Below, one piece after another: positions 1 through 64,000 of a DNA stretch of 64,000 nt. Under the pieces are notes generated by a model. It made no database searches. It saw nothing but the letters and a program-made list of their open reading frames with translations, and had not been told where the DNA came from. The translations under genes were made by a program, and so were the position numbers. The first letter of the stretch is position 1; the number at the start of each line of letters is the position of its first letter. Origin of the DNA: a virus (Duplodnaviria; Heunggongvirae; Uroviricota; Caudoviricetes); IMG/VR virus record IMGVR_UViG_3300018475_000095. The stretch is one strand, 5' to 3'.

Positions 1-522
1 TGTACTATCATATCCTGTTGCTCCCTCAATCGCGATAATATAAGTCCCATATGAATAATAAGTATGAGTGTTAGTGGTGTCAGTAATGGTTTTATCTCCC
101 TCGTAATCCCAATATTTAGTACCGTTAAAATTTACAGTAACTGTGTGTCCCTCAGTTTCTATATTAGGAGCAATATCTTCAGTTATTTCAACTATTACTT
201 CAACCATTCCGCTCTTAGTTTCATAAACTGGTCCAGCCATTATATCTCTTTTAGTTACAACTGTCGAGGTTCCTGCTTGGTCTAAATCAGGACATGAGCT
301 CACCCAACCGGTTGCAACTAATCTATCATGATTAGTTGGTAAGGCAGGCAAAGTAAAAATGTCTCCAGTATTAAGCCATTCTTCTTTTAAAACTGTCCCG
401 TCAATATCAACTGCGCGGCATAAATAAGTGCCTGTAGAAACTTTAGCTGTAGTAACAAAGTTTACCGATTCTAAACTAAAAAGTTTATTGCTAAGAGGGC
501 TTTTGTTAAGTATTCTTCCCAT
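1..522 (-). CDS. hypothetical protein, 5' part only (start ATG at 522..520, gene runs off window start)
   Basis: Open minus-strand frame from ATG 520-522 to position 1 with no stop. Its ATG abuts the stop of the upstream 592-aa gene. Absent from the ORF track because no stop lies in the window. Confidence 0.5.
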   Translation of the reverse strand, partial: MGRILNKSPLSNKLFSLESVNFVTTAKVSTGTYLCRAVDIDGTVLKEEWLNTGDIFTLPALPTNHDRLVATGWVSSCPDLDQAGTSTVVTKRDIMAGPVYETKSGMVEVIVEITEDIAPNIETEGHTVTVNFNGTKYWDYEGDKTITDTTNTHTYYSYGTYIIAIEGATGYDST

Positions 523-2301
523 CTATACCTCCCAGTTAGTACTTATTGCTTGATATAAAATGTTATAATCAATCACATCTGTGCCATTCGTCATTGCAAT
601 TGATTGTAATTTATTTTCATTATTTCTAGTGATTGTTATATCATCTAATTCTACTTCTGGAATTATTATTTCTTTATAAGTACCATCATCTGATAAATAA
701 CTATTACCACTACCAGAAGTTATTATTTTATCTACTTTTGCTTTATCTGAATTTATATAATTGTTTTCTTGAATCCAAGCATTATTTTGATATAAATAAG
801 TTATATCATTATCTCTAACATATACTTTTAGTCCATCATATTTATTTGTTAAAGCATTTCTTTCTAAAAGTGTTTGCACAATCAAATAATTTAAGTTTGA
901 TTCTATATCAGATAATTTATCTCCTAAATTATTAACTGACATCTCACCATTTAAATCAACATTTATCTTTAGATTTTCTGTAGAAGATCTAACAACACCT
1001 AATGTTTCTGTAGTTGCTACTCCTACCAATGCTTGACCTAAATCTGTCCAACTAAAATCATTTGGATAATTATTATTTAAAATCCAAGTATGATTGTCTT
1101 CTAAGTTAGTAACACGAGTACCATTCCATATTTCTCTTGGGTCATCTATACTAGTTATTTGGTCTAAAGCATATTGTGTTAATTCACTTAATGTAGATGC
1201 TGATGCATCATAATTACCTTCAGAATCTAATACTATATTATCAGTTGGTAGATCTGGAGTTGTTGTATCAAAATCATAAGGATTTAAATATCCTCCAACA
1301 CCTTCTATCGCATCTACCCTTTGAAATAATTCATTTATATTTTCAGTATTAACTTCATTATCCGCCTGCAATTCTCTCACATCTGAAGGTGTAATTACTC
1401 CAGTTGGATCACCTATTGCAACTGCTTGTAATTCATTTTCACCAGTATAAATAATGAATGAAATAATATCATTTACTACTGGAGTTCCTTCAATAGTTAA
1501 TCCAAATTCATTCGCAGTAGCTATTACATCTATATTTAATAATTTCCAAGTTGGGGAATTTGATATATCTAAAGTACCATCTGTAATTACTAATTCAGGG
1601 ACTGCTGTTATATGTAAAGTATCCGCTGTTTGTGAAGTTTGTAGTTTACCAGTATCCGCAGCGTCTACATATTGAAGTTGAATCTCAGATCCATTCTTAA
1701 TATGCATGTTAAAATCATGAATTTTTTCTATAAATTTGATAGTATCTATTTCAAAAGATATTATAGAAGAAGAATCTATTTCTTTATCTTCTACATGAAC
1801 ATCAAAAGGTCTTGCACCAGTACCAACTATAGTCTTACCATCTACATATACACCTTTTAAAGCAAGTTTTTTATTCTCTTCTTCGCCTACTAATTCAAGA
1901 GTATCATTATCTGGTAAAAACCCAGCTTGTATTTCTACGCCATGATTTTCCCTACCATAGTTATAAAACCTTAATTTACCTGTACCATTAATTTCTTCTA
2001 TATTTATTTGTTTTGCTTTTCTTTCAATCTCTGAATCTTTAGCAATTCTAGCAGCTTCTTCGAGGTTTATATTTGTTTGAAGTACATTATCTGCTTCTAT
2101 TCTACTAGTGATCTCTGCATCAATTTTAGTGTCTAAATAAGTATCTTTATCTTTTAAAGAAGTTAATTTCTCTGGTAATTTTCTAATAGCATCTATGCTA
2201 TGAGCACCGTAAGCATTTCTATTTGATAGTTGACTGTGGTCTATTACTGATTTATTAGCAATCTCTTTTATTTGGTTGTCTACTTTTTTAACTATTCCCA
2301 T
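523..2301 (-). CDS. large hypothetical protein, possible tail fibre / receptor-binding structural protein
   Basis: 592-aa ORF whose C-terminal half is rich in T/S/N/G/D, as in fibre proteins. No catalytic motif recognised. Confidence 0.5.
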   Translation of the reverse strand: MGIVKKVDNQIKEIANKSVIDHSQLSNRNAYGAHSIDAIRKLPEKLTSLKDKDTYLDTKIDAEITSRIEADNVLQTNINLEEAARIAKDSEIERKAKQINIEEINGTGKLRFYNYGRENHGVEIQAGFLPDNDTLELVGEEENKKLALKGVYVDGKTIVGTGARPFDVHVEDKEIDSSSIISFEIDTIKFIEKIHDFNMHIKNGSEIQLQYVDAADTGKLQTSQTADTLHITAVPELVITDGTLDISNSPTWKLLNIDVIATANEFGLTIEGTPVVNDIISFIIYTGENELQAVAIGDPTGVITPSDVRELQADNEVNTENINELFQRVDAIEGVGGYLNPYDFDTTTPDLPTDNIVLDSEGNYDASASTLSELTQYALDQITSIDDPREIWNGTRVTNLEDNHTWILNNNYPNDFSWTDLGQALVGVATTETLGVVRSSTENLKINVDLNGEMSVNNLGDKLSDIESNLNYLIVQTLLERNALTNKYDGLKVYVRDNDITYLYQNNAWIQENNYINSDKAKVDKIITSGSGNSYLSDDGTYKEIIIPEVELDDITITRNNENKLQSIAMTNGTDVIDYNILYQAISTNWEV

Positions 2302-2625
2302 TATTTCCTCGTTATAAAATAAAAAATATCTTACATCTACTTGTGATAGATAGTAAGATATTATAGCAAAAATTACCTATATAAAATAGGCTGAATTTAT
2401 TCAATTTTAATTTTCGCTATACAGTAACTATCTCTAGTTCAACAAGCTTTATTTTAATTATCAATAAATTTAGCAATAAAAAAGAAGCTTTTTAGGCCTC
2501 TTTATAAAGTTTTTTATTATTTATATTAAGTTGATAATAATATTCATCTAAGGTTATTTCTTTAGCCTCTAAGAGTATATCTAATCTTATTCTATTTGCT
2601 TTATATATTTGTTCTTCTATTGTCA

Positions 2626-3267
2626 TTATTGAACTTTTGTATATAATACCCAAACATCTATTAAATTATCTAATCTATCACATTTTGTTACAGTAGATAT
2701 ATCTAATTTATTTTCAGGTGTTACATATATCTCTGATTTACATAAATCTGAACCAGATGTTACACTAACCCTGCCATCATTGCCTGCTACTACATATCCA
2801 CCACATTCTATAATAGAATATGTATCAGATGTTATTTCATTTGTAACTTTTTGATTTGCATTTATGCTTACTATGAATGATTTTCTAATGCCAAATACTC
2901 TTCTAGTTGTATTTGATGAGTCAATTATATTATAACCCATATCTAATTCTTCACCATAAGGTTGTACTAACAAGTCCGCTAATGTCTTTCTTGAATCTTC
3001 TATTGTAACCCAAGAATAAATATCTCCTTGTTTCTTTCTTAAGTATTCACCATCTTCAATTGGCTCTGTTATAACATGGTCTGTTTTTATAACTGGTAAA
3101 TTTTCAAAAGTATGAATAGCATCACCTATTTTAAAGTCATAAGTAGTTCCATTAAAAGCAATAGCTGGCTCACCTTTTGCTAATACAACATCTTTCATAT
3201 TAGCAATATCATCTTGTCTGAATATTATTTTAGTTATTTTTTTATCCATTATATACTCCTTTAGCAT
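2626..3267 (-). CDS. hypothetical protein
   Basis: 213-aa ORF, co-oriented and tightly packed with its neighbours. Confidence 0.55.
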   Translation of the reverse strand: MLKEYIMDKKITKIIFRQDDIANMKDVVLAKGEPAIAFNGTTYDFKIGDAIHTFENLPVIKTDHVITEPIEDGEYLRKKQGDIYSWVTIEDSRKTLADLLVQPYGEELDMGYNIIDSSNTTRRVFGIRKSFIVSINANQKVTNEITSDTYSIIECGGYVVAGNDGRVSVTSGSDLCKSEIYVTPENKLDISTVTKCDRLDNLIDVWVLYTKVQ

Positions 3268-3757
3268 TTATTGGCAATAATTCTAATTCAAAAATTGAAT
3301 CTGCTCTACCACCACTTATCTCTAACCCATATTGACTTAAATCAACATATTCATTGCCGCCATCAGAAAAAGCTGTTCCACCATTTATATATAAATCAGG
3401 TGTGTTTTCATACACATAATATGTAGCATTATCATCTAATTTAGATAATCTATTAAACTCTTCTTGAGATAAAATGTATTGATCTATTTTTAACTTAGCT
3501 ACATTACCTTCTTTGTCAAGTATTAAGCCAGATTTTTCTAAAAGTTTAATTTCATCACCAAATGAATCACTATTTATCTGAACCCATTTACCTTCTGTAG
3601 AATTAGGTTCTCTAACTCTCACATAATAAAGATTGTTTGATTGAGATTCATCTAGGTCTTTTACAAAGTTTTCATCATTATCTAATTGACTAACTTTAGT
3701 AGGTATAAGACCTTTTGTATAAGCAGATAATTTAGCTCTAATTCTTATTGGTTCCAT
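3242..3757 (-). CDS. hypothetical protein
   Basis: 171-aa ORF whose end overlaps the downstream gene. Confidence 0.55.
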   Translation of the reverse strand: MEPIRIRAKLSAYTKGLIPTKVSQLDNDENFVKDLDESQSNNLYYVRVREPNSTEGKWVQINSDSFGDEIKLLEKSGLILDKEGNVAKLKIDQYILSQEEFNRLSKLDDNATYYVYENTPDLYINGGTAFSDGGNEYVDLSQYGLEISGGRADSIFELELLPINAKGVYNG

Positions 3758-3766
3758 CTTACCTCC

Positions 3767-4255
3767 TTATTTAACATTTAGCACACAATCTTCCATTTGA
3801 AGAACTGTTTGGTCAAAACCTAATTTTTCATCACTTATACTTAGAGAGCAATAATAAACTCCTCTAACTAATTTATTAGATAACTCTTGATCTATAGAAA
3901 AAATTACTTTACTAGATGTTGCTTTAATTACCTGTGTGTATATAATCTCTCTTCTAAAATTATATAAATTCATAGTAACTAATTTTCCATCTATAAATTC
4001 ATCTATTGGAGACCATTGAAGGCTTCCTTCAACTGTAATTTCACCTTCTATATTAAATTCTAAGTCAAAAGTATTGCCATAATACCACCAATAACCAACT
4101 AAATTACCTTCTATATCATAATCAGCATAATAAGGTCTTGTTGGTTTACATAGGTCTAAATTTGGACAACATTTTTCTGGAGGTGGGCAAGTAGGTCTAT
4201 TACTTGGTATATACATGTCTGGTATATTTTCGTAATTTGAAAACATATTTGGCAT
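3767..4255 (-). CDS. hypothetical protein with Cys/Pro-rich N-terminus
   Basis: 162-aa ORF with N-terminal CPPPEKCCPNLDLC. Confidence 0.55.
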   Translation of the reverse strand: MPNMFSNYENIPDMYIPSNRPTCPPPEKCCPNLDLCKPTRPYYADYDIEGNLVGYWWYYGNTFDLEFNIEGEITVEGSLQWSPIDEFIDGKLVTMNLYNFRREIIYTQVIKATSSKVIFSIDQELSNKLVRGVYYCSLSISDEKLGFDQTVLQMEDCVLNVK

Positions 4256-4268
4256 TACTTACTCTCCT

Positions 4269-4574
4269 TTATACTTCTTCAAAATTTTCTTCTTTATCTA
4301 TTAATATAGAATCTAATTCTTCTTCATCTCTTAATACTTCTACTGCTTTAAATTCTATATTTGCTCCATCATAATATTCTATATCTGCTTGAGCTTCTTT
4401 AACTAATCCATCATAGTATTTTCTAGCAGCTTCTTCAAAAGCAAAATATCTTCTACTTACATTACCATTTAAAGATAAAGTAACTTCATAGTATTTTCTA
4501 AATCTTCTTTCTATTTGAGATACAAAAGTATTTAATTCTTCCGATTCTCCAAAGTCTTCTCTTAAAAATTTCAT
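4269..4574 (-). CDS. hypothetical protein
   Basis: 101-aa ORF. Confidence 0.5.
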   Translation of the reverse strand: MKFLREDFGESEELNTFVSQIERRFRKYYEVTLSLNGNVSRRYFAFEEAARKYYDGLVKEAQADIEYYDGANIEFKAVEVLRDEEELDSILIDKEENFEEV

Positions 4575-4584
4575 TTATAATCTC

Positions 4585-5112
4585 CTAAAAGCTAGATAAA
4601 TTTTTATTAGAATTTACTTTACTAAATTTTTCTTTATAATTCTTGTTTGCTTGATTTATTATTTTAATAGCTTCTATAGCATCATATATGGTTTCATCTA
4701 ATATCATATTAGATTTTTTACCTTTATATCTCTTAAGAAATTTTAAAGTCTTCTTTTCTAATTTATCTATATGATCGATTGGTTCATCGTTTGCAATAAC
4801 TAATACTTTATCATCAACTTCACCATCATCAATTGTTTTAATAACTCCTATCGGCTGAACTGAAACAATATCTAAAATGCCTCTTTGCTTGTTAGATAAT
4901 AATATCATATCCAATGGGTCACCATCTCCAGCAAAAGTTTCTGGAAAACATCCATAATAAAATGGATATTTTCCTATTACTTTCCTTACGCAGATTACAT
5001 GATCATTATTAGGTTCAACTAATTCATATTTACTGTTTGTCCCTTTAGGGATTTCAATGATTCCTGCATATGCAGAATCTTCTTTTAATCTAATATCTTT
5101 TATATAATTCAT
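4585..5112 (-). CDS. ppa: inorganic pyrophosphatase (family I)
   Basis: EIPKGTNSKYE and DGDPLDMILL match the family I PPase signature motifs. Confidence 0.85.
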   Translation of the reverse strand: MNYIKDIRLKEDSAYAGIIEIPKGTNSKYELVEPNNDHVICVRKVIGKYPFYYGCFPETFAGDGDPLDMILLSNKQRGILDIVSVQPIGVIKTIDDGEVDDKVLVIANDEPIDHIDKLEKKTLKFLKRYKGKKSNMILDETIYDAIEAIKIINQANKNYKEKFSKVNSNKNLSSF

Positions 5113-5124
5113 TATAAAATCTCT

Positions 5125-7377
5125 CTATAATCTAATATCTGGATCATCATCTATATTATAAAAATCTTCATCCGAGATAATTGTTTCTTCACCTATATCT
5201 TCATTCTTTTCTTTAACTGAATGTGCTATAGCAACTGCTTGTTTTGGATCTTTACCTGCTTCTATTTCTGTTTCTACATTTTTCTTAAATGCTTCTTCTG
5301 AAGATGATTGAATAAGTTTTTCAACTATATTTCTATTTAAATCAAGAACATGTTCATCGTGCTCTTCATATTCACCATCACAATATGCACCATAGCATTC
5401 ACCAAAACTGCTTACATGTATTTTATCTTTACCTATTTCTTTAGCATATTCAACAGCAGCATCAAATGAATCAAATTCATCTTCTTGTTCGCCATCTTTG
5501 TCTACAGTAAATGTAACGATTCCTTTCTCTTCGGCTCTAGATAAAGCTGTAAAATACTCATCTTCTAATTGAGTATAGATGTCTGCTCTACCTTCTTGCA
5601 ATTTGTTACTAAATAATTTAAATAGATCTTTATGAACAATAAATTCCGAACCATGTATGTCTACATCAATGATATCTTCGAAATCAGTTTCTGTGCTTCC
5701 TTCTACTTCATAAGTGGCGTTTCTAGTTACATAAATATAATCTTCTGCAGTTTCTTTTAATTTATTAGTTAATTCTCTAGCTTCTTCCCTAGTTAAATTA
5801 TCACCTTTAATTTCACCATCTGAATCTACTATATAATATGAATTAATTAAATGAGTATCTTCTGTTAAATCTTTATGCTTAGGATATTTTAAATGAAAAG
5901 TAGAATTTTTACCGTGTTTTCCATATGCAGTTAAATGATCGTCAATTATAAATGAAATATTTTTTGATAATAGAAAATCTTTAAATTCATCTTCTGCTTC
6001 TGCTTTAATAGTTATTTGATAAGGAGATTGATCTATTTTTCTTTTTGCATCTTCAATAGATAGAGCTTCTAATAATTCAACATCTTCTTTTTTATGCCAT
6101 TTTCTATAAGCATCTGTTTTTAAATAAGCAGTTATAATTCCAAGATCTTCATGATCAAAATAAGCGCTGTCATCATATTTTTGGATAATTAAGTCTAACT
6201 TATTTGCTAATTTATCCATTTGAGTGTAAGGCAACTGTGCTCTAACTTCCACCCTTGTTTGAAAATTATTAATTGGAATAATATCTACATAAAGATAATC
6301 TCCAATTAAATCATTATAATCTTCTTCATCTAAACCTGAGAACCTCTCTCTTACAGCTTGTTTAATTTCTTGTTTTAAAGAAACTATATTTATATCTTCT
6401 GTTAAACTTTCATCGCATTTTCTGATTACTTTAACATTGCTATCAGCTATGAATTCTTCTTTATCAGAAGGTTCTAATCCAAGTAAAGTTAATAAGCTAG
6501 AATTTTGTTCATAACCAGCATACATCTTAGCAAATTCTTTAGCTATCTCTTCTGGCAAGTATTTTTTATTTATTCTGTCTAAGTAATCTTGGCATAGTAC
6601 TGGGCAAAAATCCATTTTAGCTTTTCTTGTTTCAGGAGCTTCTACTTCATAACAATATTTATAAGTATTAGCATAATCTTCATCTTTATGATCAAGCATA
6701 TGTATGAGATGTTCAGGATCTAAATTTAATTGATCTTTATAAGCATCAATAACTTCAGAGCTTAATTTGTAAGTTTTATTTATAATATCACCTACTTTAT
6801 ATTCAGTGTCGCTATAATGATATAAAGGAGCATTTATATCTTCATTTAATTCACTAATTACATTACCTTCATCGTCAAATAAATCATAATATTCTATGGC
6901 TTCTAAAAATTCTTGTGTAGAATAATCTGGGTCATAGATATGACATGCAGCAGCTACTGCTTTTACGTCTGATAGGTCTTTAGGCGAATAATCTCTTTCC
7001 CAACCTATTATATTATGAAGAACATATAAAGTATGTTCCATTGATGGCATAGTATCGATATCTTCTTCTAATTCATCTAAATTAGCTTTAGGTGGATAAA
7101 TAGTAACATTGTGAATAGCACTATAAGTATCAGAACCATCTTCTTCAGTGACTTCTTTTTCAATACTGAAATCTATATCACCTAAAGTATCTTCAATTAT
7201 TTTATCAGCATACAAATGATCATGTTTCCAATCTCCCCAACTGATAGATACTGCGAATGAATCTTTGCCTGTAGGCCAAATATCTGGATAAATTCTTGCA
7301 TCAGCTAACGCTTTACTAACTCTATCTATTATCTCTTCTGTGCTACTAGCTGCAACAGCTTCTTTTAATAATTTCAT
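5125..7377 (-). CDS. large highly acidic hypothetical protein
   Basis: 750-aa ORF, very D/E-rich, with no recognised catalytic motif. Confidence 0.65.
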   Translation of the reverse strand: MKLLKEAVAASSTEEIIDRVSKALADARIYPDIWPTGKDSFAVSISWGDWKHDHLYADKIIEDTLGDIDFSIEKEVTEEDGSDTYSAIHNVTIYPPKANLDELEEDIDTMPSMEHTLYVLHNIIGWERDYSPKDLSDVKAVAAACHIYDPDYSTQEFLEAIEYYDLFDDEGNVISELNEDINAPLYHYSDTEYKVGDIINKTYKLSSEVIDAYKDQLNLDPEHLIHMLDHKDEDYANTYKYCYEVEAPETRKAKMDFCPVLCQDYLDRINKKYLPEEIAKEFAKMYAGYEQNSSLLTLLGLEPSDKEEFIADSNVKVIRKCDESLTEDINIVSLKQEIKQAVRERFSGLDEEDYNDLIGDYLYVDIIPINNFQTRVEVRAQLPYTQMDKLANKLDLIIQKYDDSAYFDHEDLGIITAYLKTDAYRKWHKKEDVELLEALSIEDAKRKIDQSPYQITIKAEAEDEFKDFLLSKNISFIIDDHLTAYGKHGKNSTFHLKYPKHKDLTEDTHLINSYYIVDSDGEIKGDNLTREEARELTNKLKETAEDYIYVTRNATYEVEGSTETDFEDIIDVDIHGSEFIVHKDLFKLFSNKLQEGRADIYTQLEDEYFTALSRAEEKGIVTFTVDKDGEQEDEFDSFDAAVEYAKEIGKDKIHVSSFGECYGAYCDGEYEEHDEHVLDLNRNIVEKLIQSSSEEAFKKNVETEIEAGKDPKQAVAIAHSVKEKNEDIGEETIISDEDFYNIDDDPDIRL

Positions 7378-7379
7378 TC

Positions 7380-8249
7380 TTACTCCTTTAACCCATGCGC
7401 TTCATCTAAATCTAATTTATCTTCTTCGAAGAATTCTTCACTATCATAAATTTTTGCTAACTCATCTTTATATCTTGTTAAATGATTTTCAATGGTATCT
7501 TTTATATTGTTAGATATTATTACTTTATCATATCCTTCTTTATAGCCCTTATCATCTAGCATACTTATTTTCTTTCTTAATATAGATACTTTTTTATCTA
7601 ATTCAGCTGTTTCATTTAGAGATTCTTCTGCTACTTCTTCGATTGTATCTAAGATAACCTTAGTGTGACTTATACTATTATATTGTCTATCAATCGCTAT
7701 ACCTAAAAGTTTACCTCTTATATAACCATCTTCATATTCAATTTCAACAGTTTTATTTATAAAAGGACTTAAAGCCTTTATTAATTCAGTATTTTGTTCT
7801 TGATAATCTTCATCATAACCTCAGTAATCTGAGTGATAATTAAATTTTTCAGCTTCATTGACTGTTTTAATTAGTTTATAATAATGATCTACTTCACTAA
7901 GGGATGAAACATCTAATTCTTCTACTTCTTTATTGCCGTATGTACTATCGAATATTAAATAAGATATATCTTCTATTTCCTCGTTAGATTCTTTTAATGA
8001 TTCATCTATATCATTTTCTTTTATATTTTCAATATCTTGAGCTAAGTATTCTAACGGCTGTATTAGATCATTTCTAATATATGTAGCTAATTCTTTATAA
8101 GTAGTTGCTTTAGTATATGCGCCTCTTATAGTATTTCTTATCTCATAGATAAAACTATTCATGTCATCTAATACATTTAAATCAACATCATAGTTATCTT
8201 CTAACTCCCACCCGTCGTTAATATCTTCTAATAATTTTTTAAATTGCAT
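7380..8249 (-). CDS. hypothetical protein with one in-frame TGA (7821-7823), probably read as Trp
   Basis: Track ORFs 7821..8249 and 7380..7562 are in the same frame. The 258 nt between them are open (verified codon by codon), so a single TGA separates two open halves. Confidence 0.55.
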
Positions 8250-9115
8250 TATGCGTCTCCTTCAATATATGGAAGATTTATTATATCTTCTCTTAATAAT
8301 TTTAATTTCGTTATCTCAATTATCATCAGATGTTTTATATTTAACCAGTAAGATAATTCTGAATTAGGTTCAATTATTAATTTTAAGTCTTCATTTTCTC
8401 TAGCTTTAAACACTAAATATATTTGATCTTTTATTCTAGTTGATTTCAAAAAACCATATTTGAAATAAAGGTTACCTAATTGATTTATTTCTTCAAAATC
8501 TAGTTTAACGAGATAATACCTATTACTAATAAATTTAGCATTTAAAGTAACTTCTTTATTTTCACTTTCTTTAATTATTAAACCTATTTTAGCTTGTTCT
8601 CTATTTAGCACATTAAAATCAGTATTATTTTCAGTTAATTGTAATTCTTTATACTCATTTTTATATGAATAGCCAGGTAGATAATTTATAGTTCTATCTA
8701 GTATTATTTTTAACCATGTAGATTTATGTAAATAATTTAAATCTACTAATATTGGTTCTTTTATATATACTTCGTTGATATCTTCTGTAGACTCAAATAT
8801 TAGATGTACTTTTATTTTCTCTTGCTTGCTGTAATCTATGACTGATATATTATTCCATTTTAAATATTTTGGGAAACGTTTATCTATATCCAAAGTATTT
8901 TTATTAAGTATGCCTATCTTAACTTCTGTGATATCTTTCGAAGCAGTCATATAATTACATCTGAAATATAATTTTGTTAGATCTGGTAAAATCAATTCTT
9001 GTTCAATACCAAATATTTTTGAACTAGAAGTAAGTTTGCCATTTTCATATCTGCAGTTTATAAATTTTCATTGATCGTTTTCAAATTTTGTATCAAGTAA
9101 TAAATTATATGACAT
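8249..9115 (-). CDS. hypothetical protein with one in-frame TGA (9068-9070)
   Basis: AAGGAGA RBS followed by ATG at 9115..9113, then 15 codons, a TGA, and an open frame running into track ORF 8249..8995. Confidence 0.55.
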
Positions 9116-9169
9116 ACTATCTCCTTAAAATAAAAGAAGCTATATTTAAATCAATAGCTTCTTTACTAA

Positions 9170-9595
9170 TTATTCTTCTATATCTTTAACTTCTGAAGCT
9201 TCATCTTCTTCTGGAACTGCGTATATTGGTTCTTCTACATGTTTAAGTGTATTTTCTTTTCTTAAAATCTCTTTTCTTGATTTAGTTGCATCTTTTAGTT
9301 CATTAGCAAGTTTTAATTTTTTATTATGCAATTCTATTTGTTTGTCAACTTTCAAAAGTTTTGCATCTAGTTTTTTATCAGCAAGTTCAAAGTCTCTTTG
9401 ACGTTTAATTTCATCTCTATGTTTTCTTGCTTCAGATCTTTTATCAATATCTTCTCTTTTATCTTGAACTGCTTTTTTAATTTTATAACCAAGTGCTTTA
9501 CTTTCGCTTACAATAAATGGAATAACAAATAAAACTAAAATAAATATTCCAAATGCTGCTAATAAAGCTAACATAATCCATCCAAATATTTCCAT
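9170..9595 (-). CDS. membrane-anchored coiled-coil protein
   Basis: N-terminal TM helix followed by a K/E-rich helical region. Confidence 0.55.
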   Translation of the reverse strand: MEIFGWIMLALLAAFGIFILVLFVIPFIVSESKALGYKIKKAVQDKREDIDKRSEARKHRDEIKRQRDFELADKKLDAKLLKVDKQIELHNKKLKLANELKDATKSRKEILRKENTLKHVEEPIYAVPEEDEASEVKDIEE

Positions 9596-9617
9596 ATTCT
9601 TATCTTCCTTTTAAATA

Positions 9618-11342
9618 TTAATAATGCATACCTTCTTCAGGGTCTTCATCCATAACTTCGTGAGGTATTTCATTTAATATATCAGAAGCTTCTGCTTCTC
9701 CGTCTTCTATAGTCTGGGTATTAGGAGATATTGTGCTTAAAGAAGTTTCAAGCATGCCTACATGGTTCATTTCTTCATTAACTATATCTTTAAATACTTT
9801 TGCAATATCATGATAACCTTCTAATTCTGCTGCTACTATAGCATCATTATAATCTTGAATTGCGTCTCATTCTTCTTTAATTAGTTTAGTTAATTCAGCT
9901 GCTAATCCTGCTTCTGGACCTGGTTGAATTGAATCTGGTGTTATTTCACCCCCATCCTCGATAGTAGTTCCATCAGTATAATCTTCTTTTAATTCTTGTT
10001 CTAATTCTGCAGCTTCAATTCTGTCACCGAGAGAACCTTCTTCTCTTTCTTTAACCATTTTTTTAATAGTCTCTTCTCTCGCTCTTTCTTCTGCCGCTTT
10101 TTGTTCATCTTCAAAAGATTCTTCTAACTTGCCACCATTTCTCCAAGTTAAATAAACTGTATCATATGGGATTTTAAAAGCTTTAGATATAATTTCAAAT
10201 ATGCCTTCTCTTACTGCGCTATCGAAGCCTTCTCCATCTTCTGAAGCTATTCTATAAAAATCTTCTCCTGATTGCATTTCTGACCATATATCAGCGATAG
10301 TTTTTGTTGGGTGTATTTTATCTAATTGAAATTCTTCTGGGGATATTTCTGCGTAAACTTCTTTTATTTTTCTTTCAGGTCTAATATCAAATTGAGCATA
10401 GAAGTCTTCAAAAGATTCTTTAACTATCTCAGTATCTTCTAACAATCTGATACCTTTTCTAATATCTTCATTTTCAGTTGGTCTTACAGAAGTTATTTCA
10501 ATATCTTTATCGGGTTTCTCATCTAAGAATTTCTCTTTAGCTTCTTTTTCATTAGAAGCTTTAACTCTTACTGCACCATATCCACCATATTCAAATCCCT
10601 CTCTATTATAATGAATAGTAAATTCTTTTTCTAAATTATTAATATCTTCTTTAATAATTTCTTTTTCTTTAAACCCCAAATCTTTTAAAACTTGTTTAGC
10701 ATATGTTGGATTTGTTTTGCTTTGCTTAACTATTTTATCACCATCATATATTACGATAGTTCCATCATCTTTTATATCAAAAGACATTTCTTTGCCGGCT
10801 GCGCCAGAAGTGCTATATATTTCTTCTTCTAAGCTTTCAGTGTCTATATAAAGAGAAGGTATACCTAATGTTGATTTAACATAATACTTAAAGCCATACT
10901 TATCTACGATTGCTTTAGCATCATCAAGATCTTTTTCATCTTTTATAAATTCGTATGATTTATCTTTTCTACTAAGTTGTATCTGACCTTCAGGTTGTCT
11001 CTTTCCTATCCTATAGCCAATTGGATCTGCGTTAACTAGATATTTAGCTTTACGTAATTCATCATATAAATCATCTAATATATCTTCTTTAGTTTTCTCT
11101 TTCTTTTCATCTAAAATATCTTCAAACAAACTTTCATCTAAATGCATTTTCTTTGCACCACTAACCATTTTAGGATTTTTTGGTTTTTCATCATGTTTAG
11201 GTTCTGCTTGTATTTTAGTGAACTCTGCTTTCTTTTTTTCTGCTTTTTCTATATCTCTGATAGCAGCTGCATAAGTTTGATCAACTTCACCATGATCTTC
11301 TTTCTCTACTGGAGCAAGTCCTATATTTTCATTCAATATCAT
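9618..11342 (-). CDS. acidic hypothetical protein with in-frame TGA (9867-9869)
   Basis: Track ORF 9867..11342 continues after the TGA for 82 more sense codons to a TAA at 9618-9620 (verified). Confidence 0.5.
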
Positions 11343-11354
11343 TTTATATTCTCC

Positions 11355-11966
11355 TTATTTAATTACTTTATCCAATTGACCTGGTAAAGTATAGATATAA
11401 CCCTCATCTAACCATTCAACTTGAGTTTTATCTTGGGCATAGATACATATTGCTTTTATACCTACGTAAGAAGTACAAGTAAGTAATAAACCTGTTAAAA
11501 CACAGATTAAAGCACCAAATACTCTTGATTTAGTAGTTAATTTTCTATAAACTCTATTTACTTTTTCAGCTTGTCTTTCTTGTTTTTTAATTAGTTTTTC
11601 TACTTTTTTATCTATTGCTTTTGCTCTTTTTATCTTAGCAGTATTTAAAACTTCTGCTTTAATTAAATTTTTCTTTCTATATATTATAACACTAATTATA
11701 ACTTCAATAACATATACAATAGTTGCAAACAAACTTGCAAAAGTTACTTTAAACATTAAGTCACTTAATATTGATAAATAAGTAGCATGTATATTTGTAA
11801 AGAAATCTATTTTGGAAAGATAATAACCACCTATAAGCGAACCAACTGTTATGAATAAATTCACTAAACTTGCTTTCCATCCAAGTTTCTTACCAATTAG
11901 TATAGATGATACAAATACACTAACTAATACTAAATTAACTATTATTGGAAATATGATACCCATCAT
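11355..11966 (-). CDS. membrane protein
   Basis: Several predicted TM helices and a basic helical segment. Confidence 0.55.
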   Translation of the reverse strand: MMGIIFPIIVNLVLVSVFVSSILIGKKLGWKASLVNLFITVGSLIGGYYLSKIDFFTNIHATYLSILSDLMFKVTFASLFATIVYVIEVIISVIIYRKKNLIKAEVLNTAKIKRAKAIDKKVEKLIKKQERQAEKVNRVYRKLTTKSRVFGALICVLTGLLLTCTSYVGIKAICIYAQDKTQVEWLDEGYIYTLPGQLDKVIK

Positions 11967-11999
11967 TATTATATTCTCCTTATTTTATACATTAAATTT

Positions 12000-12027
12000 A
12001 GCAGGTTATTAGATTAAATAACCTGCT
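12000..12027. terminator. 10-bp hairpin between genes 12042..12434 and 11355..11966
   Basis: AGCAGGTTAT / ATAACCTGCT; the T-run is better on the plus side, so orientation is ambiguous. Confidence 0.35.
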
Positions 12028-12041
12028 CCTATTTTAATTTT

Positions 12042-12434
12042 TTAAACTAATTGCATTGAATTCATATTAATTTCTATAGCAACAGTACCTTCAGCTATTT
12101 CTTTCTTACCATCATCTACTGAAACAACTTTAATATAAAATTCATTTGGTATATTAGTTAATCTAACACCTCTAGCTATATCGTTTAATTCATTATTAGG
12201 CGATATTTCATCATTAAAGTTAATTGTAAATCTTTGAATAGTTAAAGGTTTTTGACTTATACCGCAATCGATACCTAATTCAAAAGTTATTCTTCTAACA
12301 TCTTTAGGATCTATAGTATCACCTTCTTGTTTAGTACCCTTAATTGCTATTAGATAGCAGTAATTAAAATTATCTGAATCTGTTTGTAACCATTCCCCTA
12401 AAGTTATTTTGCTGATTATATTTGATAGTGCCAT
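12042..12434 (-). CDS. hypothetical protein
   Basis: 130-aa ORF. Confidence 0.55.
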   Translation of the reverse strand: MALSNIISKITLGEWLQTDSDNFNYCYLIAIKGTKQEGDTIDPKDVRRITFELGIDCGISQKPLTIQRFTINFNDEISPNNELNDIARGVRLTNIPNEFYIKVVSVDDGKKEIAEGTVAIEINMNSMQLV

Positions 12435-12448
12435 TTATTCTTCTCTCC

Positions 12449-13261
12449 TTACAAAGTATCTAATAATTGATTTTTCTTTTGATTATATTCTTCTTCTGTT
12501 ATTAAATTGTTATCTTTCAATTCTTTTAACTTTCTTAACTTATCTTGAAGTCTAAATGAAGAAGTTATTTTTTGATTTTTATCTTTCTTTGCTTGTTCTT
12601 CTTCCATTTGTTCTTCTAATTCTTTTATAGCTTCTTCTGTTTCTAAGTAGTCTGGTTTTTTAATTACATAACTATAAAGCATATAGAATATTGTAAGAAC
12701 TATTAAAGCCCAAGCAATTGAAATCATAATCCAAAGCAGTGCTTGTGAACTTATAAACATTGTTAATAAACAAGTAATTGCTAATCCAATCCATAATATA
12801 CTAAATAATAATTCACACCACCAATTGAAATGTTTTTCTTTTATACTTCTAATTGTAACAAATATTTTCCATATACCTATAACTGAAAGAAAACAAGTTA
12901 AGAATATTCTTATGTCTGAAGTACCTATAAATATACCATGCATTATTTTATCTAATTGCAATACACTTAATAATATACCGCTTATAATTATTAAAGCACC
13001 CATACATAAGGTTAATATACCATCTGCACATAGATAATTTCGTTTAGCTTTATAATCAGTAAATACATTTATTTGTAATATACCTTGCCAAATAAGTAAA
13101 ATTAACATTAAACTTATTGTGTATATAAAAGTCATAGTCAATTTACTTTCAAATGTAACTGTTAATAAACTTGTTAGCATTATTAAAGTAATGAATGCAA
13201 GGCCAGTTAAAACACTGGCCACGATGCATTTTATTTTTGTTGAATTTGATAAAAATTTCAT
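12449..13261 (-). CDS. polytopic membrane protein with C-terminal SHOCT-like motif
   Basis: Multiple TM segments; C-terminal LKELKDNNLITEEEYNQKKNQLL resembles SHOCT. Confidence 0.55.
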   Translation of the reverse strand: MKFLSNSTKIKCIVASVLTGLAFITLIMLTSLLTVTFESKLTMTFIYTISLMLILLIWQGILQINVFTDYKAKRNYLCADGILTLCMGALIIISGILLSVLQLDKIMHGIFIGTSDIRIFLTCFLSVIGIWKIFVTIRSIKEKHFNWWCELLFSILWIGLAITCLLTMFISSQALLWIMISIAWALIVLTIFYMLYSYVIKKPDYLETEEAIKELEEQMEEEQAKKDKNQKITSSFRLQDKLRKLKELKDNNLITEEEYNQKKNQLLDTL

Positions 13262-13270
13262 TCAACCTCC

Positions 13271-14740
13271 TTATTCTCGGTTAAAATCTAAATCTATCAC
13301 TAAATGCCCATTTTCATATCCTGATCTTGATCTTACTTCTAGGGCAAGAGTAAATGGTTGATCGAATCTAGAACTGTCTATTAAAGCATTAATAGCTCTT
13401 TTTATTTCTTTTATAAACATTTCTGAATCTTCAGTTGTAAACTCTCCTTGAGTTATCCAAGTAAATTCGATAACATCATCACTTGTAACTTCACTATCCC
13501 ACATTTTAAATCTCATATTATCTGGGATATTAGATTCATTTATCTTTGTTTCTGCGAATGGAGGATATGGATCACCTCTAAAACGCGGACTATTTACTCT
13601 AATCATATTAGCAAACATTTTTAAATCTTCTTCAGAATAATCATTTTCATCTAATGTTTCAGGATCAAGTTCATCTTCAAATAATTTAGATTCTAAAAAT
13701 TTATTTAGATCTTCTACTTTATTTTCTTGCAACAATGCGACTATTTGTTTTTTATCCTCATTTGTTAACTTACAAGCTTCATACATATTAACTAAATCGG
13801 TTTCGCAAGTATCCATATCAATCTTATTTAATTCTTCTCTGATATTCATCTTTGATTCAACTCCCCTATTAATATATTCTCTTGGTTCGTAGTTGTACAG
13901 CCTACCACCAACATATGTAAATAATTTAGGTCCTTCATCTTTCGTTGTTATAATTAAATGCGAGTTATCAAAGGTTTTTTCATCTATAACTTCTTCTACT
14001 CTAATTATATCAGAATAGTTAAAATAACCAGCCCTTACTATATCATCAACAATGCCTGATAAATTATCTATTATATCTTCTTTTGATTCTTCTTTATTAT
14101 TTGAAGTTAATTCAATTCCTTTATATTCTATGCTTTCACTCATAGCTGTGCTAGATGTACTTGTTTCACTAGATCCCATATTTTTATTAAATGTTGCTAT
14201 CCCTTTTTCTACATTACCAGCGTTCAACTTAACAAATGCTCCTAATCCTTTTTGATGCTTTTTAGCAAATTCTTCTGCATCTTTTAAAGGATTTTTTGAT
14301 TCATTTTCTAATAATTTCATTTCTCTTATCACTCCACATGCTATCTTATCTCCAGCATCACCTGCTGGTTGACTTGTAAAATCATCTCTCTGTGAATGCA
14401 ATATAATTGCTTTTCCAATGATTTCATCGACTGTAAATCTATCTGTTTCTTGTTCTATATGAACTTTTCCGGTTGATGTATTTATAGAAGATAAATCACC
14501 TTTATGATTTGGATGTCTTTTTCTATCTGGATTGTAATGCTTACCTACATCTTTAAATTCATCTTGCTCATCTCCTGAGCAATTACCTTTAGCATGTATA
14601 TGAAATCCTAAGAAAGTTGATTTTGGTAATCCTTTTATATCAGCTGTAATTTTTACTTTATCGTCCAACTGGGTAAATTTAACTTCTCCACTTATATCTG
14701 GATGTTTACTATTACCATATATTCTAGCTATTGCATTCAT
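13271..14740 (-). CDS. sodC: Cu/Zn superoxide dismutase domain fused to a ~340-aa C-terminal extension
   Basis: GFHIHAKGNC, HYNP, HKGDL and DKIACGVI match the SodC metal-binding and signature motifs. Confidence 0.8.
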   Translation of the reverse strand: MNAIARIYGNSKHPDISGEVKFTQLDDKVKITADIKGLPKSTFLGFHIHAKGNCSGDEQDEFKDVGKHYNPDRKRHPNHKGDLSSINTSTGKVHIEQETDRFTVDEIIGKAIILHSQRDDFTSQPAGDAGDKIACGVIREMKLLENESKNPLKDAEEFAKKHQKGLGAFVKLNAGNVEKGIATFNKNMGSSETSTSSTAMSESIEYKGIELTSNNKEESKEDIIDNLSGIVDDIVRAGYFNYSDIIRVEEVIDEKTFDNSHLIITTKDEGPKLFTYVGGRLYNYEPREYINRGVESKMNIREELNKIDMDTCETDLVNMYEACKLTNEDKKQIVALLQENKVEDLNKFLESKLFEDELDPETLDENDYSEEDLKMFANMIRVNSPRFRGDPYPPFAETKINESNIPDNMRFKMWDSEVTSDDVIEFTWITQGEFTTEDSEMFIKEIKRAINALIDSSRFDQPFTLALEVRSRSGYENGHLVIDLDFNRE

Positions 14741-15043
14741 CTATCTTCTAGTATCTCCTCTTTACGATAAATTTAGCTAAAACTTTTGAAATTAAATTCT
14801 GTTTGGATTAAATTTTTTAATTTTAGCGCTGTAAACTCGTTTAGAGTTTACATAAACATTATTTTTCATAATTTTTGCTGCGCTATAGCTATCATAATCA
14901 ATCTATATCAAGCATATATTATATATATTAATATTATTTATAGAGACTTTAAGTCTCTATAATATATTTATATAAGCGCTTATATAGAAGCTTTGTAGCA
15001 AACTTTAATTATTTAAGTAAGGTTTACACTGGAGTTTACTTTT
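14741..15043. promoter_or_regulatory. long AT-rich non-coding region with perfect palindromes and five GTTTAC repeats
   Basis: TATAGAGACTT-T-AAGTCTCTATA, TATAAGCGCTTATA and GTAAACTCGTTTAGAGTTTAC, plus GTTTAC repeated five times within about 230 bp. Confidence 0.45.
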
Positions 15044-15214
15044 TTATACTTTTTTAGTTTTAAGTTTACCGCAGTTTACACATTGAAGAACATACTTATG
15101 ATATATTGGTAAATCATTTTTTGTATTATTTGTTTTTAACCAATGATTAAAATCATCATCATAAACTTGCACTACTTTTATAATCTTATATTTATGTTTA
15201 CAGAACCAACACAT
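15044..15214 (-). CDS. small C4 zinc-ribbon protein (56 aa)
   Basis: GAGGT upstream; ATG overlaps the upstream stop; paired CWFC and CVNC motifs. Below the ORF-track size cutoff. Confidence 0.3.
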   Translation of the reverse strand: MCWFCKHKYKIIKVVQVYDDDFNHWLKTNNTKNDLPIYHKYVLQCVNCGKLKTKKV

Positions 15215-15216
15215 AT

Positions 15217-15453
15217 CTACCTCTTTTTATAATTAAATTCATTTAGACCTACTGTCATTCCAACAATAGTTTTAATTTCATTCCATCTATTATCTTCTTT
15301 TAGGTGTGGATTTATAGTACTAGGTTGTCGCTTTAAATAATCAATAATACCAAGTACATTCCCTACATATAACATATCATCATATACATAAGGTTCAAAT
15401 TCTGGATAGTTCATGTTTCTTGCCAATACTCTAAAATATGGACTTTCTGTCAT
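15217..15453 (-). CDS. hypothetical protein; frame stays open upstream through a TAG (15514-15516) to an RBS-equipped ATG at 15564
   Basis: AGGAGGG then ATG at 15564..15562, 16 codons, a TAG, then in frame into this ORF (verified). Confidence 0.5.
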   Translation of the reverse strand: MTESPYFRVLARNMNYPEFEPYVYDDMLYVGNVLGIIDYLKRQPSTINPHLKEDNRWNEIKTIVGMTVGLNEFNYKKR

Positions 15454-15556
15454 AGTTAATTCAAAATCTGCAAGACCATTATTAAATGTAATTACATTTC
15501 CTAATGCAAGATACTAGTAAAATATTGATATATCACTCATTGCTAATAATTCTTCT

Positions 15557-15880
15557 TTATTCATTAGACCCTCCTAGCTGTTTCATCTTTAAAAATTCAT
15601 TTAAGCCTTTGTGTACTATATACTGATTTAACATAAATTTACCCTCTGATGTCAAACCACCCTCAATTATTCTTCCATCCTCAATATTATCTACTGCTAA
15701 GTCAATCAGATTATCACATTCTTTAGCAATTAATCCTATTTTCAATGGCTCATAACTTATAGATTGTTCTTGACTTAATTTAATCATATCTTCCTCAGAT
15801 ATCTCATAAGCGATAATACTTACATCAATCTTATCACCAACAGTGAACTGCTTAAAAGTTTTGTTAAAATATGTAATCAT
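15557..15880 (-). CDS. hypothetical protein
   Basis: 107-aa ORF. Confidence 0.55.
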   Translation of the reverse strand: MITYFNKTFKQFTVGDKIDVSIIAYEISEEDMIKLSQEQSISYEPLKIGLIAKECDNLIDLAVDNIEDGRIIEGGLTSEGKFMLNQYIVHKGLNEFLKMKQLGGSNE

Positions 15881-15892
15881 ACAATAAATCTC

Positions 15893-16354
15893 CTAGAATG
15901 CACTTTCTTTATTAATTTTAGACGCTTCTTTTTTCTGCATTTTTATATCTTCTAGAATCGCCTTATTAACTGTTAGTTCTAGAGTATTAGATAGTATGCA
16001 AACAAAGTTCCAATATCCTTTTGGATTCTTTCTCCATAACTCATCTTGATATCCCTTTCTTATGTAAAATATCCTCTCTACTTTATATTTAGATTTTACT
16101 TTTTCAATAATCTTTAATTCTCTAGGTTTTAATTCATTTACAGTAAATTTATTAATATTAGGCTGTTTGATTGAATCTTGATATGTTTTCTGTTGTGAGA
16201 CAAGCTGCTCTTGTTTATCTCTAACTTTACAAATTTTATTTTCATTTAATTTGGCTAATTGATATGGTTTTAATGCTTCTAAAACAGATTTTTTGCTAAC
16301 ATGTTTATTATTTTTGTAATACTTCTTATCATCGCGAATTTCATATATAGTCAT
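15893..16354 (-). CDS. basic hypothetical protein
   Basis: 153-aa K-rich ORF. Confidence 0.55.
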   Translation of the reverse strand: MTIYEIRDDKKYYKNNKHVSKKSVLEALKPYQLAKLNENKICKVRDKQEQLVSQQKTYQDSIKQPNINKFTVNELKPRELKIIEKVKSKYKVERIFYIRKGYQDELWRKNPKGYWNFVCILSNTLELTVNKAILEDIKMQKKEASKINKESAF

Positions 16355-16355
16355 A

Positions 16356-17384
16356 TTATCTCCAAATTTGATTTAATTCAGGGCATTGAACGATTTCAAG
16401 CATCTCATTTATATTATTTTTTAATTTATAATGATTACTTCTTGATTGAATGCTATTTTTAGCAAAAGTTTCATTAACTAAATCTATATACATTGTATGT
16501 GAACCTTCATCTCCTCTATAAAAAGATGACCATGTTTTCTCACTTAATTTCCCTTTCATCTCAAGTTGTTCGATAGCTAAGTTATCAAAAGATGTTACTT
16601 CAAAATGTTCAGTTAAATCTAATATATTTTCTTTTAACCATTTGATATTTTTAGAAACTTTGTCTCCTAAAAATAAATTGTAATCTACACCTCTACCAAA
16701 TTCTTTATACCCTAAAATAAGTATCTTTAAACCCTGGTCTTTCAATTGGTTATATTGCTCTGCTGTGGTTATACCTGCAATAGTATGAATAACAGATGTT
16801 GAATGTTCTTTACACCAATCAATCATATTTTGTGTGTAAGTAGATGGACTAACACCAATACCATGAATATAACTATCATCTAACCATTTCTCGATAATTT
16901 CTTTATTTCTCATCAAAGTAATTTCATTAACAGTTAAATTTGCAAGTATGTCTCTTTCTTTACAAAATTCTAATAATAAATCTAAATCTTCATGTAAAGG
17001 TTCATTACCATTAATTGCCAATTCAGTGCCAGGGTGCAAAGAGTATAAGAAACTATTTTTATCTTCAATAAATTTTTTAATGTTAGCTTCTTTACCATTT
17101 GGTGTACACTCCAAATAACAGAATTTACAACCCATGTTACATCTTTCAGATATAGACATATCACAATTAAGTGGAAAATCTGCTTTAAATTCTTCATCTG
17201 ATAAAACAGTAGTTATTTGTGTTCCATCTTTTCTATTTATCTCGCAGATACCATTTCCATTTTTAAATTGAATCCAATCTCCTTGTTGTTTTCTATATGC
17301 ATATTGCATAGCAAAATTACAAATTTCTTTGTCTTTAAGTTGTTCTTCAGTTAATCCTAATTCTTCTATTACATCTTTAAACAT
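16356..17384 (-). CDS. radical SAM enzyme of unknown function
   Basis: CNMGCKFC is a CxxxCxxC cluster; 342 aa. Confidence 0.75.
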   Translation of the reverse strand: MFKDVIEELGLTEEQLKDKEICNFAMQYAYRKQQGDWIQFKNGNGICEINRKDGTQITTVLSDEEFKADFPLNCDMSISERCNMGCKFCYLECTPNGKEANIKKFIEDKNSFLYSLHPGTELAINGNEPLHEDLDLLLEFCKERDILANLTVNEITLMRNKEIIEKWLDDSYIHGIGVSPSTYTQNMIDWCKEHSTSVIHTIAGITTAEQYNQLKDQGLKILILGYKEFGRGVDYNLFLGDKVSKNIKWLKENILDLTEHFEVTSFDNLAIEQLEMKGKLSEKTWSSFYRGDEGSHTMYIDLVNETFAKNSIQSRSNHYKLKNNINEMLEIVQCPELNQIWR

Positions 17385-17385
17385 A

Positions 17386-17595
17386 TTATTCTCCTTCTCT
17401 TATATAATACAGTTCCACACGCTCTTCATAATGCGCTTGAACACAATTATCTTCAATTATTATCTTTCTTTCTCCTGGGCAATTCCTATAAACCCATCTA
17501 ATCAAGTCTTCAAAACTAAAATCTTTCTCTGGTATAAACATTCTATCTTCTTTGCTTGTCTTGAATAGACTAATTACTTTGCATGTAACTACCAT
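17386..17595 (-). CDS. hypothetical protein
   Basis: 69-aa ORF. Confidence 0.45.
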   Translation of the reverse strand: MVVTCKVISLFKTSKEDRMFIPEKDFSFEDLIRWVYRNCPGERKIIIEDNCVQAHYEERVELYYIREGE

Positions 17596-17599
17596 AATA

Positions 17600-17650
17600 C
17601 CTCCTATTTAATCATCCATATTATATATTATACAAAATAAAAAGTAAACT
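17600..17650 (-). promoter_or_regulatory. class A promoter (AGTTTACT-N17-TATAAT) for gene 17386..17595
   Basis: One of 8 conserved copies; see findings. Confidence 0.5.
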
Positions 17651-17666
17651 AAATTTCATTAAAAAA

Positions 17667-17688
17667 GAAGAATTATTTAAAATTCTTC
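17667..17688 (-). terminator. intrinsic terminator hairpin after gene 17677..18231
   Basis: GAAGAATT / AATTCTTC stem followed by a U-run on the minus strand. Confidence 0.45.
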
Positions 17689-18231
17689 TTCATCAAATAT
17701 TATTTCAAAATTTTCTTTTTTATATTTTTCTTTGTCAATTATATCATCTCTTTCATCTATATAATTACCAAAATTTAGATCTCTCATTATACATATTTTA
17801 CTTGAAAAAACAACTTTTGCAAGATGATCTAAAATATATTCTTGCGCATTTTTTTCTAATAATGGTGCCATATGACAATTTATAACATCACAAAAACTTA
17901 TTATAGATCTATCATTACAATAACCTTTTTTACTATTCCAAGGCAAATCATATCTAGGTTTTTCAAAAATGCAATTTGGAAAAGTTTTGATAATTAGATC
18001 ATATAGCTTCCAATATTTAGATACTACCGAGTAACTATATAAATATGATAATATATCATAAGGCTCATCTAGTATCATATCATAATCAAAATTTTCCAAT
18101 GGAATATTTACTTCATATTCTGAAGCTAATAATTCAAACTGGGTATCTGTTTTATCCGTTTTGCAAATTGCTAAGCTATGAATAGATGAACTATTTGTTT
18201 CGAATGTATTATTTCTAATTTTTTGATTCAT
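17677..18231 (-). CDS. FETNSSS-family paralog 1
   Basis: N-terminal MNQKIRNNTFETNSSSIHSLAI is shared with three other ORFs in the window. Confidence 0.6.
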   Translation of the reverse strand: MNQKIRNNTFETNSSSIHSLAICKTDKTDTQFELLASEYEVNIPLENFDYDMILDEPYDILSYLYSYSVVSKYWKLYDLIIKTFPNCIFEKPRYDLPWNSKKGYCNDRSIISFCDVINCHMAPLLEKNAQEYILDHLAKVVFSSKICIMRDLNFGNYIDERDDIIDKEKYKKENFEIIFDEEEF

Positions 18232-18276
18232 TTTATTAATTTCTCCTTGTTATTTTTAATAATATTAATTCCTTAG

Positions 18277-18402
18277 TTAATATTTTACTAAAATAATCGC
18301 AACTAAAAAAAATAATAATGTCGCTATAAGAATTAGTAACCCTTCTATCATAATTAATTCCTTTTTAAAAATTTTATATCTTTTTATAAACCTTTCAATC
18401 AT
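18277..18402 (-). CDS. small hydrophobic peptide (41 aa)
   Basis: ATGA overlap with the upstream stop; single TM helix; below track cutoff. Confidence 0.3.
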   Translation of the reverse strand: MIERFIKRYKIFKKELIMIEGLLILIATLLFFLVAIILVKY

Positions 18403-18611
18403 TTATCCAATATTTCTTCTACTTTATGATATGTATGGATAGAACCGAGTATCCAACCAGCTGAAAAAGCAGAATTGTACGAAGTATCTTCTAATTTTAA
18501 TTCTTCTGATTTTATCTCAGTTTTAATGCTTTCTAAAATAGTTTTATCATCTCTTTTTGAAAGTTGTTTATCAAACATTATCTTCATTAGCAATTCTTGG
18601 TCTTTATTCAT
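18399..18611 (-). CDS. hypothetical protein
   Basis: 70-aa ORF. Confidence 0.45.
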   Translation of the reverse strand: MNKDQELLMKIMFDKQLSKRDDKTILESIKTEIKSEELKLEDTSYNSAFSAGWILGSIHTYHKVEEILDK

Positions 18612-19272
18612 TCACAGAACCCTCTTTTGTGGTATCAATATTTACATATATAGGCGTATTATAAAGATCCCAATAATTAGCATAATCTTTCCAAGCTTTA
18701 TTCAAAATATCTTCTTTATGTTTCTCTTTTAATTTAGATTCTTTTATTATTTCTTTGAAATGAGTATAAGCAATAAAATAGTTATTTTTTGCAAAATCAT
18801 CAAAACCTAATTTGTAAGCAGACATTAATAACTTTAAATTTTTTAATGTTTCTTTTCGTGCATTAATTTCTGTGTCAGTTACATTAAATGGGTCTAAGAC
18901 TTCTAACTTACCTATTTTAAATCTATCATCTTTACCGCTAATAAATTTATAATTTAAAAATTTATCTTTAATAACAAAATCTATTTCTTTATTTATTTCT
19001 TGAGCTTCTTTTGCAAGTCTTTTAAATTCATCTAATTGAGAAGTGACTGCATAACTACAATCTTGGAAAGACCAATCATTATTGCTTTTCACATAAATTT
19101 GCCCATCTTTTATATCTAAAGTATTAGGTGGTGTTAAACCTTCTTTAATTCCTCTTGCAATACTTTCTTTTAAAGAATTATTTGATTCTAATTGTTTATC
19201 CATACTGATAATTATATCAATTAATTCTTCTCTTGTACATTCTGCTAATTTCTTCATTTCCAAATCTGTCAT
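18604..19272 (-). CDS. hypothetical protein
   Basis: 222-aa ORF. Confidence 0.55.
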   Translation of the reverse strand: MTDLEMKKLAECTREELIDIIISMDKQLESNNSLKESIARGIKEGLTPPNTLDIKDGQIYVKSNNDWSFQDCSYAVTSQLDEFKRLAKEAQEINKEIDFVIKDKFLNYKFISGKDDRFKIGKLEVLDPFNVTDTEINARKETLKNLKLLMSAYKLGFDDFAKNNYFIAYTHFKEIIKESKLKEKHKEDILNKAWKDYANYWDLYNTPIYVNIDTTKEGSVNE

Positions 19273-20252
19273 TATTTTATCTCCTTACTATGATTAAATT
19301 GGTCAGCTTCATTTAACAATTTTAAATTATTAAATTTTATATCCCCAAATACTTGTCTCCACTTCCTTTCAGATTTTTCAGTTTTAATATTATACATATG
19401 CATATGATAATTTATGTAAAATACTATATCTAATGTAGTATCATATTTAGGATAATCTTCTCCTAATTGTTCTATCATATACCAAGACATATAATTACAT
19501 AATACTTTATAAGCACCAACATTGGCATGATTATAGTAATGTGCATTAGGGTCATTTTCTTTATATGTCTGCGTATCAAGTTTGCCTATATCATGTAATA
19601 ATCCTGCTTCATATAAAACATTATCTATATCATATAATTGATTAGCAACCGATTCTAAATGTTCATGTAATAATTGAGTATGATGTTTATTATGTTGGTC
19701 AAATCCAAATGCAGATTTCATCATATTATTAAAATTTTCTACAGACTCATTATGCCCTATAATATTATACAGTAATATGTTGTCCCATCCTTCTTCATAA
19801 AAAGGTACTTCAAAAGATTCTAAATATCTTCTAACCACTTCTAATGGAACTTGATGAGAATTTATATCTTCATTTCTTTTTTTAACTCTTTCTATACATA
19901 CTTCATAAGGCGTGTTTACTATGTAACAAATCTTTTTACAAGGTTCTTTTATATTTAAAAATATTTGTTTTCTAGATTTAATTGTAATATTAGTTGCATC
20001 TAGGATAACATTTAATCCTTGTTTCAAAGCTATATTTGCTTGATTATATAAGCGTCTAAAAATAAATTCATTGTTCTCATCTGGAAATTCTTTTCTTAAT
20101 TTATCACTAGATAATACAATCATGTTATATTTCAAACTCAATTCTTCTGCAATAGTTGATTTACCGGAACCTTGCAAACCACACATCACAACCAGTTTAG
20201 GTAACCTATCTTCTGCTATGTCTAATCCTATTATTTTTATATCTTTATTCAT
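19272..20252 (-). CDS. polynucleotide kinase (P-loop) fused to an HD-domain phosphohydrolase
   Basis: Walker A GLQGSGKST at the N-terminus; HD motif HEHLESV...LLHDIGK in the C-terminal half. Confidence 0.75.
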   Translation of the reverse strand: MNKDIKIIGLDIAEDRLPKLVVMCGLQGSGKSTIAEELSLKYNMIVLSSDKLRKEFPDENNEFIFRRLYNQANIALKQGLNVILDATNITIKSRKQIFLNIKEPCKKICYIVNTPYEVCIERVKKRNEDINSHQVPLEVVRRYLESFEVPFYEEGWDNILLYNIIGHNESVENFNNMMKSAFGFDQHNKHHTQLLHEHLESVANQLYDIDNVLYEAGLLHDIGKLDTQTYKENDPNAHYYNHANVGAYKVLCNYMSWYMIEQLGEDYPKYDTTLDIVFYINYHMHMYNIKTEKSERKWRQVFGDIKFNNLKLLNEADQFNHSKEIK

Positions 20253-20733
20253 GCTGATTGCCTCTCTTTAAGAAAGTTTCATTTTGTATAGTATAATTAT
20301 CTAATTCGGCTTCAAATTTAGCTATTTTCAATAATACTCTATTTATTTTCCTCCTTGCTTTATGGAGTTTTGTTAAAGAGGTATCTAACATAACTCTTAA
20401 TTTTTCAATTTCTTTACCTCTCTCAGCAATTTCTTGGCTTGATTTTGTATATTCTCTTTCCAAATTTATATATAATTTATATAACTCGTCAGATAATGTA
20501 AACTTACTAAATGAAGATTTCAATACTAGTTTTGCTTCTAGGTCGGTTACCTTGTCTTGCAATTTTTCGTTCTCATCTCTAAAATCTTGAGCAAGTTTCA
20601 ACCACATATTATCCAAACTAATATGAGTTTTATGGTCTTTATATAATTCATTATAACAGTTGTTACATAAGCCCATTTCCCAATGGATATCTCCTGTTAA
20701 AATTTCATTTCCGCATTTAACACATTTACTCAC
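20245..20733 (-). CDS. zinc-finger / coiled-coil protein
   Basis: CVKCGNE...CNNC at the N-terminus, followed by a coiled coil. Confidence 0.5.
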   Translation of the reverse strand: MSKCVKCGNEILTGDIHWEMGLCNNCYNELYKDHKTHISLDNMWLKLAQDFRDENEKLQDKVTDLEAKLVLKSSFSKFTLSDELYKLYINLEREYTKSSQEIAERGKEIEKLRVMLDTSLTKLHKARRKINRVLLKIAKFEAELDNYTIQNETFLKRGNQHE

Positions 20734-21196
20734 TTTTCATCATCTCCTTTTTGAGTTGTTCTACTTGGTTGTCGATTATTTCTTCAATATCGTCTAAAAA
20801 TAAGTTACAATAATTCTTTCGCCAGCTATTTAATATCAACGATTTTAAATTTTTAATTCGCTCTACTGCGAATGAGATTTTATCTTGGTTGCTTTCTACA
20901 AATTTTGCAAACTTTTGATGTAGCCAATTAAACTCTTTTTCTTTCTCTGCAAGATGTTGTTTGAGTTCGTAATTCTCATTGGTTTGCTCAATAAATTGTT
21001 TTTCATAGATAGCAATTCTTCTTTTAATTTGCTCATCTTTAGTATTAGTAAATTGCACGCTTTTAAATTTTTTAAAAAATTTGGCGGTGTCTCTTGCAAG
21101 GTCGTCAACCCGTATCCCATCGCACAAAGGCCAGTTGGCTCTATCCCTATAACCTTGATAAAAATCCTCTAACTGTTTTTCGAATTCTTTATCCAT
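20726..21196 (-). CDS. hypothetical coiled-coil protein
   Basis: 156-aa ORF. Confidence 0.5.
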   Translation of the reverse strand: MDKEFEKQLEDFYQGYRDRANWPLCDGIRVDDLARDTAKFFKKFKSVQFTNTKDEQIKRRIAIYEKQFIEQTNENYELKQHLAEKEKEFNWLHQKFAKFVESNQDKISFAVERIKNLKSLILNSWRKNYCNLFLDDIEEIIDNQVEQLKKEMMKSE

Positions 21197-21240
21197 TTTT
21201 ATAATCTCCTTATTAATTATTTATATTATACAATAATTAC

Positions 21241-23172
21241 TTATAAAAGTAAATTAATTTCATGAGCTTTTATCTGAATTTTTCTTTTTAACTCTTTTAA
21301 TTTTGATTTAGATAATACTATACTTATATGACACCCAAAATCTTCAAATGGATCTTTTATCTCATTCATTGGATCAGTAAATTCTAAAATACTATTTCCA
21401 GTATAAGGTTTCCATGAATATAATGTACATGCACTAGATCTAGAATAAAAATGTTTTCTCAGTACCTGAGGTATTTCTTCATTTGTTATATTAAAAAATT
21501 TTTCTAAATCGCTATGGCTTCTTAATATTAATTCTATTTCACAGTACTTTCTATCATTGTCATTAGCAAACCAAATATAATTTCTCGTACCATATAAACT
21601 ATAGTAAATATTACCATAGTCAGTTTCAGTATAACCATCATATCTAGCAAAAGATTGTTTATGCTCATTTTCAAAAGTTTTTAAACTATAAGTATTTAAA
21701 TCGTCATTATCTCTAAATGCTTCCCAAAACATTTTTCTATTATCTTGATTATTGTTAGAATAACTATTCTTATAGTTATCTTTAAACCCATCTCTATCAG
21801 GTGTTTCTATCATTATTTTAACTATGGATTTAATATTTTTAGAAATATTATTTTGGTGCCAGTCTTCTAATTTTTTACGCCCTTCATAGTTATCTTGCTC
21901 TTTTAAACAAGCTTCTATATGATCCTTTTGTTGTTTTCTGATATTCCACCAGATATATTTTTCAGCTGTTTCCTTATCTCCAATAAAACTTTTTAATATA
22001 GGTAATTCTGTTTTTAATGGGTATTGATCAATTAAATAATCAAATAATGAATTTGAATATGATTTACCTTCATAGATATAAGTATCTGCTTTGATATTAT
22101 TCGGAAGAATAGGCAACTGTAGCTCATTAGAAGATACTAAAGCTTTAGAATCATTGAGTGGTAATAATTTTACTTCAGACGAGAAGTATTTCCTATTAAA
22201 GTTTTCTTCTATTGAATTGCAGAAATATTTGTTGTAAATTAAAGTCATTATTAAAGTAGAATATATAACACCTTCATCATCAAATAGATCAACTATATTA
22301 TAGCCACTTTCTTTTGCGTTATCATTAAAAGGTAATAATACTTGATTCACATGCTCATTTGATTGCTTTATCTTATCTAATTTATAATAAGGTAACCAAT
22401 CATAGTCTATCTTATCTCTCATAGCTCTGCCAGGGTTTCTAGACTTAAAAGCACCTTCAGGACTATCATAAGTTACCCTATCTGATACTACCCATACGAC
22501 ACCATTATTCTTAAAACCAAAAGCAAAGAAAGAATCTAAGTTATTATCATAGTATTCATCTTCAATCTTTTCGTTTGTTCTATCTATCAAAGCCATACAT
22601 ATAAAATTATCTTCACTTGCATTTTTCATTTTATCTACAAATAATTTTAAATGTTGAAATCTATATAATCTAGGGAGTATTGTTACATTTTTATTTATTT
22701 TAATTTCACCTTCACTAAATTTCTCATGCTTAAAAGAATATTTATTATTAAACTTTTCAATAGCTTTAGTTATGATATTTTCTATCTTTTTAATAGATTC
22801 AATATCTTCTTCTGTATAATTTTTACCTAACACTGAAGCATGTTTAATGATTAAATCTATGAATTTATGGTACACTTCTCCGGCTTTACCTGAATTCAAT
22901 AAATATTCAACATGAACAAATTTTTTCTTTTCTTCATACCAATTACCATCAAGTAATTCTTCAATAGTATAGTAATGTTCTTTAATAAAAGATTTGTAAG
23001 CTTCTCTCATAGTTAATACACTTAATAGTCCAGTATTATCTATATCTAAATAATTTTTTGCTTTATGGCAAAGAGCATCACTTTCAACACCAAACCTAAT
23101 AGAATTATCTGTAGGATCTTTTCCAGTAGCCTTTAAATATGCTTCAAATATTTCATTTAATTCATTTATCAT
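21241..23172 (-). CDS. large hypothetical protein
   Basis: 643-aa ORF with no recognised motif. Confidence 0.6.
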   Translation of the reverse strand: MINELNEIFEAYLKATGKDPTDNSIRFGVESDALCHKAKNYLDIDNTGLLSVLTMREAYKSFIKEHYYTIEELLDGNWYEEKKKFVHVEYLLNSGKAGEVYHKFIDLIIKHASVLGKNYTEEDIESIKKIENIITKAIEKFNNKYSFKHEKFSEGEIKINKNVTILPRLYRFQHLKLFVDKMKNASEDNFICMALIDRTNEKIEDEYYDNNLDSFFAFGFKNNGVVWVVSDRVTYDSPEGAFKSRNPGRAMRDKIDYDWLPYYKLDKIKQSNEHVNQVLLPFNDNAKESGYNIVDLFDDEGVIYSTLIMTLIYNKYFCNSIEENFNRKYFSSEVKLLPLNDSKALVSSNELQLPILPNNIKADTYIYEGKSYSNSLFDYLIDQYPLKTELPILKSFIGDKETAEKYIWWNIRKQQKDHIEACLKEQDNYEGRKKLEDWHQNNISKNIKSIVKIMIETPDRDGFKDNYKNSYSNNNQDNRKMFWEAFRDNDDLNTYSLKTFENEHKQSFARYDGYTETDYGNIYYSLYGTRNYIWFANDNDRKYCEIELILRSHSDLEKFFNITNEEIPQVLRKHFYSRSSACTLYSWKPYTGNSILEFTDPMNEIKDPFEDFGCHISIVLSKSKLKELKRKIQIKAHEINLLL

Positions 23173-23177
23173 ATTTA

Positions 23178-23555
23178 CTACTCCTTTAATTTAATGTCCA
23201 ATTTTTCTTTTAACTTTTTAAGTAGATTATCCATATTTGTTTCAGTAATCGAATACTCTTCTAATTCATCTTTATTCTCAATTACGATATCATTTATGAT
23301 ATTATCTATCTCTTCTGTGAATATTGCAGGTCGTTTTATTTCCTTTAAAGCAAATATTTTATAATTCAATTTTAAATCATTTAATTTATTAAATATCTCT
23401 TCATCTGAATAAGAGAATTTATAACCGGTAATTAATTCTTTATCATAAACACTAGATCCAAATTTATTCTCTAGAATGATACCATATATAGCATCTTTAA
23501 CTTCTGCTACTGTGTTGATCTCATTTCCTTTTACTTTCCAAATTTTATTTAACAT
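23178..23555 (-). CDS. hypothetical protein
   Basis: 125-aa ORF. Confidence 0.5.
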   Translation of the reverse strand: MLNKIWKVKGNEINTVAEVKDAIYGIILENKFGSSVYDKELITGYKFSYSDEEIFNKLNDLKLNYKIFALKEIKRPAIFTEEIDNIINDIVIENKDELEEYSITETNMDNLLKKLKEKLDIKLKE

Positions 23556-23556
23556 A

Positions 23557-23985
23557 TTAACTCCTTTTATCTATAAAATATAATTTATCATATTGTGAAT
23601 ATTTGCTATAATCTTCTTTAATAGCTATAAAATATTTACCAGTAGGTCTTTTTGCGGTTTTCTTATATGTACCCCATATACTTTCTTCTATTTCACCTGT
23701 CTCATACTCTTCATATTCAATATTTATTTGAGCCCTTTCAGAAGTAGGTTCAGCATCTTCATAATGAAACACACCGCCAACATCCTTAGAATGCCAAGTA
23801 CTATTATAAAATCTCCTTTGTCTTATTGGTTCAACATCACATACTTTAATTTGGTATTGTTGAGTTTTCTTAACATCAACAAAATACTCTGTTCTGTTAA
23901 TAACTTCAGCTTTCCAAACTTTACCATTTTTATCAATTCTAGTAAATACATCTCCGACTTTAATATCTGGTGCATATTCAAACAT
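23557..23985 (-). CDS. hypothetical protein
   Basis: 142-aa ORF. Confidence 0.5.
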   Translation of the reverse strand: MFEYAPDIKVGDVFTRIDKNGKVWKAEVINRTEYFVDVKKTQQYQIKVCDVEPIRQRRFYNSTWHSKDVGGVFHYEDAEPTSERAQINIEYEEYETGEIEESIWGTYKKTAKRPTGKYFIAIKEDYSKYSQYDKLYFIDKRS

Positions 23986-23999
23986 ATTATATCTCCTAC

Positions 24000-24034
24000 T
24001 TAATTATATTTATATTATATAATATTATAATAAA
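24000..24034 (-). promoter_or_regulatory. sigma70-like promoter of cassette class A (TTTACT-N17-TATAAT) for gene 23557..23985
   Basis: Minus strand reads AGTTTACT then 17 nt then TATAAT, then AGGAGAT and ATG. Confidence 0.5.
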
Positions 24035-24063
24035 AAAGTAAACTAATTTTCATAGTTTACTTT
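24035..24063 (-). terminator. intrinsic terminator hairpin (AAAGTAAACTA / TAGTTTACTTT) plus U-tract, overlapping the -35 of the next promoter
   Basis: 11-bp stem with a 7-nt loop, followed on the minus strand by TTTTTTATTAT. Confidence 0.55.
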
Positions 24064-24070
24064 AAAATTT

Positions 24071-25240
24071 TTAATCTTCTTTTTCTAATTTATAACCTAA
24101 TAAATTCATTTTCTTATCTTTAGATAATTCTTTCCATTCTTGCTTTATAAAATATTCTATTGGGTCTATATCTAAATATTTAAATAGAAACCCTGATAAG
24201 TCTTTATGTTCAGTTAAAATATAATTAGCTAGTTCTTTTCGTTTTTCTTTTTCATTTTCATAGAGGAAAGTATTACTTTTAAATAACATATCATCAATAG
24301 CATCATATATTTTATTTTGCATTTCTTTATATTTAGTTTCTATTTCATTAAATAAATCAGTATATTCTGGGAATAGTCCTAAAAATTCTGATTGCTCATT
24401 CTTTTCTATAATTGAAAGAATTTTTGCTCTTGAATTAACTCCATTATTTTTTAAATAATGTGCAGCTACGTATGCAGGTGATTTAATCTTAATTCTTTTC
24501 CAATATTTATCTACTACAACAAATCCTTCTTCATCATAGCCCATATATTCTACTCTATTCAAGCATTCTTTTAAATTTTGAAAAGGAAATTGTTTTGGAG
24601 TTTTAATAAATTTACTCAACTCAAGAGAATTTGGATCTAACTCTTCAAATGCGAATTTGCATCTTACGCCAATCAAGTATAAAGCATCTTTTCTATATGG
24701 AACAACTACTCTAGATTCTGGAGTTACTAATTCAAATGTATAGCAGTATAATCTATTCAAGCATTCAAACATAGAAGAATTGTTTGGAAAAGTATAATTT
24801 GAGAGAGCTCTGTCAAATAAATCTCTAAAAGATATTCCAAAGTCTCCAACAGGAGCATTACTTGCATCTAATTCACTTGAAGTAGACACCCTCCATTTAT
24901 GTAAGTAATCATCATACCACACAAGCATCTTAGATCCATCTACTTTTTCTAATACTTTTGCACTATCCCAGTCTATCTTATCAGCAAAACTTTCTTGGAC
25001 ATTAAAAAATTTATAGAAAGATAAAGCTGCTGGCTCTAAAATATTTTTGTCTATAATAAGACCTCTACATTCTCTGCATATATCTTCATTAAAATCTGAG
25101 TTTATTTGATTATATTTTAATAATACATAATTTTCATCTTCGTTTATGAATAAATTATAAGGAGCAGCTTGTAGCAACTCTCTCCAATTTTCATGACTCT
25201 TCATAAATTGAATAGTTTTAAGCATTTTCTTCCTCCTCAT
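24071..25240 (-). CDS. RNA ligase, Rnl1-like nucleotidyltransferase family
   Basis: EKVDGS is the KxDG adenylation motif in an Rnl1-like context; 389 aa. Confidence 0.65.
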   Translation of the reverse strand: MRRKKMLKTIQFMKSHENWRELLQAAPYNLFINEDENYVLLKYNQINSDFNEDICRECRGLIIDKNILEPAALSFYKFFNVQESFADKIDWDSAKVLEKVDGSKMLVWYDDYLHKWRVSTSSELDASNAPVGDFGISFRDLFDRALSNYTFPNNSSMFECLNRLYCYTFELVTPESRVVVPYRKDALYLIGVRCKFAFEELDPNSLELSKFIKTPKQFPFQNLKECLNRVEYMGYDEEGFVVVDKYWKRIKIKSPAYVAAHYLKNNGVNSRAKILSIIEKNEQSEFLGLFPEYTDLFNEIETKYKEMQNKIYDAIDDMLFKSNTFLYENEKEKRKELANYILTEHKDLSGFLFKYLDIDPIEYFIKQEWKELSKDKKMNLLGYKLEKED

Positions 25241-25308
25241 ATAATTCTACTTTTTCAAGAAAATAATTTTTCTTGAAAGAACCATTCTTCTCTACTTTAT
25301 CTAAATAT

Positions 25309-25668
25309 TTATCCATTATAAACTCCTTTATCTATAACTTCTTGCTTGTGTTTAAGATTCATATATCTATCATACATAAATTTTACCCAATAATTAAATA
25401 TATTTTCATTATCTTTTTTGGTTATATAAGAACAAGGTTTAAGCAAACCTAGTTCGACATCAGGACCGTATCCAGTTCTAGATCTATAAAATTTATCCTT
25501 TTCACCTTCACTTATATAAACATCTTTTGTAGTTAATCTAACTTTTTTACTCTTGGAACTATTCTTAGATAACCAGATAACTCCTTTTTCCCAGTTATAA
25601 TGAAGCATAAAAGCAAAACCTGGTTGGGTATCTATTAATATTGATTCTTTAGTTAATTGCATCTTCAT
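25309..25668 (-). CDS. hypothetical protein
   Basis: 119-aa ORF. Confidence 0.5.
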   Translation of the reverse strand: MKMQLTKESILIDTQPGFAFMLHYNWEKGVIWLSKNSSKSKKVRLTTKDVYISEGEKDKFYRSRTGYGPDVELGLLKPCSYITKKDNENIFNYWVKFMYDRYMNLKHKQEVIDKGVYNG

Positions 25669-25966
25669 CTCCTTTTTTAATTAATCCTTTTTCATAACTC
25701 CAATCATATCTTGAAATTATATCTTTTGCTTCTATTAAATCTTTTTCATCTAGTTGAAAATCAATAGCCTGTGGATTAAAATGAGACTTAATTATAGCTT
25801 CTTCTAATGTTGGATATATGTCAATACTACATCCTTCAAAACCTTTATGTCCTATCATATTGTAACCATCATAATCTTCAATATCAGCAGATGTATATGT
25901 TATCACACATTTTTCATGTTTATCGTAATAATCCCATTCTTGACATACTACATATGTTCTATCCAT
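25649..25966 (-). CDS. hypothetical protein
   Basis: 105-aa ORF. Confidence 0.45.
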   Translation of the reverse strand: MDRTYVVCQEWDYYDKHEKCVITYTSADIEDYDGYNMIGHKGFEGCSIDIYPTLEEAIIKSHFNPQAIDFQLDEKDLIEAKDIISRYDWSYEKGLIKKGDEDAIN

Positions 25967-25970
25967 ATTA

Positions 25971-26278
25971 TTAAACCTCCTCGAGTTTACTTAAATCAAA
26001 TCTATATAAAGGGTAAGCACAGAACCCACTAAATCCATACTCACCTGTCGGATAAGCTATTTTATTCTCTTGTAAAAAATCCTCAACCCATGGGATATTG
26101 TTAGTATCTATATAAGCACATGCTTCATCACCTATACAATCACTAGCATCTATATTTACTGTTAATACTGCTATCATTTCCTTGTTATCTGATAAAAATA
26201 CCGCTAATGAACCATTATTAGCATAAGAATCTTTATGCAATGTATAATGTTTATTTTTATGTATGCTGCATCTAACAT
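25971..26278 (-). CDS. hypothetical protein; true start probably ATG 26278..26276 joined by a -1 shift in an A5 run
   Basis: AAAGGAG then 8 nt then ATG opens a frame that is -1 relative to track ORF 25971..26240, which starts on TTG with no RBS. The two frames overlap across ACATAAAAATAAAC. Confidence 0.45.
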
Positions 26279-26424
26279 AGTTTTTTCTCCTTTATTTATA
26301 TATACATTAATATTATATATCAATAAAAAGAAAAAGTAAACTAATTTTAACTAGTTTACTTTAAATTTTATTATTCATTACTTTCACAATCTTCTTGCAG
26401 TATATAATCTGGGTCAAATATTAT

Positions 26425-27018
26425 TTAATAAAATTTCTTTGTGAGTAATTCTACATTTTTAAGTTCGTAGCTTGGAATCATTAATAAATCATCTAATCCT
26501 TTACCTTCATCATACAGATGCTCTAAATCTCTTTTTTCTGGAATAATTACTTGTTTATCTTCACCGATATATTTCTTTATTGCATTCACAAATGCTTTGA
26601 TTAAAGGTACTTCATAAAATCTTTCATCCATAAGTTTTCTTCTAAGTTCATAATCACATCTTTTTGGATTTGTTTTTATGTGATGACAACCTTTACTATC
26701 ATAATAATCTTCTAAATATTTAGGCTCGTCATAGTTAGTATACTCTGATTCTTTTACTATTTCATCACATTGATCATCTACTTCTGATGCAATAAATCTT
26801 AACAAGGTTTGTGCTTTATCAAAAGTACTTCTTGCGGTAAATTGATATGAGCTTGTCCACCCCATTGTCCTTCTAGAAACTTTACTTGTTATCTCTAAAT
26901 CTTGTCCTGGAATTATTTCTCTTGCATTTTTAGTTTCTTTACTTTGTTTAATAATGGCTAAGCTATGATAACTTGAACTATTAGTCTCAAATGTTTCTAA
27001 TCTTATAGTTTGTTTCAT
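26425..27018 (-). CDS. FETNSSS-family paralog 2
   Basis: N-terminal MKQTIRLETFETNSSSYHSLAII. Confidence 0.6.
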   Translation of the reverse strand: MKQTIRLETFETNSSSYHSLAIIKQSKETKNAREIIPGQDLEITSKVSRRTMGWTSSYQFTARSTFDKAQTLLRFIASEVDDQCDEIVKESEYTNYDEPKYLEDYYDSKGCHHIKTNPKRCDYELRRKLMDERFYEVPLIKAFVNAIKKYIGEDKQVIIPEKRDLEHLYDEGKGLDDLLMIPSYELKNVELLTKKFY

Positions 27019-27567
27019 TTATTCATTCTCCATTTCTTTTATAATACTTGATATTATTTTAAGTTTTCTCTGTCTACTTAATTCAGAATCTAGTGTATCG
27101 TATACTGTTATTAATTTATCTGCTTTTAAATCATTCTTTGCTTTTTCTTTTAACTCATATTCTTCTTTTGCTTTCAAAAATTGAGCAAGTCCTGCATCAG
27201 TCATAGTATACAAATCTTCTAATTTCCGTATATTGGAATCCTCATCCAAATTACAGCCAGCATAAACTATCAATACAAAACTTAATAAAACAAATATTGT
27301 TTCTATAATTGCTGCTATAACATTAGCAAGTAAAGTGGTGTATGACTCTGCACTTAAACAAACGCCATTTAAAACTGATAAAGCTACAGAGATTATAAGA
27401 AATATAACACTCCATATTTGGGTGCACCTATGATTCTTTTCTTCCTCTATCAACATTCGAGTATATTCATAGTCAATATCCATATGCATAGAACTTTTAG
27501 AGGTATCTAAATGGTCTATTACATACTCTACTCTACCAAAAACATAATTTCTTGTAAATTTATGCAT
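27019..27567 (-). CDS. membrane protein
   Basis: Two TM helices. Confidence 0.5.
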   Translation of the reverse strand: MHKFTRNYVFGRVEYVIDHLDTSKSSMHMDIDYEYTRMLIEEEKNHRCTQIWSVIFLIISVALSVLNGVCLSAESYTTLLANVIAAIIETIFVLLSFVLIVYAGCNLDEDSNIRKLEDLYTMTDAGLAQFLKAKEEYELKEKAKNDLKADKLITVYDTLDSELSRQRKLKIISSIIKEMENE

Positions 27568-27596
27568 ATATAAATTCTCCTATATAATTATACAGT

Positions 27597-27935
27597 TTAA
27601 TCCAATAAACCCAATTGATTTAATTCATATAAACAAAAGAAACTATACTTTGAAACTAAATTTTTCTTTATAAGTTTTAAATATGTTTTCTTTGAATTAG
27701 ACTTATGGAGTTCATTACAAATATATTCAATATTCTCTTTAGAACTTGCATCTATGTATAAATCATGTAAATGCAAGTAATGAATATCTAATGTTACATA
27801 TTTCCCATCTCTTGGGTAAGTTTTCGTAAACTTATCACATTTAATAGATATAACACCATTACTAAAAATAAAGTCCCAACCTGTTAAAAAACGGTCACTT
27901 ATCCACTCCCAGTCTTTCTTTGAAATATATTCCAT
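27597..27935 (-). CDS. hypothetical protein
   Basis: 112-aa ORF. Confidence 0.5.
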   Translation of the reverse strand: MEYISKKDWEWISDRFLTGWDFIFSNGVISIKCDKFTKTYPRDGKYVTLDIHYLHLHDLYIDASSKENIEYICNELHKSNSKKTYLKLIKKNLVSKYSFFCLYELNQLGLLD

Positions 27936-27946
27936 AATAACCCCCT

Positions 27947-29272
27947 TTAATACATTGATATATCAGTCTTATCTTCTCTTATCCACTTGAATACAGGAAA
28001 CCTTAATCCAAAAGTACCTTGTTGATTGGCTGATATTTCAAAATATTGTATTTCAATTATTTTATTTAAAATTTTATCTGGGTTATCCCAATAATACTCT
28101 CTATCCTCATCAGTCAAACCCGAACCTACATCATTTTGATAAGTAAACCCATCAGGACCAATAAATTCAATCTTTAATGCTCCAAGTTTACCTTTATTTT
28201 TTCCTGTACCTTCTTCCATACCAACAACTTTAACATCGCAGGTTTGCATTTTCTTAACTTTAAGTAAGCCTTTGCTTCTTTTACATTCATAAGGGGCATC
28301 TGCAATATTAATCATGACACCCTCACCTCCAGCAGCTGTTATAATATCTAATTGTTCAGTAATAACCTGTTTATCATCACCATAATATAAGATAGGAACG
28401 TCAACTATATGAGGTAATTTCATAAAAGTAAATTGTTTTAATAATTGCTCTTTTCTTAAAGATGCAGGCGCATTACAATAACCATTTTGAAAATCTGTAA
28501 TTGGAATCATGTCAAAAACATTGAATATAAGATTAGTTTTTTCTTTATCTGCACTAGTAACTTTTACAGTTGCCCTATATAAATCTTTACTCTCTAAATT
28601 ATCTTTGTTATCTAACAGTAGTTCACCATCATATACATAACCCATAGGTAACTGTTTTGCTTCTTCTTCAAGTTCTATCAATTGCTCTATTAACTGACCT
28701 TGTCTGGAAAAGAATTTTGCACCTGAAAAACCATCGTTAATTAAAACACATCTGACACCATCTAACTTTGGAGTCAAAATAAATTGAATCCCTTCTGGAA
28801 CAAGTTTATCTGGATTGTCAAAATATTTTTGTGCTAACATCACGTCGAAGCAAGGTATAAAATTATCACCCCAAATTTTATTTATAGTTGTTGATTGAAT
28901 ACCCAATTTAATATCTTTAGAAACTATTTTTAATATAAGTTCAGAATAATCTTTATTAGACATAGCACATTTTAAGACTTCAATTAAAGTTGAATCTGAA
29001 CCAGTGTTATTCAACTTAACATAATTAAGTAAGTCAAATATATCATAAGTTTCTGGTATATCTTCTTTACTTATAAATGAAGATTTAATTCTATCTATTT
29101 TCTTTTTTGAGATACCTGTGACAATATAGGGGTTGAATATAAAATGAACTATTTGTTTTACATATTCATTTTCTTTATATTTATCTAACACAGCTTCTTT
29201 ATATAATCTAGAATTACTAGAGTTAATTTCATTTACAAATTCTTCAAATACTTTTAAAACCATTTTATTCAA
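27947..29272 (-). CDS. ATP-dependent DNA ligase
   Basis: TPKLDGVRC (motif I, KxDGxR), EGVMIN (motif IV) and LLKVKK (motif V). Confidence 0.85.
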   Translation of the reverse strand: MNKMVLKVFEEFVNEINSSNSRLYKEAVLDKYKENEYVKQIVHFIFNPYIVTGISKKKIDRIKSSFISKEDIPETYDIFDLLNYVKLNNTGSDSTLIEVLKCAMSNKDYSELILKIVSKDIKLGIQSTTINKIWGDNFIPCFDVMLAQKYFDNPDKLVPEGIQFILTPKLDGVRCVLINDGFSGAKFFSRQGQLIEQLIELEEEAKQLPMGYVYDGELLLDNKDNLESKDLYRATVKVTSADKEKTNLIFNVFDMIPITDFQNGYCNAPASLRKEQLLKQFTFMKLPHIVDVPILYYGDDKQVITEQLDIITAAGGEGVMINIADAPYECKRSKGLLKVKKMQTCDVKVVGMEEGTGKNKGKLGALKIEFIGPDGFTYQNDVGSGLTDEDREYYWDNPDKILNKIIEIQYFEISANQQGTFGLRFPVFKWIREDKTDISMY

Positions 29273-29999
29273 TCTCCTTTAACATATCTTGAACTTTATC
29301 TTTACCATATTTTTCTTCTAATTTACTTATTGCTTCTTCTTTAATATGAGTAATAAGTAGTTTTGCCTGTTCTTCTGTTTTTGCAGTTCTATCAGATGTT
29401 AAAGTGTCCCAATTCTCATCTCTAATGCACCAATTACATTGGAATTTATTAAAAGGATAATTAGATGTATCTACCCAATTATCAACATAAGGAGTAGCTT
29501 TTTCATTCTTATCTGAACAAGTGAGAGTCATACTTAATTGTCTTACTCTAACTTTTTTATACTCATATTTAGGTAGAGATGGTCTATAATTTTTACAAAT
29601 AGGACAATCAACAGATTCTATTCTATTACCTAAAGTGACTGCAACTTTTCCATTTTCACAATAAGGACAAGTTAGATAAGTATACCCATTTGAATATATC
29701 TTATAAACAGTATCACCAACTTTAATATCAGTGTGGAGTAATTTCTCTAACCATTTATTATGTTGTTCTTGGGCTGCTTTACTTATTTCATTATCAAAAT
29801 CTTCAAGTTTCTTTTCATACTCTTCTTTAAGTCCATTCGCAACCATCATCATAGTTTTAACTTCATCTTTATTTACATCATATTTCTTAGCATTATTTAC
29901 AATCTCATTCTTTAACATTGTTTGTAATTTTGCTGAATACTCATTAAATAAATCTTCTATCTCTGATGGTTCTCTATAATAATCTTCATAATCATACAT
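29265..29999 (-). CDS. zinc-ribbon containing hypothetical protein
   Basis: CPYCENGK...CPICKN and CNWC. Confidence 0.5.
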   Translation of the reverse strand: MYDYEDYYREPSEIEDLFNEYSAKLQTMLKNEIVNNAKKYDVNKDEVKTMMMVANGLKEEYEKKLEDFDNEISKAAQEQHNKWLEKLLHTDIKVGDTVYKIYSNGYTYLTCPYCENGKVAVTLGNRIESVDCPICKNYRPSLPKYEYKKVRVRQLSMTLTCSDKNEKATPYVDNWVDTSNYPFNKFQCNWCIRDENWDTLTSDRTAKTEEQAKLLITHIKEEAISKLEEKYGKDKVQDMLKEIE

Positions 30000-30000
30000 G

Positions 30001-30678
30001 TTACTTAATCTCCTCTACATAACACCAGCTTTGTGGGGCTTTATTTATTTGTTTATAAATACAATTTGCACCATCAAAGTCGATCCCACAAGCCCAACAA
30101 CCTTCACTTGTGTCATAATAGTTATATTTACAATCACTATTTTTATTGCAAGGATAATCATCACAATCTAAGTCTTTTTTAAATTCATTTAACGCTTTTG
30201 GTTGTTTATAAATTTTCAAATCATCTATACACCATGCGTATAAAGTTTTACCTTTACCATAATTATCTAGTTGCTCTTCAGTTAAACAAGATGCCTCTAA
30301 TTGACTTGGCATTATATCATACATTCTTTTTGGTAGCCAATCATTATAATCTCTATCAATAGTTTCAATATCATGCAATGTAAATTCTGCAACTACTTTA
30401 CCATTTAATTTTGTACCGCAACTCAAATTACCATTTACTTGCTTTCCAGTACCTTTATATAACATGAATCTTTCATCTTTAATATGATAAAAAGCATACT
30501 TAGTAGATTGAGTACAATAAATATAAACTTTACAAGGCAGATTGCATTTTGGGATTGATTTTCTGATTTCAAGAATTTTCTTACCGGTAAATATTTTCTC
30601 AACCCATTCAGGTTTAATACTAATTAAAATAGATCTCATTTTCTCTCCTCCTATCCAAAATAAACCCAAAATTTCCAA
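30001..30678 (-). CDS. ASCH/PUA-like domain protein with Cys-rich C-terminus
   Basis: SIKPEWVEKIFTGKKILEIRK resembles the ASCH N-terminal strand. Confidence 0.5.
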   Translation of the reverse strand: MEILGLFWIGGEKMRSILISIKPEWVEKIFTGKKILEIRKSIPKCNLPCKVYIYCTQSTKYAFYHIKDERFMLYKGTGKQVNGNLSCGTKLNGKVVAEFTLHDIETIDRDYNDWLPKRMYDIMPSQLEASCLTEEQLDNYGKGKTLYAWCIDDLKIYKQPKALNEFKKDLDCDDYPCNKNSDCKYNYYDTSEGCWACGIDFDGANCIYKQINKAPQSWCYVEEIK

Positions 30679-31115
30679 ACTTGAATATTTAGTTTTTGTT
30701 CTTTTAATTCTTTTATTTTGTTATTGTTATCTATAAACACTTCTATTTGTGCTTTAACAAGCTCATTGCTATTAATTTCTGGGTATACTACCAATAGCGT
30801 TTGTATGTCTTCACCTTGTAAACTATCAAATATGTTTAATTCGTGCTCAAGATATTTCTCTACTGTAGCTGTGATAGTTGTTTCGATATTTGTATTCTCC
30901 TCAGTGTACATTTGTATTTTATCATCAATAATACTACTTTCTGATATAGTTATCCCACCTACTATAAGTGTTACAAAAGCACCAAGCGATAAAAGAATGC
31001 CTAAAATAATACCTATATAACTATATGGATTTTCATCTCCATAATCTGTTAGTTTATATACTAACAAACCTGATATAAGTATACCTACAGAAATTAAAAA
31101 TAAAACTATTAACAT
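30651..31115 (-). CDS. membrane protein
   Basis: Two TM helices. Confidence 0.5.
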   Translation of the reverse strand: MLIVLFLISVGILISGLLVYKLTDYGDENPYSYIGIILGILLSLGAFVTLIVGGITISESSIIDDKIQMYTEENTNIETTITATVEKYLEHELNIFDSLQGEDIQTLLVVYPEINSNELVKAQIEVFIDNNNKIKELKEQKLNIQVWKFWVYFG

Positions 31116-31129
31116 AATATCATATCTCC

Positions 31130-32299
31130 TTAATTATTTATTTCAATTATATATCTAATAGTACATTGATTACTATTATATACAATATATTCATCGTTTC
31201 TTAAATCAGCACCACCTCTAGCAAATACTGAATTACATTTTTGTGATTTAACTTGATCTTCAGTAATCCTGCCCATCCAAGATTTATAACTTTCATTATC
31301 TAAAATTCGCCATTCTTGACCTGTAGCAAATTCAAATATAGTTAGATAAGCTTTATTACTTGAGCCAGATGCCCAATAACTACCTCTTAATGATGTATAA
31401 CCAATGCTTTTTCTTGCTTTATTAGCTGCATATATACCATTACCAAACATCGAACCTGTTAAGACAACACCCTTAGGTCTAATTTTTAACCCTGTTTGCA
31501 TAATGCTTAGATAATTCTCATTTCTACTTCCATGATATAAAAGTCTTGTTTTAAGATTATCTGGATTAAATACTTTCTCAGTTTCATGATTTGTAACTCT
31601 AAATATTTTTTGATTATTAACTCTAAAATCAGTATTGGCAGCTATAAATTCTCTTTCTTCTTGCGTTGCTAATCTACAATCAAACCCAAGTGTTTCTAAT
31701 GTTATATCTTCAATTTTATTAGATTGGGTATTCAAATTAACTTGTGATTTAAGTGTGTTGAGTTTATTTTGTTCTTCTTGTAATAATTCTATAAATTCTT
31801 GTTTAGTGTAATTAGGTTTTAAGAAAAAAGCTCTTGTATCATACATTTTTCTTGGTATAGTTGTATACACCTTTTGAAGATAGTTATTTATAATATTATA
31901 AGGTAATTTTGTTAAATCCAAGTCATTCAACTCGTCTAATATTTCTTGGACTTTATTTATTTGAATATCTGAAATTGAGTCCAGTGATACTTCATAATTT
32001 GATTTGATAGACTGTTTTGCACAACTCATAAGAAATGAAATTAAATCTTTAACATCTTTATCATCTATCTTTAAAGAAGCTTTTTTAATGTCTTGAGATA
32101 AAGATTCACTTATATCAACATACCCTTTCTTTATTTTTTCATTGTATTTTTTATCCCATTGAGACATAGAGTAAGAAGTTTTTACACTTGTAGCTCCAAC
32201 TCTTCCATATTCAACTTCGAAAGTACCGTCACCGAGATCTGTCATATTGTAAAACTTATTATTATTGTTAGGTGTAACACATATTAACTTTTTATTCAT
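31130..32299 (-). CDS. PARP-like ADP-ribosyltransferase (N-terminal WGR domain plus PARP catalytic domain)
   Basis: LLYHGSRNEN...GSMFGNGIYAANKARKS matches the PARP H-G-S/Y-[FY]/E signature region. N-terminal FEVEYGRVG resembles the WGR motif. Confidence 0.8.
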   Translation of the reverse strand: MNKKLICVTPNNNNKFYNMTDLGDGTFEVEYGRVGATSVKTSYSMSQWDKKYNEKIKKGYVDISESLSQDIKKASLKIDDKDVKDLISFLMSCAKQSIKSNYEVSLDSISDIQINKVQEILDELNDLDLTKLPYNIINNYLQKVYTTIPRKMYDTRAFFLKPNYTKQEFIELLQEEQNKLNTLKSQVNLNTQSNKIEDITLETLGFDCRLATQEEREFIAANTDFRVNNQKIFRVTNHETEKVFNPDNLKTRLLYHGSRNENYLSIMQTGLKIRPKGVVLTGSMFGNGIYAANKARKSIGYTSLRGSYWASGSSNKAYLTIFEFATGQEWRILDNESYKSWMGRITEDQVKSQKCNSVFARGGADLRNDEYIVYNSNQCTIRYIIEINN

Positions 32300-32454
32300 T
32301 ATACAATCTCCCTGTAATATAAAATATTATTTTCAAATGTGATATTTGCTAAACCTTTGTTTATCTTATCTTTATATAAAATATACAGAAAAGTAGAACA
32401 TATATTAAGTTCTAATTCATTATTTATATTATAAGATTCTTTTACTACTACCAT
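32299..32454 (-). CDS. small ORF (51 aa) translationally coupled to the PARP-like gene
   Basis: AAAGGAG plus 5 nt then ATG at 32454..32452; its TAA overlaps the PARP ATG (TAATG). Confidence 0.4.
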   Translation of the reverse strand: MVVVKESYNINNELELNICSTFLYILYKDKINKGLANITFENNILYYREIV

Positions 32455-32539
32455 AGCTACTCCTTTTAATTATAAATATTATATAAGATTATGATTAAAA
32501 AGTAAACTAATTTTAACAGAAAAATAAAAAAGTTGATAA

Positions 32540-33412
32540 TTAATTATCAACTTCTAAACTTATATATTTTAATATTGGTTTAAAATCATCTAGTGAATGA
32601 GTTTTAAGAATAAGTTTGATTGGTATATTTCTGCCATAAGTTAAATGCTTAAAACATTCTAATACTGATGCAAATGTTATCATAGCTGATTGATTTATAT
32701 CAACATCCTCTTCATCTTCTATTTCAATACATTTTATAAATTCATTATTATAATTATCTATCTCTTCCATAAATTCATTATAAACATCATCATTTACAAA
32801 TCTATTAATGTAATATAGACTAAATGTTTTAATATCATCAATCCAAAAATGCTTACCACTAGATATATAATCTATATTATCTAAATCAATAATACCTTTT
32901 TTAAATAATTTTTTAAACTCTTGGTATTCATCACCATCTACAATAACAGTGTACCTAGGGTCAAGGATAAATTCTCTCAAAGATATATTATTCTTTTCAA
33001 TATAATCAAATACATCTTCGCCTGTGTCATTTATACCAGCATATCCATAAGATTTTTCTGGTTTCTTTTTCCAAGGGTATTCTTCTTCACAATATAATTT
33101 TATTTTCTCCCTAGAACATCCTGTAAGCTCATAAACAAGATCTTCAACTTCTTTTAACCTTTCTTTTTCTTTTTTGAAACCTACATAATGTGCTACATAA
33201 TATCTTAGTTTATCTTTTGGACTAGATAAAACTTCAAAAGGTGTTCTTCCAAAAGAATGAGTATCACAACATCCAAATAGTTCAAAATCATTGCCATAAT
33301 AGTGCAATGATTTATCACTAACTGAGTAAGGTTTAACTTTCTTAGATATAACTAAACTATGCATTGAACTGCTATTTGTTTCAAAGGTTGAATTTCTAAT
33401 AAGTTGTTTCAT
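32540..33412 (-). CDS. FETNSSS-family paralog 3
   Basis: N-terminal MKQLIRNSTFETNSSSMHSLVI. Confidence 0.6.
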   Translation of the reverse strand: MKQLIRNSTFETNSSSMHSLVISKKVKPYSVSDKSLHYYGNDFELFGCCDTHSFGRTPFEVLSSPKDKLRYYVAHYVGFKKEKERLKEVEDLVYELTGCSREKIKLYCEEEYPWKKKPEKSYGYAGINDTGEDVFDYIEKNNISLREFILDPRYTVIVDGDEYQEFKKLFKKGIIDLDNIDYISSGKHFWIDDIKTFSLYYINRFVNDDVYNEFMEEIDNYNNEFIKCIEIEDEEDVDINQSAMITFASVLECFKHLTYGRNIPIKLILKTHSLDDFKPILKYISLEVDN

Positions 33413-33414
33413 AT

Positions 33415-33624
33415 TTAATAATCTCCTAAATTATCTAGTAATAAACGTTCTGCTCGTTTCATTAATCCAAGAATTGCATATACTTCATCCATACTATCTA
33501 TACTTTCAATTTTGTTTATAGCTTCATATAGTAGATCTGTTATTTTATTATGGTTATCCAAAGTTAAACTATGAGTAGAACTTGAGTTTGTTTCAAAAGT
33601 CTTATTTCTAATAAACTGTTTCAT
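33415..33624 (-). CDS. FETNSSS-family paralog 4 (short, 69 aa)
   Basis: N-terminal MKQFIRNKTFETNSSSTHSLTL; lies in tandem with paralog 3. Confidence 0.5.
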   Translation of the reverse strand: MKQFIRNKTFETNSSSTHSLTLDNHNKITDLLYEAINKIESIDSMDEVYAILGLMKRAERLLLDNLGDY

Positions 33625-33625
33625 A

Positions 33626-34264
33626 TTATAATATATCCTTTAAATCTTCATATTTTATTTTAACAATAATTCTATTCCCGCATCTATCTTTCAATTCAAA
33701 TTTAGGTCTTGCAACAAGTCCTTCAATCAAGTGCCCATTCTTTGCTATAGCACTTCTTCTTTCTGTTTTAACATAGTTGATCCCTCTACTTAATGGACCT
33801 TCAAATAAAATAGGTACAATATCTAATTTAAAGTAATTCGCTATATCTTCTACAGATTCTCTTGGTTGATAATTATCTCCTATTTGAACATCAAATAAAA
33901 TAAAATCTACATCATTTCTATAAGCTCCACCTGATTGAATTTTAGGTCCATATCCTTCACCATATAAGGTTACTTCCATTTCACCAAATTTTTGTTCAAA
34001 TAGTTCTTCATTAGCATTACCACCGAATAATTCATTTAGTCTATTTACTAAAAATGCAGGCATTGATGCATTATCTGTTCTTCCACCAAACGTTACTTTA
34101 TGACCATCCCAATGAACTCTAACATTAGTACCATCCACTTTTTCAGTAAATTGCCAAGTTAAATCTTTTAAAAATTCTATAGTTGGGTTTCTATATTTAT
34201 CTATAGTCTTTTTAGTTTCTTCATCTCTTGCATAAATTGCTTCAATTTTATTATATTTTCTCAT
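33626..34264 (-). CDS. minimal nucleotidyltransferase-type ligase (Rnl2-like)
   Basis: EKVDGTNVRV (KxDG), EGLVARP (motif IV-like) and KIKYEDL (motif V-like). Confidence 0.6.
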   Translation of the reverse strand: MRKYNKIEAIYARDEETKKTIDKYRNPTIEFLKDLTWQFTEKVDGTNVRVHWDGHKVTFGGRTDNASMPAFLVNRLNELFGGNANEELFEQKFGEMEVTLYGEGYGPKIQSGGAYRNDVDFILFDVQIGDNYQPRESVEDIANYFKLDIVPILFEGPLSRGINYVKTERRSAIAKNGHLIEGLVARPKFELKDRCGNRIIVKIKYEDLKDIL

Positions 34265-34808
34265 TGTTTTTATACCATCCTTCTAAGAATAAATCATACA
34301 TTTTACGCATTTCAGTTTCCAGGTGCTCTTCATAAGTAGATAATGAAAATAAAATATCTGTTTTTAAGAAATCCTGACTAGTATCTGGTTTTTGAGCACC
34401 TTGTCTATAAACTAAGATTTTCCCTGGAGCTAATCCCTCTTCTTCTAAGCTATCGATATCAACTGAACCATCTTCTATTAGAGCAGTTGGGAAAGCATAT
34501 CTATTTATAATTGTTAAAGCATTATTTTTAACTTTATTATAAGCTACTTGTAGGTTATATACTAGAGATACAAATCCATATCTGCCATATAAATCTTTAT
34601 CCTTTACCCCTTTATTTTTAAGTAAATTTATATAAGGTAATATTATATTATATACCTCTCTTTCTTGCCAATAATAATCTCTAGGCATCTCTTCTATTTC
34701 ACCAATATGATTCAAACTTAAATATTGTTCACCGTAAGCAAACCTTTTATAGAATTCCTTACAAACTTTTTCATGTTTTTTATTCAAATAAATGCTATTA
34801 TAGATCAT
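34251..34808 (-). CDS. hypothetical protein
   Basis: 185-aa ORF whose end overlaps the ligase start. Confidence 0.5.
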   Translation of the reverse strand: MIYNSIYLNKKHEKVCKEFYKRFAYGEQYLSLNHIGEIEEMPRDYYWQEREVYNIILPYINLLKNKGVKDKDLYGRYGFVSLVYNLQVAYNKVKNNALTIINRYAFPTALIEDGSVDIDSLEEEGLAPGKILVYRQGAQKPDTSQDFLKTDILFSLSTYEEHLETEMRKMYDLFLEGWYKNNEKI

Positions 34809-34821
34809 TTGTTCTCTCCTT

Positions 34822-35232
34822 TTATTTTAAAGCATCCATAGCTTCATTTGCTAATTTATCTGCCCTGTTATTAAATTCATTATCTGAGTGTCCTTTTACT
34901 TTTATGAATCTAATATCTTTAAATTTATTTATATATGTATACAGTTCTTCCCATAAATCTAAATTAGCTTTTTTATTCCAATTTAAATTAATTGTACTAA
35001 CTACATATTGGCTATCTGAATATACTTCAATAGGAATATCATATACTTTTAATGCTTTTAACCCTTCTATCACAGATAAAATTTCCATTTTATTATTAGT
35101 TGTATTTCGAAAAGCATTTTTTAGTTCTTTATATTGATCTTGGTACTGAAGCACTATCCCATAACCACCTATGTTTTCTGCAAATTGATTTCCTCTACAA
35201 GCACCATCAGCATATATCTTAATTTTCTCCAT
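34822..35232 (-). CDS. rnhA: ribonuclease HI
   Basis: YADGACRGN, MEILSVIEGL, SDSQYV and KGHSDNEFNNRADKLA match RNase H catalytic blocks. Confidence 0.85.
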   Translation of the reverse strand: MEKIKIYADGACRGNQFAENIGGYGIVLQYQDQYKELKNAFRNTTNNKMEILSVIEGLKALKVYDIPIEVYSDSQYVVSTINLNWNKKANLDLWEELYTYINKFKDIRFIKVKGHSDNEFNNRADKLANEAMDALK

Positions 35233-36490
35233 TTAAGTATCTCCTTGTAATTTCAGATAAAGTTTCTATTGTGTTTAGTTGGGAATTCTCCATAACTTTG
35301 CCTAATAAGAAATTAAGAACCTTACCTATCTTCTCACCACTTATATCAAATGTAGATTGAAGAAAGTGCCCATCTATTGCCAAGTCTTGTAATCTATATG
35401 GTTGACTTGTAATTTCTGACAAATCTATTCCTTCTATTTTTGTGTAAATACCCAAATACTTGCATACGTATGCATGTTCAAATTTATTGAATAGTTGCTT
35501 GATTGTTAGGACAATATCTTGTTGCTGAACATCTTCCATAAACTTTGACATCTTATAATAGCTAATAACCTCTTTGATTTGTTGGTTACTATATTTATAT
35601 AACCTCATCCAAATTTCTGCATCTATCATTGACTTATACTTATTCAATATTGAATACAACTTTAACATAGGTGGGTTGTCATTATCTATATCTATGATGA
35701 CCTGGTTACTACCCCATTTACTTACTTTGTTTTGAGGTATCTCAAATATCTCTGCTAGTGTTTCTATTGTTGAATTTAAAGTTTCAGAATTACCTTTTGA
35801 ATATTCTAATATCTTCTTAACTTCTTCAGTAATTCTTTCTTTTGATACATTCTTTAAGAGACTACCAGTACCCGCTATAACATTGCTTGTTGCATTCTCT
35901 AACTCAAAATTATACTTACAAGCAAATCTAATGCCCCTTAAAATTCTCAAAGCATCTTCTTTTATTCTAACCTGTGGGTCTCCTACTGCTTTAACTATTT
36001 TATTTTTAATATCTTCAACACCATTATGTGGGTCTACTATACCTACTAATGGGTTATAAGCAATAGCATTCATAGTAAAATCTCTTCTATCTAAATCATC
36101 TATAATAGATTCACCAAAAGTTACATTATTTGGTCTTCTACCATCAGTGTAATCGCTATCATATCTAAATGTGGTTATTTCATAAATACCTGCAAGATGT
36201 TCATATTTATTTAATTTATATTTTTCTATAACTTCAATAGTCATAGTGCCATATTTTTCTCCTGTTGGAATAACTTTAAAATAAATATCCATATCACTCT
36301 TGTGAAAACTATTATCTTCAAATAGTTTCTTTGTTTCAGCAGGTAAAGCACTTGTTGCTATATCCCAATCTTTTGGTTCAATACCTAATATAGAATCTCT
36401 AATAGCGCCACCAACTGCATATGCTGCATAACCATTTTCATTTAACATGTTTATTAGTAATTCAACATATTTTGGTAATTTTATCTCCAT
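35219..36490 (-). CDS. cca: tRNA nucleotidyltransferase (CCA-adding enzyme / poly(A) polymerase family)
   Basis: YAVGGAIRD...DWDIAT is the class II head-domain motif. Confidence 0.8.
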   Translation of the reverse strand: MEIKLPKYVELLINMLNENGYAAYAVGGAIRDSILGIEPKDWDIATSALPAETKKLFEDNSFHKSDMDIYFKVIPTGEKYGTMTIEVIEKYKLNKYEHLAGIYEITTFRYDSDYTDGRRPNNVTFGESIIDDLDRRDFTMNAIAYNPLVGIVDPHNGVEDIKNKIVKAVGDPQVRIKEDALRILRGIRFACKYNFELENATSNVIAGTGSLLKNVSKERITEEVKKILEYSKGNSETLNSTIETLAEIFEIPQNKVSKWGSNQVIIDIDNDNPPMLKLYSILNKYKSMIDAEIWMRLYKYSNQQIKEVISYYKMSKFMEDVQQQDIVLTIKQLFNKFEHAYVCKYLGIYTKIEGIDLSEITSQPYRLQDLAIDGHFLQSTFDISGEKIGKVLNFLLGKVMENSQLNTIETLSEITRRYLNGEN

Positions 36491-36491
36491 A

Positions 36492-36923
36492 TTAATCGTC
36501 CTCTCTTACAATTAATCTAACAATTTCACAATTAAATAATTGGTCAATATCGATATGATGTTGAGCATCTTCTTCTGTTTTAAATTTTAATACAGTAGGA
36601 TCTGCAATATTAGTGTAATTTGTACCTAAACCATACTCATTTATAAATTCACCTGTATCTCTATTTTTAATAACATACATATACATGTCTGTAAACCAGA
36701 ATTTAATTCTATTTGGAATTACAATTAATACATTGCATTTATCACAACATCTATCTCCAGAAGTAGTAATTAATGGTCTTATGTCATTTCCATAATTATC
36801 ATATTCAACATTGCAAAAACAGCATCTTCCTTTCTTTTTCATATTACTCTCCTTTTCTATATCCTGCATTCCATAATGCAATAGCAATTCTAAGTGAATC
36901 ATTATCTTCTGGATCATATTCAT
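36492..36923 (-). CDS. Cys-rich hypothetical protein
   Basis: CCFCN and CCDKCN. Confidence 0.5.
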   Translation of the reverse strand: MNMIQKIMIHLELLLHYGMQDIEKESNMKKKGRCCFCNVEYDNYGNDIRPLITTSGDRCCDKCNVLIVIPNRIKFWFTDMYMYVIKNRDTGEFINEYGLGTNYTNIADPTVLKFKTEEDAQHHIDIDQLFNCEIVRLIVREDD

Positions 36924-37404
36924 TTTCTTCTACAAGATTTGCAATTTCAAGTATCTCTTCTTCGCATGCCATAAAGTAATCTTTATCGATAATAACTAAC
37001 TTATCTTTATATCTTTTATCATAGGTTGGAAACCACATCTCCCTACGCTCTTGCAAGTTTTTTCTTAAATCTTCTTTCTTTGGCCAATATTCACTGTAAG
37101 GTATATAAGTTTCTACCCGCTTTTGAAATTCAATTTCAAATTGTTCTTTTGATACATCTTTACCATTTATTTTATAGATAAACTTATTTTTAGATTCAAA
37201 ATAAATTATATTATATTTTTTATCATAATAAAATGATTTTTCATCATATTTAAAATATAATTTATCATCAAATTCTGTTATAAAAGTAAAATAAGGTATA
37301 TGATAGCCTTCTGTTAATTTAACATCTTTATTATCTTTTACTCGATAGATATTACCCTCTATCAATTTTAAATATATATTTTCATCTTTATATTCATAAT
37401 TCAT
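36844..37404 (-). CDS. hypothetical protein
   Basis: 186-aa ORF. Confidence 0.5.
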   Translation of the reverse strand: MNYEYKDENIYLKLIEGNIYRVKDNKDVKLTEGYHIPYFTFITEFDDKLYFKYDEKSFYYDKKYNIIYFESKNKFIYKINGKDVSKEQFEIEFQKRVETYIPYSEYWPKKEDLRKNLQERREMWFPTYDKRYKDKLVIIDKDYFMACEEEILEIANLVEENEYDPEDNDSLRIAIALWNAGYRKGE

Positions 37405-37407
37405 ATA

Positions 37408-37602
37408 TTATTCTCCTTTATCTGGTGTTCTATCATCAAAATCAAGTTTGGTTAATAAATCAATCAATTTATTTAAATGTTCTTCATTTAATTTATCAAA
37501 GTTAAGAGTTTCTACTTTCTCACTAATGAAATTCCAAAACTCTACCTCTACCCCATATTCACCAAAACCTGTTTGGTATACTTTATAATTATCATGAAAC
37601 AT
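37408..37602 (-). CDS. hypothetical protein
   Basis: 64-aa ORF. Confidence 0.4.
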   Translation of the reverse strand: MFHDNYKVYQTGFGEYGVEVEFWNFISEKVETLNFDKLNEEHLNKLIDLLTKLDFDDRTPDKGE

Positions 37603-37673
37603 ATTTATTTTCCTCCTTTAATTATAAATATTATATATTATTGAAAAAGAAAAGTAAACTATTTTTCATTAGT

Positions 37674-37865
37674 TTACTCAAAATCTTTTATTTCATATTC
37701 ATCTTTAGATAATATTATTACATTAGGATCTAAACTCATCTCACCTTTTTGTAATTTATTTGCACATTCTTTACAACAAATTCTACCATCTGGAGTTGCA
37801 AATATCTGATGTTTACAATCTCCTCCACAGAAATAGCACTCTTGCCCATAAAACTTCTGCTCCAT
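37674..37865 (-). CDS. small zinc-ribbon protein
   Basis: CYFCGGDC...CCKEC. Confidence 0.45.
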   Translation of the reverse strand: MEQKFYGQECYFCGGDCKHQIFATPDGRICCKECANKLQKGEMSLDPNVIILSKDEYEIKDFE

Positions 37866-38410
37866 TATTTTTCGGTACCTCTATTTTGAAATTTTTTATT
37901 ATAACCACATGGATTAAATTCTGTGCACACGCCTCCTCTATATGCACAAAGTGGAACAAGTAAATCTTTGAACTCTGGATTGACCTCAATTACTTGTCTG
38001 CAGATTTCTTTTACTACATCTCTTGTTTCAGGTGAGGCTTGGTTACATAATCTTTTATGAGCCAAGAATAATAGTTCTTGTGCATTGATGGACATAATAT
38101 GAGATACAATCGCACCTTGTGGTTTTTCTGCTCTTGGTGTTGCATCATTTGTTCTATCATCTCTTTGTGTTTGCACATAATGATTAACCCCAATATGATG
38201 TCTTACAAGATGAACTGATACATAATAAGGTATCTCCATTTTAATACCAAACCATAATTCTCTTATAGGTGAATGTTCTGCCATAAGTAATTTTACTTTC
38301 CAAGCATCCGTTGCATCTTTTGTAGATGTTTTACCTACCGTGTTGAGCGTACATTTTCGAACATATCTCCAATCTTCTTTGGTTGGATGTTTTAAAATTT
38401 CTACTTTCAT
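37865..38410 (-). CDS. divergent ThyX-like (flavin-dependent thymidylate synthase-like) protein
   Basis: EHSPIRELWFGIKMEIPYYVSVHLVRHHIGVNHYVQTQR parallels the ThyX RHR...S...R block, but reads RHH and is only 181 aa. Confidence 0.5.
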   Translation of the reverse strand: MKVEILKHPTKEDWRYVRKCTLNTVGKTSTKDATDAWKVKLLMAEHSPIRELWFGIKMEIPYYVSVHLVRHHIGVNHYVQTQRDDRTNDATPRAEKPQGAIVSHIMSINAQELLFLAHKRLCNQASPETRDVVKEICRQVIEVNPEFKDLLVPLCAYRGGVCTEFNPCGYNKKFQNRGTEK

Positions 38411-39498
38411 TATAGTATGATCTCCTCCAATGGTTCTTTGTATTTTAATACAGTATCAGTTATAACTTTACTGTTTACATCGGTGACAAATTTATTCAAT
38501 TCATCATAATTAGGTGTTTTTTGCAATGTAGAATGTCTCTCTGCTAATTGTAATCTTTTATTTAATCCATTTAAAGTATTTGTAAATTCTGCTGTTAAAT
38601 GACCATCTTTTATAAACTTACCATTTCTGATATCCAATAGAAAATCCCTATCATCTTCTCTATAAGAATTTAATACACCTTTCTCTAGTATCTCACAACA
38701 AGTTATGATTAGTCTAAATAAGTGCATGCAATGTTTATTCAATTTTTCCATAGTTGGTTTAGTATTTCTTTGATTTATTTTATTATAACTTTTTTCTATA
38801 GTTAATATATCATTTAAAGAACTTCTTACTAGGTCTATTGGTGCTTGTTTTATATTACAGTCAATATAAAGTTTATCTAAATCTGCAGTAACATTTATAC
38901 AGCCGTCTGCAAATAATTTGTTTGATTCAGATAGTTTCATCATAGCAACATCCATTGTTTGCTTTATATGTTTTACTTTTTCTTCTTCAGTATATTCAGT
39001 ACTTGCTAAAGCATTTTCAATTTTTCTTAATTGCGCTACTGCGTAACCATTAAATGTTTGATAACATTTTTTACTTAATAATAAAGGTAAACTATCAAGT
39101 AAGTCATGCCCAATTTCATTAAATATAAGATAATGTTTGAAACCTAACATTTCAATCACATTTGGGTTATTTGCCATAGCAAGTTTGATAAATTGATTAA
39201 ACTCATAAATAGTTGTGTCTGTGCTCGAATCTTCTCTTTGTTTAAAAGTTTTTAACCCAATCAATTCATCTTTAGTGGGTAGCATAACTCCTCTTATATC
39301 AATATCACTACCTTCTACATTAGTACCATATCCATGAGAACCTGATATAACTAAGAAGCATAATCTATCTTTATATTCTTCTAGCCATCTATACTCAGGT
39401 TTACTTATTATTTCTTTTATATTCAACATACATTTATCCTTTCTAATTTTATCAGCAACTAATTTGGCTAGAGTTCTTACTTCATCTATATTAGACAT
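38410..39498 (-). CDS. pol-beta superfamily minimal nucleotidyltransferase
   Basis: GSHGYGTNVEGSDIDI is the GS...DxD NTase motif. Confidence 0.65.
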   Translation of the reverse strand: MSNIDEVRTLAKLVADKIRKDKCMLNIKEIISKPEYRWLEEYKDRLCFLVISGSHGYGTNVEGSDIDIRGVMLPTKDELIGLKTFKQREDSSTDTTIYEFNQFIKLAMANNPNVIEMLGFKHYLIFNEIGHDLLDSLPLLLSKKCYQTFNGYAVAQLRKIENALASTEYTEEEKVKHIKQTMDVAMMKLSESNKLFADGCINVTADLDKLYIDCNIKQAPIDLVRSSLNDILTIEKSYNKINQRNTKPTMEKLNKHCMHLFRLIITCCEILEKGVLNSYREDDRDFLLDIRNGKFIKDGHLTAEFTNTLNGLNKRLQLAERHSTLQKTPNYDELNKFVTDVNSKVITDTVLKYKEPLEEIIL

Positions 39499-39500
39499 TA

Positions 39501-39929
39501 CTAATCCCCCATCTCTGAAAATGGAACTAAATCAATATTGCTAACTTTTTTACCATATTCAAGTTCAAGTTCTGCCATTATTGAATTTTCAGTAACAATT
39601 TCATCTTTTTCAATATGTCTAGCAAAAACATTACCAGAGCCATCCTTATAGCTAACATACATTACATACTGACCAAATTCTATTGGTCTATTTCTTTCTC
39701 GCTCTATCCACTCAAGTCTTTCTTTTTCTTTTCTTTCTGCTATTAAAGCCTCTTCTTTTTGTTTTAAAATTTTAAACTCTTCTTCGGTAGTTATTGTAAC
39801 AGTTTCACCATTCTCTAAATTTAATTTACAGTAATAAGGATTGCCCCAAGCATAATGAGCATCAATCACATTTACTCCATTTATAGAATCTAATAATGTC
39901 ATAAAATACCTCCTAAATTTATTATACAA
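39501..39929 (-). CDS. hypothetical protein
   Basis: 142-aa ORF. Confidence 0.5.
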   Translation of the reverse strand: MYNKFRRYFMTLLDSINGVNVIDAHYAWGNPYYCKLNLENGETVTITTEEEFKILKQKEEALIAERKEKERLEWIERERNRPIEFGQYVMYVSYKDGSGNVFARHIEKDEIVTENSIMAELELEYGKKVSNIDLVPFSEMGD

Positions 39930-39990
39930 TATTATTATATAATAAAAAGAATGAAAAGTAAACTAAATTTCATTCTTTTTGTATAAATTA

Positions 39991-40119
39991 TTAATTATCT
40001 TTATGATCTTTTATAACATCAGCTAATATGTCAAGTCCACACAAACAAGTAGCTAATATACTAAACCAAAGTGGGCAAGAAGTTACCCATACTGATACTA
40101 TGAATAATGCACTAAGCAT
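39991..40119 (-). CDS. small membrane peptide (42 aa)
   Basis: GGAGG plus 5 nt then ATG, overlapping the end of the SPFH gene; hydrophobic. Confidence 0.35.
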   Translation of the reverse strand: MLSALFIVSVWVTSCPLWFSILATCLCGLDILADVIKDHKDN

Positions 40120-41158
40120 TTGAACCTCCAATATAACCTAACAATTCTTTAAGGAATTCATCCCCTACTAATGTTTCAGGTAACTTACCATCCCATTTGT
40201 CTATCGCCATTTGAGTTAAAATTGCTTCTTTAACTTCTGCTGTTAAAGTATTCCAAGTTGCATTCATTATTTCAAGAGCTTCTGCCTCTGCTTGTGCAAG
40301 TACTAACTCTGATTCAGCTTCTTTCTTTGCTTTTTCTAATAATGCTTCAGCTTCTTTTTTAGCAACCTCTAGTTGTTGTTCTGCTTGAATAATTGCTTTT
40401 TCTTTTTCATACTCTGCTTTGATTTTTTCTTGTTCTGCAATCATCTTATCTTCTACGGTTTTTTCAAAAGCATCACTAAAACTAATATCTGTTAATACAA
40501 CACTTGTGATATTAACATAATAGTCGTTTGTAATTGCGGCTCTAATCGATTCTTCTACATCTGGTGATACAGTTGCTCTTGTTTCAATTATTTTCATTGC
40601 GGATTTTTGAGATAACACACTTTTCATTTTCTCATTAGCAACTGTTTCAATTCTTGATTGTAGCATTTCAAGACCACCATAATTAGTTGCTATTTTCATT
40701 GCATTTTCTTGTTGAATTTGAAATTGAATTACTAACTCAATATCCATCGTTTGTCCATCACTAGAATATGCCTGTGTTTGAATAGTCGACTGTTGAACTT
40801 TTGTATCATAAATTTCGTACTTATGACTTAACCAAAAATCAAAATGCATTCCTGGAGTTCTAACTTCTTTAGCTTCACCCCAAATCTTTACTACAGCTAC
40901 TTGTCCTGCTTCAATCTGATGATAGCTACCTGGTACTATGATGAGCACAAAGAAACTTACAAGTGCAAGTATGCTTGATGCAATCAATTGAATTAGTTTT
41001 GGTTTCTTAATATATGTAACTGTCTTTTTTCCTCTAATATATTCAGCAACTTGAGTATCAACTTCTTTTTGTCCTTTCAAATTCTTAGCAGAAAAACAAG
41101 CCCAAGTTATTCCTACTGCTAATAAAATTAATGGTAAAATAATGAATATAATTTTCAT
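40112..41158 (-). CDS. SPFH/band-7 (stomatin/prohibitin-like) membrane protein
   Basis: N-terminal TM helix, YHQIEAGQVAVVKIWGE SPFH core, and an Ala/Glu-rich coiled coil. Confidence 0.8.
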   Translation of the reverse strand: MKIIFIILPLILLAVGITWACFSAKNLKGQKEVDTQVAEYIRGKKTVTYIKKPKLIQLIASSILALVSFFVLIIVPGSYHQIEAGQVAVVKIWGEAKEVRTPGMHFDFWLSHKYEIYDTKVQQSTIQTQAYSSDGQTMDIELVIQFQIQQENAMKIATNYGGLEMLQSRIETVANEKMKSVLSQKSAMKIIETRATVSPDVEESIRAAITNDYYVNITSVVLTDISFSDAFEKTVEDKMIAEQEKIKAEYEKEKAIIQAEQQLEVAKKEAEALLEKAKKEAESELVLAQAEAEALEIMNATWNTLTAEVKEAILTQMAIDKWDGKLPETLVGDEFLKELLGYIGGSNA

Positions 41159-41172
41159 TTTCTCTTATCTCC

Positions 41173-41475
41173 TTAAATTAAATTAGAATCTTCATATTTA
41201 ATATTTAAAAAACTTTCTTTATAATCATCTACAGATTGCAAAGAATCAATTTCTACATATCTCTTGACTGCCTCCTCTTCATTTATTTTATCCAAGAAAA
41301 TCACATTAGTATCTAAATCTATCTGTAATACTTCTCTTTTTAATAATCCAGAAGGCAAATATTTAATTTCATAAATTAATACCTCATCTAATGTTTCTAT
41401 TCTATCTTCTACTCTAGCTTGCAATTTAAATTTCACGCTACCTCTAAGAAGTCTTTCTAAATCTTTTAATTTCAT
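41173..41475 (-). CDS. hypothetical protein
   Basis: 100-aa ORF. Confidence 0.5.
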   Translation of the reverse strand: MKLKDLERLLRGSVKFKLQARVEDRIETLDEVLIYEIKYLPSGLLKREVLQIDLDTNVIFLDKINEEEAVKRYVEIDSLQSVDDYKESFLNIKYEDSNLI

Positions 41476-41636
41476 TTACTCACCTCTATTTTAGATACAG
41501 TAATAATTTGGCAATATGGATAATCTTGTTTAAATTTAATACAAGCTTCTTTCTTACTGTTGGATTCATATTTTTTATTAAAACTTAGTAAACCTGTATT
41601 AATATCTATAAAAGATATTATGTATTGTTTTTTCAT
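41472..41636 (-). CDS. small ORF (54 aa)
   Basis: ATGA overlaps at both ends with the flanking genes. Confidence 0.35.
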   Translation of the reverse strand: MKKQYIISFIDINTGLLSFNKKYESNSKKEACIKFKQDYPYCQIITVSKIEVSK

Positions 41637-42046
41637 ATTCTTTCCTTTTCTATTTCTTTAAATTTATTAAATAAATGTGCTTTATATTTATACTTTAAAT
41701 CAATGACGCGCTGCTCTAAAACTTGAATAACTTCTTTCTTAGTTGTATCAGGTGTAACTACGATTCCTAATGCCCCTACTCTTGATTCATGATCACTAAT
41801 TCTTGTTGTTACATATCTATCACCATAAAAGAACATTATGTAATAACTATTAGTGGATATAGATTTATCTACTTTAAATGAAATCTCTGGATATTTAATT
41901 TTTATATTATTTTGCAATATAGTTTGTATTGAAGTTTCGGTTAAAGTAAATAGCTTATCTTTATTTCTTTTTTTATTAGCTCTAGCTTCTTTTAATTTTC
42001 TTTGATATTCTTTTAAATAAGCATCTAGCACTCTAGGTTTTTTCAT
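41633..42046 (-). CDS. basic hypothetical protein
   Basis: 137-aa ORF. Confidence 0.5.
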   Translation of the reverse strand: MKKPRVLDAYLKEYQRKLKEARANKKRNKDKLFTLTETSIQTILQNNIKIKYPEISFKVDKSISTNSYYIMFFYGDRYVTTRISDHESRVGALGIVVTPDTTKKEVIQVLEQRVIDLKYKYKAHLFNKFKEIEKERI

Positions 42047-42424
42047 TTAGTCCTCCTTTGTCCAATAATTACCAATTGATTTTCTAGAACAATCCCATGT
42101 ATCTACTAATTCAAAATTATCGACGCATGTCAAATGATTAGCGACTGAAATAATAGCTTTTCTCTCCATCTGATACTCTATAAATTCAAATACAGTATAT
42201 TTTGTATTAAATGATGTTCTAGGTTGCTTATGCTTTACCCAACCTTTTTGTTCTAAGTATTTTTCATACACTTGTTTTTCATTCGGCATTCTTTTCATCT
42301 TCATTCCAAGTTTGCAGAGATCATCATAGGTTTCTTCCCAGGTTTGATCTAGAGAATAAGCTATCGCACGAATAACACAGTCACCAGCTTTTATGCCTTT
42401 TGGATTCATATTATATTTTATCAC
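42047..42424 (-). CDS. hypothetical protein
   Basis: 125-aa ORF. Confidence 0.5.
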   Translation of the reverse strand: MIKYNMNPKGIKAGDCVIRAIAYSLDQTWEETYDDLCKLGMKMKRMPNEKQVYEKYLEQKGWVKHKQPRTSFNTKYTVFEFIEYQMERKAIISVANHLTCVDNFELVDTWDCSRKSIGNYWTKED

Positions 42425-42498
42425 GTTAACCTCCTATATTATAATTATATACTATCATTAACAAAAAGCAAACCGATTTTGAATATATTTATATAAAA

Positions 42499-42831
42499 TT
42501 ATTCATTTGAAACAATCTCAATATGTTTCTCATTGTTAAACCAGTTAGTATTATATTTGCTTATAATAGAGATCTTAAATACAGAAATTGATCTCACAAA
42601 ATCTTGTAAATCTTTTTTATTACCGCAATATAAAGGGTCATTACCTGTTATTATAACTTGACAGATATCATTATTATTTATTTGTGATATTAATGTATTT
42701 TTAATATCTAAATACTTAAAATTCTTATTATCTTTTGGCGGTGACTTTCTGCATTGCTTGCAATTATTACTACATCCTGCTACATATACATAAGCTATAT
42801 CTTGTTTAAATTCTACTTTTTCTATAAACAT
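42499..42831 (-). CDS. second small NrdG-like radical-SAM activase-like protein
   Basis: GCSNNCKQC cluster and ITGNDPLY. Confidence 0.5.
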   Translation of the reverse strand: MFIEKVEFKQDIAYVYVAGCSNNCKQCRKSPPKDNKNFKYLDIKNTLISQINNNDICQVIITGNDPLYCGNKKDLQDFVRSISVFKISIISKYNTNWFNNEKHIEIVSNE

Positions 42832-42907
42832 ATTAACACCTCTTTATATCATATATTATATAATAAAAAGATAGAGAAGTAAACTGATTTCTCTATCTTT
42901 TAATACA

Positions 42908-43360
42908 TTAATTTAATCTTATTATTCTTTGATTGCTGGAACCTCTAAATGGTAATGTAATATCTCTTTTATCTTGTTCAAATTTCCCATCCACTAAAAC
43001 GTCTATGTAATTTAATACACCAAAGTTTTTCATGTCTTCATACAAATAACCAGTATATAACCAAATAGTTTTACTAGGAAATTTTTCTTTTATCTCTTTT
43101 GTTAGAGCTACAATTTCATCTCTGTTTCCTGGATAAAATGGATCCCCACCACTAAATGTAATCCCATCTATGTAATCTCTATCTAATAATTCAAATAATT
43201 TTTGTTTGGTTTGTTCTGTAAATAGTTTACCTCGTGTCTCGTCCCAACATTCTGGATTGTGACAGCCTTTGCAGTAGTGTGAACAGCCTGTAACAAATAA
43301 AACAACTCTGACACCTTCACCATCTGCAATAGAGCAATCTAAAATTTGTTGATATCTCAT
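42908..43360 (-). CDS. nrdG: anaerobic ribonucleotide reductase activating protein
   Basis: GCSHYCKGC radical-SAM cluster and FSGGDPF. Confidence 0.85.
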   Translation of the reverse strand: MRYQQILDCSIADGEGVRVVLFVTGCSHYCKGCHNPECWDETRGKLFTEQTKQKLFELLDRDYIDGITFSGGDPFYPGNRDEIVALTKEIKEKFPSKTIWLYTGYLYEDMKNFGVLNYIDVLVDGKFEQDKRDITLPFRGSSNQRIIRLN

Positions 43361-43361
43361 A

Positions 43362-43619
43362 TTATCTCACCTTAATTTTTTTCTTATTTAATATTTGTGA
43401 ATTGCTATAAACTAAATAATTTGTTAAAGGTTCGCCTTGCCAGCCAGAAAAGCCTTGATATATAATTCCATCTTTTCCAAATATTTCAAATATAGCATCA
43501 TAAGCTTCATCAGTATATTTATTTTGTACATTAAACAATATTTCACTAATAATATCATTATCACTATTGTTATATGCAAATAAAGATTCTACACAATTAT
43601 TTAAAACATTTTCATAACC
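43362..43619 (-). pseudogene. start-less in-frame continuation downstream of the ART-like gene, possibly a decayed C-terminal domain
   Basis: Eighty-five-codon open frame in phase with the upstream gene across its TAA, with no ATG. It ends 2 nt before the nrdG ATG. Confidence 0.3.
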
Positions 43620-43934
43620 TTAATCTTCATACCAACCATAGTTAGATAAATAATCTTTTCCAATAGGATCTACATATTTTCTAATATAATTTTTAACTTG
43701 ATTTTTAGCTATAGTTATACTGTCATCTCAAAATGGTTTTCTAATTAATAAATCTGCTTCTATAACATAATCACCATAACTTTTAGCTTGATTAATTTCG
43801 TCTGTAAAGTAAAAGCCAAATCCATGCCCTAATGCATGAGCTCCAATGAATTGCTGCTCAAATCTGTCGAATTCTGCATTAGATCCATGATATGCGTGGT
43901 ATAAATTATTAATCTCTTCCTTTAAAAATTTCAT
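43620..43934 (-). CDS. small H-Y-E-class ADP-ribosyltransferase-like protein with in-frame TGA (43728-43730)
   Basis: AYHGSNAEF and GHGFGFYFTDE resemble the PARP HGS and GKGIYFAD motifs. After the TGA, 35 more sense codons run to a TAA (verified). Confidence 0.45.
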
Positions 43935-44016
43935 TACGTCTCCTAAATAAATATCTTATACTTATTCCACCTATACCGTTTCCTAAAACTATAATTAATA
44001 ATCTTAATAATACCTC

Positions 44017-44493
44017 TCAAGAATATATAAAAGTAAAATTAAAGTAAAACATGTCTGCAATACAGTGTTCTAATCCTATAACTACAAAGATAATAACTCC
44101 AAAGAAAAGAGATAAAATACCTCTTATATCTTTGAACTTATTGTATCCTTCTACCGCTATATAAATTAATATGTTACATAAAATTCCGAGTATAAATAAA
44201 CTTATATAGGAATCACTTAATTTGATTTCACATATTGCATTTGCATACTCTATTAGATTAATTAACCGTGTAGCTCTACACATTAAAGCTAGTAATAATG
44301 TTCCTATAAAATTACCAAGTAAAGTTATAACTACTTCTAAATAATTTTTCTTTTCTATAACATAACAAATCTTACCTGTGAATAAATTTAATTTAAAAGT
44401 AAGTATAACAAATAATCCTACAGTAAATAAGAAAGCACCCACTATTTTATCAGGAGATGATAGATAGGCTAAACAGCCTATCCCTATAAACAT
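44017..44493 (-). CDS. polytopic membrane protein
   Basis: Four or five TM helices. Confidence 0.5.
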   Translation of the reverse strand: MFIGIGCLAYLSSPDKIVGAFLFTVGLFVILTFKLNLFTGKICYVIEKKNYLEVVITLLGNFIGTLLLALMCRATRLINLIEYANAICEIKLSDSYISLFILGILCNILIYIAVEGYNKFKDIRGILSLFFGVIIFVVIGLEHCIADMFYFNFTFIYS

Positions 44494-44530
44494 TCCTGCT
44501 AAGATTGATTTAATAAATCAATTTAATATT

Positions 44531-47500
44531 TTATTCAATAGGAACTCCTGTGTGTTTGACTCTATCTTCTACTTCCGCTATCTTACCTTCATTAAAATTA
44601 TGATAATCTGTAGAAACATATCCTGTAACTCTTCTTAATCTTTCAATATTATCTGAACCACATTCTGGACATTTATCATTCATTTCTTCTTGATGTCCGC
44701 AGTCCATACAAACATCATTTGGTACGTTTATAGCAAAGTAAGGTATATCTTTATCCATAGCATAATTAACTAATTTTTCAATAGCTTCTATATTATGAAT
44801 TGAAGATGAATCTAATTCTACATAAGTAATACACCCAGCTGAAGAATAACCTGTTAATTGACTTTCAATATCTATTTTATCAAAAGCATTTATGTTATGG
44901 TATACTGGAACATGCATTGAATTAGTAAAATATTTTCTATCAGATATATTTGGAATAATACCATATTTTTCTTTAAATTTAGTCATAGCAGTTTTACATA
45001 AAGATTCTGCAGGAGTATAATAAACACCAAAATTTAATTTATATTGTTCTTTAAAATAAGCACATTTATCTTTAAATAATTGTTCTATCTTTTTAGCAAG
45101 TTCCATACCTTCTTTTGTAGTATGGTCTTTTCCAATTAATATTTGTAAACATTCAGCAAGACCTAATTGACCTATAACTAATGTTCCATGTTTTAAAGCA
45201 CTCCTAATTCCTTCTTCTGGAATATAACCAGCCATTGTGTTATTTTCATACATAAATGGGGCTGATTTAGGTGATTGGCTACAGATATGCTCAAATCTTT
45301 CTATCAAAGAGTCTTTTGCTTCATTTATTTTACATTCAAGTAATCTCATAAATACATCTATATCTGATTCTTCTGAAGCTCTTGTACATTCTTTAGATTT
45401 CATTGCTATTGTTGGTAATATAATAGTAGTAGGTGCAATATTTCCTCTACCATCTTTTTGTTGTTTTAAACCATTAATATCCCAACCATTTGCAGTTCTA
45501 CAGTTATGCATTATAATATCTGAACCTATAAATGAACCAGTTTCAGTACCTATATCGTAGCTATCAACTGCTTCCCAATGCCAACATATATCAGTTATTT
45601 CTAACTCTAAATTATCAGCTCTATAAAGTTTATCACCTATTTTTAATTGATCTGCTCTTGTAAATTTATCTCCTGTCCATAGAGGGTGATCTTCAGTACA
45701 AGACAAACAATATTCTTTATCGTATTCTTTGTAATAGATATGCATCATATACGGAGTATTTAATTTATCATTTTTAAAGATATGTTTGATCTTTACCCAT
45801 TTATTATCTCTATCTAATACTTTAATATCAAATTCAGATAAATCAATCAATTCTTGTTTTTTACTCAAATCAACTTTAAATACAGGTCTATCATATACTC
45901 TATGCCTAGATTTTTGAGTAATTAACTTATAATATTTCTTATCTGTTCCTCTAGGATTTATATTTGCATTCTTTTGAATATAAAGGTTTTCAGCTTCTTT
46001 ATAATCTTCAGTTATTTCTAATACTTTAAATTCATAATTAGCTGTATCAATATCCCCAAAATTTATTCCTGCATCAATCCCACCTGTTTTGCCTATAGCA
46101 CATTTATGCTCAGCGCATCTTCTAGAAATAGAACTTGAACTTCCAATATATGTGACATCTTCTGGTAAATAAGTTATTGAATAAACACCTGGTAGATTAG
46201 GTAATCCAGATTTTTCTTGATAATGTCTACCTAAAGGCTCTTCATTTAATTTTTCTCTGTTATACCAAATCTGTGTTTTCTTATAATTTTGTAAATCATC
46301 TGTTTTACAATAATCAAATAAGTCTCTGATAGATAAGTCAATAGGTTCTTCATTTCCTATTTTAACTGTTAGATGTTCATGACCACTCAAAGCACCCATT
46401 GTACTAAAATATGTTTTTGGATCATTTACATCGTAACCTGCATTACCACTCCAATCAACTGAGGCATAATTTGGATACAATCTCTTTGAAGTTGATTTTA
46501 ATGCTAACTTAAATAAGTCATAATTTGGATCGCCCGGTTTTCTGTTAACACCTTTCATGCACTGGAATATACCACAAGGGAATATACTTGTTCTATGATA
46601 TTTTCCTAAACCTTCAATAGATACATTTAACAATTCTTCTGTTATCATTCTACCTTCTGGTAAAGTGCAAGTTCCATAATTTATAGAGCTAAATGGTAGT
46701 TGTTGTCCACTTCTTGATTGTAATGAATTTAAATTGTGATATAATGCTTCAACTGCTTGATGTGTTTCTTTTTCAGTTTGTCTCATAGCATATTCATAAG
46801 CATCTTGATTTAGTTTATATTTTTCGTCAATTATAGAAGTTTCTTTTGTAATTCCTTCTAAATACTTTTCATTACCGAACCAATATAATCCTTCTTTATA
46901 ATGTTTATAAAAACTCTTTCTTACATAAGGGACCATTGACCAATCAAAGTGAGTATATGATACACCACCAAATTGACATAAACTTTGTAATTGCATTATA
47001 ACAGCTGACAATTGCATCGCTGTATTTACTGTTCCAGCAGGTCTTATATCTGTCTGTTTAACTTTAAATCCTTTTGCTAATAAATCATCTAAAGGAATTG
47101 ATAAACAATTATGCATACCACTTGCATAAGCATCTAAATCATGTATATAAATTTCATTATTAATATGATTATTTCTAGTAGTTTCTGATACTAAATTATT
47201 AAGTGCATATTCTTTTAATATAGTTCCAAATGCTTCTTTCTCTCTTCCACTGAAAGTATTTTCATCTAGGTTTGCATTTGAATTTTCTACATTCTTTGCT
47301 TCTAGTTTAGCTTTAACTTTATTCATTAGTTCAGTATAACTATTTCTAGCTAGTTTATGTAATTGTCTATATTCTATGTATGCTTTTGCTTGTTCATATT
47401 TATTAGCTTCCATCAAAGTTAGTTCTACAATATCTTGAATTTGTTCTACAGTATAATTTTTTCTTTTATCTAATTGTTGTGTTACTTTATTTGTTAATTC

Positions 47501-47626
47501 TGTTATCACACCATCATTAACATACTCACCTTTAGGACAACAATCTTCAAAACAACCTAATATTGCTTTCCATATTTTATACTCATCAAATTTTTGCTTT
47601 GATCCATCTCGTTTTATAATTTGCAT
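44531..47626 (-). CDS. nrdD: anaerobic ribonucleoside-triphosphate reductase, interrupted by an intein-like insertion
   Basis: Class III RNR; C-terminal CMDCGHQ...CPECGS zinc ribbon plus glycyl-radical RVTGYVS. At 1031 aa it is far longer than typical NrdD. Confidence 0.9.
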   Translation of the reverse strand: MQIIKRDGSKQKFDEYKIWKAILGCFEDCCPKGEYVNDGVITELTNKVTQQLDKRKNYTVEQIQDIVELTLMEANKYEQAKAYIEYRQLHKLARNSYTELMNKVKAKLEAKNVENSNANLDENTFSGREKEAFGTILKEYALNNLVSETTRNNHINNEIYIHDLDAYASGMHNCLSIPLDDLLAKGFKVKQTDIRPAGTVNTAMQLSAVIMQLQSLCQFGGVSYTHFDWSMVPYVRKSFYKHYKEGLYWFGNEKYLEGITKETSIIDEKYKLNQDAYEYAMRQTEKETHQAVEALYHNLNSLQSRSGQQLPFSSINYGTCTLPEGRMITEELLNVSIEGLGKYHRTSIFPCGIFQCMKGVNRKPGDPNYDLFKLALKSTSKRLYPNYASVDWSGNAGYDVNDPKTYFSTMGALSGHEHLTVKIGNEEPIDLSIRDLFDYCKTDDLQNYKKTQIWYNREKLNEEPLGRHYQEKSGLPNLPGVYSITYLPEDVTYIGSSSSISRRCAEHKCAIGKTGGIDAGINFGDIDTANYEFKVLEITEDYKEAENLYIQKNANINPRGTDKKYYKLITQKSRHRVYDRPVFKVDLSKKQELIDLSEFDIKVLDRDNKWVKIKHIFKNDKLNTPYMMHIYYKEYDKEYCLSCTEDHPLWTGDKFTRADQLKIGDKLYRADNLELEITDICWHWEAVDSYDIGTETGSFIGSDIIMHNCRTANGWDINGLKQQKDGRGNIAPTTIILPTIAMKSKECTRASEESDIDVFMRLLECKINEAKDSLIERFEHICSQSPKSAPFMYENNTMAGYIPEEGIRSALKHGTLVIGQLGLAECLQILIGKDHTTKEGMELAKKIEQLFKDKCAYFKEQYKLNFGVYYTPAESLCKTAMTKFKEKYGIIPNISDRKYFTNSMHVPVYHNINAFDKIDIESQLTGYSSAGCITYVELDSSSIHNIEAIEKLVNYAMDKDIPYFAINVPNDVCMDCGHQEEMNDKCPECGSDNIERLRRVTGYVSTDYHNFNEGKIAEVEDRVKHTGVPIE
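45506..46396 (-). mobile_element. intein-like (Hint) element within nrdD carrying a GIY-YIG endonuclease domain
   Basis: Block-A-like ALSGHEHLTVKIG...IRDL, GIY-YIG core GVYSITYL...YIGSS...R...EH, block-B-like TEDHPLWT, and block F/G SYDIGTETGSFIGSDIIMHN followed by Cys. Confidence 0.55.
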
Positions 47627-47720
47627 TGATATCCTCCTTATGATTTATACAGTGAATAAAATAGTTCTTATAAACGTTTTAAATGTTCATAAGAACTACT
47701 ATATCTCCTTTTCTTTGAAT

Positions 47721-48212
47721 TTATATCTTATAATTCTCGTATAATATACCAGAACTATAATATCTTTTTATCTTTTTTATAATATCTTCTGGTAAAATAT
47801 CTTTTGTATTAAAATACTTACCAGCTTTTCTATCTCCTCTAATACCTATTCATATAATAGGATATTTAGTCAGCCAATTTTCTAACGTATCTAGTTGAGA
47901 ATAAGTAGGTAATTTCGTAGGTAATTCTATGTAAGGATCTGAATCTGTTAATACTCCATCATTTACTCTTATGCAATTAAAATCGTCTATAAGAATAAGT
48001 TTGTCTAGTTCGAATGGTGAAGTCTCTATTAAATTATTATCATAAAGAAAATCATCTACTCACATGTGAGATCCTTCCTCTATATTTAAATATTCACCAT
48101 CCTTCAGTATATAAGCAGCCCCACCAAAATAACCAAAGCTTATTTGATTATCAAATAAATTTAAAATTTCTTGATATAAAGCTATGTTTGAATTTTCTCT
48201 TAAAAATCTCAT
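47721..48212 (-). pseudogene. degenerate or frameshifted gene with an additional in-frame TGA at 47850-47852
   Basis: ATG 48212 gives 53 codons then TGA. Downstream coding potential moves between frames, and the final 105-codon open frame contains one TGA. Confidence 0.35.
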
Positions 48213-48415
48213 TATTTTCCTCTATACAATAGGCCAGAAGCTTGATCCCCTCTAGCAATTATCCTACCATAAAAATCCCTTGTAACATTAGATGCTTTAT
48301 CATATCTACCAAGTATCCTACGATAAAAATCTCTTATGACTTTATTTCCTTTATCATCAGTTTGAATATAACCTATAATTTTACCATAAAAATCTCTTAT
48401 TATTTCTTCTTGCAT
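48212..48415 (-). CDS. small tandem-repeat protein
   Basis: Three roughly 20-aa repeats: IRDFYGKIIGY, IRDFYRRILGRY and TRDFYGRIIARG. Confidence 0.5.
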   Translation of the reverse strand: MQEEIIRDFYGKIIGYIQTDDKGNKVIRDFYRRILGRYDKASNVTRDFYGRIIARGDQASGLLYRGK

Positions 48416-48789
48416 TAGTTTTCTTTCTCCATATAATTTATAATATTATACAGTTTTTGAAATTTCTCTTCTTCCGAATATTCTTCTTGTTTATCAAATG
48501 CTTGAGTTATAGCATACCTTGGCATATTCAAAAAACTCTGAATTCTCTTTATTATCTTTGATTCGGAGAACTCTGTTTGAAAGAATGATATATCACAAAC
48601 TTTGCAAGGTATATTCCCATCATCTATATAAGGGCCAGCTTCAAGTATTTTAGAAAAGCCTAATTCTGTTCTTATCCATAAATATACTTTAACACCTTTA
48701 TCACTGAACGCCTCTATAAAACAATTACCCAAATTTTCTATATTTAGTGTATCTGAATATGTTTGTACATAATAATATTTAAATTCCAT
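48415..48789 (-). CDS. hypothetical protein
   Basis: 124-aa ORF. Confidence 0.5.
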   Translation of the reverse strand: MEFKYYYVQTYSDTLNIENLGNCFIEAFSDKGVKVYLWIRTELGFSKILEAGPYIDDGNIPCKVCDISFFQTEFSESKIIKRIQSFLNMPRYAITQAFDKQEEYSEEEKFQKLYNIINYMEKEN

Positions 48790-48895
48790 CTTAAATTATC
48801 CTTAATAGTTTACTATTAATGTAAACTTAGTAGTATATTTATTTTATTAATCCTTTTAGAATAAAAAGAATATAGTAAACTCCTATGTAAACTTT

Positions 48896-49483
48896 TTACT
48901 GTAAAGTTTCAAAAGTATTTACACTCAGTTCATGACAAACTCGTATCTCATAATCAGTTTCTGTTAATCTCTTTTTATACTCTCTCGATTGTAATTGACC
49001 TTGAATTAAAATCTTGTCCCCAACATTTAATTTATTTAATGCCTTAGCACACTTCCCTCATGCAACACAAGGTAAATATACATTTAATACTTGCCCATTA
49101 TTTTCTATATTGTTTGCTAATATAAAATCTAAAACATCTTTTCCAGATGATGTTTTTCTTAAATTATTCTTTTTACATATTCTACCATCTATGTATGCGA
49201 GATTATTAGGACTTTCTTCTGCTTCATCAAAATAAGTAAATACAAATAATTCTACTTTATTTCTATCTTCTTCTTGTCTATTAAAAGTTCTAATATTACC
49301 TAGAATAGATATTTCTTGATTTTCTTTATATGGGTTTGAAAACTTTTTAAATTTTAAATTTATAATATCTTCTTTTCCATTTTCTCTTCTAGTTATTAGA
49401 TTAGCTTTATAAAATTCTATATCTTGTATATAATGAGAATATTCTATATTTTTTATTATTCCATTTAATTGTATCTTGTTCAT
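48896..49483 (-). CDS. ssb: single-stranded DNA-binding protein with in-frame TGA at 49058-49060
   Basis: The N-terminal OB half is track ORF 49058..49483. After the TGA the frame continues GKCAKALNKLNVGDKILIQGQLQSREYKKR...TDYEIRV to TAA 48896. The TGA sits at the conserved CV(T/A)W Trp position of SSB. Confidence 0.75.
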
Positions 49484-50514
49484 TATTTAAATACTCTTTT
49501 AACTGAGCTTGAATCTATCGAAATTGTATTTGTGTAGTCTGATGAAGCACTTGTATTTTTCCAAATCAATGTTCCAGCATCATGACCAAAATCAATTCTA
49601 TAAGTGCCAGTTGCTGAATCATAATCATATAATCTACATGTAAATATATAGGATATAAGTTGATTTCCCTCATTGTAACTATGTATTAAAACAGAACTTG
49701 AACTAAAGGTGCTAGTATTTATATTATCAAAAGATAATTTATGCGTGGAAGTAAAAGATTCACCATTAGAAGTATAAGTACTTCTAATCATCAATTCAAT
49801 ATTAAGACTCTCATACTGACCTAATTTTATGTATAAATTATCAGAAAAAGTTGCTGGGGTATAATTACCATCTCTAGAATCTAATGTGTATAATAATGTT
49901 GTATAAGGTATGTTTGTTGTGTCATAATCATAGTTAGTTAAAGGTGCATTATTTATATTCAATATATTTTTATTTAGAGTTAAGCTTTTGTTTTCTCCAT
50001 CATTATTCCTTATTGCATTTACAACATTAGTTGCCAATTCTGGCACATAATTTACATAGTCCTCATTGTATTTATACATTAATGCAACTGGTTTAGAATA
50101 ATCTAAATTCGCAAAATCGCCTTCTATATCTTCTTCTTGTTTAAGTAAATTTAAATTAAGTATAGATTCCCAACCATTTATTGGGTTATCATATTCGTAT
50201 AAGGCATTTATTGACTCATTATCTGAAACAGAACTTAAAGTTAATCTACCATAATATGTAAGGGTAGTCTGTGGGTGAGTAAATTTAAAATGAAATATCA
50301 ACTTATTAGTTTCTGTTTTAAAATAAATTGGAGGATTTGAATCATCTACTAAAATAGTATGACCATAATATCCATTCCAACTTATATTGAAATATACTTG
50401 ACCTGCGTTGTTATATTTAAATTTAATAAAATCTGTTCTAGTAGAAGATACAACTGTTTCTCCAATCCAATCCCCTATAAAAGAATCTATTATAGAATTA
50501 AAACTAGCCCACAT
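49483..50514 (-). CDS. S/T/N/Y-rich hypothetical protein; probable true start at ATG 50729 through a -1 shift in an A4 run
   Basis: The frame stays open 68 codons upstream of the annotated ATG with no in-frame start. An AAGGAGA-ATG at 50729 lies in the +1-offset frame and ends after 19 codons. Confidence 0.55.
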   Translation of the reverse strand: MWASFNSIIDSFIGDWIGETVVSSTRTDFIKFKYNNAGQVYFNISWNGYYGHTILVDDSNPPIYFKTETNKLIFHFKFTHPQTTLTYYGRLTLSSVSDNESINALYEYDNPINGWESILNLNLLKQEEDIEGDFANLDYSKPVALMYKYNEDYVNYVPELATNVVNAIRNNDGENKSLTLNKNILNINNAPLTNYDYDTTNIPYTTLLYTLDSRDGNYTPATFSDNLYIKLGQYESLNIELMIRSTYTSNGESFTSTHKLSFDNINTSTFSSSSVLIHSYNEGNQLISYIFTCRLYDYDSATGTYRIDFGHDAGTLIWKNTSASSDYTNTISIDSSSVKRVFK

Positions 50515-50803
50515 ATCAAAATTATCTTGATGTATAGGTTTATCTAGAGATACTATAAAATTTTTATTATAAATACTTGTAGCATTTTTAAGAGGGGTGT
50601 TTTTATTGTTGGTAGTTGAATATAATAAATTCGTGTCAGTCTCGAAAAATAATTGACCTGGGACTATTTCTAAGTCACTTGCTTTTCTTTTATCTGAAGT
50701 ACTCTTGCTAATCTTATTCTATTATTCATTTAAAGTCTCCTTGATTTATCATCTAATAAATTTAGCAGTTAAATAAAAAATTGAAGTATTTAAAACTTCA
50801 ATT

Positions 50804-51337
50804 TTATTTGTTTATTTCTATCAATTCATCAAGTGTTTTAGGTTCAAAATCTATTACATCTGCGCCAACATTAAATCTATTTGGAATAACTTTATACCCA
50901 TTATCTGCATTATGCACATGTCCATATAAATGATAACTACCTCTATACATTCCATCCCAATCTTCTATAGGATAGTGGAACATTATAATTCTTCTATTTT
51001 TGTCATCATAGATATCTTTATACATTTGTATAGATTCAAACAGTTTTTCTTTACATTGATTATTATAGCTTTTTAACCATTTACTATCATGATTGCCTAT
51101 TATTAAATGTTTCTTACCATTTAAGTTTTTAATTAAAGTAAATAACTGCTGATAACCACCATTTGGACATTTGTAAGATAAATCACCTAATATATAAATC
51201 TCATCTTCAGGTTTTACTTTTTTATTGCAATTATGTATTAGAACCGCATGCATTCTTTCTAAATCTATAAAAGGTCTATTACAAATTCTAATTACATTTT
51301 CATGGAAGAAATGTGTATCACTAATAAAATACTGCAT
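50804..51337 (-). CDS. calcineurin-like metallophosphoesterase
   Basis: SDTHF, GDLSYK and GNHD motifs. Confidence 0.7.
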   Translation of the reverse strand: MQYFISDTHFFHENVIRICNRPFIDLERMHAVLIHNCNKKVKPEDEIYILGDLSYKCPNGGYQQLFTLIKNLNGKKHLIIGNHDSKWLKSYNNQCKEKLFESIQMYKDIYDDKNRRIIMFHYPIEDWDGMYRGSYHLYGHVHNADNGYKVIPNRFNVGADVIDFEPKTLDELIEINK

Positions 51338-52056
51338 TATTCTTCTTTTAACCCTTCAGCTACTTTATCAGCAATTTGTCCATGAGTTTCATTATCTACT
51401 TGATTTACTTCTACTTGAACTTCACCTTTTTGTACTTTAGTCATAAAATCAATTGCATCTGCAGTTTGTTTTAACTCTGGGTCCTCTTCAATTTCTTTTT
51501 GTAATTCTTTTCTTTTCAAATCTAAAGATTCTAAATACATCTCAACAATTTGCTGTCTTTCTTCATCAGTAGCATTATCAAAATCTTCTCCAACTTCAAG
51601 ACCAATATCAGCAAGTGTGATGCCTTCTAAATGATCTAATTCATGTTGGAATACATAAGCAGCCATACCAACCATTCTTCTTGACTCTGGTTTACCTAAT
51701 GCAGTTTGGTACATAACTTCAATTTGATTGTATCTTGGCACTAAATATTCTTTACCTGGTAAACTTAAACATCCCTCTCTATTAATACTCATACCTTTTG
51801 TTTGAGTTATAATTGGGTTGATAAATGCTCTAATATCCCCATTAAAATTGATTACAAATATTCTTTCTTTTTTACCAATTTGTGGAGCAGCTAATCCTAC
51901 ACCATTTTTACTTTCTCTTAAAGTTTGTTTTAATTCAACAACTGTTTCTCTAACTGCTTCATTGTTCTTTCTAACATCTACCTCATCACATCTGTTAGAA
52001 AGCTTTTCTAAATCTGTTACGATTTCTTTAATATAATTTTTATCATTACTAATCAT
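51337..52056 (-). CDS. def: peptide deformylase with C-terminal acidic extension
   Basis: GLAAPQIG, EGCLSLPG and QHELDHLEG motifs. Confidence 0.8.
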   Translation of the reverse strand: MISNDKNYIKEIVTDLEKLSNRCDEVDVRKNNEAVRETVVELKQTLRESKNGVGLAAPQIGKKERIFVINFNGDIRAFINPIITQTKGMSINREGCLSLPGKEYLVPRYNQIEVMYQTALGKPESRRMVGMAAYVFQHELDHLEGITLADIGLEVGEDFDNATDEERQQIVEMYLESLDLKRKELQKEIEEDPELKQTADAIDFMTKVQKGEVQVEVNQVDNETHGQIADKVAEGLKEE

Positions 52057-52087
52057 CTTTTCTTATCTCCTTAATATATTATACAGT

Positions 52088-52630
52088 TTATAAGTATTTA
52101 GTTGACACTAGTTCTACTAATATATCATACAAACTTGTTCCTCTAAAATCATTCTCTCTTGATAAGATATATCCAAAATCATATTCAAATAATTCTATAT
52201 AACCATCAGCAGCTTCTATGTCTATCTCTTCTTCTTTACCTTTTGGAATAAATACTAACGGATACATAAAAGGTTCAATGGTTTCATTTACTAACTCTTT
52301 ATTATAATAACCATCTAAACCTATTTCAATATAGTTATCAATAGCGCCAAAAGTTTCTATGAAATCTTTTTGACTTTCATAATAACCTTTCTTATAAGCA
52401 TCTATTATTAAATCTCTATGTATTATATCATATGAATTACCTATCATATACTTATCTATTCTAGCATCATATAATATTCTATATAAATCTGGGTTATTTA
52501 TCAAAATATCTTTTATATTGTATTCACTTAAATTTAGTTTGCTGCTACTTAAAGATTCTTCTAATCTCTCTTTAACTTTTATTTGATTAGAATTAAATAC
52601 TATTTTTTCTTTAATCAACCAATCGACCAT
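52088..52630 (-). CDS. hypothetical protein
   Basis: 180-aa ORF. Confidence 0.5.
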   Translation of the reverse strand: MVDWLIKEKIVFNSNQIKVKERLEESLSSSKLNLSEYNIKDILINNPDLYRILYDARIDKYMIGNSYDIIHRDLIIDAYKKGYYESQKDFIETFGAIDNYIEIGLDGYYNKELVNETIEPFMYPLVFIPKGKEEEIDIEAADGYIELFEYDFGYILSRENDFRGTSLYDILVELVSTKYL

Positions 52631-53355
52631 CCTGCATTTAAATACTTGTCTAAGTATTCTTTAGGTACTCGAGTATTTTTGGTGCCATCATTAATACCAA
52701 TAGTCCCTCTTAATTTATCTGCTCGTTTTTTCTTTGTTTCTTCTGACTGGGTAATACACCCCTTCAAACCTTTATTCCAAGGTATCTGACCTTTATGTGA
52801 GTCACTCATACGCTTTCTCTGTAATTCAGTTGCTTTATGCCCTAAATGATTAGTGTTACCTTTACTCCGTTCTCTACATTTCTCACAATACTCTGCTGAC
52901 ATTTTCTTGCCTTTATTCCAAGGTACTTGATTTAAATGTGCTAGTCTTTGTTTCTCACGAGTTTCATCTGATACATCATAAGTTTCTCTACTAGCCAAGC
53001 GTTTAGCTATCCATTCCTTTGATTGGGTCTTGCCAGAGTTTGTATCCCCACCATCTCCACCCGATGCCATATTGTAACAAAACTCTTTGCCAAATGAGTC
53101 TCTATAAAACTTTATTCAATAAATCTCTTTCTTATTTAACTCTTCTATAGTAGAGGCAGTGTCAATTGTCTCGACACCGAAATTACACTTACCATATTTA
53201 TTAATTGCCTCATAAAGTAATGATAGATTTCTATGTTCTTGAGCATATATTTCAGATGCTTTTAAGTGTTGGTTATATCTGGTCTCAACACTTTTAGTTG
53301 TCTTCCCAATGTATACTTTCCCATTTGAGTTGTTGGTTATTTTATAGATATACAT
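52615..53355 (-). CDS. GIY-YIG homing endonuclease with NUMOD3 DNA-binding repeats, one in-frame TGA (53116-53118)
   Basis: N-terminal IYKITNNSNGKVYIGKT...R...H catalytic domain (track ORF 53116..53355). After the TGA, 15 sense codons lead in frame into track ORF 52615..53070, which carries PWNKGxK NUMOD3 repeats (verified). Confidence 0.7.
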
Positions 53356-53645
53356 TAATGCTTGTCCCCAATATAATTTATTATTAAACTATAGACATCT
53401 GCATCAAAATCAGCTATTAGGTTTAACATATATGGTTCTGATATAGATTCATATACTAATGAGCTACCTTGTTCTGTCACTACTTGATTATCTTCTAATG
53501 GCTCTAGATCATCTGCATTTTCTAATTTTGAGAATATTTTACCGAACTCATTAGAGTTCATTATTAGCGCTACATATGAATTATCTTCTCCTTGCTGCAA
53601 CTTATTATTTATTCCCAAAGATTGTAAATATTCCTTTATATCCAT
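53355..53645 (-). CDS. hypothetical protein
   Basis: 96-aa ORF. Confidence 0.5.
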   Translation of the reverse strand: MDIKEYLQSLGINNKLQQGEDNSYVALIMNSNEFGKIFSKLENADDLEPLEDNQVVTEQGSSLVYESISEPYMLNLIADFDADVYSLIINYIGDKH

Positions 53646-53666
53646 TTTCTACCTCTCTTTTGTAAT

Positions 53667-54053
53667 TTAGCAGGATTTGATAGAATATTTATCGATTATA
53701 TCCAATAAAGCATTTTTGTAGTTTGAACAGCTTTCTGCTCCCTTTCTTCTCTTTTCTTTCAATTCTTCATCAGATAATGAAGCTCGATATGTTTTAGAAT
53801 CTAGCTTACTTCTCTCTAAGTACTCTTTATATCTTGCCTCTGAACTGCATCTGTAGACATGACATTTAGATATATTAAAAGCTTTTGCTATATCTTCATT
53901 AGTGATTTCAAGTTCTTTTTTGTTACTACATAAATATATAATTTGCTCCCTGTCTTCTTTTGATAGTTTACTTCTTCTGTCAAATTGCGTACCTTTTATT
54001 TTCAAGCTATTGAGTTCTTTTTGTTTTCTAACCATTATTATTACTTCCTTCAT
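53667..54053 (-). CDS. helix-turn-helix DNA-binding protein
   Basis: ITNEDIAKAFNISKCHVYR HTH-like segment. Confidence 0.5.
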   Translation of the reverse strand: MKEVIIMVRKQKELNSLKIKGTQFDRRSKLSKEDREQIIYLCSNKKELEITNEDIAKAFNISKCHVYRCSSEARYKEYLERSKLDSKTYRASLSDEELKEKRRKGAESCSNYKNALLDIIDKYSIKSC

Positions 54054-54378
54054 TCATTTTTTCTAATATTTCTTTTCCTTCATTTAAGATGTCATCTTTT
54101 GACTTAATTTCACCTATCTTCTTTAAATGTTTCTGATGTTGTTTAATATATTTATCTTTCTTCTCTTTTTTATTAGGAGTATTAAGTAAAAATATTATAT
54201 AACTTAATGTCATATAGTTTGTTTTAATTGGTTCAACTAATTTTTTCATATTATCAATCTGCTCCGGGCTGACAATATTTGTTTTTGCGTATTCTTCAAA
54301 GTCTTTTAAATTTTGAATCATCTCATTATATTGATCGCAAACTTGTTCATAATATTCTTTTATATGTTTTACACTCAT
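54028..54378 (-). CDS. hypothetical protein
   Basis: 116-aa ORF. Confidence 0.5.
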   Translation of the reverse strand: MSVKHIKEYYEQVCDQYNEMIQNLKDFEEYAKTNIVSPEQIDNMKKLVEPIKTNYMTLSYIIFLLNTPNKKEKKDKYIKQHQKHLKKIGEIKSKDDILNEGKEILEKMNEGSNNNG

Positions 54379-54380
54379 TT

Positions 54381-54947
54381 TTATTTCTCCTTATTTTCTT
54401 CAATCCAACATCTATAACATAATGCTTGATATTTATCATTAGAGCCTAATTCAATTTGTTCTCCATCTCTTATAATATTACCTTTCTTATCCACTCTTGC
54501 GTTTACTTGTGCTGGTTCTCCACATCTTTTACAACTCATTTCTAGTTCTTCTATAGAATCCGCTATTTCTAATAATCTCTTACTGCCCTCAAAAAGATGC
54601 GATGTAAAATCAGTTTTGAGCCCATAACAATATATTTTAACGTTATTTTTAATAGATAATAATTTTAAGTTGTTTATCTGTTCTTCTGTGCAAAATTGAG
54701 CTTCATCTATAATTACAGTATGTAATCTCTTTGCTTTAAATAAACCAGCTAAATTATCTTTAACATCAAATACAATAGCTTTTTCTTCTAATCCTATTCT
54801 ACTCTTTATTATATCAGATCCATCGCGTTCATCAATAGCTGGTTTCATTAGTACAACATTATACCCTGAAGTTTTTAATTCAAAATATCTCATAAGAGCT
54901 GAAGCTGTTTTCGAACTACCCATCGTTCCATATATAAACTTTAACAT
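54381..54947 (-). CDS. tdk: thymidine kinase
   Basis: YGTMGSSKT P-loop, VIIDEAQF and C-terminal CKRCG zinc ribbon. Confidence 0.85.
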   Translation of the reverse strand: MLKFIYGTMGSSKTASALMRYFELKTSGYNVVLMKPAIDERDGSDIIKSRIGLEEKAIVFDVKDNLAGLFKAKRLHTVIIDEAQFCTEEQINNLKLLSIKNNVKIYCYGLKTDFTSHLFEGSKRLLEIADSIEELEMSCKRCGEPAQVNARVDKKGNIIRDGEQIELGSNDKYQALCYRCWIEENKEK

Positions 54948-54959
54948 TTTAATCTCCTC

Positions 54960-54977
54960 ATTATAATATACAGTAAA
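54960..54977 (-). promoter_or_regulatory. class B promoter (extended -10 ACTGTATAT/ACTGTATAAT) for tdk
   Basis: One of 8 copies of ACTGTATAAT on the minus strand. Confidence 0.5.
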
Positions 54978-55010
54978 AAAAAGTCTATAATTATATGTTA
55001 TAGACTTTTT
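54978..55010 (-). terminator. intrinsic terminator (13-bp perfect stem) before tdk
   Basis: AAAAAGTCTATAA / TTATAGACTTTTT followed by a U-tract on the minus strand. Confidence 0.6.
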
Positions 55011-55052
55011 ATTTATAATTATTTTTTTTTTGTTTTCTTAACTTCAGCCGTC

Positions 55053-55586
55053 TTAAATCCTGTCTTTTCTTGATGATTCTAATAGAAGTTTTGGTTTAGG
55101 TTTAGGTTGTTCAGTAGGTTGATTAGGTTGATTCGGTGAAATAACATCCGCTAAGTTCTTTTGCTCTGCTTCAATAAGATAACCTAATTTTTTAGCTTGG
55201 TTTGTTTTACTTACAATTTTTTGATTATATTCATTAGTTTTTCTATCAATATCAACTTTCTTTTCTTCATTAAGAACATTTGTTTGTGTCTCTTTATTTG
55301 CTTTTAAAGCAGCAATTTGTGCTTGTAGACTATTGATTTGAGCATTTGTAGTATCAATTAAATTTGCTTTCTTTTGGTCATAAGTCTTAATAATATTTTC
55401 AATTTCAACTTTTTGTTGTTTCTTTAAAACTTCTATCTCACCTTCAATTTTCTTTTTCTTTTCAACCTTTCCAACTACTGAATTACCAAATATTGATAAT
55501 AGCCATTCTTTCTTAAAAATTGCTAATAAGATTAGTGCTACTACCAACAAACTTAAGATCACTGTAACAACTACCATATTATTCAT
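55053..55586 (-). CDS. membrane-anchored coiled-coil protein
   Basis: N-terminal TM helix and a Q/K-rich coiled coil. Confidence 0.5.
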   Translation of the reverse strand: MNNMVVVTVILSLLVVALILLAIFKKEWLLSIFGNSVVGKVEKKKKIEGEIEVLKKQQKVEIENIIKTYDQKKANLIDTTNAQINSLQAQIAALKANKETQTNVLNEEKKVDIDRKTNEYNQKIVSKTNQAKKLGYLIEAEQKNLADVISPNQPNQPTEQPKPKPKLLLESSRKDRI

Positions 55587-55842
55587 CTCCTTTTATTTGT
55601 AATTGATTAAAAATATATCTATGCTCTAAATCAGGTATTGCAAGAGGTATAATATTTACCCCATGCTCCATAAATAATTGTTTTAAAGCTAATATACACT
55701 CATGTATCTCGGATGGACTAAATCCTTCAACACAGCATTGAATAACATTTACTATATTATTATTTTTATCTATTTTAGTATTAATTACTTCTCTTATAGA
55801 TAACTCTTTTCCATCTTCAAAAAATTTTATTTCCATAGTCAC
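55579..55842 (-). CDS. hypothetical protein
   Basis: 87-aa ORF. Confidence 0.45.
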   Translation of the reverse strand: MTMEIKFFEDGKELSIREVINTKIDKNNNIVNVIQCCVEGFSPSEIHECILALKQLFMEHGVNIIPLAIPDLEHRYIFNQLQIKGDE

Positions 55843-56316
55843 CTACATCATTAAAGTACCAGTAGTATAGTAATGTTTTATTCTTTTTATAATATACGGG
55901 ATATCATCTAAAGACATATTTATAAAAAATTTAGGCTGATTTTGTATTTGTATACTTATCTCATCTCTATAATCTTTTATTCTAATTAAAGCCATTTCAA
56001 GAGATTTGTACTGCTCTTTAGTAGGTTTTTTGTTAGCCAATGTGACATACCCTACAAAACTATATCTTATGTAGCCTAAATCACTTAATAAGACCTCTGC
56101 ATCAGATGGACATGCAACATAATCTTCAGTCACTAAAAATTTATGTGCTTCATAATGGTCTTGCATCTCTAAGAATTTTCCATCTGGAAGTATATAAGAA
56201 CATTTTTGAAAATCATCTGTCAAAGGTAATCTTAAAGACAATACCTCTTCAATGACCTCATCATTCAGTATCCTTTGCAAAATATTTCTCCTTAATTTAA
56301 AATAATAACACGACAC
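55843..56316 (-). CDS. hypothetical protein
   Basis: 157-aa ORF. Confidence 0.5.
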   Translation of the reverse strand: MSCYYFKLRRNILQRILNDEVIEEVLSLRLPLTDDFQKCSYILPDGKFLEMQDHYEAHKFLVTEDYVACPSDAEVLLSDLGYIRYSFVGYVTLANKKPTKEQYKSLEMALIRIKDYRDEISIQIQNQPKFFINMSLDDIPYIIKRIKHYYTTGTLMM

Positions 56317-56545
56317 ATTCCTTTTCCGTTAAGGGCAACGAGCATTACCTAGACTTACTAGGGCTATAAGCAATTAGAAATCTCGTTCTAATTCAAAGAT
56401 ATAACCTGTATATCACAGACATTTCTTATAAGCTCTTTCGACTTATCGTGGATAAATCCAACTTAACATCTTTTTAAAAGATTGAAATGTAGTATTTAGA
56501 AAACTGTTTATGTATTAATGTTGCAGTTTACGTGTCGTTAAACAA

Positions 56546-56725
56546 TTAGTTCTTTTTAGAACTTTTATCCTTGTAACATGATTTATTAGTATTTACATCT
56601 AATTTACTTAAATCAAAATTTCTTTTGTTTAATTTGCAAGAATATAATTGAGAATTTTTATTTATATTTTGTACTTGAAAATACATACAATCTTTACAAC
56701 TTATAATCTTAATATTCTTGTTCAT
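56546..56725 (-). CDS. small Cys-containing ORF (about 59 aa)
   Basis: AGAGGT plus 7 nt then ATG; CKDC...C...C. Coordinates approximate. Confidence 0.3.
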   Translation of the reverse strand: MNKNIKIISCKDCMYFQVQNINKNSQLYSCKLNKRNFDLSKLDVNTNKSCYKDKSSKKN

Positions 56726-56736
56726 TAGATTTACCT

Positions 56737-57192
56737 CTATTTTGCTGAATTAATTATAGTATAAATTTCATTCACAGTATACCCTTCTTTTTTAAGAAGT
56801 AAAATCATAACTGCTTTTTCAATATCGTCTTCATCATCTTTAGAACGAGTAGTAACAAACTTTCTGTCATCATAAGTTAGCATTATAGTTTTATCTTTGC
56901 TTTTTATAACTTTTTTAATATTACGAAAATCTAGAATATCTTTATCTTCTTCAATCTCATTAAGATTATCTTCTCTAACAATAAAAGCACCTAGTTGATT
57001 TTCAATTAAAACATAACCATCTTTTCTATAATCAACATATTCAAATTCTGTTTTATTTTCTTCAATCTTAGATATATTGAGCATACCTTCAATAAGCTTT
57101 GTTGATATTTTATCATTGTCTTGATACTGGATATAATCAATAACTAAATCACTTCTATTTAAAAATTTCTTGTTTTTAATAGTAAATTTCAT
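56737..57192 (-). CDS. hypothetical protein
   Basis: 151-aa ORF. Confidence 0.5.
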   Translation of the reverse strand: MKFTIKNKKFLNRSDLVIDYIQYQDNDKISTKLIEGMLNISKIEENKTEFEYVDYRKDGYVLIENQLGAFIVREDNLNEIEEDKDILDFRNIKKVIKSKDKTIMLTYDDRKFVTTRSKDDEDDIEKAVMILLLKKEGYTVNEIYTIINSAK

Positions 57193-57199
57193 CTTTTCT

Positions 57200-57330
57200 T
57201 CTCCTTTAATAATATTAAGTTAAATAGCTCTGGTAACTTAGTAGGTGCACCATTACCAAAGCTAAGTTACTTAAAATGAGTAAGTTTGGTTAAAACAGCT
57301 CAACCAGCGTGAAGGTACTTACTCATTGAG
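57200..57330 (-). ncRNA. structured element immediately 3' of the suppressor tRNA
   Basis: Two perfect stems: ATGAGTAAGT/ACTTACTCAT (57276-85 with 57317-26) and GTAACTTAG/CTAAGTTAC (57233-41 with 57262-70), the latter enclosing the GGTGCACC palindrome. Confidence 0.35.
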
Positions 57331-57331
57331 C

Positions 57332-57425
57332 CAGGGGTTGCAGGAATCGAACCCGCGCTATAGGTTTTGGAGACCTATTGTTACGGTTTTGAAGACCGCT
57401 TGACTTCCAATTATCGTACACCCCT
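57332..57425 (-). tRNA. tRNA-Trp-like opal suppressor, anticodon UCA, with a second CCA-anticodon-like hairpin in the variable region
   Basis: Hand-folded from AGGGGTG (A1:U72, G73). D-loop AATTGGAA. Anticodon arm GCGGT-CTTCAAA-ACCGT. A 26-nt variable arm contains ATAGGT-CTCCAAA-ACCTAT. T-arm GCGGG-TTCGATT-CCTGC. No encoded CCA. Confidence 0.6.
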
Positions 57426-57745
57426 ACATGGATAAGTTGTTTCTTGGCTGTCTTTCCGCAAGTGTCAAGATTCTTTTTGTTAAGATTACTCTAATTTATC
57501 ATTGGCTCACTTATCAAGAACCAAACGTTTGCTAGTGGAACGCTACACCCTATCACTCCGTTGGTATAGGACAACATGGTTTTAAAGCGACTTTTCCTTG
57601 TCGAAATTATTTACAAGACCTGAAAAAGATATTCTCCCAACGAATAGTTTTTTAAAATTGCTGTAAAGGTCTTATTTTTTACAAGACACAGTATAAAACG
57701 AATTTCAAGTTCCTTATGTAGAATTGCTGTATGTGTCTTATTATA

Positions 57746-59251
57746 TTATACAGTTTTTAATGTAATTTCTGCATATCTATCTTTAGTTATTTCTTTTAGC
57801 AATGCTATATATGGATCTATTTCATTTGATAAAACCATATTTACGACTGCTGGACTAAATCCTGATACTAAAGCTACCCCTAAATCATTTTGAATTACTG
57901 GGATTGTCTTTGTTCTTGAATTAACATTCCAGAAAGACATTTTAGGTAATTTATAACCTGCATTCTCATATCTTTGTCTTATAGCATCAAATAATTTAGC
58001 ATCTGGAGCAGTATGATCCCATCTATTAGTTCTTGTTGCGTTTGTTGTAGCACATTCATCAAATTCCATATCTGATATAATTAAAATATTTGGTATCTCT
58101 TCTTGAGACATATTATTTTTAACTGCTGTTTTTAATATTAAATCAAATACAGCTTCAATATTAGTATTAGCAACCTCTGCTTCTGCATAAGCTACATTTA
58201 ATTTATCTTTTAAATTATCATATTTTTCAAAAGAAACTAATCTTGGTTGATTCGAAAAAGTGATAAATTTATCTTTAAACTCACCTTTACATCTTTCTGC
58301 AAAATAAATAGATAATGCAGTTGCAACATCTAATGCAGATGTGCTAGTCTTTCCTACATTACAAGTCATCGAACCTGAACCATCTCTAACTACTATAGTT
58401 GAACTATCTCCTTGAACATAATCAGGTAAAGATTTCCATAATTCTTCTAATGTGATATCTTTATTTCTACAATTTCTATACTTGCAAACTATATCATGAG
58501 GGAATAGAGTTGAAGCATTTATTTTTGTCTCACCTTTTTCAAGTTTAGATAAATAATCTCTTCTTCTATCTTCATCATGTCTTAAAAATGCCCCCATATA
58601 TTTTATGTTAGCTTGAGATGGTACATTTTCATATTTTATCTCTTCCCATTTATTTGAAGAACATTTTCTTTCTAACACATCTAAATGGTTTCTTAAATCA
58701 GAAAGCATTTTTCTATAATCTTTTTCTGACATTCCTAAATAAGATTTAATTCTCCTTGCTTTTCGTTTTGTTTCGCTTGAAGATGTATTTATTGATGGCA
58801 TCCATTTAGCTAATAATGATATAGGCTCTTTATTAACAAGATTTTTAGCATCTTTTCTCAATTGGGTTTTTACGTATTCAAGCATTTGTTTTTCTAGTTT
58901 AGTACCAAAGAAAACAAATAAATCATCGTATCTACCAAATTCAACAATCCAATCAAATACTCTTTCATCTAATTCATCTATAATTTCAGTTACACATGTT
59001 CTAAATAGTCTTCTTTCTCCTAAACCTTCTCTTGCATCTCTAGCATAGAATAGGTATTTAAGAGCGAGTTCTTTGTTTTCAAACCATGCTTTTTTAAATT
59101 CTATCTCAATTTCTTCTTCACTTGAATCCCTAAATGAAGATATTTTAAAGTTAAAGTCTAATAATGCTTTACCAGTAGCAGCATACCCTTTTGCACCATT
59201 TTCTGTGGTTGAGGTATTTAATTCATTTTTTAATCCTTGTAAAAATGTCAT
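57746..59251 (-). CDS. vWA-domain protein with Ro60/TROVE-like architecture (helical N-domain plus MIDAS)
   Basis: VVRDGSGSM is a MIDAS motif, preceded by a roughly 280-aa helical region. Size and domain order resemble Ro60/Rsr. Confidence 0.6.
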   Translation of the reverse strand: MTFLQGLKNELNTSTTENGAKGYAATGKALLDFNFKISSFRDSSEEEIEIEFKKAWFENKELALKYLFYARDAREGLGERRLFRTCVTEIIDELDERVFDWIVEFGRYDDLFVFFGTKLEKQMLEYVKTQLRKDAKNLVNKEPISLLAKWMPSINTSSSETKRKARRIKSYLGMSEKDYRKMLSDLRNHLDVLERKCSSNKWEEIKYENVPSQANIKYMGAFLRHDEDRRRDYLSKLEKGETKINASTLFPHDIVCKYRNCRNKDITLEELWKSLPDYVQGDSSTIVVRDGSGSMTCNVGKTSTSALDVATALSIYFAERCKGEFKDKFITFSNQPRLVSFEKYDNLKDKLNVAYAEAEVANTNIEAVFDLILKTAVKNNMSQEEIPNILIISDMEFDECATTNATRTNRWDHTAPDAKLFDAIRQRYENAGYKLPKMSFWNVNSRTKTIPVIQNDLGVALVSGFSPAVVNMVLSNEIDPYIALLKEITKDRYAEITLKTV

Positions 59252-59421
59252 AACAAGATTCTCCTTTTTAATTTATTTGCTGTTAAAATCTTTTATTTGT
59301 TTTTATTCACATGAGATTATACCATAAAATTTCAGGCACATCTTATGCTCTCCTATAATAATATACAGTAATTCACCTGAAATTTAACATCTAAATATAT
59401 TTATTTTTAATATTATTTATT

Positions 59422-60162
59422 CTATTCTTTTATTTTTAACACATTTATTCTTTTTGAATAAGCGGTCATTGCATCTAATGCTATAATTCCAGCATCTTCA
59501 AATGGTTCAAAGCACTCATATTCACTGCCATATTTCTTGTGTAGATTAAAATGCCCATACCCTGAATGCCAATGACCACATACTATAGTTTTATCTTTTT
59601 CTCTTACCCTATCATTCCATGCTTTCATACCATTGACCCATCGAGCACATTCCCAGTGATAATCATTACTATTTCTCCAATCTGGATTATAATTCAAAAT
59701 AGCATTGCTTGTCTCATAAGGTTCAGTTGCTGTTGTAAATGAAGGTATCCAACCGTGTACTATAATATATTTATCAACTTCAAAATAATTTACACAATTC
59801 TTTTTTATGAATTTAAGTACTTTCTTTAAATATCTTTCGTCTTGTAACTGCATACATGTAGATATAGTTCCATTTGAATAGTGATATGAAGAAGCAGCAC
59901 CACCTGTAAAATTTAACTCCTTAACACATTCTTCTAACAAATCTTCATGATTACCTCTTACATATACAAATCTTTTCTTATTGTTTAACCATTGAACAAA
60001 TTTAAATAATTCTACAGCCTCATTACCTCTATCAAATAAATCACCCGCCACTACTAGTATATGGTCTGGATTTTTTAAATCAAATTTTTTCTTCTTTAAT
60101 TCTTTCTTAAGTATGGAATAAAAACCATGGACATCACTAACTACAAAATATGTTTTACTCAC
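59422..60162 (-). CDS. calcineurin-like metallophosphoesterase
   Basis: SDVHG, GDLFDRG and GNHE motifs. Confidence 0.7.
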   Translation of the reverse strand: MSKTYFVVSDVHGFYSILKKELKKKKFDLKNPDHILVVAGDLFDRGNEAVELFKFVQWLNNKKRFVYVRGNHEDLLEECVKELNFTGGAASSYHYSNGTISTCMQLQDERYLKKVLKFIKKNCVNYFEVDKYIIVHGWIPSFTTATEPYETSNAILNYNPDWRNSNDYHWECARWVNGMKAWNDRVREKDKTIVCGHWHSGYGHFNLHKKYGSEYECFEPFEDAGIIALDAMTAYSKRINVLKIKE

Positions 60163-60523
60163 CTTGATTCCTCACTTCTATAACTTGAATATATTCTAAT
60201 AGACTACTGTACACCCTATTATCGTTATCACTGCAATTAAGAAACCTTGATTCAATACACTCAACTAATTCTTGATATGCTTTCTTATAATTTAATTTAT
60301 CTTCTACTATCACATCAATATCTTCACTTAATAGTAACCCTATTACTATATAATCACAAGGATAACCTGTTGTATGAGAAATACATTCTATGTGAGCTTC
60401 TTCTTTATTTTCATAAATATATTGATAGGTGTAAGTATCATCTCCTTTCTTATGATACTTTATTTTGCTATTAGGTTTAATATGTAACATATTCATAACT
60501 TCAATTAAATAATGACTATTCAT
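60155..60523 (-). CDS. hypothetical protein
   Basis: 122-aa ORF. Confidence 0.5.
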   Translation of the reverse strand: MNSHYLIEVMNMLHIKPNSKIKYHKKGDDTYTYQYIYENKEEAHIECISHTTGYPCDYIVIGLLLSEDIDVIVEDKLNYKKAYQELVECIESRFLNCSDNDNRVYSSLLEYIQVIEVRNQGE

Positions 60524-60703
60524 AATCTCTCCTATGTTTTTGTTTTCTACTATATTTCTTTTTATTTTTATAAACTTTACTTGGGTTAGAAGAAATGATA
60601 TTTATAAAATTTTCATCTCTTATTTTGATAAAAGTTGATTTAATGGTTTTATCAGGAAATACCATAGTAAATTTTTTCTTCATATTATATTATACAGTAA
60701 AAA

Positions 60704-60780
60704 ATGGCGATCCGTAGCGGACTTCAACCGCTGACCTTCTGCGTGACAGGCAGACGTTCTAACCAACTGAACTAACGGAC
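60704..60780 (-). tRNA. tRNA-Asp (GUC)
   Basis: Cloverleaf by hand: acceptor GGTCCGT/ACGGATC, anticodon loop CTGTCAC, CCA encoded. Confidence 0.7.
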
Positions 60781-60989
60781 CATATACCCTAACTTTATAT
60801 ACCTTCAAATAAATGCGTTAGGAACATTGATATTATCTTTTAGCTGTCAAGACAAGTATTAAGAAGCTCCTTTATCTCCCAAGGAAAGGACAAGAGTTTT
60901 ATCTGTACTCTGAAATCAGACAGCCAAAACATCTGCTTTTAAAGTTAGGATTCATAACATTAGTTTTAAGTGCACATTCCTAACAGGCT

Positions 60990-61078
60990 TGGCGGGGAGT
61001 GAGGGATTCGAACCCCCGTGCCCTTACAGACAAATGGTTTTCAAGACCATCCCAGTACGACCGCTTTGGTAACTCTCC
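60990..61078 (-). tRNA. tRNA-Ser (UGA), type II
   Basis: Anticodon loop CTTGAAA, long variable arm, T-loop TTCGAAT, CCA encoded. Confidence 0.65.
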
Positions 61079-61081
61079 ACG

Positions 61082-61157
61082 TGGTAGCTCTAAGGAGATT
61101 CGAACTCCTGTTTGCACATTGAAAGCGTGCTGTCCTAGCCAATTAGACGATAGAGCC
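61082..61157 (-). tRNA. tRNA-Glu (UUC)
   Basis: Acceptor GGCTCTA/TAGAGCT with G1:U72, loop CTTTCAA, T-loop TTCGAAT, CCA. Confidence 0.7.
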
Positions 61158-61163
61158 ATATTT

Positions 61164-61254
61164 TGGCGGTAAGTATTAGATTCGAACTAATAGTAGAAAT
61201 TGCTTCCTACGGCAGTTTAGCAAACTGCTGGTTTAACCATTCACCCAACTTACC
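61164..61254 (-). tRNA. tRNA-Ser (GCU), type II
   Basis: Acceptor GGTAAGT/ACTTACC, loop TTGCTAA, long variable arm, CCA. Confidence 0.7.
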
Positions 61255-61257
61255 ACA

Positions 61258-61333
61258 TGGTGCCTGGACTTAGAATCGAACTAAGATGGGTGGATTTTCA
61301 GTCCACTGCCTTGACCAACTAGGCTATCCAGGC
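61258..61333 (-). tRNA. tRNA-Phe (GAA)
   Basis: Acceptor GCCTGGA/TCCAGGC, loop CTGAAAA, T-loop TTCGATT, CCA. Confidence 0.75.
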
Positions 61334-61336
61334 ATA

Positions 61337-61412
61337 TGGTAGGAGAGATAGGACTTGAACCTATAATCTTCTGTGTATCAGACAGAAACCTTAACCATTT
61401 GGCCACTCTCCT
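61337..61412 (-). tRNA. tRNA-Ile (GAU)
   Basis: Acceptor AGGAGAG/CTCTCCT, loop CTGATAC, CCA. Confidence 0.7.
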
Positions 61413-61416
61413 ATAT

Positions 61417-61490
61417 TGGAGCGACATGTCGGATTTGAACCGACGACAACTGCTTGGAAGGCAGGAATGTTACCACTACACCAATGTCGC
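61417..61490 (-). tRNA. tRNA-Gly (UCC)
   Basis: Acceptor GCGACAT/ATGTCGC, loop CTTCCAA, T-loop TTCAAAT, CCA. Confidence 0.7.
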
Positions 61491-61493
61491 ATT

Positions 61494-61567
61494 TGGCAGG
61501 CCCTGAAAGACTCGAACTTCCAACAATGGTTTTGGAGACCATAGTTTTACCTTTAAACTAAGGGCCT
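61494..61567 (-). tRNA. tRNA-Trp (CCA)
   Basis: Acceptor AGGCCCT/AGGGCCT (A1:U72, G73), D-stem GTTT/AAAC, anticodon arm ATGGT-CTCCAAA-ACCAT, CCA. Confidence 0.75.
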
Positions 61568-61684
61568 AAAATTTGTAACCACCTATTGAGTTACCACTAC
61601 GCCGCCGATGGTTACATTCTTATATCGTACTTGATTCTCACCTTAATGACTAACTCTCGCGTAATAAGGAATAGATATAAGAAA

Positions 61685-61758
61685 TGGCAGGCTCTGATAG
61701 AATCGAACTACCACCTACAGAGTCAAAGTCTGTTGTTCTACCTTTAAACTAAAAGCCT
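61685..61758 (-). tRNA. tRNA-Gln (UUG)
   Basis: Loop CTTTGAC, T-loop TTCGATT, CCA. Confidence 0.65.
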
Positions 61759-61761
61759 ATA

Positions 61762-61837
61762 TGGTGTTCCCACCTGGATTCGAACCAAGATTTAAGGTTT
61801 AGAAGACCCTTGTACTAATCCCTTATACTATGAGAAC
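61762..61837 (-). tRNA. tRNA-Arg (UCU)
   Basis: Loop CTTCTAA, T-arm CTTGG-TTCGAAT-CCAGG, CCA. Confidence 0.7.
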
Positions 61838-61840
61838 AAA

Positions 61841-61916
61841 TGGTTGCGGGGACTGGGCTCGAACCAGTGACCTTCGGATAATGAGTCCGACGAGATTCCA
61901 TCTTCTCCACCCCGCT
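61841..61916 (-). tRNA. tRNA-Met (CAU) with unpaired 1:72 (A.A), possibly initiator-type
   Basis: Loop CTCATTA, T-loop TTCGAGC, acceptor AGCGGGG/CCCCGCA, CCA. Confidence 0.6.
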
Positions 61917-62179
61917 ATATAAATGTCTATGTGGAGTCACCTCACTAACAATATAAGACTGATACGACTTGCTATTTTGGATTACAAGCTTTACCTGCAA
62001 CTTAACATATGATACATTCGCAATCGATTAAGCTCTTTATTCGAGACATATCTCTGGTACTTAATGAAACCACCTATCTTTTGACTATAAGTTGATAAGT
62101 ACTTATTTATACCATAGGATTTACACCTATACTTTCCCGTATCCATATCGGGCTGGTCTAATATTTAACCTAGATATAA

Positions 62180-62264
62180 TGGTGGGATGTTATGGACTCG
62201 AACCACCGAACTCCGAAGAGATGAGATTTACAGTCTCAGGTCATTGCCGCTAGACAAACATCCC
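62180..62264 (-). tRNA. tRNA-Tyr (GUA), type II
   Basis: Acceptor GGGATGT/ACATCCC, loop CTGTAAA, long variable arm, CCA. Confidence 0.65.
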
Positions 62265-62267
62265 ATG

Positions 62268-62795
62268 TGGTGGACCCTCAGGGACTCGAACCCCGGACCA
62301 ACCGGTTCATCATCGATTGAGCTTATTTTAAGGAAGAAAGAATCTTATCAGCTAAGTAATCTTGCGCCATATGTATTCCGAGCTCTTGTTTATTTTTTGG
62401 TTCAACTAATCTCAACGTAAATGTTCTTGTTTTAATTTCCTCTTTAGGCAAAAGATAACATTTTCCAGCGATCGCTGTACAGAAGAAATCAATTTCTGAA
62501 TCATCATAAAATTTTACTCTTTTGTTATTACCGGAAGTTAATTGAACATACAAGTATTCATCATTATTTTTTAACTTTCCGCTTTTACATTGGATACGAT
62601 ATAATTTATTTTTATAATCAATAATAAAATCATATCTAAGTGAACCAAAAGGAATTGATATTCCGCAACCTAAACTTTGTAAATAATGCATTGAAGCAAG
62701 CTCAGCGCAATTTCCTTTAACAGCACTCTCTTCCATATAATACCTCTTAATCTTCTTGATGAGCCGGTAGCTCTAACCAACTGAGCTAAGGGTCC
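62268..62795 (-). tRNA. tRNA (CAU anticodon, Met/Ile2-type) interrupted between nt 36 and 37 by a 451-bp insertion (62308-62758)
   Basis: 5' half is GGACCCT-TA-GCTC-AGTTGGTTA-GAGC-T-ACCGG-CTCAT (62795..62759). 3' half is AA-CCGGT...CGGGG-TTCGAGT-CCCTG-AGGGTCC-A-CCA (62307..62268). The halves pair as the acceptor and anticodon stems. Confidence 0.6.
62323..62736 (-). CDS. Hjc-like PD-(D/E)xK nuclease encoded inside a tRNA anticodon-loop insertion
   Basis: GNCAELASMHYLQSLGCGI...YDFIIDYKNKLYRIQCK parallels the archaeal Hjc GxxAE...G...D...E(V)K pattern, with Q in place of E. AAGAGG RBS. Confidence 0.55.
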   Translation of the reverse strand: MEESAVKGNCAELASMHYLQSLGCGISIPFGSLRYDFIIDYKNKLYRIQCKSGKLKNNDEYLYVQLTSGNNKRVKFYDDSEIDFFCTAIAGKCYLLPKEEIKTRTFTLRLVEPKNKQELGIHMAQDYLADKILSSLK

Positions 62796-63067
62796 ACGGT
62801 CTTGGACGTTACATTTTTATTTTATAGACCATCATCCAAGGCAGGTCTAATTGTGTTTGGGCAGTTCATCTAACTCCATTTAACTACAGCTGCTGTTTCC
62901 GCACCATTTCCCTTCGAGATTTTTACTGATTATATAATCACGATTTTAGGAGCAACATCTTGAAGTAATGTGTCCCTTGGCTTCGTAGCACCCATACACA
63001 AATTTCTAATTTAATATCAATATATTTTATGTACACTTAAATATATTCTCTAAGGTATTAGCACCTA

Positions 63068-63143
63068 TGGAGCTTCCAGTCCGAGTCGAACGGACAACCT
63101 ACTGATTACAAGTCAGTTGCGCTGCCAATTGCGCCATGGAAGC
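63068..63143 (-). tRNA. tRNA-Thr (UGU)
   Basis: Acceptor GCTTCCA/TGGAAGC, D GCGC/GCGC, loop CTTGTAA, CCA. Confidence 0.75.
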
Positions 63144-63145
63144 AT

Positions 63146-63221
63146 TGGTCCGAATGGAGGGACTCGAACCCCCGACCTCATGGTCCCAAACCACGCAGTC
63201 TACCAACTGACCTACATTCGG
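63146..63221 (-). tRNA. tRNA-Pro (UGG)
   Basis: C1:G72, loop TTTGGGA with G37, T-loop TTCGAGT, CCA. Confidence 0.7.
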
Positions 63222-63480
63222 ATAAAGTATATTTTATATAATATGATAGGTTGGTTTATTCAAATTATATAAACTCGATTTATCAATTATTATTATCAGT
63301 TTTATAGTGTAACATCAAATATACAAACTTCCCACTTTTGTGCACCTTTTTGTCTCGTCAAAATTCTAAAAACGTATGTACCCTACCGCTTTCTACATAA
63401 GGAACGGAGATTTTACTTTGAAACTCACAAAGTCATGTCGAACCCATCTGCATTTTTATCTAACCGTCGTTAGAGGGTTA

Positions 63481-63555
63481 TGGTTGCGAATACAGGACTC
63501 GAACCTATAACTTACTGCGTATGAAGCAGCCACTCTACCATTGAGTTAATTCGCA
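63481..63555 (-). tRNA. tRNA-Met/Ile2 (CAU)
   Basis: Acceptor TGCGAAT/ATTCGCA, loop TTCATAC, T-loop TTCGAGT, CCA. Confidence 0.65.
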
Positions 63556-63759
63556 TTGTGCGTTTAACCTTAACGCAAAAGGACACATTTGGGTTTTTAG
63601 TTATTCCCACGACAGACCCATTATTTGCTTGTTTAACTATCCTGGCTTAATAAGAAACTATTAACCACTGTGAACTACTCTATCTAATTAACTCACATAT
63701 TAATTAGAGTAAATACCTTTCTAATAGAACTTGGTATTATCGGATTTATTTCTTATTAA

Positions 63760-63833
63760 TGGCTCCCCGGGTCCGATTCGAACGGACGGCCTATCGGTTA
63801 ACAGCCGAGTGCTCCACCGCTGAGCTATTGAGG
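63760..63833 (-). tRNA. tRNA-Asn (GUU)-like gene with a non-complementary 3' acceptor strand (possible pseudo or chimeric tRNA)
   Basis: Positions 1-65 are canonical: GCCTCAA-TA-GCTC...loop CTGTTAA...GTCCG-TTCGAAT-CGGAC. Positions 66-72 read CCGGGGA, which cannot pair with GCCTCAA. Confidence 0.4.
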
Positions 63834-64000
63834 CTTAACACTAAGTATTATATGCTTTGTTTTTCAATGTGTCAACACTTTTATGCAAATTTTATAAAAA
63901 AGATTTATTGTTTTTATAAATATTAAACAATGAAAAAATGTTTAAATAATTAAAAGTAAAAATACTGCATTCTATACCCCGGGTATCTTGGTGCGCGCCC

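Follow-up and report, generated by a model that had tools for sequence, protein, structure and literature searches.

Bacteriophage T4 is the paradigm of heal-and-seal RNA repair, and inventories of such genes are available for large phages (PMC7824862). T4 itself encodes RlaP, a family whose members add one to two nucleotides to damaged RNA 3' ends and restore aminoacylation of the repaired tRNA (PMC12776372). HD-Pnk of Runella is a proven end-healing enzyme with HD and kinase domains, and its gene adjoins a ligase gene (Munir and Shuman 2017, as described in PMC6097658). The parts described below, including rare 'calcineurin-like and HD-like' 3'-phosphatases, are listed for large phages (Iyer et al. 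2021; PMC7824862).

The window, which is the whole stretch of 64 kb analysed in this study, is phage-like, has about 27% GC and carries all its genes on the minus strand. The same genome is represented by JGI contig Ga0257090_10000440 (154,398 bp). A close relative of these uncultured gut Clostridia-associated phages was absent from INPHARED and IMG/VR. Our analysis indicates that the window probably carries a phage module for repair and maintenance of RNA, mainly tRNA, of the heal-and-seal type, with conserved synteny and spread out by insertions. Domain and motif searches recovered every gene named in the initial annotation in its place and with intact catalytic motifs, and its enzyme inventory was borne out, except that RNase H does not count as RNA repair (Table 1). 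An ATP-dependent DNA ligase and a WGR+PARP protein were not part of that annotation. About 25 of the approximately 34 ORFs in the span of about 20 kb are unnamed or match only PHROG families of unknown function; these are interspersed among the repair genes, which are distributed over several apparent transcription units, and this arrangement counts against the module.

Table 1. Features of the repair region and the associated RNA genes in the window
Feature	Coordinates	Strand	Evidence
Kinase-HD, 326 aa	19272..20252	-	N-terminal polynucleotide 5'-kinase-type P-loop, C-terminal HD phosphohydrolase
Rnl1-like ATP-dependent RNA ligase, 389 aa, C-terminal region included	24071..25240	-	phrog_562, TIGR02308, 2c5u
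ATP-dependent DNA ligase	27947-29272	-	Pfam search
WGR+PARP protein	31130-32299	-	Pfam search
212-aa RNA ligase, nucleotidyltransferase domain only (Rnl2/Rnl5 clade)	33626..34264	-	PF09414, 67 bits
RNase HI	34822-35232	-	Domain search
Class II tRNA nucleotidyltransferase, CCA-adding type, 423 aa	35219..36490	-	PolyA_pol head
Small Cys-rich (CxxC..CCxxC) protein	36492..36923	-	Immediately upstream of CCA enzyme
RlaP (RNA-ligase-associated Pol-beta nucleotidyltransferase), 362 aa	38410..39498	-	PF10127
tRNA-shaped RNA	57330..57426	-	ARAGORN; Rfam tRNA, 38 bits
Two tandem hairpin RNAs (together 57612..57740)	57680-57740 and 57612-57674	-	Model R1, 54.3 and 44.6 bits
Ro60-like protein, 501 aa	57746..59251	-	Pfam DUF2828+DUF7788; predicted fold
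Leader hairpin RNA of Ro60-like gene	59252..59293	-	Model R1, 39.3 bits, E 2.7e-6
Lambda-phosphatase/ApaH-type metallophosphoesterase, 246 aa	59422..60162	-	Metallophos, 2.7e-16
tRNA gene array (15 complete tRNAs, 60705-63555; one partial, 63771-63827)	60705..63827	-	ARAGORN, Rfam

Analysis of the CCA-adding enzyme revealed a PolyA_pol head (107 bits, 9e-31), RNA-binding and tRNA_NucTran2_2 domains, a score of 247 bits against the CCA tRNA nucleotidyltransferase model NF009814 (cut-off 290) and the motifs GGAIRD27, DWD41-43, RRD135 and EDALR178. RlaP scored 66 bits against PF10127 (cut-off 23) and 8.5e-50 against phrog_388, contains the motifs GSHGYGT53 and SDIDI64, and is 57-59% identical to its counterparts in the relatives L010 and L014. 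The small Cys-rich protein gave no match in the family search; its L010 homologue is 43% identical and is likewise flanked by RlaP and the CCA enzyme, and we tentatively consider it an accessory of the repair set. The 3'-CCA is encoded in all 15 array tRNAs, so the CCA enzyme would be dispensable for their maturation, which fits a role in repair. In contrast to these 15, the tRNA-shaped RNA (anticodon loop CUUCAAA with anticodon UCA, long variable arm, discriminator G) has no encoded CCA. Its stems covary, with the element found in six of seven close loci and partially deleted in L015.

The Ro60-like protein consists of a helical repeat ring and a vWA domain with a MIDAS motif, whose residues D290-x-S292-x-S294 are invariant among its homologues. 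A TROVE match was not found at the sequence level, where Pfam gives DUF2828 and DUF7788 instead; the Ro60-like identity was borne out by the predicted fold. The top 11 Foldseek matches in the PDB to the AF2 model (pLDDT 86.4, pTM 0.85) are all Ro60/TROVE proteins over the full length (E 1.6e-7 to 2.6e-4; TM 0.39-0.57, with 0.52-0.57 in the best nine), including 9kop, 2i91, 1yvr, phage phiLo Ro60 (9l5y), Rsr (2nvo) and a human structure (9nen). In relatives, the Ro60-like gene adjoins kinase-HD (L104, L043 and L056) or Rnl1 (L081). A hairpin RNA with covarying stems (AAGRY..RCAGCAA..RYCUUG), for which Rfam has no matching entry, is present in three copies in the window, all beside the Ro60-like gene, and is enriched in a strand-specific manner around Ro60-like homologues. 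The leader copy, which was outside the training set of model R1, encloses the Shine-Dalgarno sequence AAGGAG and ends 1 nt before the Ro60-like ATG; it also occurs in L015, L114 and L115, and in L104 with a compensatory stem. The stop codon is followed by a TGTATAATA box and then by the tandem copies, whose conservation in L015-L017 and L113-L115 includes compensatory changes. This hairpin RNA may be a Y-RNA-like partner of the Ro60-like protein, and it constitutes a new item alongside the Ro60-like gene, previously unlisted.

The metallophosphoesterase is a possible second 3'-end-healing enzyme. It shows weak matches to the bacterial Pnkp phosphatase domain (TIGR04075, 4e-6) and to phrog_8238 and contains the motifs DVHG10, GDLFDRG40 and GNHE70. 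Its gene lies upstream of the Ro60-like gene in five relatives, directly adjacent in L113 and with one to two intervening genes in L015, L016, L017 and L115. In L013 a homologue occurs downstream of kinase-HD, two genes and about 1 kb away.

These genes could also serve housekeeping in which no host nuclease takes part, namely processing, maturation and quality control of phage tRNAs and transcripts together with tRNA 3'-end maintenance. This explanation, which we regard as unlikely, would accommodate a genome shared with the 15-tRNA array, the frequent location of the Ro60-like gene beside tRNA genes (within 3 kb at 25 of 49 loci), the quality-control function of Ro60 in cells (PMC4201824) and the CCA-less RNA, which would need CCA addition. 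However, the array tRNAs already encode CCA, normal tRNA maturation does not make the 5'-OH or cyclic-phosphate ends for which kinase, phosphoesterase and ligase would be required, and the pairing of kinase and ligase is the signature of break repair. The array tRNAs are moreover complete and contiguous and give no sign of introns with ARAGORN at default settings (run without intron search) and Rfam, which do not exclude introns.

The Rnl1-like ligase matched phrog_562 (8e-46, residues 34-374), TIGR02308 (1e-12) and the T4 Rnl1 structure 2c5u (E 1.4e-5), while the Pfam search gave no match for it. Its motifs ECRG57, YKFFN76, EKVDGS98 (residues 98-103, with Lys99), FELV169, EEGFVV237 and IKIKS250 align to those of T4 Rnl1, and copies adjoining kinase-HD in relatives are 43-58% identical to it. 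The 212-aa ligase matched TIGR02306 (DraRnl type; 2e-9, model positions 145-333), TIGR02307 (Rnl2; 9e-7) and the T4 Rnl2 structure 1s68 (3.5e-4), with the motifs EKVDGTN41 (EKVDGTNV, residues 41-48), YGEGYG101, FILFDV121, EGLVAR181 and VKIKY201. With 68-70% identity in L010 and L014, it is the most conserved protein of the repair set. Full nick sealing by T4 Rnl2 reportedly needs an extra domain (a finding attributed to Ho et al. 2004), and the absence of this domain from the 212-aa ligase counts against the heal-and-seal explanation. The initial annotation had named loss of nucleotidyltransferase motifs on alignment as a finding that would speak against its reading; since both ligases retain every such motif, the reading stands on this point. 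Its inclusion of RNase H in RNA repair is rejected, as this is a replication-type enzyme whose slot holds Thg1 in L010.

The presence of RNase H, the DNA ligase and the WGR+PARP protein among the repair genes raises the question of DNA-end repair, in which kinase-HD, the ligases and their neighbours would act on DNA, healing and sealing nicks and breaks that arise from replication or host nucleases. L013 and Tsamsa-like phages also have a DNA ligase in the vicinity of Rnl1 and kinase-HD, and Runella HD-Pnk is described as a DNA/RNA enzyme, making DNA ends possible substrates (PMC6097658). This explanation nevertheless has little chance of being correct: the ligases adjacent to kinase-HD belong to RNA-ligase families (Rnl1, PF09414) and not to DNA ligases, the partners RlaP and CCA enzyme, with Thg1 in L010, are RNA-specific, and conservation of PARP was not found in the compared relatives.

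Comparison of gene order was carried out with relatives carrying the five core repair genes, which are gut phage contigs of about 140-210 kb. The five families are shared at 36-70% protein identity. The order in L010 (a 154.9-kb contig) is RlaP, small protein, CCA enzyme, Thg1, a 170-aa protein, 212-aa ligase, Rnl1, a YafQ-like gene and kinase-HD; the repair genes there lie within 10 kb, and the window has the same order over 20 kb. The same five genes occupy about 11 kb in L014, where the 212-aa ligase is upstream of RlaP. An ATP-dependent RNA ligase adjoins kinase-HD in many independent genomes: an Rnl1 ORF overlaps or abuts it in L013, L099, L108, L110 and Bacillus Tsamsa-like phages, and in the Konateibacter chromosome an OB+PF09414 (Rnl5-type) RNA ligase precedes it. 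At the level of sequence, the five repair genes are thus a conserved module and not a chance collection, because the same five recur in relatives, with Rnl1 abutting kinase-HD in several lineages. That they are unrelated accessory genes in a large phage's early or metabolic region is very improbable on this evidence, although they are spread over 20 kb and numerous unrelated ORFs and several promoter-like boxes intervene.

Kinase-HD is predicted to be an RNA end-healing enzyme and belongs to a common family (1293 clusters at E<=1e-30). Pfam assigned AAA_33 to residues 20-150 (E 5e-24) and HD to residues 200-250 (6.7e-5). When the family profile was compared with the PDB, the kinase part matched the Clostridium thermocellum Pnkp kinase (4gp7, 1.9e-18), Pnkp1 (4xrp, 3e-11) and T4 Pnk (1e-3), and the HD part matched the HD domain of the Aquifex CC-adding enzyme (3wfp, 8e-4). 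Among 34 homologues (46-89% identity), G25, S29, G30, K31, S32, D50, R53, D85 and R126 are invariant in the kinase and H191, H198, H220, D221, H238, H242, H283 and D317 in the HD domain. L-seryl-tRNA(Sec) kinase and Pnkp kinase give near-equal scores for the kinase domain, which counts against the end-healing reading. Nevertheless, a PSTK-like kinase acting on the serylated UCA tRNA-shaped RNA in a recoding or modification pathway deserves almost no credence, for although PSTK is the best NCBIfam match (TIGR03574, 5e-17), PSTK structures match over about 200 residues (2e-16) and close relatives conserve the UCA RNA with its discriminator G and long variable arm, the match stays far under the PSTK threshold (62 against 290 bits), the Pnkp kinase domain gives the better score, and an association of kinase-HD with RNA ligases recurs in many genomes (Bacillus phages and a bacterial chromosome among them, mostly with the kinase surroundings being examined), including L015, where the UCA element carries a deletion. 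Nor did the ORFs show signs of TGA recoding, as TGA is the stop codon of 6 of 73 and no read-through fusions occur.

For heal-and-seal repair we infer the following course, including the activities, the substrates and a counter-defence purpose. A ribonuclease of the host or of a competitor would cut tRNA or another translation RNA, leaving a 2',3'-cyclic phosphate or 3'-phosphate and a 5'-OH; the initial annotation suggested PrrC, RloC, PtuAB and PARIS as candidate systems. The kinase domain of kinase-HD would phosphorylate the 5'-OH, and its HD domain, perhaps with the metallophosphoesterase, would open or remove the 3' phosphate. RlaP could restore one or two nucleotides lost on the 3' side of the break. 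The Rnl1-like ligase would seal breaks of the anticodon-loop type and the 212-aa ligase core a different class, whereas trimmed 3' ends would be rebuilt by the CCA enzyme. Damaged or misfolded RNA ends may be bound by the Ro60-like protein, and tRNAs beyond repair would be replaced from the phage's own tRNA genes.

Comparison with cellular systems revealed both shared and distinct features. Runella slithyformis HD-Pnk likewise joins an HD phosphoesterase to a P-loop polynucleotide kinase, with its gene beside, and often overlapping, that of an ATP-dependent ligase; the domain order is opposite, as the window protein, of predicted activity, has the kinase at the N-terminus and HD at the C-terminus, and phages have Rnl1 as the partner ligase, Konateibacter an Rnl5-type one. 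Domain searches found no Tpt1 or methyltransferase-HIT neighbours of kinase-HD. The Clostridium thermocellum Pnkp-Hen1 system provides the closest solved relative of the window kinase (4gp7), and its lambda-phosphatase-type domain resembles the separate metallophosphoesterase. However, kinase, phosphatase and ligase form one polypeptide there, with a Hen1 methyltransferase partner, and are separate genes in the window, where domain searches found no Hen1. Bacterial Ro60 (Rsr)-Y RNA modules (Salmonella rsr-yrlBA-rtcBA, Deinococcus Rsr-Yrn1) share the Ro60 fold with vWA/MIDAS, same-strand small structured RNAs no more than about 2 kb away, some of which contain tRNA-like parts, and a genomic link to RNA repair enzymes. 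The associated RNA here is a different hairpin, with neither a YrlA match in Rfam nor a GNCGAA motif found for the window RNAs, and the repair partners are ATP-dependent ligases and not RtcB.

Among phages, the Bacillus Tsamsa-like group, distant in sequence and from a different host phylum branch, encodes the same kinase(N)-HD(C) protein (for example vB_BanS_Skywalker gp121-gp122; 27% identity at 94% coverage). Its gene overlaps that of an Rnl1-type 'tRNA ligase', and genes for a DNA ligase and for another RNA ligase are found within 5 kb; inspection of 19 kb showed no RlaP, CCA enzyme or Ro60-like protein. The same parts are reported from jumbo phages (Iyer et al. 2021, PMC7824862; Burroughs and Aravind 2016), namely many tRNAs, Rnl1, Rnl2, polynucleotide kinase-phosphoesterase (HAD, or rarely calcineurin-like and HD-like), RlaP, a CCA-adding enzyme and a ROT/TROVE protein that has a tRNA-like partner, whereas the present genome, at about 154 kb, is under the jumbo threshold and its TROVE-like protein is of the DUF2828 family. 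The initial annotation was right in its inventory, RNase H aside, and in its heal-and-seal reading. The set is not unusual, since large phages are described as having this combination (PMC7824862) and T4 has RlaP (PMC12776372). Heal-and-seal tRNA repair is the best explanation, but it is an already established reading. T4 (Pnkp with Rnl1, Rnl2, RlaP/NrdC.11 and phage tRNAs) shares with the window a healing enzyme with 5'-kinase and 3'-phosphoesterase, a ligase of the Rnl1 family in which all essential residues are present, a second ligase of the PF09414 family, RlaP and a tRNA cluster. As had been proposed, the fusion is distinct from T4 Pnkp, with HD in place of HAD (DxDxT); the second ligase is without the Rnl2 C-terminal domain, the genes are scattered across 20 kb, the others lying 18-40 kb away, and the CCA-adding enzyme and the Ro60-like protein are additional in the window.

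Every gene named in the initial annotation was found where it had been placed, on Pfam, PHROG, motif and fold evidence. Its RNA repair interpretation is partly supported, being right in substance but wrong in counting RNase H as a member of the kit; RNase H is a DNA-replication enzyme, and its slot is held by Thg1 in the related gut phage contig L010. Heal-and-seal repair of RNA is the best-supported reading of the predicted gene set. Repair genes represent five of about 34 ORFs between 19.3 and 39.5 kb, and most of the remaining ORFs have no recognisable family. An ATP-dependent DNA ligase and a WGR-PARP protein, neither mentioned earlier, are also encoded in this region. The G+C content of the window is about 27% and essentially all of its genes lie on the minus strand.

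Features of the window considered in the analysis, with the evidence for each
Feature	Position	Strand	Evidence or remarks
Kinase-HD	19272-20252	minus	AAA_33 P-loop kinase, residues 20-150; HD/HDIG, residues 186-317
Conserved orphan, 643 aa	21241-23172	minus	Between kinase-HD and Rnl1
Rnl1-like ligase	24071-25240	minus	phrog_562, 8e-46; all essential residues of T4 Rnl1 present in alignment
ATP-dependent DNA ligase	27947-29272	minus
WGR + PARP catalytic domain protein	31130-32299	minus	Apparent His-Tyr-Glu triad: YHGS, GNGIY, DEYIVY
Core ligase, 212 aa	33626-34264	minus	PF09414, 67.3 bits (cut-off 27); motifs I, III, IIIa, IV, V
RNase HI	34822-35232	minus
Class II CCA-adding-type enzyme	35219-36490	minus	PolyA_pol head, 107 bits; motifs A-D
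RlaP	38410-39498	minus	PF10127, 66 bits (cut-off 23); Pol-beta G53-S54, D65/D67
tRNA-shaped RNA	57330-57426	minus	Anticodon UCA, discriminator G, long variable arm, no encoded CCA
Hairpin RNA motif copies	59252-59293, 57680-57740, 57612-57674	minus
Ro60-like protein	57746-59251	minus	Pfam DUF2828 + DUF7788 only; Ro60 match at fold level
Metallophosphoesterase, lambda-phosphatase/ApaH type	59422-60162	minus	DxH, GDxxDRG, GNHE signature
tRNA array	60.7-63.8 kb
TGTATAATA boxes	60696, 57752, 52085, 48452, 39928, 21232, 17634	minus
TTTACT-17-TATAAT	37658, 32506, 26340, 24042, 21253	minus

The kinase-HD protein aligns to Pnkp kinases and has the P-loop 5'-kinase, general-base aspartate and arginine clamps of the T4-type Pnkp kinase. 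Alignment of 34 homologues (46-89% identity) revealed invariant residues in both domains: the P-loop GSGKS29-32, general-base Asp50, Arg53, Asp85 and Arg126 in the kinase, and the metal ligands H191, H198, H220-D221, H238, H242, H283 and D317 in the HD domain. The best match of the family profile was the kinase domain of Clostridium thermocellum Pnkp (1.9e-18), followed by PSTK (2e-16) and then by Capnocytophaga Pnkp1, mammalian PNKP and T4 Pnk; its HD part matched the corresponding domain of a class II tRNA nucleotidyltransferase. When 1.84 billion representative proteins were searched with a profile, 1293 clusters were obtained at E<=1e-30, and nearly all of the best 150 are full-length proteins of ~300 residues. 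Judged from these clusters the order is not rare, and such proteins are already annotated as polynucleotide kinase in GenBank phages.

Both ligases named in the initial annotation keep the nucleotidyltransferase motifs. The T4 RnlA residues used as the criterion for the Rnl1-like protein were the motif I lysine (KxDGS), R54, K75/F77, E159, E227/G228 and K240/K242; ECRG57, YKFFN76, EKVDGS98, FELV169, EEGFVV237 and IKIKS250 of the window protein align to these essential residues. A PF09511 search of this protein gave no match at E<=0.01 and TIGR02308 scored 48 bits, below its cut-off of 242; homologues 48-52% identical to it carry precomputed PF09511 matches. On these alignments the protein is a divergent but clear member of the Rnl1 family. 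The 212-aa ligase keeps motifs I-V, including K42, E103, F124-D125, E181 and K202/K204. It lacks both the C-terminal domain of Rnl2 and the N-terminal OB domain of Rnl5, with 40 residues before motif I and the chain ending (residue 212) directly after motif V. No conserved partner was found among the ORFs beside it in the relatives compared. A 185-aa ORF overlapping its start was rejected as the missing ligase domain, having no family match and not being kept in relatives.

The head of the CCA enzyme carries GGAIRD27, DWD41-43, RRD135 and EDALR178 at the positions of the GGxxRD, DxD, RRD and EDxxR criterion. As to full CCA addition versus CC-adding, A-adding or poly(A) polymerase activity, the NF009814 model scored 247 bits, short of its equivalog cut-off of 290, and PcnB models match too. 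All 15 array tRNAs encode the 3'-CCA in the DNA; the CCA enzyme would therefore not be needed for their maturation, which favours a repair role. Thg1, Tpt1, RtcB, NADAR and peptidyl-tRNA hydrolase (Pth) were not found in the rest of the window. The inspected relatives do not share the WGR-PARP protein. The 643-aa orphan matched no family, nor any fold from a fair model (pLDDT 78.7); its homologue in L010 sits just upstream of RlaP.

Several other genes were observed in and around the region. Four paralogous ORFs (17677-18231, 26425-27018, 32540-33412 and 33415-33624, minus) share the N-terminal motif (R/K)NxTFETNSSSxHSL; copies also occur in L010 and in L013, another compared locus, with no family match. 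A 181-aa protein (37865-38410, minus) has a stop overlapping the start region of RlaP and is matched by the ThyX (Thy1) model over the model's C-terminal 50 residues only. An SPFH/Band-7 protein (40112-41158, minus) lies just past RlaP, and a 47% identical copy is found in L098 (2029-2994), 1 kb from kinase-HD. A 225-aa protein (30001-30678, minus) with a Cys-rich C-terminus gives a marginal match to ASCH (RNA-binding/PUA-like; E 0.0017) and matches phrog_3136 (function unknown). A GIY-YIG endonuclease domain is inserted in frame at residues 480-555 of the 1031-aa anaerobic ribonucleotide reductase NrdD (44531-47626, minus).

That the five repair genes belong together is shown by the gene sets of the gut phage relatives L010 and L014, the abutment of Rnl1 and kinase-HD, and a ligase-kinase pairing in Konateibacter. 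In L010 (154.9 kb) the order is RlaP, a small Cys-rich protein, CCA enzyme, Thg1, a 170-aa protein, 212-aa ligase, Rnl1, a YafQ-like protein and kinase-HD; these genes follow the window order within a span of 10 kb, with proteins 39-68% identical. L014 holds the five core genes in 11 kb, but with the 212-aa ligase upstream of RlaP. Rnl1 overlaps or abuts kinase-HD in four compared loci (L013, L099, L108 and L110) and in Bacillus Tsamsa-like phages, which also have a DNA ligase and another RNA ligase close by. On the Konateibacter massiliensis chromosome an OB+PF09414 ligase gene is followed by kinase-HD. The window arrangement looks like an ancestral compact module split where the 643-aa orphan, PARP, DNA ligase and paralogous small genes were inserted. 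In the window, 18 kb separates the Ro60-like gene from the main cluster; elsewhere this gene is the immediate neighbour of kinase-HD (L104, L043 and L056) or Rnl1 (L081). In five close relatives the metallophosphoesterase gene is found shortly upstream of the Ro60-like gene, and a homologue is near kinase-HD in L013. The L010 gene in the RNase H slot (4048-4878) encodes Thg1, a tRNA 5'-end polymerase, and that in the Rnl1/kinase-HD interval (9659-9991) a YafQ-like endoribonuclease toxin.

Recurrent promoter-like boxes (AGTTTACT..TGTATAATA) occur at intergenic positions on the minus strand of the window, and their positions suggest that the repair genes would be transcribed in about six separate units. 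A generic promoter/terminator scan of the AT-rich window was uninformative (157 sites against 149 expected).

A residue-for-residue identical kinase-HD protein is encoded on 154.4-kb metagenomic contigs (JGI 3300024268 and 3300029705). The relatives are contigs of 138-208 kb from human gut, rumen and similar samples, some of them binned as uncultured Clostridium or Clostridia, and the source is probably a large, uncultured, Clostridia-infecting phage. Megablast of the 20-kb region against INPHARED gave no match and thus no near relative among deposited phage genomes; IMG/VR scans for kinase-HD and with a conserved non-coding 19-mer also gave none.

The Ro60-like identity proposed in the initial annotation proved right at the level of fold. 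The protein does not match Pfam TROVE (PF05731), and phmmer and profile searches against the PDB returned noise only, with no Ro60. Foldseek comparison of its AlphaFold model (pLDDT 86.4) with the PDB gave Ro60/TROVE proteins as all of the best 11 matches, full length and with E down to 1.6e-7, Thermus phage phiLo Ro60 among them. The MIDAS DxSxS motif is invariant among the homologues, and the predicted structure has the Ro60/TROVE fold, a helical-repeat ring with a C-terminal vWA domain containing MIDAS. No Rfam match to YrlA or Y_RNA was found at 56200-60800 even at E<=10, and no GNCGAA motif of YrlA was seen there on reading the sequence by eye. On this search and reading, no Y RNA of the YrlA type (GNCGAA motif, tRNA-like module) is recognised beside the Ro60-like gene; a different conserved hairpin is present.

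In this hairpin (AAGRYNN..RCAGCAA..NNRYCUUG), so far undescribed, the closing stem covaries and the RCAGCAA box is invariant; nothing in Rfam 15 matches it. The hairpin also occurs in the compared loci L003, L015-L017, L104 and L113-L115 and in 36 of L018-L097. In 80 distant DUF2828 loci (473.6 kb, most sampled only ~3 kb to each side of the Ro60-like gene) the 5' motif appears 100 times on the gene strand and twice on the opposite strand; 49 motifs have a perfect 6-bp 3' arm within 200 nt, compared with 3.5 expected from shuffling, and 17 stem variants are represented. A single 5' motif was found in 227.5 kb of related phage DNA that carries no Ro60-like gene. The hairpins were gathered with a pairing filter, which biases the pairing percentages of the first six pairs; the seventh pair, unused in detection, is paired in 31 of 31 aligned hairpins with four pair types. 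A covariance model of the motif, run on the whole window with filters off, identified three sites only (E 1e-9, 2e-7 and 3e-6), the third of which was not in the training set. Among 27 loci the model gave 16 matches, all on the gene strand and all in loci with a Ro60-like gene, and it matched none of 17 control loci. Comparative evidence of this kind makes the hairpin and its specific tie to DUF2828 Ro60-like genes well supported.

The Shine-Dalgarno sequence of the Ro60-like gene lies inside the copy at 59252-59293, which stops one base short of the ATG. A leader hairpin over the ribosome-binding site is also present in L015, L114 and L115, and in the distant L104 with a compensatory stem. 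T-arm-like sequences are found inside some of the hairpins (L017, L115), and a 7-nt CUUGAAA loop similar to an anticodon loop inside others; these features recall the tRNA-like modules of YrlA (PMC4201824). A natural hypothesis is that the hairpin is a candidate cognate Y-RNA analogue and autoregulatory operator of DUF2828-type Ro60 proteins. We tentatively propose, at somewhat less than even odds, that the protein binds the two downstream hairpin RNAs as Y-RNA analogues and autoregulates through the leader copy, forming a phage Ro-Y-like RNP alongside the heal-and-seal enzymes; binding, autoregulation and a repair role of these RNAs are all inferred. Through the DUF2828-specific hairpin, what this large Ro60-like family binds can be tested directly.

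After its stop codon, the Ro60-like gene is followed by a conserved TGTATAATA box and by a non-coding stretch of 553 nt (57193-57745) that is kept in six close relatives. The stretch contains, in order, two hairpins (consensus 5'-AAGAYNNN-(U)ACAGCAA...NNNRUCUUGU-3'), a conserved middle, a UCA tRNA-shaped RNA and two terminator-like hairpins. The middle (57430-57610, minus; ~170 nt, GUCCUAUACC..GAUAGGGUGUAGCGUUCCAC..GCAAACGUUUGG) matched no RNA family. A downstream locus of ~550 nt as a universal feature was rejected, the next ORF following within 150 nt in most of the 80 distant loci, where hairpins are mostly upstream of the Ro60-like gene. The tRNA-shaped RNA is kept with covarying stems in close relatives and is partly deleted in L015; its variable-arm loop (CUCCAAAA) nearly repeats its anticodon loop (CUUCAAAA). 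TGA recoding was rejected as its explanation, with TGA ending six of 73 ORFs and zero read-through fusions in the window.

In the proposed pathway, the kinase domain of kinase-HD would phosphorylate 5'-OH ends and its HD domain, possibly with the metallophosphoesterase, would remove 2',3'-cyclic or 3' phosphates. RlaP, of a family characterised in PMC12776372, may restore one or two lost nucleotides; Rnl1 would seal anticodon-loop breaks and the core ligase another class of break, and the CCA enzyme would rebuild 3' ends. These activities are predicted from homology to T4 Pnkp, Rnl1 and Rnl2, CthPnkp, Runella HD-Pnk and RlaP. Defences that cleave tRNA, among them PrrC, RloC, PARIS, retron PtuAB and Cas13, are now recognised as one of the main lines of bacterial immunity, from which phages are known to escape by means of their own tRNAs (PMC10264068, PMC11555353, PMC12409363). 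By analogy with T4 against PrrC and with recent work on tRNA-targeting immunity, we infer that the kit may serve counter-defence.

To our knowledge, three parts of the kit have no characterised counterpart: the very widespread kinase(N)-HD(C) enzyme, the ligase reduced to its catalytic core and the DUF2828-type Ro60 homologue. The window contributes a well-defined repair kit of abundant, uncultured gut phages. Kinase-HD, the core-only ligase, and the DUF2828 Ro60-like protein together with its hairpin RNA make worthwhile, concrete targets for biochemistry. The gene combination itself is already known and ordinary for large phages, and the picture of phage RNA repair is unchanged: large phages have been catalogued with many tRNAs, Rnl1 and Rnl2, polynucleotide kinase and phosphoesterase, RlaP, a CCA-adding enzyme and a ROT/TROVE protein with a tRNA-like partner, the 3'-phosphatase being 'calcineurin-like and HD-like' in a few phages (PMC7824862). 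Bacterial Pnkp-Hen1 is a kinase-phosphatase-ligase fusion with a Hen1 methyltransferase partner, whereas the window has separate genes and no Hen1 or other methyltransferase family among the ORFs scanned. In T4-type Pnkp the 3'-phosphatase is a HAD domain (DxDxT); the window enzyme differs, as initially noted, in having no such acylphosphatase domain and HD/HDIG as its C-terminal half instead. It resembles the characterised Runella HD-Pnk which, as described in PMC6097658, joins an HD phosphoesterase and a Pnk kinase in one polypeptide beside an ATP-dependent ligase gene. A ligase gene likewise adjoins kinase-HD in L013, L099, L108, L110, L001 and L103, and lies 3.8 kb off in the window. The Runella order is HD(N)-kinase(C), and the kinase(N)-HD(C) order of the window protein is the reverse of that in the only characterised HD-Pnk.

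Follow-up and report, generated by a model that had tools for sequence, protein, structure and literature searches.

A PARP1/2/3-type ADP-ribosyl transferase encoded in a DNA ligase gene block of an uncultured ~154-kb phage

The gene at positions 31130..32299 of the DNA analyzed here, a window of 64,000 nucleotides from an uncultured phage with a genome of ~154 kb, encodes a PARP1/2/3-type ADP-ribosyl transferase of 389 amino acid residues. This gene, the other genes of its block, their expression signals, and the ART-like gene described below lie on the minus strand. Sequence, profile, and fold together fully support the identification of the product as a protein with a WGR domain and a PARP-type ADP-ribosyl transferase (ART) domain in which the H-Y-E triad is intact. 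The best explanation of the locus, which we hold with moderate confidence, is that the protein, a member of the PARP1/2/3-like “bacterial PARP” family, acts as an ADP-ribosyl writer activated by breaks, is encoded in a ligase block, and serves the maintenance or protection of the phage genome. PARPs with the WGR-HD-ART architecture are already catalogued in phages and bacteria, and the phage gene adds one member. The result is one of sound annotation rather than discovery; what it contributes is a well-conserved, intact phage PARP from the metagenomic ~150-kb phages, which form a large family. In eukaryotes, PARP1/2/3-type enzymes have a central part in the signalling of DNA breaks.

The original prediction read a WGR-like N-terminus (FEVEYGRVG) and a PARP catalytic signature in this protein, and both readings stand: FEVEYGRVG is in place, as are LLYHGSRNEN, GSMFGNGIYAANKARKS, and NDEYIVY. 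The Pfam PARP profile (PF00644), which stands for the PARP1/2/3-like catalytic family (ARTD clade 1), scores 85.7 bits in the 389-residue protein, well over its cutoff of 26.7 (E = 3.8e-24), and is found in all 36 sequences of the family. PHROG 23333, a “polymerase” family, aligns to the protein at full length (E = 7e-51). When PDB sequences were searched, the top matches were catalytic and WGR-CAT chains of PARP2 and PARP1, together with PARP3. The AlphaFold model of the protein has a pLDDT of 84, and its top Foldseek matches are the WGR-HD-CAT chains of PARP2 and PARP1 on DNA double-strand breaks, with E-values of about 1e-19; the Foldseek probability is 1.00 between the model and the catalytic domains of PARP1, PARP2, PARP3, and PARP4.

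The WGR domain (32105..32299, residues ~1–65) carries the motifs NNNNKFY and YGRVG. The Pfam WGR profile scores 21.2 bits in the protein, just below the cutoff of 22, and is detected in 35 of the 36 family members, with a best E-value of 2.7e-8. A profile of the N-terminus matched the WGR domain of PARP3 in the PDB (2eoc, E = 9e-4) and, weakly, that of PARP2 (6f5b, E = 0.013). Seven residues of the domain, N12, N14, K15, Y17, G32, R33, and G35, are invariant in the family alignment. The helical domain that follows (31700..32068, residues ~78–200) probably corresponds to the regulatory (HD) domain of PARPs; the model places its helices at residues 81–101, 111–126, 134–147, and 166–192, and phmmer alignments to PARP1 cover query residues 80–303. 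Pfam PARP_reg (PF02877) makes no call in the protein itself and is found in 8 of the 36 relatives (best E = 8.7e-5).

The ART catalytic domain (31133..31687, residues ~205–389) contains the triad H256 (31534..31532), Y290, and E370 (31192..31190) and the donor-site residues K297 and Y301, all of them invariant in the 36 sequences. The catalytic Glu is present on alignment as E370. K297 and Y301 follow Y290 at distances of 7 and 11 residues, the same spacing as that of Y896, K903, and Y907 in human PARP1. In the alignment with PARP2, NDEYIVY falls opposite YNEYIVY, and the HGS and GIYFA blocks of PARP2 are matched as well. Directly before the catalytic Glu, the phage protein has N368-D369 where PARP1 and PARP2 have Y-N, so that chain elongation to a polymer is not to be assumed. 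The dN/dS of the PARP gene is 0.09 between the window and its relative L016. On one 154-kb contig from the same phage population, the gene is split into parts encoding 53 and 299 amino acids, which suggests either dispensability or an assembly error; PARP codons ~53–58 are an A-rich run.

The PARP gene lies in a block of co-directional genes in the following order: a 51-residue ORF, PARP, a membrane protein, an ASCH protein, a Zn-ribbon-like protein, and an ATP-dependent DNA ligase. From 32454 to the ligase stop codon, no intergenic gap is above about 15 nt. The gene for the 154-residue protein, orf154 (30651..31115), starts 14 nt past the PARP stop; two N-terminal membrane helices are predicted from its sequence, no family match was found in Pfam or PADLOC, and the protein is unrelated to the small protein that is conserved beside PARP in other lineages. 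The gene at 30001..30678, with a likely start at the ATG at 30638, encodes an ASCH-domain protein with a Cys-rich C-terminus, for which the Pfam ASCH match is weak (E = 1.7e-3) and the PADLOC candidate model PDC-M11B matches at E = 3e-13. The 244-residue protein encoded by orf244 (29265..29999) has CxxC...CxxC motifs and no significant match in Pfam or the PDB sequence search; the neighbor orf290 likewise has nothing significant among PDB sequences. The last gene of the block, 27947..29272, encodes the ligase (Pfam DNA_ligase_A_M and OB_2), which is 40% identical to ligases of Geobacillus and Bacillus phages.

Many genes for DNA and RNA end-repair enzymes surround the block. The 64-kb window also encodes a polynucleotide-kinase-like protein, Rnl1, an Rnl2-like ligase, a CCA-adding enzyme, RNase H, and a Ro60/TROVE-like protein. 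Among the genes checked in this window of the ~154-kb genome, there is no Macro, PARG, ADP_ribosyl_GH, or NADAR domain (Pfam). A nucleotide search with positions 30000..34000 found no match in 50,697 phage records; the phage is without a close cultured relative, and it resembles large phages of Bacillota.

The expectation that phage and bacterial PARPs are rare holds for cultured phages, where 16 of the 50,697 records contain a homologue, and fails overall: a large protein collection holds 4,951 matches at E ≤ 1e-3, and bacterial genomes and MAGs contain 75 further PARP loci. The best 120 of the 4,951 matches are all at least 48% identical to the phage PARP and lie mostly on phage-sized contigs. 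A DNA ligase gene is found 3′ of PARP in L001, L003, L016, L017, L019, and L101 (62–100% PARP identity), and the distance to it is 0.2–2.2 kb downstream in six of six independent clade relatives examined. Cellulophaga phage phi4:1, which has a host of another phylum and a PARP that is 30% identical, shows the order CCA-adding enzyme, PARP, one ORF, and DNA ligase. Three of 10 distant IMG/VR phage PARP loci have an RNA ligase gene within 4 kb, and a Pfam scan of the same 10 found two proteins with an ATP-DNA-ligase domain, one RtcB, one CCA-adding enzyme, and two NAPRTases, which are enzymes of NAD salvage. The ligase linkage is absent in the Xanthomonas and Klebsiella phages, and also in a Mu-like phage, the PARP homologue of which (51% identical) lies between Gam, Lar, and methyltransferase genes and Mor. 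The linkage of PARP and ligase may reflect no more than the tendency of genes for replication and nucleotide metabolism to cluster in large phages.

The chromosomal relatives are found in a cassette with a macro-like/pPIWI_RE_Z gene upstream of PARP, a conserved protein of ~90 residues downstream, and often a WYL/WCX regulator. The macro-like partner is present in about two dozen bacterial loci and the ~90-residue protein in 42. The partner macrodomain resembles DarG; the ~90-residue family has nothing significant among PDB sequences. HMM and hhalign comparisons with all ORFs of the window, the 51-residue ORF and orf154 among them, found neither the macro-like nor the ~90-residue protein, the HMM searches covering ORFs of at least 40 residues; the window has no WYL regulator either. 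The conserved partners of PARP elsewhere are the macro-like protein, the ~90-residue protein, and WYL regulators in bacteria, and polynucleotide ligases or the CCA-adding enzyme in phages.

We suggest that the phage PARP acts as follows. If it works like PARP1–3 and like the enzymes of Herpetosiphon and Clostridioides, its WGR domain would bind a nucleic-acid break, such as a 5′-phosphorylated nick or end. Break binding would loosen the helical domain, which may be autoinhibitory in type as in these analogues, and the NAD+ site would open. ADP-ribose would then be transferred, in single units or chains, to PARP itself, to nearby proteins, or to the phosphorylated end. The enzyme would be expressed from the gap-free co-directional block together with the DNA ligase and would probably act in early or middle infection, as a break-linked writer in phage genome maintenance or protection, with no cognate eraser encoded nearby.

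It is possible, though unlikely, that PARP itself has an anti-defence or host-takeover role, modifying host RNA polymerase, translation factors, nucleases, or defence proteins after the models of T4 Alt, ModA, and ModB and of AcrIF11, and that its position beside repair genes is incidental. Such a role has been proposed for phage PARPs in comparative-genomics reviews (PMC7824862, PMC9503650). It accords with the location of the Mu-like homologue in an accessory early region with Gam, the restriction-alleviation protein Lar, and a methyltransferase, with the lack of a ligase near the Klebsiella and Xanthomonas phage PARPs, and with the apparent dispensability of PARP in one population variant. 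It accounts less readily for the WGR domain and HD, which are the break-sensing and autoinhibition apparatus of PARP1–3, are strictly conserved, and would be superfluous for a simple protein-targeting toxin. Further points against it are that ligase or RNA-ligase surroundings recur in distant lineages and that no known defence or anti-defence model of PADLOC matches PARP, the 51-residue ORF, or orf154.

The same ligase surroundings can be read as pointing to an end-capping enzyme, an explanation to which we give little credence. Its substrate would be the 5′- or 3′-phosphate at DNA nicks and ends or at broken tRNA or RNA, and the ADP-ribosyl cap would shield ends from host exonucleases and phosphatases or prime them for the co-encoded ligases. 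In vitro, PARP1–3 ADP-ribosylate phosphorylated DNA ends, which then resist phosphatase, and the 5′-phosphate modified by PARP3 has been suggested as a possible ligase substrate (PMC8385414). Genes for DNA ligase, RNA ligase, RtcB, and the CCA-adding enzyme recur beside phage PARPs, and the DarG that the bacterial partner macrodomain resembles has ADP-ribosylated DNA as its substrate (PMC8385414). The support is entirely contextual, and among the genes checked the window contains no eraser to reverse a cap. A broader proposal, quite unlikely in our estimation, is an ancient viral “PARP–ligase” axis, in which the WGR domain would sense 5′-phosphorylated nicks or ends of phage DNA or broken RNA, PARP would modify the terminal phosphate or itself, and the end would be shielded from host exonucleases or passed to the co-transcribed ligase. 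Such an axis would be writer-only, and in a sub-clade its activity would be tuned by the 51-residue protein.

The 51-residue ORF (32299..32454) had been described as having an AAAGGAG ribosome-binding site and a TAA overlapping the PARP ATG, and this is confirmed in the sequence. The Shine-Dalgarno AAAGGAG, read from the sequence, is at 32460..32466, 5 nt before the ATG at 32454, and the TAA (32301..32299) overlaps the PARP ATG (32299..32297) by one base, giving TAATG. The dN/dS of the ORF is 0.12 between the window and L016, and the structure model of its product, a compact beta-alpha-beta-beta fold, has a pLDDT of 96. The ORF thus encodes a real protein, folded and co-translated, that is particular to one sub-lineage. 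The 85-nt gap 5′ of it holds a sigma-70-like promoter sequence (32478..32506; TTTACT, 17 nt, TATAAT) with 10 of 12 matches, the best in the region; it is a candidate only, because the scan over-predicts in AT-rich DNA (41 found versus 25.5 expected). PARP has its own Shine-Dalgarno, AGGGAG (32308..32313), within the 3′ end of the ORF and 8 nt before the ATG at 32299. Relatives that lack the ORF have a comparable promoter-like gap immediately 5′ of PARP.

Homologues of the 51-residue protein form just two clusters in 5.8 billion proteins. The ORF is kept beside PARP only at a PARP identity of at least 84% (L016, in which the stop–start overlap is ATGA, and also the P0121 and P0122 clusters), and at 62–75% identity it is missing or has unrelated ORFs in its place (L017, L019, L003, L101). 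Confined as it is to the closest PARP relatives, it lends no weight to the idea of a conserved regulator or antitoxin. A 54-residue ORF 5′ of PARP in L019 and L020 was considered as an equivalent and rejected, as BLASTP gave no alignment although MAFFT gave 32% identity. Likewise rejected was the idea that the 51-residue ORF or orf154 is a degenerate form of the ~90-residue PARP-associated protein (hhalign probability ≤0.1%).

The original prediction went on to read the two genes as a toxin or anti-defence module with the small protein as regulator, and here the comparative evidence does not bear it out: the pair is unconserved and has no PADLOC match. A toxin–regulator or toxin–antitoxin-like module, in which the small protein controls or neutralizes PARP, is highly improbable: the stop–start overlap, the promoter-like gap in common, the purifying selection and confident fold of the ORF, and the pairing of bacterial PARPs with a macro-like, DarG-like gene and WYL regulators, which recalls toxin–antitoxin or regulated stress modules, are in its favor, but an obligate antitoxin is expected to co-vary with its toxin, whereas this ORF has few homologues, is lost or replaced among relatives, is unlike the ~90-residue protein and macro domains, and precedes a PARP gene with a Shine-Dalgarno of its own. 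At most, the 51-residue protein has an accessory role and is not a defining partner of PARP.

A second ART-like gene had been placed at 43620..43934. Its assignment to the ART families is upheld, the family being ART-PolyVal (PF18760), and its status as an intact ORF is not: the gene extends over 43362..43934 (191 codons) and is interrupted in frame by a TGA (43730..43728) inside the proposed ORF and by a TAA (43622..43620) at the end of that ORF. The conceptual product matches PF18760 over residues 14–181 (E = 4.9e-11). The 68-residue N-terminal piece scores 36.6 bits and the conceptual 190-residue product 44 bits, the cutoff being 31.2. Intact homologues have 184–194 residues and are up to 90% identical. 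At the TGA position, seven of eight homologues have Ser and one has Cys; at the TAA position, residues vary, and three of the eight, the two closest among them, have Glu. Judged against these homologues, the gene appears to carry two nonsense substitutions. Reassignment of stop codons was considered and rejected, given that two different codons are involved, that long ORFs are intact elsewhere, and that the homologues are intact. Stop usage in the long ORFs is ordinary, with TAA in 56, TAG in 12, and TGA in 6. The window also encodes a tRNA with a UCA anticodon at 57330..57426, and the homologues have Ser at the TGA, a coincidence that we note.

The lead that emerges from the locus concerns the company that PARP keeps. 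In several unrelated phage lineages, PARP lies by polynucleotide ligases and a CCA-adding enzyme, and in some cases by genes of NAD salvage; bacterial chromosomes link the same PARP family to WYL regulators, a small protein that is conserved, and a macro-like eraser. Should the linkage to ligase prove functional, the coupling of ADP-ribosylation at sensed breaks to ligation would not have been invented by eukaryotes; otherwise, the phage PARP is one more accessory phage ADP-ribosyltransferase.

Among known systems, the “clade 1” bacterial PARPs of Cytophagales and Clostridiales (Garcia-Saura et al. 2018, PMC5966428) are like the phage PARP in approximate length, in having WGR and PARP_cat domains, and in their intact H-Y-E triad. 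Most of them have YGR for WGR, and their helical middle domain, like the probable one of the phage protein, is often missed by Pfam. Identity to chromosomal relatives (Spirosoma, Larkinella, Flexithrix, and Lachnospiraceae) reaches 34–42%, and to MAG contigs up to 49%. The chromosomal genes lie in the macro-like cassette; the phage gene lies instead in a block with ligase and RNA-repair genes. The characterized CdPARP and HaPARP belong to clade 2, not clade 1. HaPARP of Herpetosiphon is DNA-dependent (PMC8120803, PMC4245714), and CdPARP of Clostridioides is highly active in vitro (PMC5966428).

Phage PARPs were noted earlier by Perina et al. 2014 (PMC4245714) and Iyer et al. 2021 (PMC7824862). 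In the literature searched, the terms “phage PARP” and “phage-encoded PARP” were not used, and among the matches listed for “viral PARP” and “PARP homolog” none was on a phage enzyme. The annotated examples, Cellulophaga phage phi4:1 gp031, Xanthomonas phage XacN1 ORF414, and those of Klebsiella phages 05F01 and vB_KpM_FBKp34, are full-length WGR-HD-PARP proteins of large lytic phages and align to about 99% of the query. They are 24–34% identical to the window PARP, and their hosts are Bacteroidota or Proteobacteria. Downstream of its PARP gene, phage phi4:1 encodes gp030, the small protein conserved beside PARP, which the phage of the window lacks; the 51-residue ORF is in none of the annotated loci. 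T4 Alt, ModA, and ModB and the ART-PolyVal family are, like the window PARP, phage-encoded NAD+-dependent ARTs. The three T4 enzymes belong to the R-S-E clade (PMC9503650) and, unlike the phage PARP, have no WGR domain or HD and are mono-ARTs acting on host proteins or RNA.

The human DNA-break sensors PARP2 and PARP3 match best in sequence and fold, and the phage PARP appears to share their WGR-HD-CAT order. The phage protein differs from them in that it lacks an N-terminal extension and its WGR domain is shorter, in an overall identity of 18–22% in fold alignments, in the N-D before the catalytic Glu in place of Y-N, and in that no PARG, macro, or ARH protein was found in the window. Common to the human and phage enzymes are the motifs NNNK[FY]Y, [WY]GRVG, HGS, and GIY, the donor-site K and Y, and EYIVY.

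The 389-aa ORF at 32299..31130 (minus strand, by ORF call) encodes a protein that is of the PARP1/2/3 type in its set of domains, its catalytic residues and its fold, and that is under purifying selection (dN/dS of 0.09 against an 84%-identical relative). Pfam detects the PARP catalytic domain at residues 225–388 (E = 3.8e-24), and the WGR domain scores 21.2 bits, slightly below the 22-bit cutoff. Across 36 relatives of 48–98% identity, the family sample used for Pfam counts and residue conservation, the PARP domain is found in 36/36, WGR in 35/36 (best E = 2.7e-8) and PARP_reg in 8/36 (best E = 8.7e-5). PHROG 23333, labelled ‘polymerase’, matches the protein end to end (E = 7e-51). By sequence, the top matches among solved structures are PARP2, PARP1 and PARP3, and part of the PARP1 alignments run from residue 80 to 303, covering the helical domain. 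A profile of residues 1–78 matches PARP3 WGR as solved in isolation (2eoc, E = 9e-4), and the match to the isolated PARP2 WGR (6f5b, E = 0.013) is weak; motifs common to the phage N-terminus and the PARP2/PARP3 WGR are NNNK[FY]Y and [WY]GRVG.

The AlphaFold model (pLDDT 84, pTM 0.77) has a β-rich N-domain, a helical bundle (residues 81–192) and an ART domain. Foldseek ranks PARP2 and PARP1 first, as full-length WGR-HD-CAT chains on DNA double-strand breaks, with E from 1e-19 to 1e-17 for entries 6x0l, 7s6m and 4dqy. Residues H256, Y290, K297, Y301 and E370 are invariant in the 36-member sample. Y290 lies 7 residues before K297 and 11 before Y301, a spacing that we take to correspond to Y896, K903 and Y907 of human PARP1. 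The NDEYIVY block of the phage protein aligns with YNEYIVY of PARP2; thus, whereas PARP1/2 have Y-N ahead of the catalytic Glu, the phage PARP has N-D, and polymer synthesis cannot be assumed for it. The original prediction of a PARP is upheld, since both the fold and the catalytic Glu were found, and every peptide motif that it quoted is present in the ORF.

In PARP1–3, the helical domain keeps the enzyme autoinhibited, which the binding of the WGR domain to DNA breaks relieves. Among bacterial PARPs, HaPARP depends on DNA and CdPARP shows high activity in vitro (PMC8120803, PMC4245714, PMC5966428). We propose that the phage PARP would be an ADP-ribosyl writer activated by breaks, that it would draw on host NAD+ in early or middle infection, and that it would serve the maintenance or protection of phage nucleic acid.

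The PARP gene is packed with a DNA ligase gene in a co-directional, gap-free block. The order is small ORF, PARP, a 154-aa two-helix membrane protein (30651..31115, minus strand), an ASCH-domain protein, a 244-aa Cys-motif protein and an ATP-dependent DNA ligase, with all intergenic gaps from small ORF to ligase at most about 15 nt. In all fetched relatives of the ~150-kb phage clade (L001/L002, L003, L016, L017, L019/L020 and L101), a DNA ligase lies 0.2–2.2 kb downstream of PARP. The region also includes RNase H, a CCA-adding enzyme, an Rnl2-like RNA ligase, Rnl1, RlaP, Thy1 and a polynucleotide-kinase-like AAA_33+HD protein. That PARP instead modifies host proteins as a takeover or anti-defence effector is a possibility to which we give a minor share.

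The linkage with ligase is missing in XacN1 and the Klebsiella phages compared and is not universal. Cellulophaga phage phi4:1, whose host belongs to the Bacteroidota and whose PARP is 30% identical, has the order tRNA nucleotidyltransferase, PARP, one ORF, DNA ligase. Among 10 distant IMG/VR phage loci (PARP identity 37–41%), a PF09414 RNA ligase lies less than 4 kb from PARP in three (L004, L005, L006), L007 has an ATP-dependent DNA ligase, and L015 has a CCA-adding enzyme. A Pfam scan of the ten loci taken together adds a second ATP-DNA-ligase-domain protein, one RtcB and, for NAD metabolism, two NAPRTases and one NUDIX hydrolase. The Mu-like transposable phage L103 (JGI 3300042615, a 22.6-kb contig) carries a 51%-identical PARP in its early accessory region, between Gam/Lar/methyltransferase genes and Mor, and so the family is not confined to large phages. 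Since PARP1–3 ADP-ribosylate phosphorylated DNA ends in vitro (PMC8385414), the phage protein might be imagined as a nucleic-acid end-capping enzyme, which we consider improbable.

The small ORF (51 aa; 32454..32299, minus strand) is a genuine gene. Its Shine-Dalgarno sequence, AAAGGAG (32466..32460, minus strand), and the overlap of its TAA with the PARP ATG, both noted previously, are borne out: at the TAATG junction the two codons have one base in common, and AGGGAG, 8 nt before the PARP start, is PARP’s own Shine-Dalgarno. In the 85-nt gap upstream of the small ORF, a promoter scan places the region’s best sigma-70-like site, TTTACT-17-TATAAT, although such scans over-predict in DNA of 28% G+C. 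The 84%-identical PARP is also preceded by the small ORF, there overlapping it by 4 nt, and the two versions of the ORF differ by 14 synonymous and 11 non-synonymous changes (dN/dS 0.12). Its AlphaFold model, built from three input sequences, is a confident β-α-β-β fold (pLDDT 96), and its relatives among 5.8 billion proteins form two clusters, one 88% and the other 80% identical to it. It is absent where PARP identity is 75%, 68% or 62%, and a promoter-like gap directly precedes PARP there. A 54-aa ORF beside a 71%-identical PARP was considered as a homologue; similarity is not detectable. A two-gene module, as originally proposed, is therefore quite unlikely, the small ORF being lineage-restricted, missing or unrelated at 62–75% PARP identity. 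It is best described as a sub-lineage-specific protein co-expressed with PARP and not as a defining partner.

Several other genes of the region deserve mention. Two genes downstream of PARP, the first ~60 residues of the ASCH-domain protein (30001..30678, minus strand) match PDC-M11B, a candidate defence model of PADLOC (E = 3e-13). Upstream of the small-ORF/PARP block, orf290 (32540..33412) belongs to a multi-copy family with the N-terminal motif N.TFETNSSS.HS, with further copies at 33415..33624 and 17677..18231 (all minus strand); in L017, a 159-aa copy (L017:4251-4730) lies directly upstream of PARP. The family has no match in Pfam, PHROG, PADLOC or PDB. A dense RNA-repair toolkit, all on the minus strand (19272..20252, 24071..25240, 33626..34264, 35219..36490, 38410..39498 and 57746..59251), comprises AAA_33+HD polynucleotide-kinase-like, Rnl1-like, Rnl2-like, CCA-adding, RlaP nucleotidyltransferase and Ro60/TROVE-like proteins, the last (57746..59251) with DUF2828 and DUF7788.

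A second ART gene, previously placed at 43620..43934, proves to be interrupted, as those coordinates run through an in-frame TGA. The gene is an ART-PolyVal gene of 191 codons (43934..43362, minus strand; PF18760, E = 4.9e-11 over residues 14–181), one frame with two in-frame stops, TGA at codon 69 and TAA at codon 105. In eight intact homologues from related contigs (184–194 aa, 58–90% identity), the TGA position holds Ser in seven and Cys in one; the residue at the TAA position varies, three homologues having Glu there, the two closest included. Taking TCA and GAA as ancestral codons, each stop would require one base change. Most simply, the gene has probably been inactivated recently, or the interruption is an assembly variant. 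The Ro60/TROVE-like gene is closely followed, on its downstream side, by a 97-nt tRNA-like gene (57330..57426, minus strand) whose UCA anticodon reads UGA; its acceptor stem has 8 bp and its variable arm is long (ARAGORN, tRNA-SeC; Rfam tRNA, 38 bits). The gene may encode a tRNA-Sec of the phage, a suppressor of UGA or the tRNA-like module of a Y RNA; its co-occurrence with a TGA at a mostly-Ser position is regarded as coincidence.

The exact PARP protein is recorded in 43 collection blocks, mostly on 50–200-kb contigs, the longest ~154 kb, and JGI contig Ga0257090_10000440 is identical to the window over the region checked. The window has 26–31% G+C for most of its length, rising up to 36% at a 15-tRNA array (60705..63555), and its long ORFs are all on the same strand. 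Its ligase and Ro60-like protein are ~40% identical to counterparts in large Bacillus and Geobacillus phages, and no nucleotide-level relative was found among 50,697 phage records. We take the phage to be large and uncultured, with a low-G+C host among the Bacillota that would be anaerobic, given NrdD and NrdG in the window. NrdD, the anaerobic ribonucleotide reductase (44531..47626, minus strand; 1031 aa), has a GIY-YIG insertion at residues ~480–555, presumably of homing-endonuclease or intein type; the NrdG activase is at 42908..43360. Unusual in a phage of an anaerobe is a 489-aa protein (13271..14740, minus strand) that begins with a Cu/Zn superoxide dismutase domain (E = 1.4e-31) and continues into a long C-terminal part that lacks annotation. 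A 750-aa ORF (5125..7377, minus strand) is two genes, of 512 and 158 aa, in L021:13966-16218, a different ~154-kb contig of the same phage, which suggests strain polymorphism or assembly differences. On a 154,387-nt JGI contig of the same population, PARP is called as two proteins, P0143 and P0144 (53 and 299 aa), with the break at the A-rich run AAT GAA AAA ATA AAG AAA; either the frameshift is a true variant, and the gene would then be dispensable, or the homopolymer was misassembled.

Annotation as PARP is correct, and phage PARPs were known before: a 2014 paper already lists those of Cellulophaga phi4:1 and Aeromonas Aeh1 (PMC4245714), PARPs of jumbo phages have been discussed (PMC7824862), and a virome-wide survey covers phage PARPs (PMC9503650). 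In GenBank, annotation of the WGR, regulatory and catalytic domains already exists for Klebsiella phage vB_KpM_FBKp34. The literature searched yielded no functional study of a phage PARP.

A scan of one bacterial genome per species gave 75 PARP loci (L026–L100), 26–54% identical over the best aligned segment, most of them chromosomal in Spirosomataceae, other Cytophagales and Saprospiraceae, and some in Lachnospiraceae, Clostridium and Treponema assemblies. This set corresponds to what Garcia-Saura et al. call ‘clade 1’ (PMC5966428), also in having YGR as a variant of the WGR motif. Their cassette (e.g., L067:4298-4786 and L067:6148-6450) has a ~145-aa macro-like protein upstream of PARP, immediately next to it in about two dozen loci, of which many have another copy downstream; it matches pPIWI_RE_Z in Bacteroidota and Macro and the DarG model in Clostridia. 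Directly downstream of PARP in 42 loci is a conserved ~90-aa protein (TTTLEVK..LR..GY.A.Q.DVS...NG.FR.Y), with no match in Pfam or PDB, whose family also occurs in phage loci L006, L007 and L015 and as gp030 of phi4:1; of the 19 bacterial loci examined, up to 9 have a WYL/WCX regulator. Phage loci entered with the cassette are L006:8611-9057, L007:2202-2666, L015:3411-3953 and L022:8163-8624. The window shows no trace of these partners, nor of Macro, PARG or ARH among its genes that were checked, so that over these 64 kb at least the phage has a writer on its own. What is added here is the comparison: the small ORF is not conserved, and the ligase and RNA-repair context of the phage PARP stands against the macro, small-protein and WYL cassette of its bacterial relatives.

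Follow-up and report, generated by a model that had tools for sequence, protein, structure and literature searches.

In the 64,000-nt stretch of Caudoviricetes DNA analysed here (the window; IMG/VR record IMGVR_UViG_3300018475_000095), the anaerobic ribonucleotide reductase gene nrdD is interrupted in frame exactly at the catalytic cysteine of the enzyme, in the active-site loop (Met-Gly|Cys-Arg, the bar marking the insertion point). We consider it probable that the inserted element belongs to a family of mobile inteins specific to this NrdD site, splices by the class 2 route and homes by means of a GIY-YIG endonuclease. The anatomy, fold, residue conservation, insertion site and distribution among relatives could be established directly, and from them we infer splicing, its route and DNA cleavage.

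The nrdD precursor ORF (44531..47626, minus strand) encodes 1031 aa, as the initial annotation had stated, and contains an ATP-cone (residues 1-91), an NRDD domain and a glycyl-radical domain (residues 911-1004) with the motif RVTGY, whose Gly1002 lies at 44621-44623 (minus strand). The NRDD match (PF13597, E 8.5e-145) falls into two stretches with a break at residues ~411/706, and the protein scores 477 bits against TIGR02487, well past the cut-off of 326. Active NrdD requires NrdG, a radical-SAM activase, and nrdG is found next to nrdD (42908..43360, minus strand; Fer4_12 E 1e-49, Radical_SAM E 2.8e-8), completing the set of features that define a class III ribonucleotide reductase. Because nrdG adjoins nrdD, and the identical NrdD protein occurs on 22 contigs (the longest 154.6 kb), we argue that the gene is in use. 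The nrdD genes of related phages are heavily fragmented by other elements; no group I intron was detected in these fragmented genes at Rfam gathering thresholds, and a permissive Rfam scan returned a single sub-threshold match, in phage TR-TP2.

The intein comprises 297 aa (ALSGHEHL...IIMHN), corresponding to NrdD residues 412-708 (45503..46393, minus strand), and runs from Ala1 (codon GCT) to His296-Asn297. An intein-like insert had been placed initially at residues 411-707 (45506..46396); the insert itself stands, and its exact limits move by one codon. The N-extein, residues 1-411, ends in ...DPKTYFSTMG (46394..47626, minus strand), and the C-extein, including the stop codon (44531..45502, minus strand), begins with Cys709 (45500-45502) of the conserved TMGCRT loop. 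Once residues 412-708 are removed, the N-extein aligns without gaps to the solved NrdD of P. copri (8p23), and the alignment continues ungapped across ...ATMGCRT.... The site is uninterrupted in 1017 of 1020 NrdD-bearing phage records. Splicing of the 118-kDa precursor is predicted to yield a 734-aa NrdD of 83.7 kDa and an intein of 34.7 kDa, in agreement with the earlier estimates of about 83 and 34 kDa; the predicted spliced-junction peptide is ...YFSTMGCRTANGW..., and the junction DNA of an intein-less nrdD is TATTTTAGTACAATGGGT|TGTAGAACTGCAAATGG.

The Hint domain is divided between an N-terminal segment (intein residues 1-35; 46289..46393, minus strand), which contains block A (ALSGHEHLTVKIG), a strand and the helix IRDLFDYCKT, and a C-terminal segment (residues 181-297; 45503..45853, minus strand), which holds the invariant residues discussed below and matches the NrdJ-1 intein (8ubs) in a phmmer search. 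Within the latter are block B, TEDHP (45683-45697, minus strand), and blocks F/G, SYDIGTETGSFIGSDIIMHN (45503-45562, minus strand), followed by Cys. Every motif quoted in the initial annotation (block A through IRDL, the GIY-YIG core, TEDHPLWT, and F/G followed by Cys) could be located. A structure model built from 23 sequences, which replaced a poor 8-sequence model (pLDDT 62.6), gives the insert the Hint fold, with Hint strands on both flanks of the nuclease folding together; fold comparison also drew on the BFVD library. The best structural matches of the Hint part were PI-SceI, PI-PfuI and PI-PkoII, and the matches also included VidaL and the Cat atypical-split intein. The HMM check proposed earlier gave a divided result: the GIY-YIG domain was above the Pfam cut-off (28.4 bits against 22.6), whereas with the single sequence neither Pfam intein model reached its curated cut-off (18.6-21.5 bits against 35.8 for Intein_splicing, 18.5-20.5 against 27.7 for PT-HINT). 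A profile of the whole family, however, matched the NrdJ-1 intein among PDB sequences with E 6.8e-13 and the I-TevI catalytic domain with E 6.3e-7, and both the profile and the GIY-YIG matches are far above chance.

The nuclease domain occupies intein residues 67-147 (45953..46195, minus strand), with the core GVYSITYL...YIGSS...R...EH, and its residues Tyr71, Tyr82, Arg92, His96 and Glu135 align with Y6, Y17, R27, H31 and E75 of I-TevI, so that both fold and catalytic residues place it in the GIY-YIG superfamily. Only this catalytic part resembles TIGR01453 (27.9 bits against 56), and the nuclease segment alone gave nothing meaningful in a phmmer search of the PDB. As had been claimed, the nuclease lies between blocks A and B; residue alignment and structure model agree in putting it in the loop that follows the first helix of the Hint fold, about 35 residues into the intein, and the canonical site, the B-F loop, is empty and short, with 44 residues from His236 to Asp280. 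It is preceded by a variable, weakly conserved linker (residues 36-66; 46196..46288, minus strand; pLDDT 57-79) and followed by a basic linker (residues 148-180; 45854..45952, minus strand) with 11 Lys/Arg against 3 Asp/Glu, in which G149, Y155, K156, R169, P170 and Q180 are kept in close relatives. This 33-residue segment is a candidate for DNA contact; no zinc finger, NUMOD or helix-turn-helix module was matched in Pfam or NCBIfam.

Comparison with relatives bears on whether this nuclease still serves in homing. An intein copy that is 53% identical lies in the Walker A motif of a SNF2 helicase, at TMG|CGKS, where the DNA shares the core ACAATGGGN|TGT with the nrdD site. A close relative has an empty site (STMGCRT uninterrupted), its C-extein being about 88% identical overall and a second fragment 92%. 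Other members are mini versions without a nuclease (P0004-6) or carry a decayed one (P0017). Judged from their sequences, the helicase copy, the empty site and the mini and decayed forms may be taken as signs of mobility. It is nevertheless conceivable, though rather unlikely, that the GIY-YIG domain is a relic or has acquired some other role, such as DNA binding or aiding intein folding, and that the element spreads only vertically. The missing DNA-binding module would fit such a history, as would the dispensability of the domain in mini and decayed versions and the rarity of the family, with about 10 cluster representatives at E<1e-30 among 1.84 billion. However, the five catalytic residues do not vary among 10 close relatives and persist in distant ones, and Tyr, Tyr, Arg, His and Glu are preserved in 24 of the 25 copies in which the domain is still present and not obviously decayed. 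The element is also present in unrelated NrdD subfamilies and at the look-alike helicase site, and the empty site of a close relative likewise argues against purely vertical spread. In cultured phages, the sequences nearest to the nuclease part belong to GIY-YIG enzymes that are free-standing or intron-encoded. Searches by tblastn with the insert and with the intein of a distant relative against 50,697 phage records gave no intein match, only free-standing GIY-YIG genes, and a plasmid search had the same outcome. A putative nrdD intein has been described in Clostridium phage c-st (PMC3653736); this phage is in the searched collection yet did not match the NrdD intein family, so its intein must be a different element.

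The residues expected of a splicing intein are present with one exception. Block B has its Thr-x-x-His (T233, H236), block F its Asp (D280), the C-terminus is His-Asn (H296, N297), and Cys709 supplies the +1 nucleophile. Over 27 copies that share 23-70% identity there is no variation in Thr-B7, His-B10, Asp-F4, His-G6 or Asn-G7, nor in the Cys at +1; the full invariant set, counted over 23-27 relatives in the same identity range, is T233, D235, H236, P237, D280, F288, H296 and N297, and +1 is Cys in all 19 extracted family members. The exception is position 1, where class 1 inteins have Cys, Ser or Thr and this one has Ala412. The initial annotation was correct about this Ala, which it called unusual; class 2 offers a precedent for it, and within the family 24 of 27 copies have Ala, two have Cys (P0014, P0016) and one has Ser (P0024), the Cys1 and Ser1 relatives occupying the same NrdD site. 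[quoted passage not shown] Two traits common to all class 2 members known in 2014, Ser at G6 and KlbA orthology, are lacking, as G6 is His296 and the host is NrdD. Class 3 splicing was considered and ruled out without its WCT signature (Trp B12, Cys F4, Thr G5, usually with Ser/Thr at +1): the corresponding residues are Leu238, Asp280 and Met295, with Cys at +1, and the Trp is at B13 rather than B12. The WCT signature is likewise absent from all copies in the family. The position of the +1 Cys in the conserved TMGCR loop, the class 2 precedent for Ala1 and the whole family of relatives are additions to the initial annotation.

The mechanism that we propose begins with the 1031-aa precursor, in which Hint segments 1-35 and 181-297 would form one horseshoe domain that draws both junctions close to each other. 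Since residue 1 is Ala, an N-terminal thioester is impossible, leaving direct attack by Cys709. In this class 2 route, Cys709 would attack the Gly411-Ala412 peptide bond, assisted by Thr233 and His236 of block B and Asp280 of block F; cyclisation of Asn297 and an S-to-N shift would then restore the native STMG-CRT loop in the 734-aa, 83.7-kDa NrdD, with Cys709 doubling as the residue needed in the active-site loop of the enzyme. The freed 34.7-kDa intein may cut intein-less nrdD alleles of co-infecting phages near ACAATGGGT|TGTAGAAC, and recombinational repair of the cut allele would copy the intein in.

Two other accounts of the splicing residues have to be weighed. One, which we regard as improbable, is that the intein is dead or decaying, so that the Ala1 copy does not splice and the 1031-aa NrdD is inactive and tolerated because nrdD is accessory. 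A Cys1-to-Ala change inactivates standard inteins (PMC4031507), the nrdD genes of related phages are broken up by other elements, and degenerate and mini copies do exist. However, the ORF runs unbroken through 1031 codons, the extein motifs are intact, as is the adjacent nrdG, and the sequence is identical on all 22 contigs. Moreover, Ala1 is found in most copies and the other splicing residues do not vary over 27 copies with identities as low as 23%, a conservation that drift would not keep. Slightly less probable again is splicing through an internal Cys near block B (Cys229 or Cys232, in CLSCTEDHP) that would be the first to accept the N-extein, the part played by the block F Cys in class 3 inteins. 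Close Ala1 relatives do have Cys before the block B Thr, and the two Cys1 copies have Ala there, but these two probably represent one lineage and therefore a single co-variation event. In the Hint fold, the residue preceding Thr-B7 in the strand would point away from the active site. An Ala1 relative (L005) has Val at this position, and the distant Ala1 copies, all but one, have Ile, Val, Met or Ala; these sequences break the co-variation, which is why an obligate block-B cysteine nucleophile was rejected.

The suggestion in the initial annotation that a free-standing GIY-YIG gene was simply fused in frame into nrdD, with no splicing domain around it, is scarcely credible for the present state, as the structure model and fold comparison show Hint strands that flank the nuclease and fold together; as history, it is probably right. 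The evidence for such a history is a naturally split relative (L013), whose break comes after 38 residues, just where the GIY-YIG domain is inserted in the NrdD intein, and in which the nuclease ORF begins exactly at the GIY motif (MIGIYKITH...) and overlaps the stop codon of the upstream ORF; the overlap falls at the position of the variable linker.

Inteins, GIY-YIG homing nucleases and phage reductase genes full of selfish elements are all well known, and the class 2 intein with in-frame GIY-YIG nuclease that we favour can be compared with several established systems. The only proven class 2 inteins, those of M. jannaschii KlbA and its orthologues, have Ser instead of His at G6, and all class 2 inteins known by 2014 were traced to one event (PMC4031507), so the NrdD intein would be a second lineage. 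In contrast to the KlbA inteins, it has His at G6, resides in a phage NrdD, carries a nuclease domain and has same-site relatives that start with Cys or Ser; KlbA was not among its best structural or sequence matches. Canonical endonuclease inteins (PI-SceI, PI-PfuI, PI-PkoII) likewise combine Hint and nuclease at a conserved site of a nucleotide-metabolism enzyme, but their LAGLIDADG or HNH nuclease is in the B-F loop, whereas here a GIY-YIG domain lies between A and B. I-TevI, I-BmoI and Seg-type enzymes share the catalytic fold and the Tyr, Tyr, Arg, His and Glu residues; those of the I-TevI type have a long modular DNA-binding domain and are intron-encoded or free-standing, whereas the NrdD nuclease is neither, being embedded in a splicing domain. 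In the fractured genes of Dassa et al. (2009) and AceL NrdHF, too, phage-type ribonucleotide reductase genes house a GIY-YIG homing nuclease gene together with a Hint domain, and NrdJ-1, the best PDB sequence match of the NrdD intein, is a fractured-gene intein. In these systems, however, a free-standing GIY-YIG or Vsr-like gene stands between halves at the canonical split (~100 + 40 aa), unlike the in-frame nuclease of a contiguous intein. Inteins that are naturally split close to the N-terminus have been documented (PMC10189870), and resemble the relative split after 38 residues, whereas the NrdD intein is contiguous.

The initial annotation was justified in calling the GIY-YIG payload unusual: a 2006 superfamily survey and Dassa et al. 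(2009) knew of no GIY-YIG domain inside inteins (PMC1564403, PMC2677866), a phrase search of the searchable intein literature was unmatched, and a 2025 survey of phage inteins had LAGLIDADG, HNH, Vsr-like and endonuclease VII-like nucleases in its dataset and no GIY-YIG. The combination of Ala1 with a GIY-YIG domain between A and B is not described in the searchable literature. Three aspects are absent from it: a contiguous intein that has GIY-YIG among its in-frame domains; a nuclease that lies behind the first Hint helix and not in the B-F loop, with a relative split at the same loop; and a sizeable Ala1 lineage that matches the class 2 signature and is unrelated to KlbA. The split at the nuclease loop suggests that insertion there could be an origin of atypically split inteins, which are tools for protein semisynthesis. 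We put forward only tentatively, as a minority possibility, the broader proposition that here, for the first time, a GIY-YIG homing nuclease lies in frame within a contiguous intein, that class 2 (Ala1) splicing arose independently a second time, and that the active-site-loop Cys is the sole nucleophile, making maturation redox-gated. If true, maturation of this oxygen-sensitive reductase would depend on a reduced thiol, and the intein would act as a built-in redox gate.

On this broader proposition, the intein and its Cys1 and Ser1, mini and split relatives at the same site would form a natural series in which to ask how a free-standing nuclease gene turns into an intein domain and how the first nucleophile is lost. 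Because Cys1 and Ser1 relatives occupy the same site, the evolution of nucleophile loss is directly testable through a few residue swaps. In practical terms, the family may be a source of further cis and split inteins, and perhaps of a compact GIY-YIG nuclease whose target is defined. For annotation there is a warning, as NrdD calls of about 1000 aa in gut-phage contigs can conceal such elements. The UniProt entry A0A8S5UCE7 is named only as a reductase.

The precursor ORF of nrdD in the window (44531..47626, minus strand) encodes a 1031-aa protein that Pfam and NCBIfam identify as a class III ribonucleotide reductase, NrdD, whose domains are an ATP-cone, NRDD and a glycyl-radical domain. The NRDD match is split into two stretches, with breaks at approximately residues 411 and 706, and NrdD residues 412-708 (window 45503..46393, minus strand) form a 297-aa insert, ALSGHEHL...IIMHN, preceded by ...YFSTMG and followed by CRTANG.... 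Removal of these 297 residues leaves an NrdD of 734 aa that aligns end to end with the solved Prevotella copri NrdD (8p23), with no gap at the junction (...fstmgcrtangwd... in the window with the insert removed, versus ...ATMGCRTRVFED... in 8p23). Phage records containing a homologous segment of NrdD numbered 1020, and in 1017 of these the same junction was uninterrupted. The initial annotation had described an NrdD interrupted by an intein-like element with a GIY-YIG domain; our results confirm the interruption and support that interpretation, and every motif it quoted was found in the insert. Its coordinates (45506-46396, residues 411-707) designated the right element, but were offset by one codon.

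On the single sequence, the GIY-YIG model reached 28.4 bits against a curated cut-off of 22.6 (insert residues 69-144), and the Pfam intein models stayed below their cut-offs (Intein_splicing, 18.6–21.5 versus 35.8 bits). The top PDB sequence match of the single insert sequence was the NrdJ-1 intein (E 0.0024), and a profile of 23 family members matched both the NrdJ-1 intein (E 6.8e-13) and the I-TevI catalytic domain (E 6.3e-7) among PDB sequences. Tyr71, Tyr82, Arg92, His96 and Glu135 of the window's nuclease, counted from NrdD Ala412 as intein residue 1, align with Tyr6, Tyr17, Arg27, His31 and Glu75 of I-TevI. Because alignments to inteins span up to 148 residues, and just 117 residues come after the nuclease, intein residues 1-35 (block A, one strand and a helix at 22-31) belong to the same Hint domain. 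A variable linker (residues 36-66) directly precedes the GIY-YIG nuclease (residues ~67-147), which interrupts the A-to-B interval of the fold at the loop that comes after its first helix and is followed by a strongly basic segment (residues 148-180; 11 Lys/Arg versus 3 Asp/Glu). The canonical endonuclease site, from block B His236 to block F Asp280, is empty, with just 44 residues. The best description of the element is an intein of class 2 signature whose in-frame GIY-YIG nuclease occupies a non-canonical position.

Class 3 inteins require Trp-B12, Cys-F4 and Thr-G5; class 2 inteins lack both an N-terminal nucleophile and the class 3 triplet, and their Thr-B7, His-B10 and Asp-F4 enable direct attack of Cys+1 on the N-terminal junction (PMC2807308, PMC4031507). 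The window's intein has Leu at B12, Asp at F4, Met at G5 and Cys at +1, which under these published definitions is a class 2 signature. Splicing would begin with direct attack of Cys709 on the Gly411-Ala412 bond, followed by cyclisation of Asn708 and an acyl shift that would restore the TMGCRT loop. Once free, the 34.7-kDa intein would serve as a homing nuclease of the GIY-YIG type directed at nrdD genes that lack the intein, with DNA contacts that would come from the basic linker, and perhaps from the Hint surface, in place of the absent I-TevI-type binding domain. Thr-B7, Asp, His-B10, Pro, Asp-F4, His-G6 and Asn-G7 are invariant in 27 copies, all with Cys at +1; 24 of these copies begin with Ala, two with Cys and one with Ser. 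A working nuclease is missing from two of the 27 (the domain is lost in P0004 and decayed in P0017), and the five nuclease residues are kept in 24 of the other 25, the exception being L009. We infer that the Ala1 copies are functional, an argument from selection: the catalytic residues of both modules are invariant down to 23% identity, mostly in Ala1 lineages, and the exteins and nrdG are intact. An internal Cys before block B was considered as an alternative nucleophile because it co-varies with Ala1 in close relatives, but this co-variation fails in the relative locus L005 and in distant Ala1 copies. As to the class 2 assignment, a 2014 review described every class 2 intein as an orthologue of KlbA that carries Ser at G6, and the class as having a single origin (PMC4031507), whereas the window's family has His at G6 and resides in another host protein.

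The family is small, and so far it has been found in metagenome assemblies only, the source of all named copies. A word-indexed search returned only nine relatives, and a profile scan run exhaustively over 1.84 billion representatives gave 326 matches with E<1e-3, of which 10 had E<1e-30. The close set (47–70% identical) carries the same element at Met-Gly/Cys-Arg in NrdD of several subfamilies, with members on three IMG/VR viral contigs (75–149 kb) and on two contigs that binning placed in genomes of Sphaerochaetaceae and Anaeromicropila, and in the distant set (23–29% identical, E 1e-14 to 1e-20) architecture and site are unchanged. One close-set member is UniProt entry A0A8S5UCE7 from a gut virome (BFVD; 1041 aa, Siphoviridae sp. 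ctgN495), whose intein shares 58% identity with the window's over 296 columns; its only name is 'Anaerobic ribonucleoside triphosphate reductase', so that a GIY-YIG intein is present in public databases yet unflagged. The window's exact NrdD protein occurs on 22 contigs, the longest of 154.6 kb, and the intein is absent from all cultured phages in a 50,697-record collection.

According to a phylogenomic survey of this nuclease superfamily from 2006, no GIY-YIG domain had been found in an intein up to then (PMC1564403). In the 2009 fractured-gene paper, all GIY-YIG genes found were free-standing and lay between the halves of split inteins, the type not being known within inteins (PMC2677866), and a 2020 paper reported that nrdHF can hold a class 3 intein that is split and has an intervening GIY-YIG gene (PMC7891396). 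Another intein paper lists GIY-YIG in its discussion among intein-associated nuclease types, on the authority of earlier papers; phrases such as 'GIY-YIG intein' had no match in the literature that could be searched. A putative nrdD intein has been reported for Clostridium phage c-st (PMC3653736), and this phage, within the searched phage collection, showed no similarity to the window's intein family.

Variants of the element are informative, in part as signs of mobility. Mini versions without the nuclease (P0004-6, P0037, P0044) still show traces of both linkers. Another copy, with 53% identity to the window's intein, lies in the Walker A motif of a SNF2-family helicase, at TMG/CGKS (L015:3001-5787; P0013, with a cluster of 34 members on contigs up to 87 kb); the DNA core ACAATGGGN/TGT of this site is common to the nrdD sites, and the copy resembles a product of ectopic homing to a look-alike site. 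The window's intein also has a naturally split counterpart at L013:3553-6767 (ENA ERZ27257204 k141_6881184), where ORF1 comprises the NrdD N-part and a 38-aa Hint N-fragment with Cys first, ending ...STMG/CARGDERITIKVDGVVYKNIRIDEAYKMIKEIAEEKENA-stop. The start of ORF2 overlaps the ORF1 stop (TAATG), and its first residues, MIGIYKITH..., indicate that it consists of the nuclease, the remaining Hint domain and the NrdD C-part. Natural inteins with a near-N-terminal split are on record (PMC10189870); in L013 the split point is also the place of a nuclease insertion. Four more proteins (P0018, P0029, P0031, P0035) begin at the GIY motif. Besides its GIY-YIG/Hint part at the Cys site, P0029 (884 aa) has a second, standard HNH-domain intein at TPAEGLC/...VHN/SGRF.

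In this phage group, selfish elements are concentrated in nrdD. Thomasclavelia phage TR-TP2 (PQ571310.1; L014:4233-5178) has an nrdD insert of ~0.95 kb with an HNH endonuclease ORF inside, located 4 nt upstream of the point where the intein sits; the flanking exon ends, ACC AT / G GGT TGT, rejoin to Thr-Met-Gly-Cys, and the insert matched a group I intron below threshold (27.9 bits, E 6.7e-5). This putative intron and the intein aim at almost one spot in nrdD. L016, a 142-kb contig from a relative of the window's phage, has STMGCRT uninterrupted; its C-extein is ~88% identical overall to the window's, and a second fragment is 92% identical. An HNH_3/NUMOD1 ORF fractures its nrdD (L016:3105-6098) at a point 13 codons upstream of where the intein would sit, and the ends of this ORF abut both nrdD fragments and so leave no space for a ribozyme. 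At three further loci (L001, L002, L004), nrdD is broken into three to five ORFs, interspersed with ORFs of HNH_3 or NUMOD type, with recurrent break points before LPFSSINYG and after YYTPAE, and Rfam detected no intron in these genes at the gathering threshold. The N-terminal nrdD ORF of L002 has 656 aa and may contain another insert.

The source is a large phage of ~155 kb with a low-G+C host. Gene orientation in the window is minus strand throughout. A hydrophobic ORF of 158 aa (44017-44493) lies between nrdD and nrdG (42908-43360), and the full nrdG is closely followed by a short, truncated NrdG-like ORF (42499-42831; 110 aa, Fer4_12 33.6 bits). L016 also has this nrdG pair; the gene between nrdD and nrdG differs there, being ART-PolyVal. 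Several long ORFs of the window (592, 750, 491 and 643 aa) had no Pfam match. A 489-aa Cu/Zn superoxide dismutase fusion (13271-14740) matches the enzyme over its first 138 residues (E 1.4e-31), the remaining 350 having no family match. The window also encodes an ATP-dependent DNA ligase (27947-29272), a CCA-adding enzyme (tRNA nucleotidyltransferase; 35219-36490) and a cluster of 17 tRNA genes (57332-63827), all of them on the minus strand. The closest cultured relatives of its nrdD are those of Thomasclavelia phages TR-TP1 and TR-TP2, with 77% nucleotide identity over ~620 bases.
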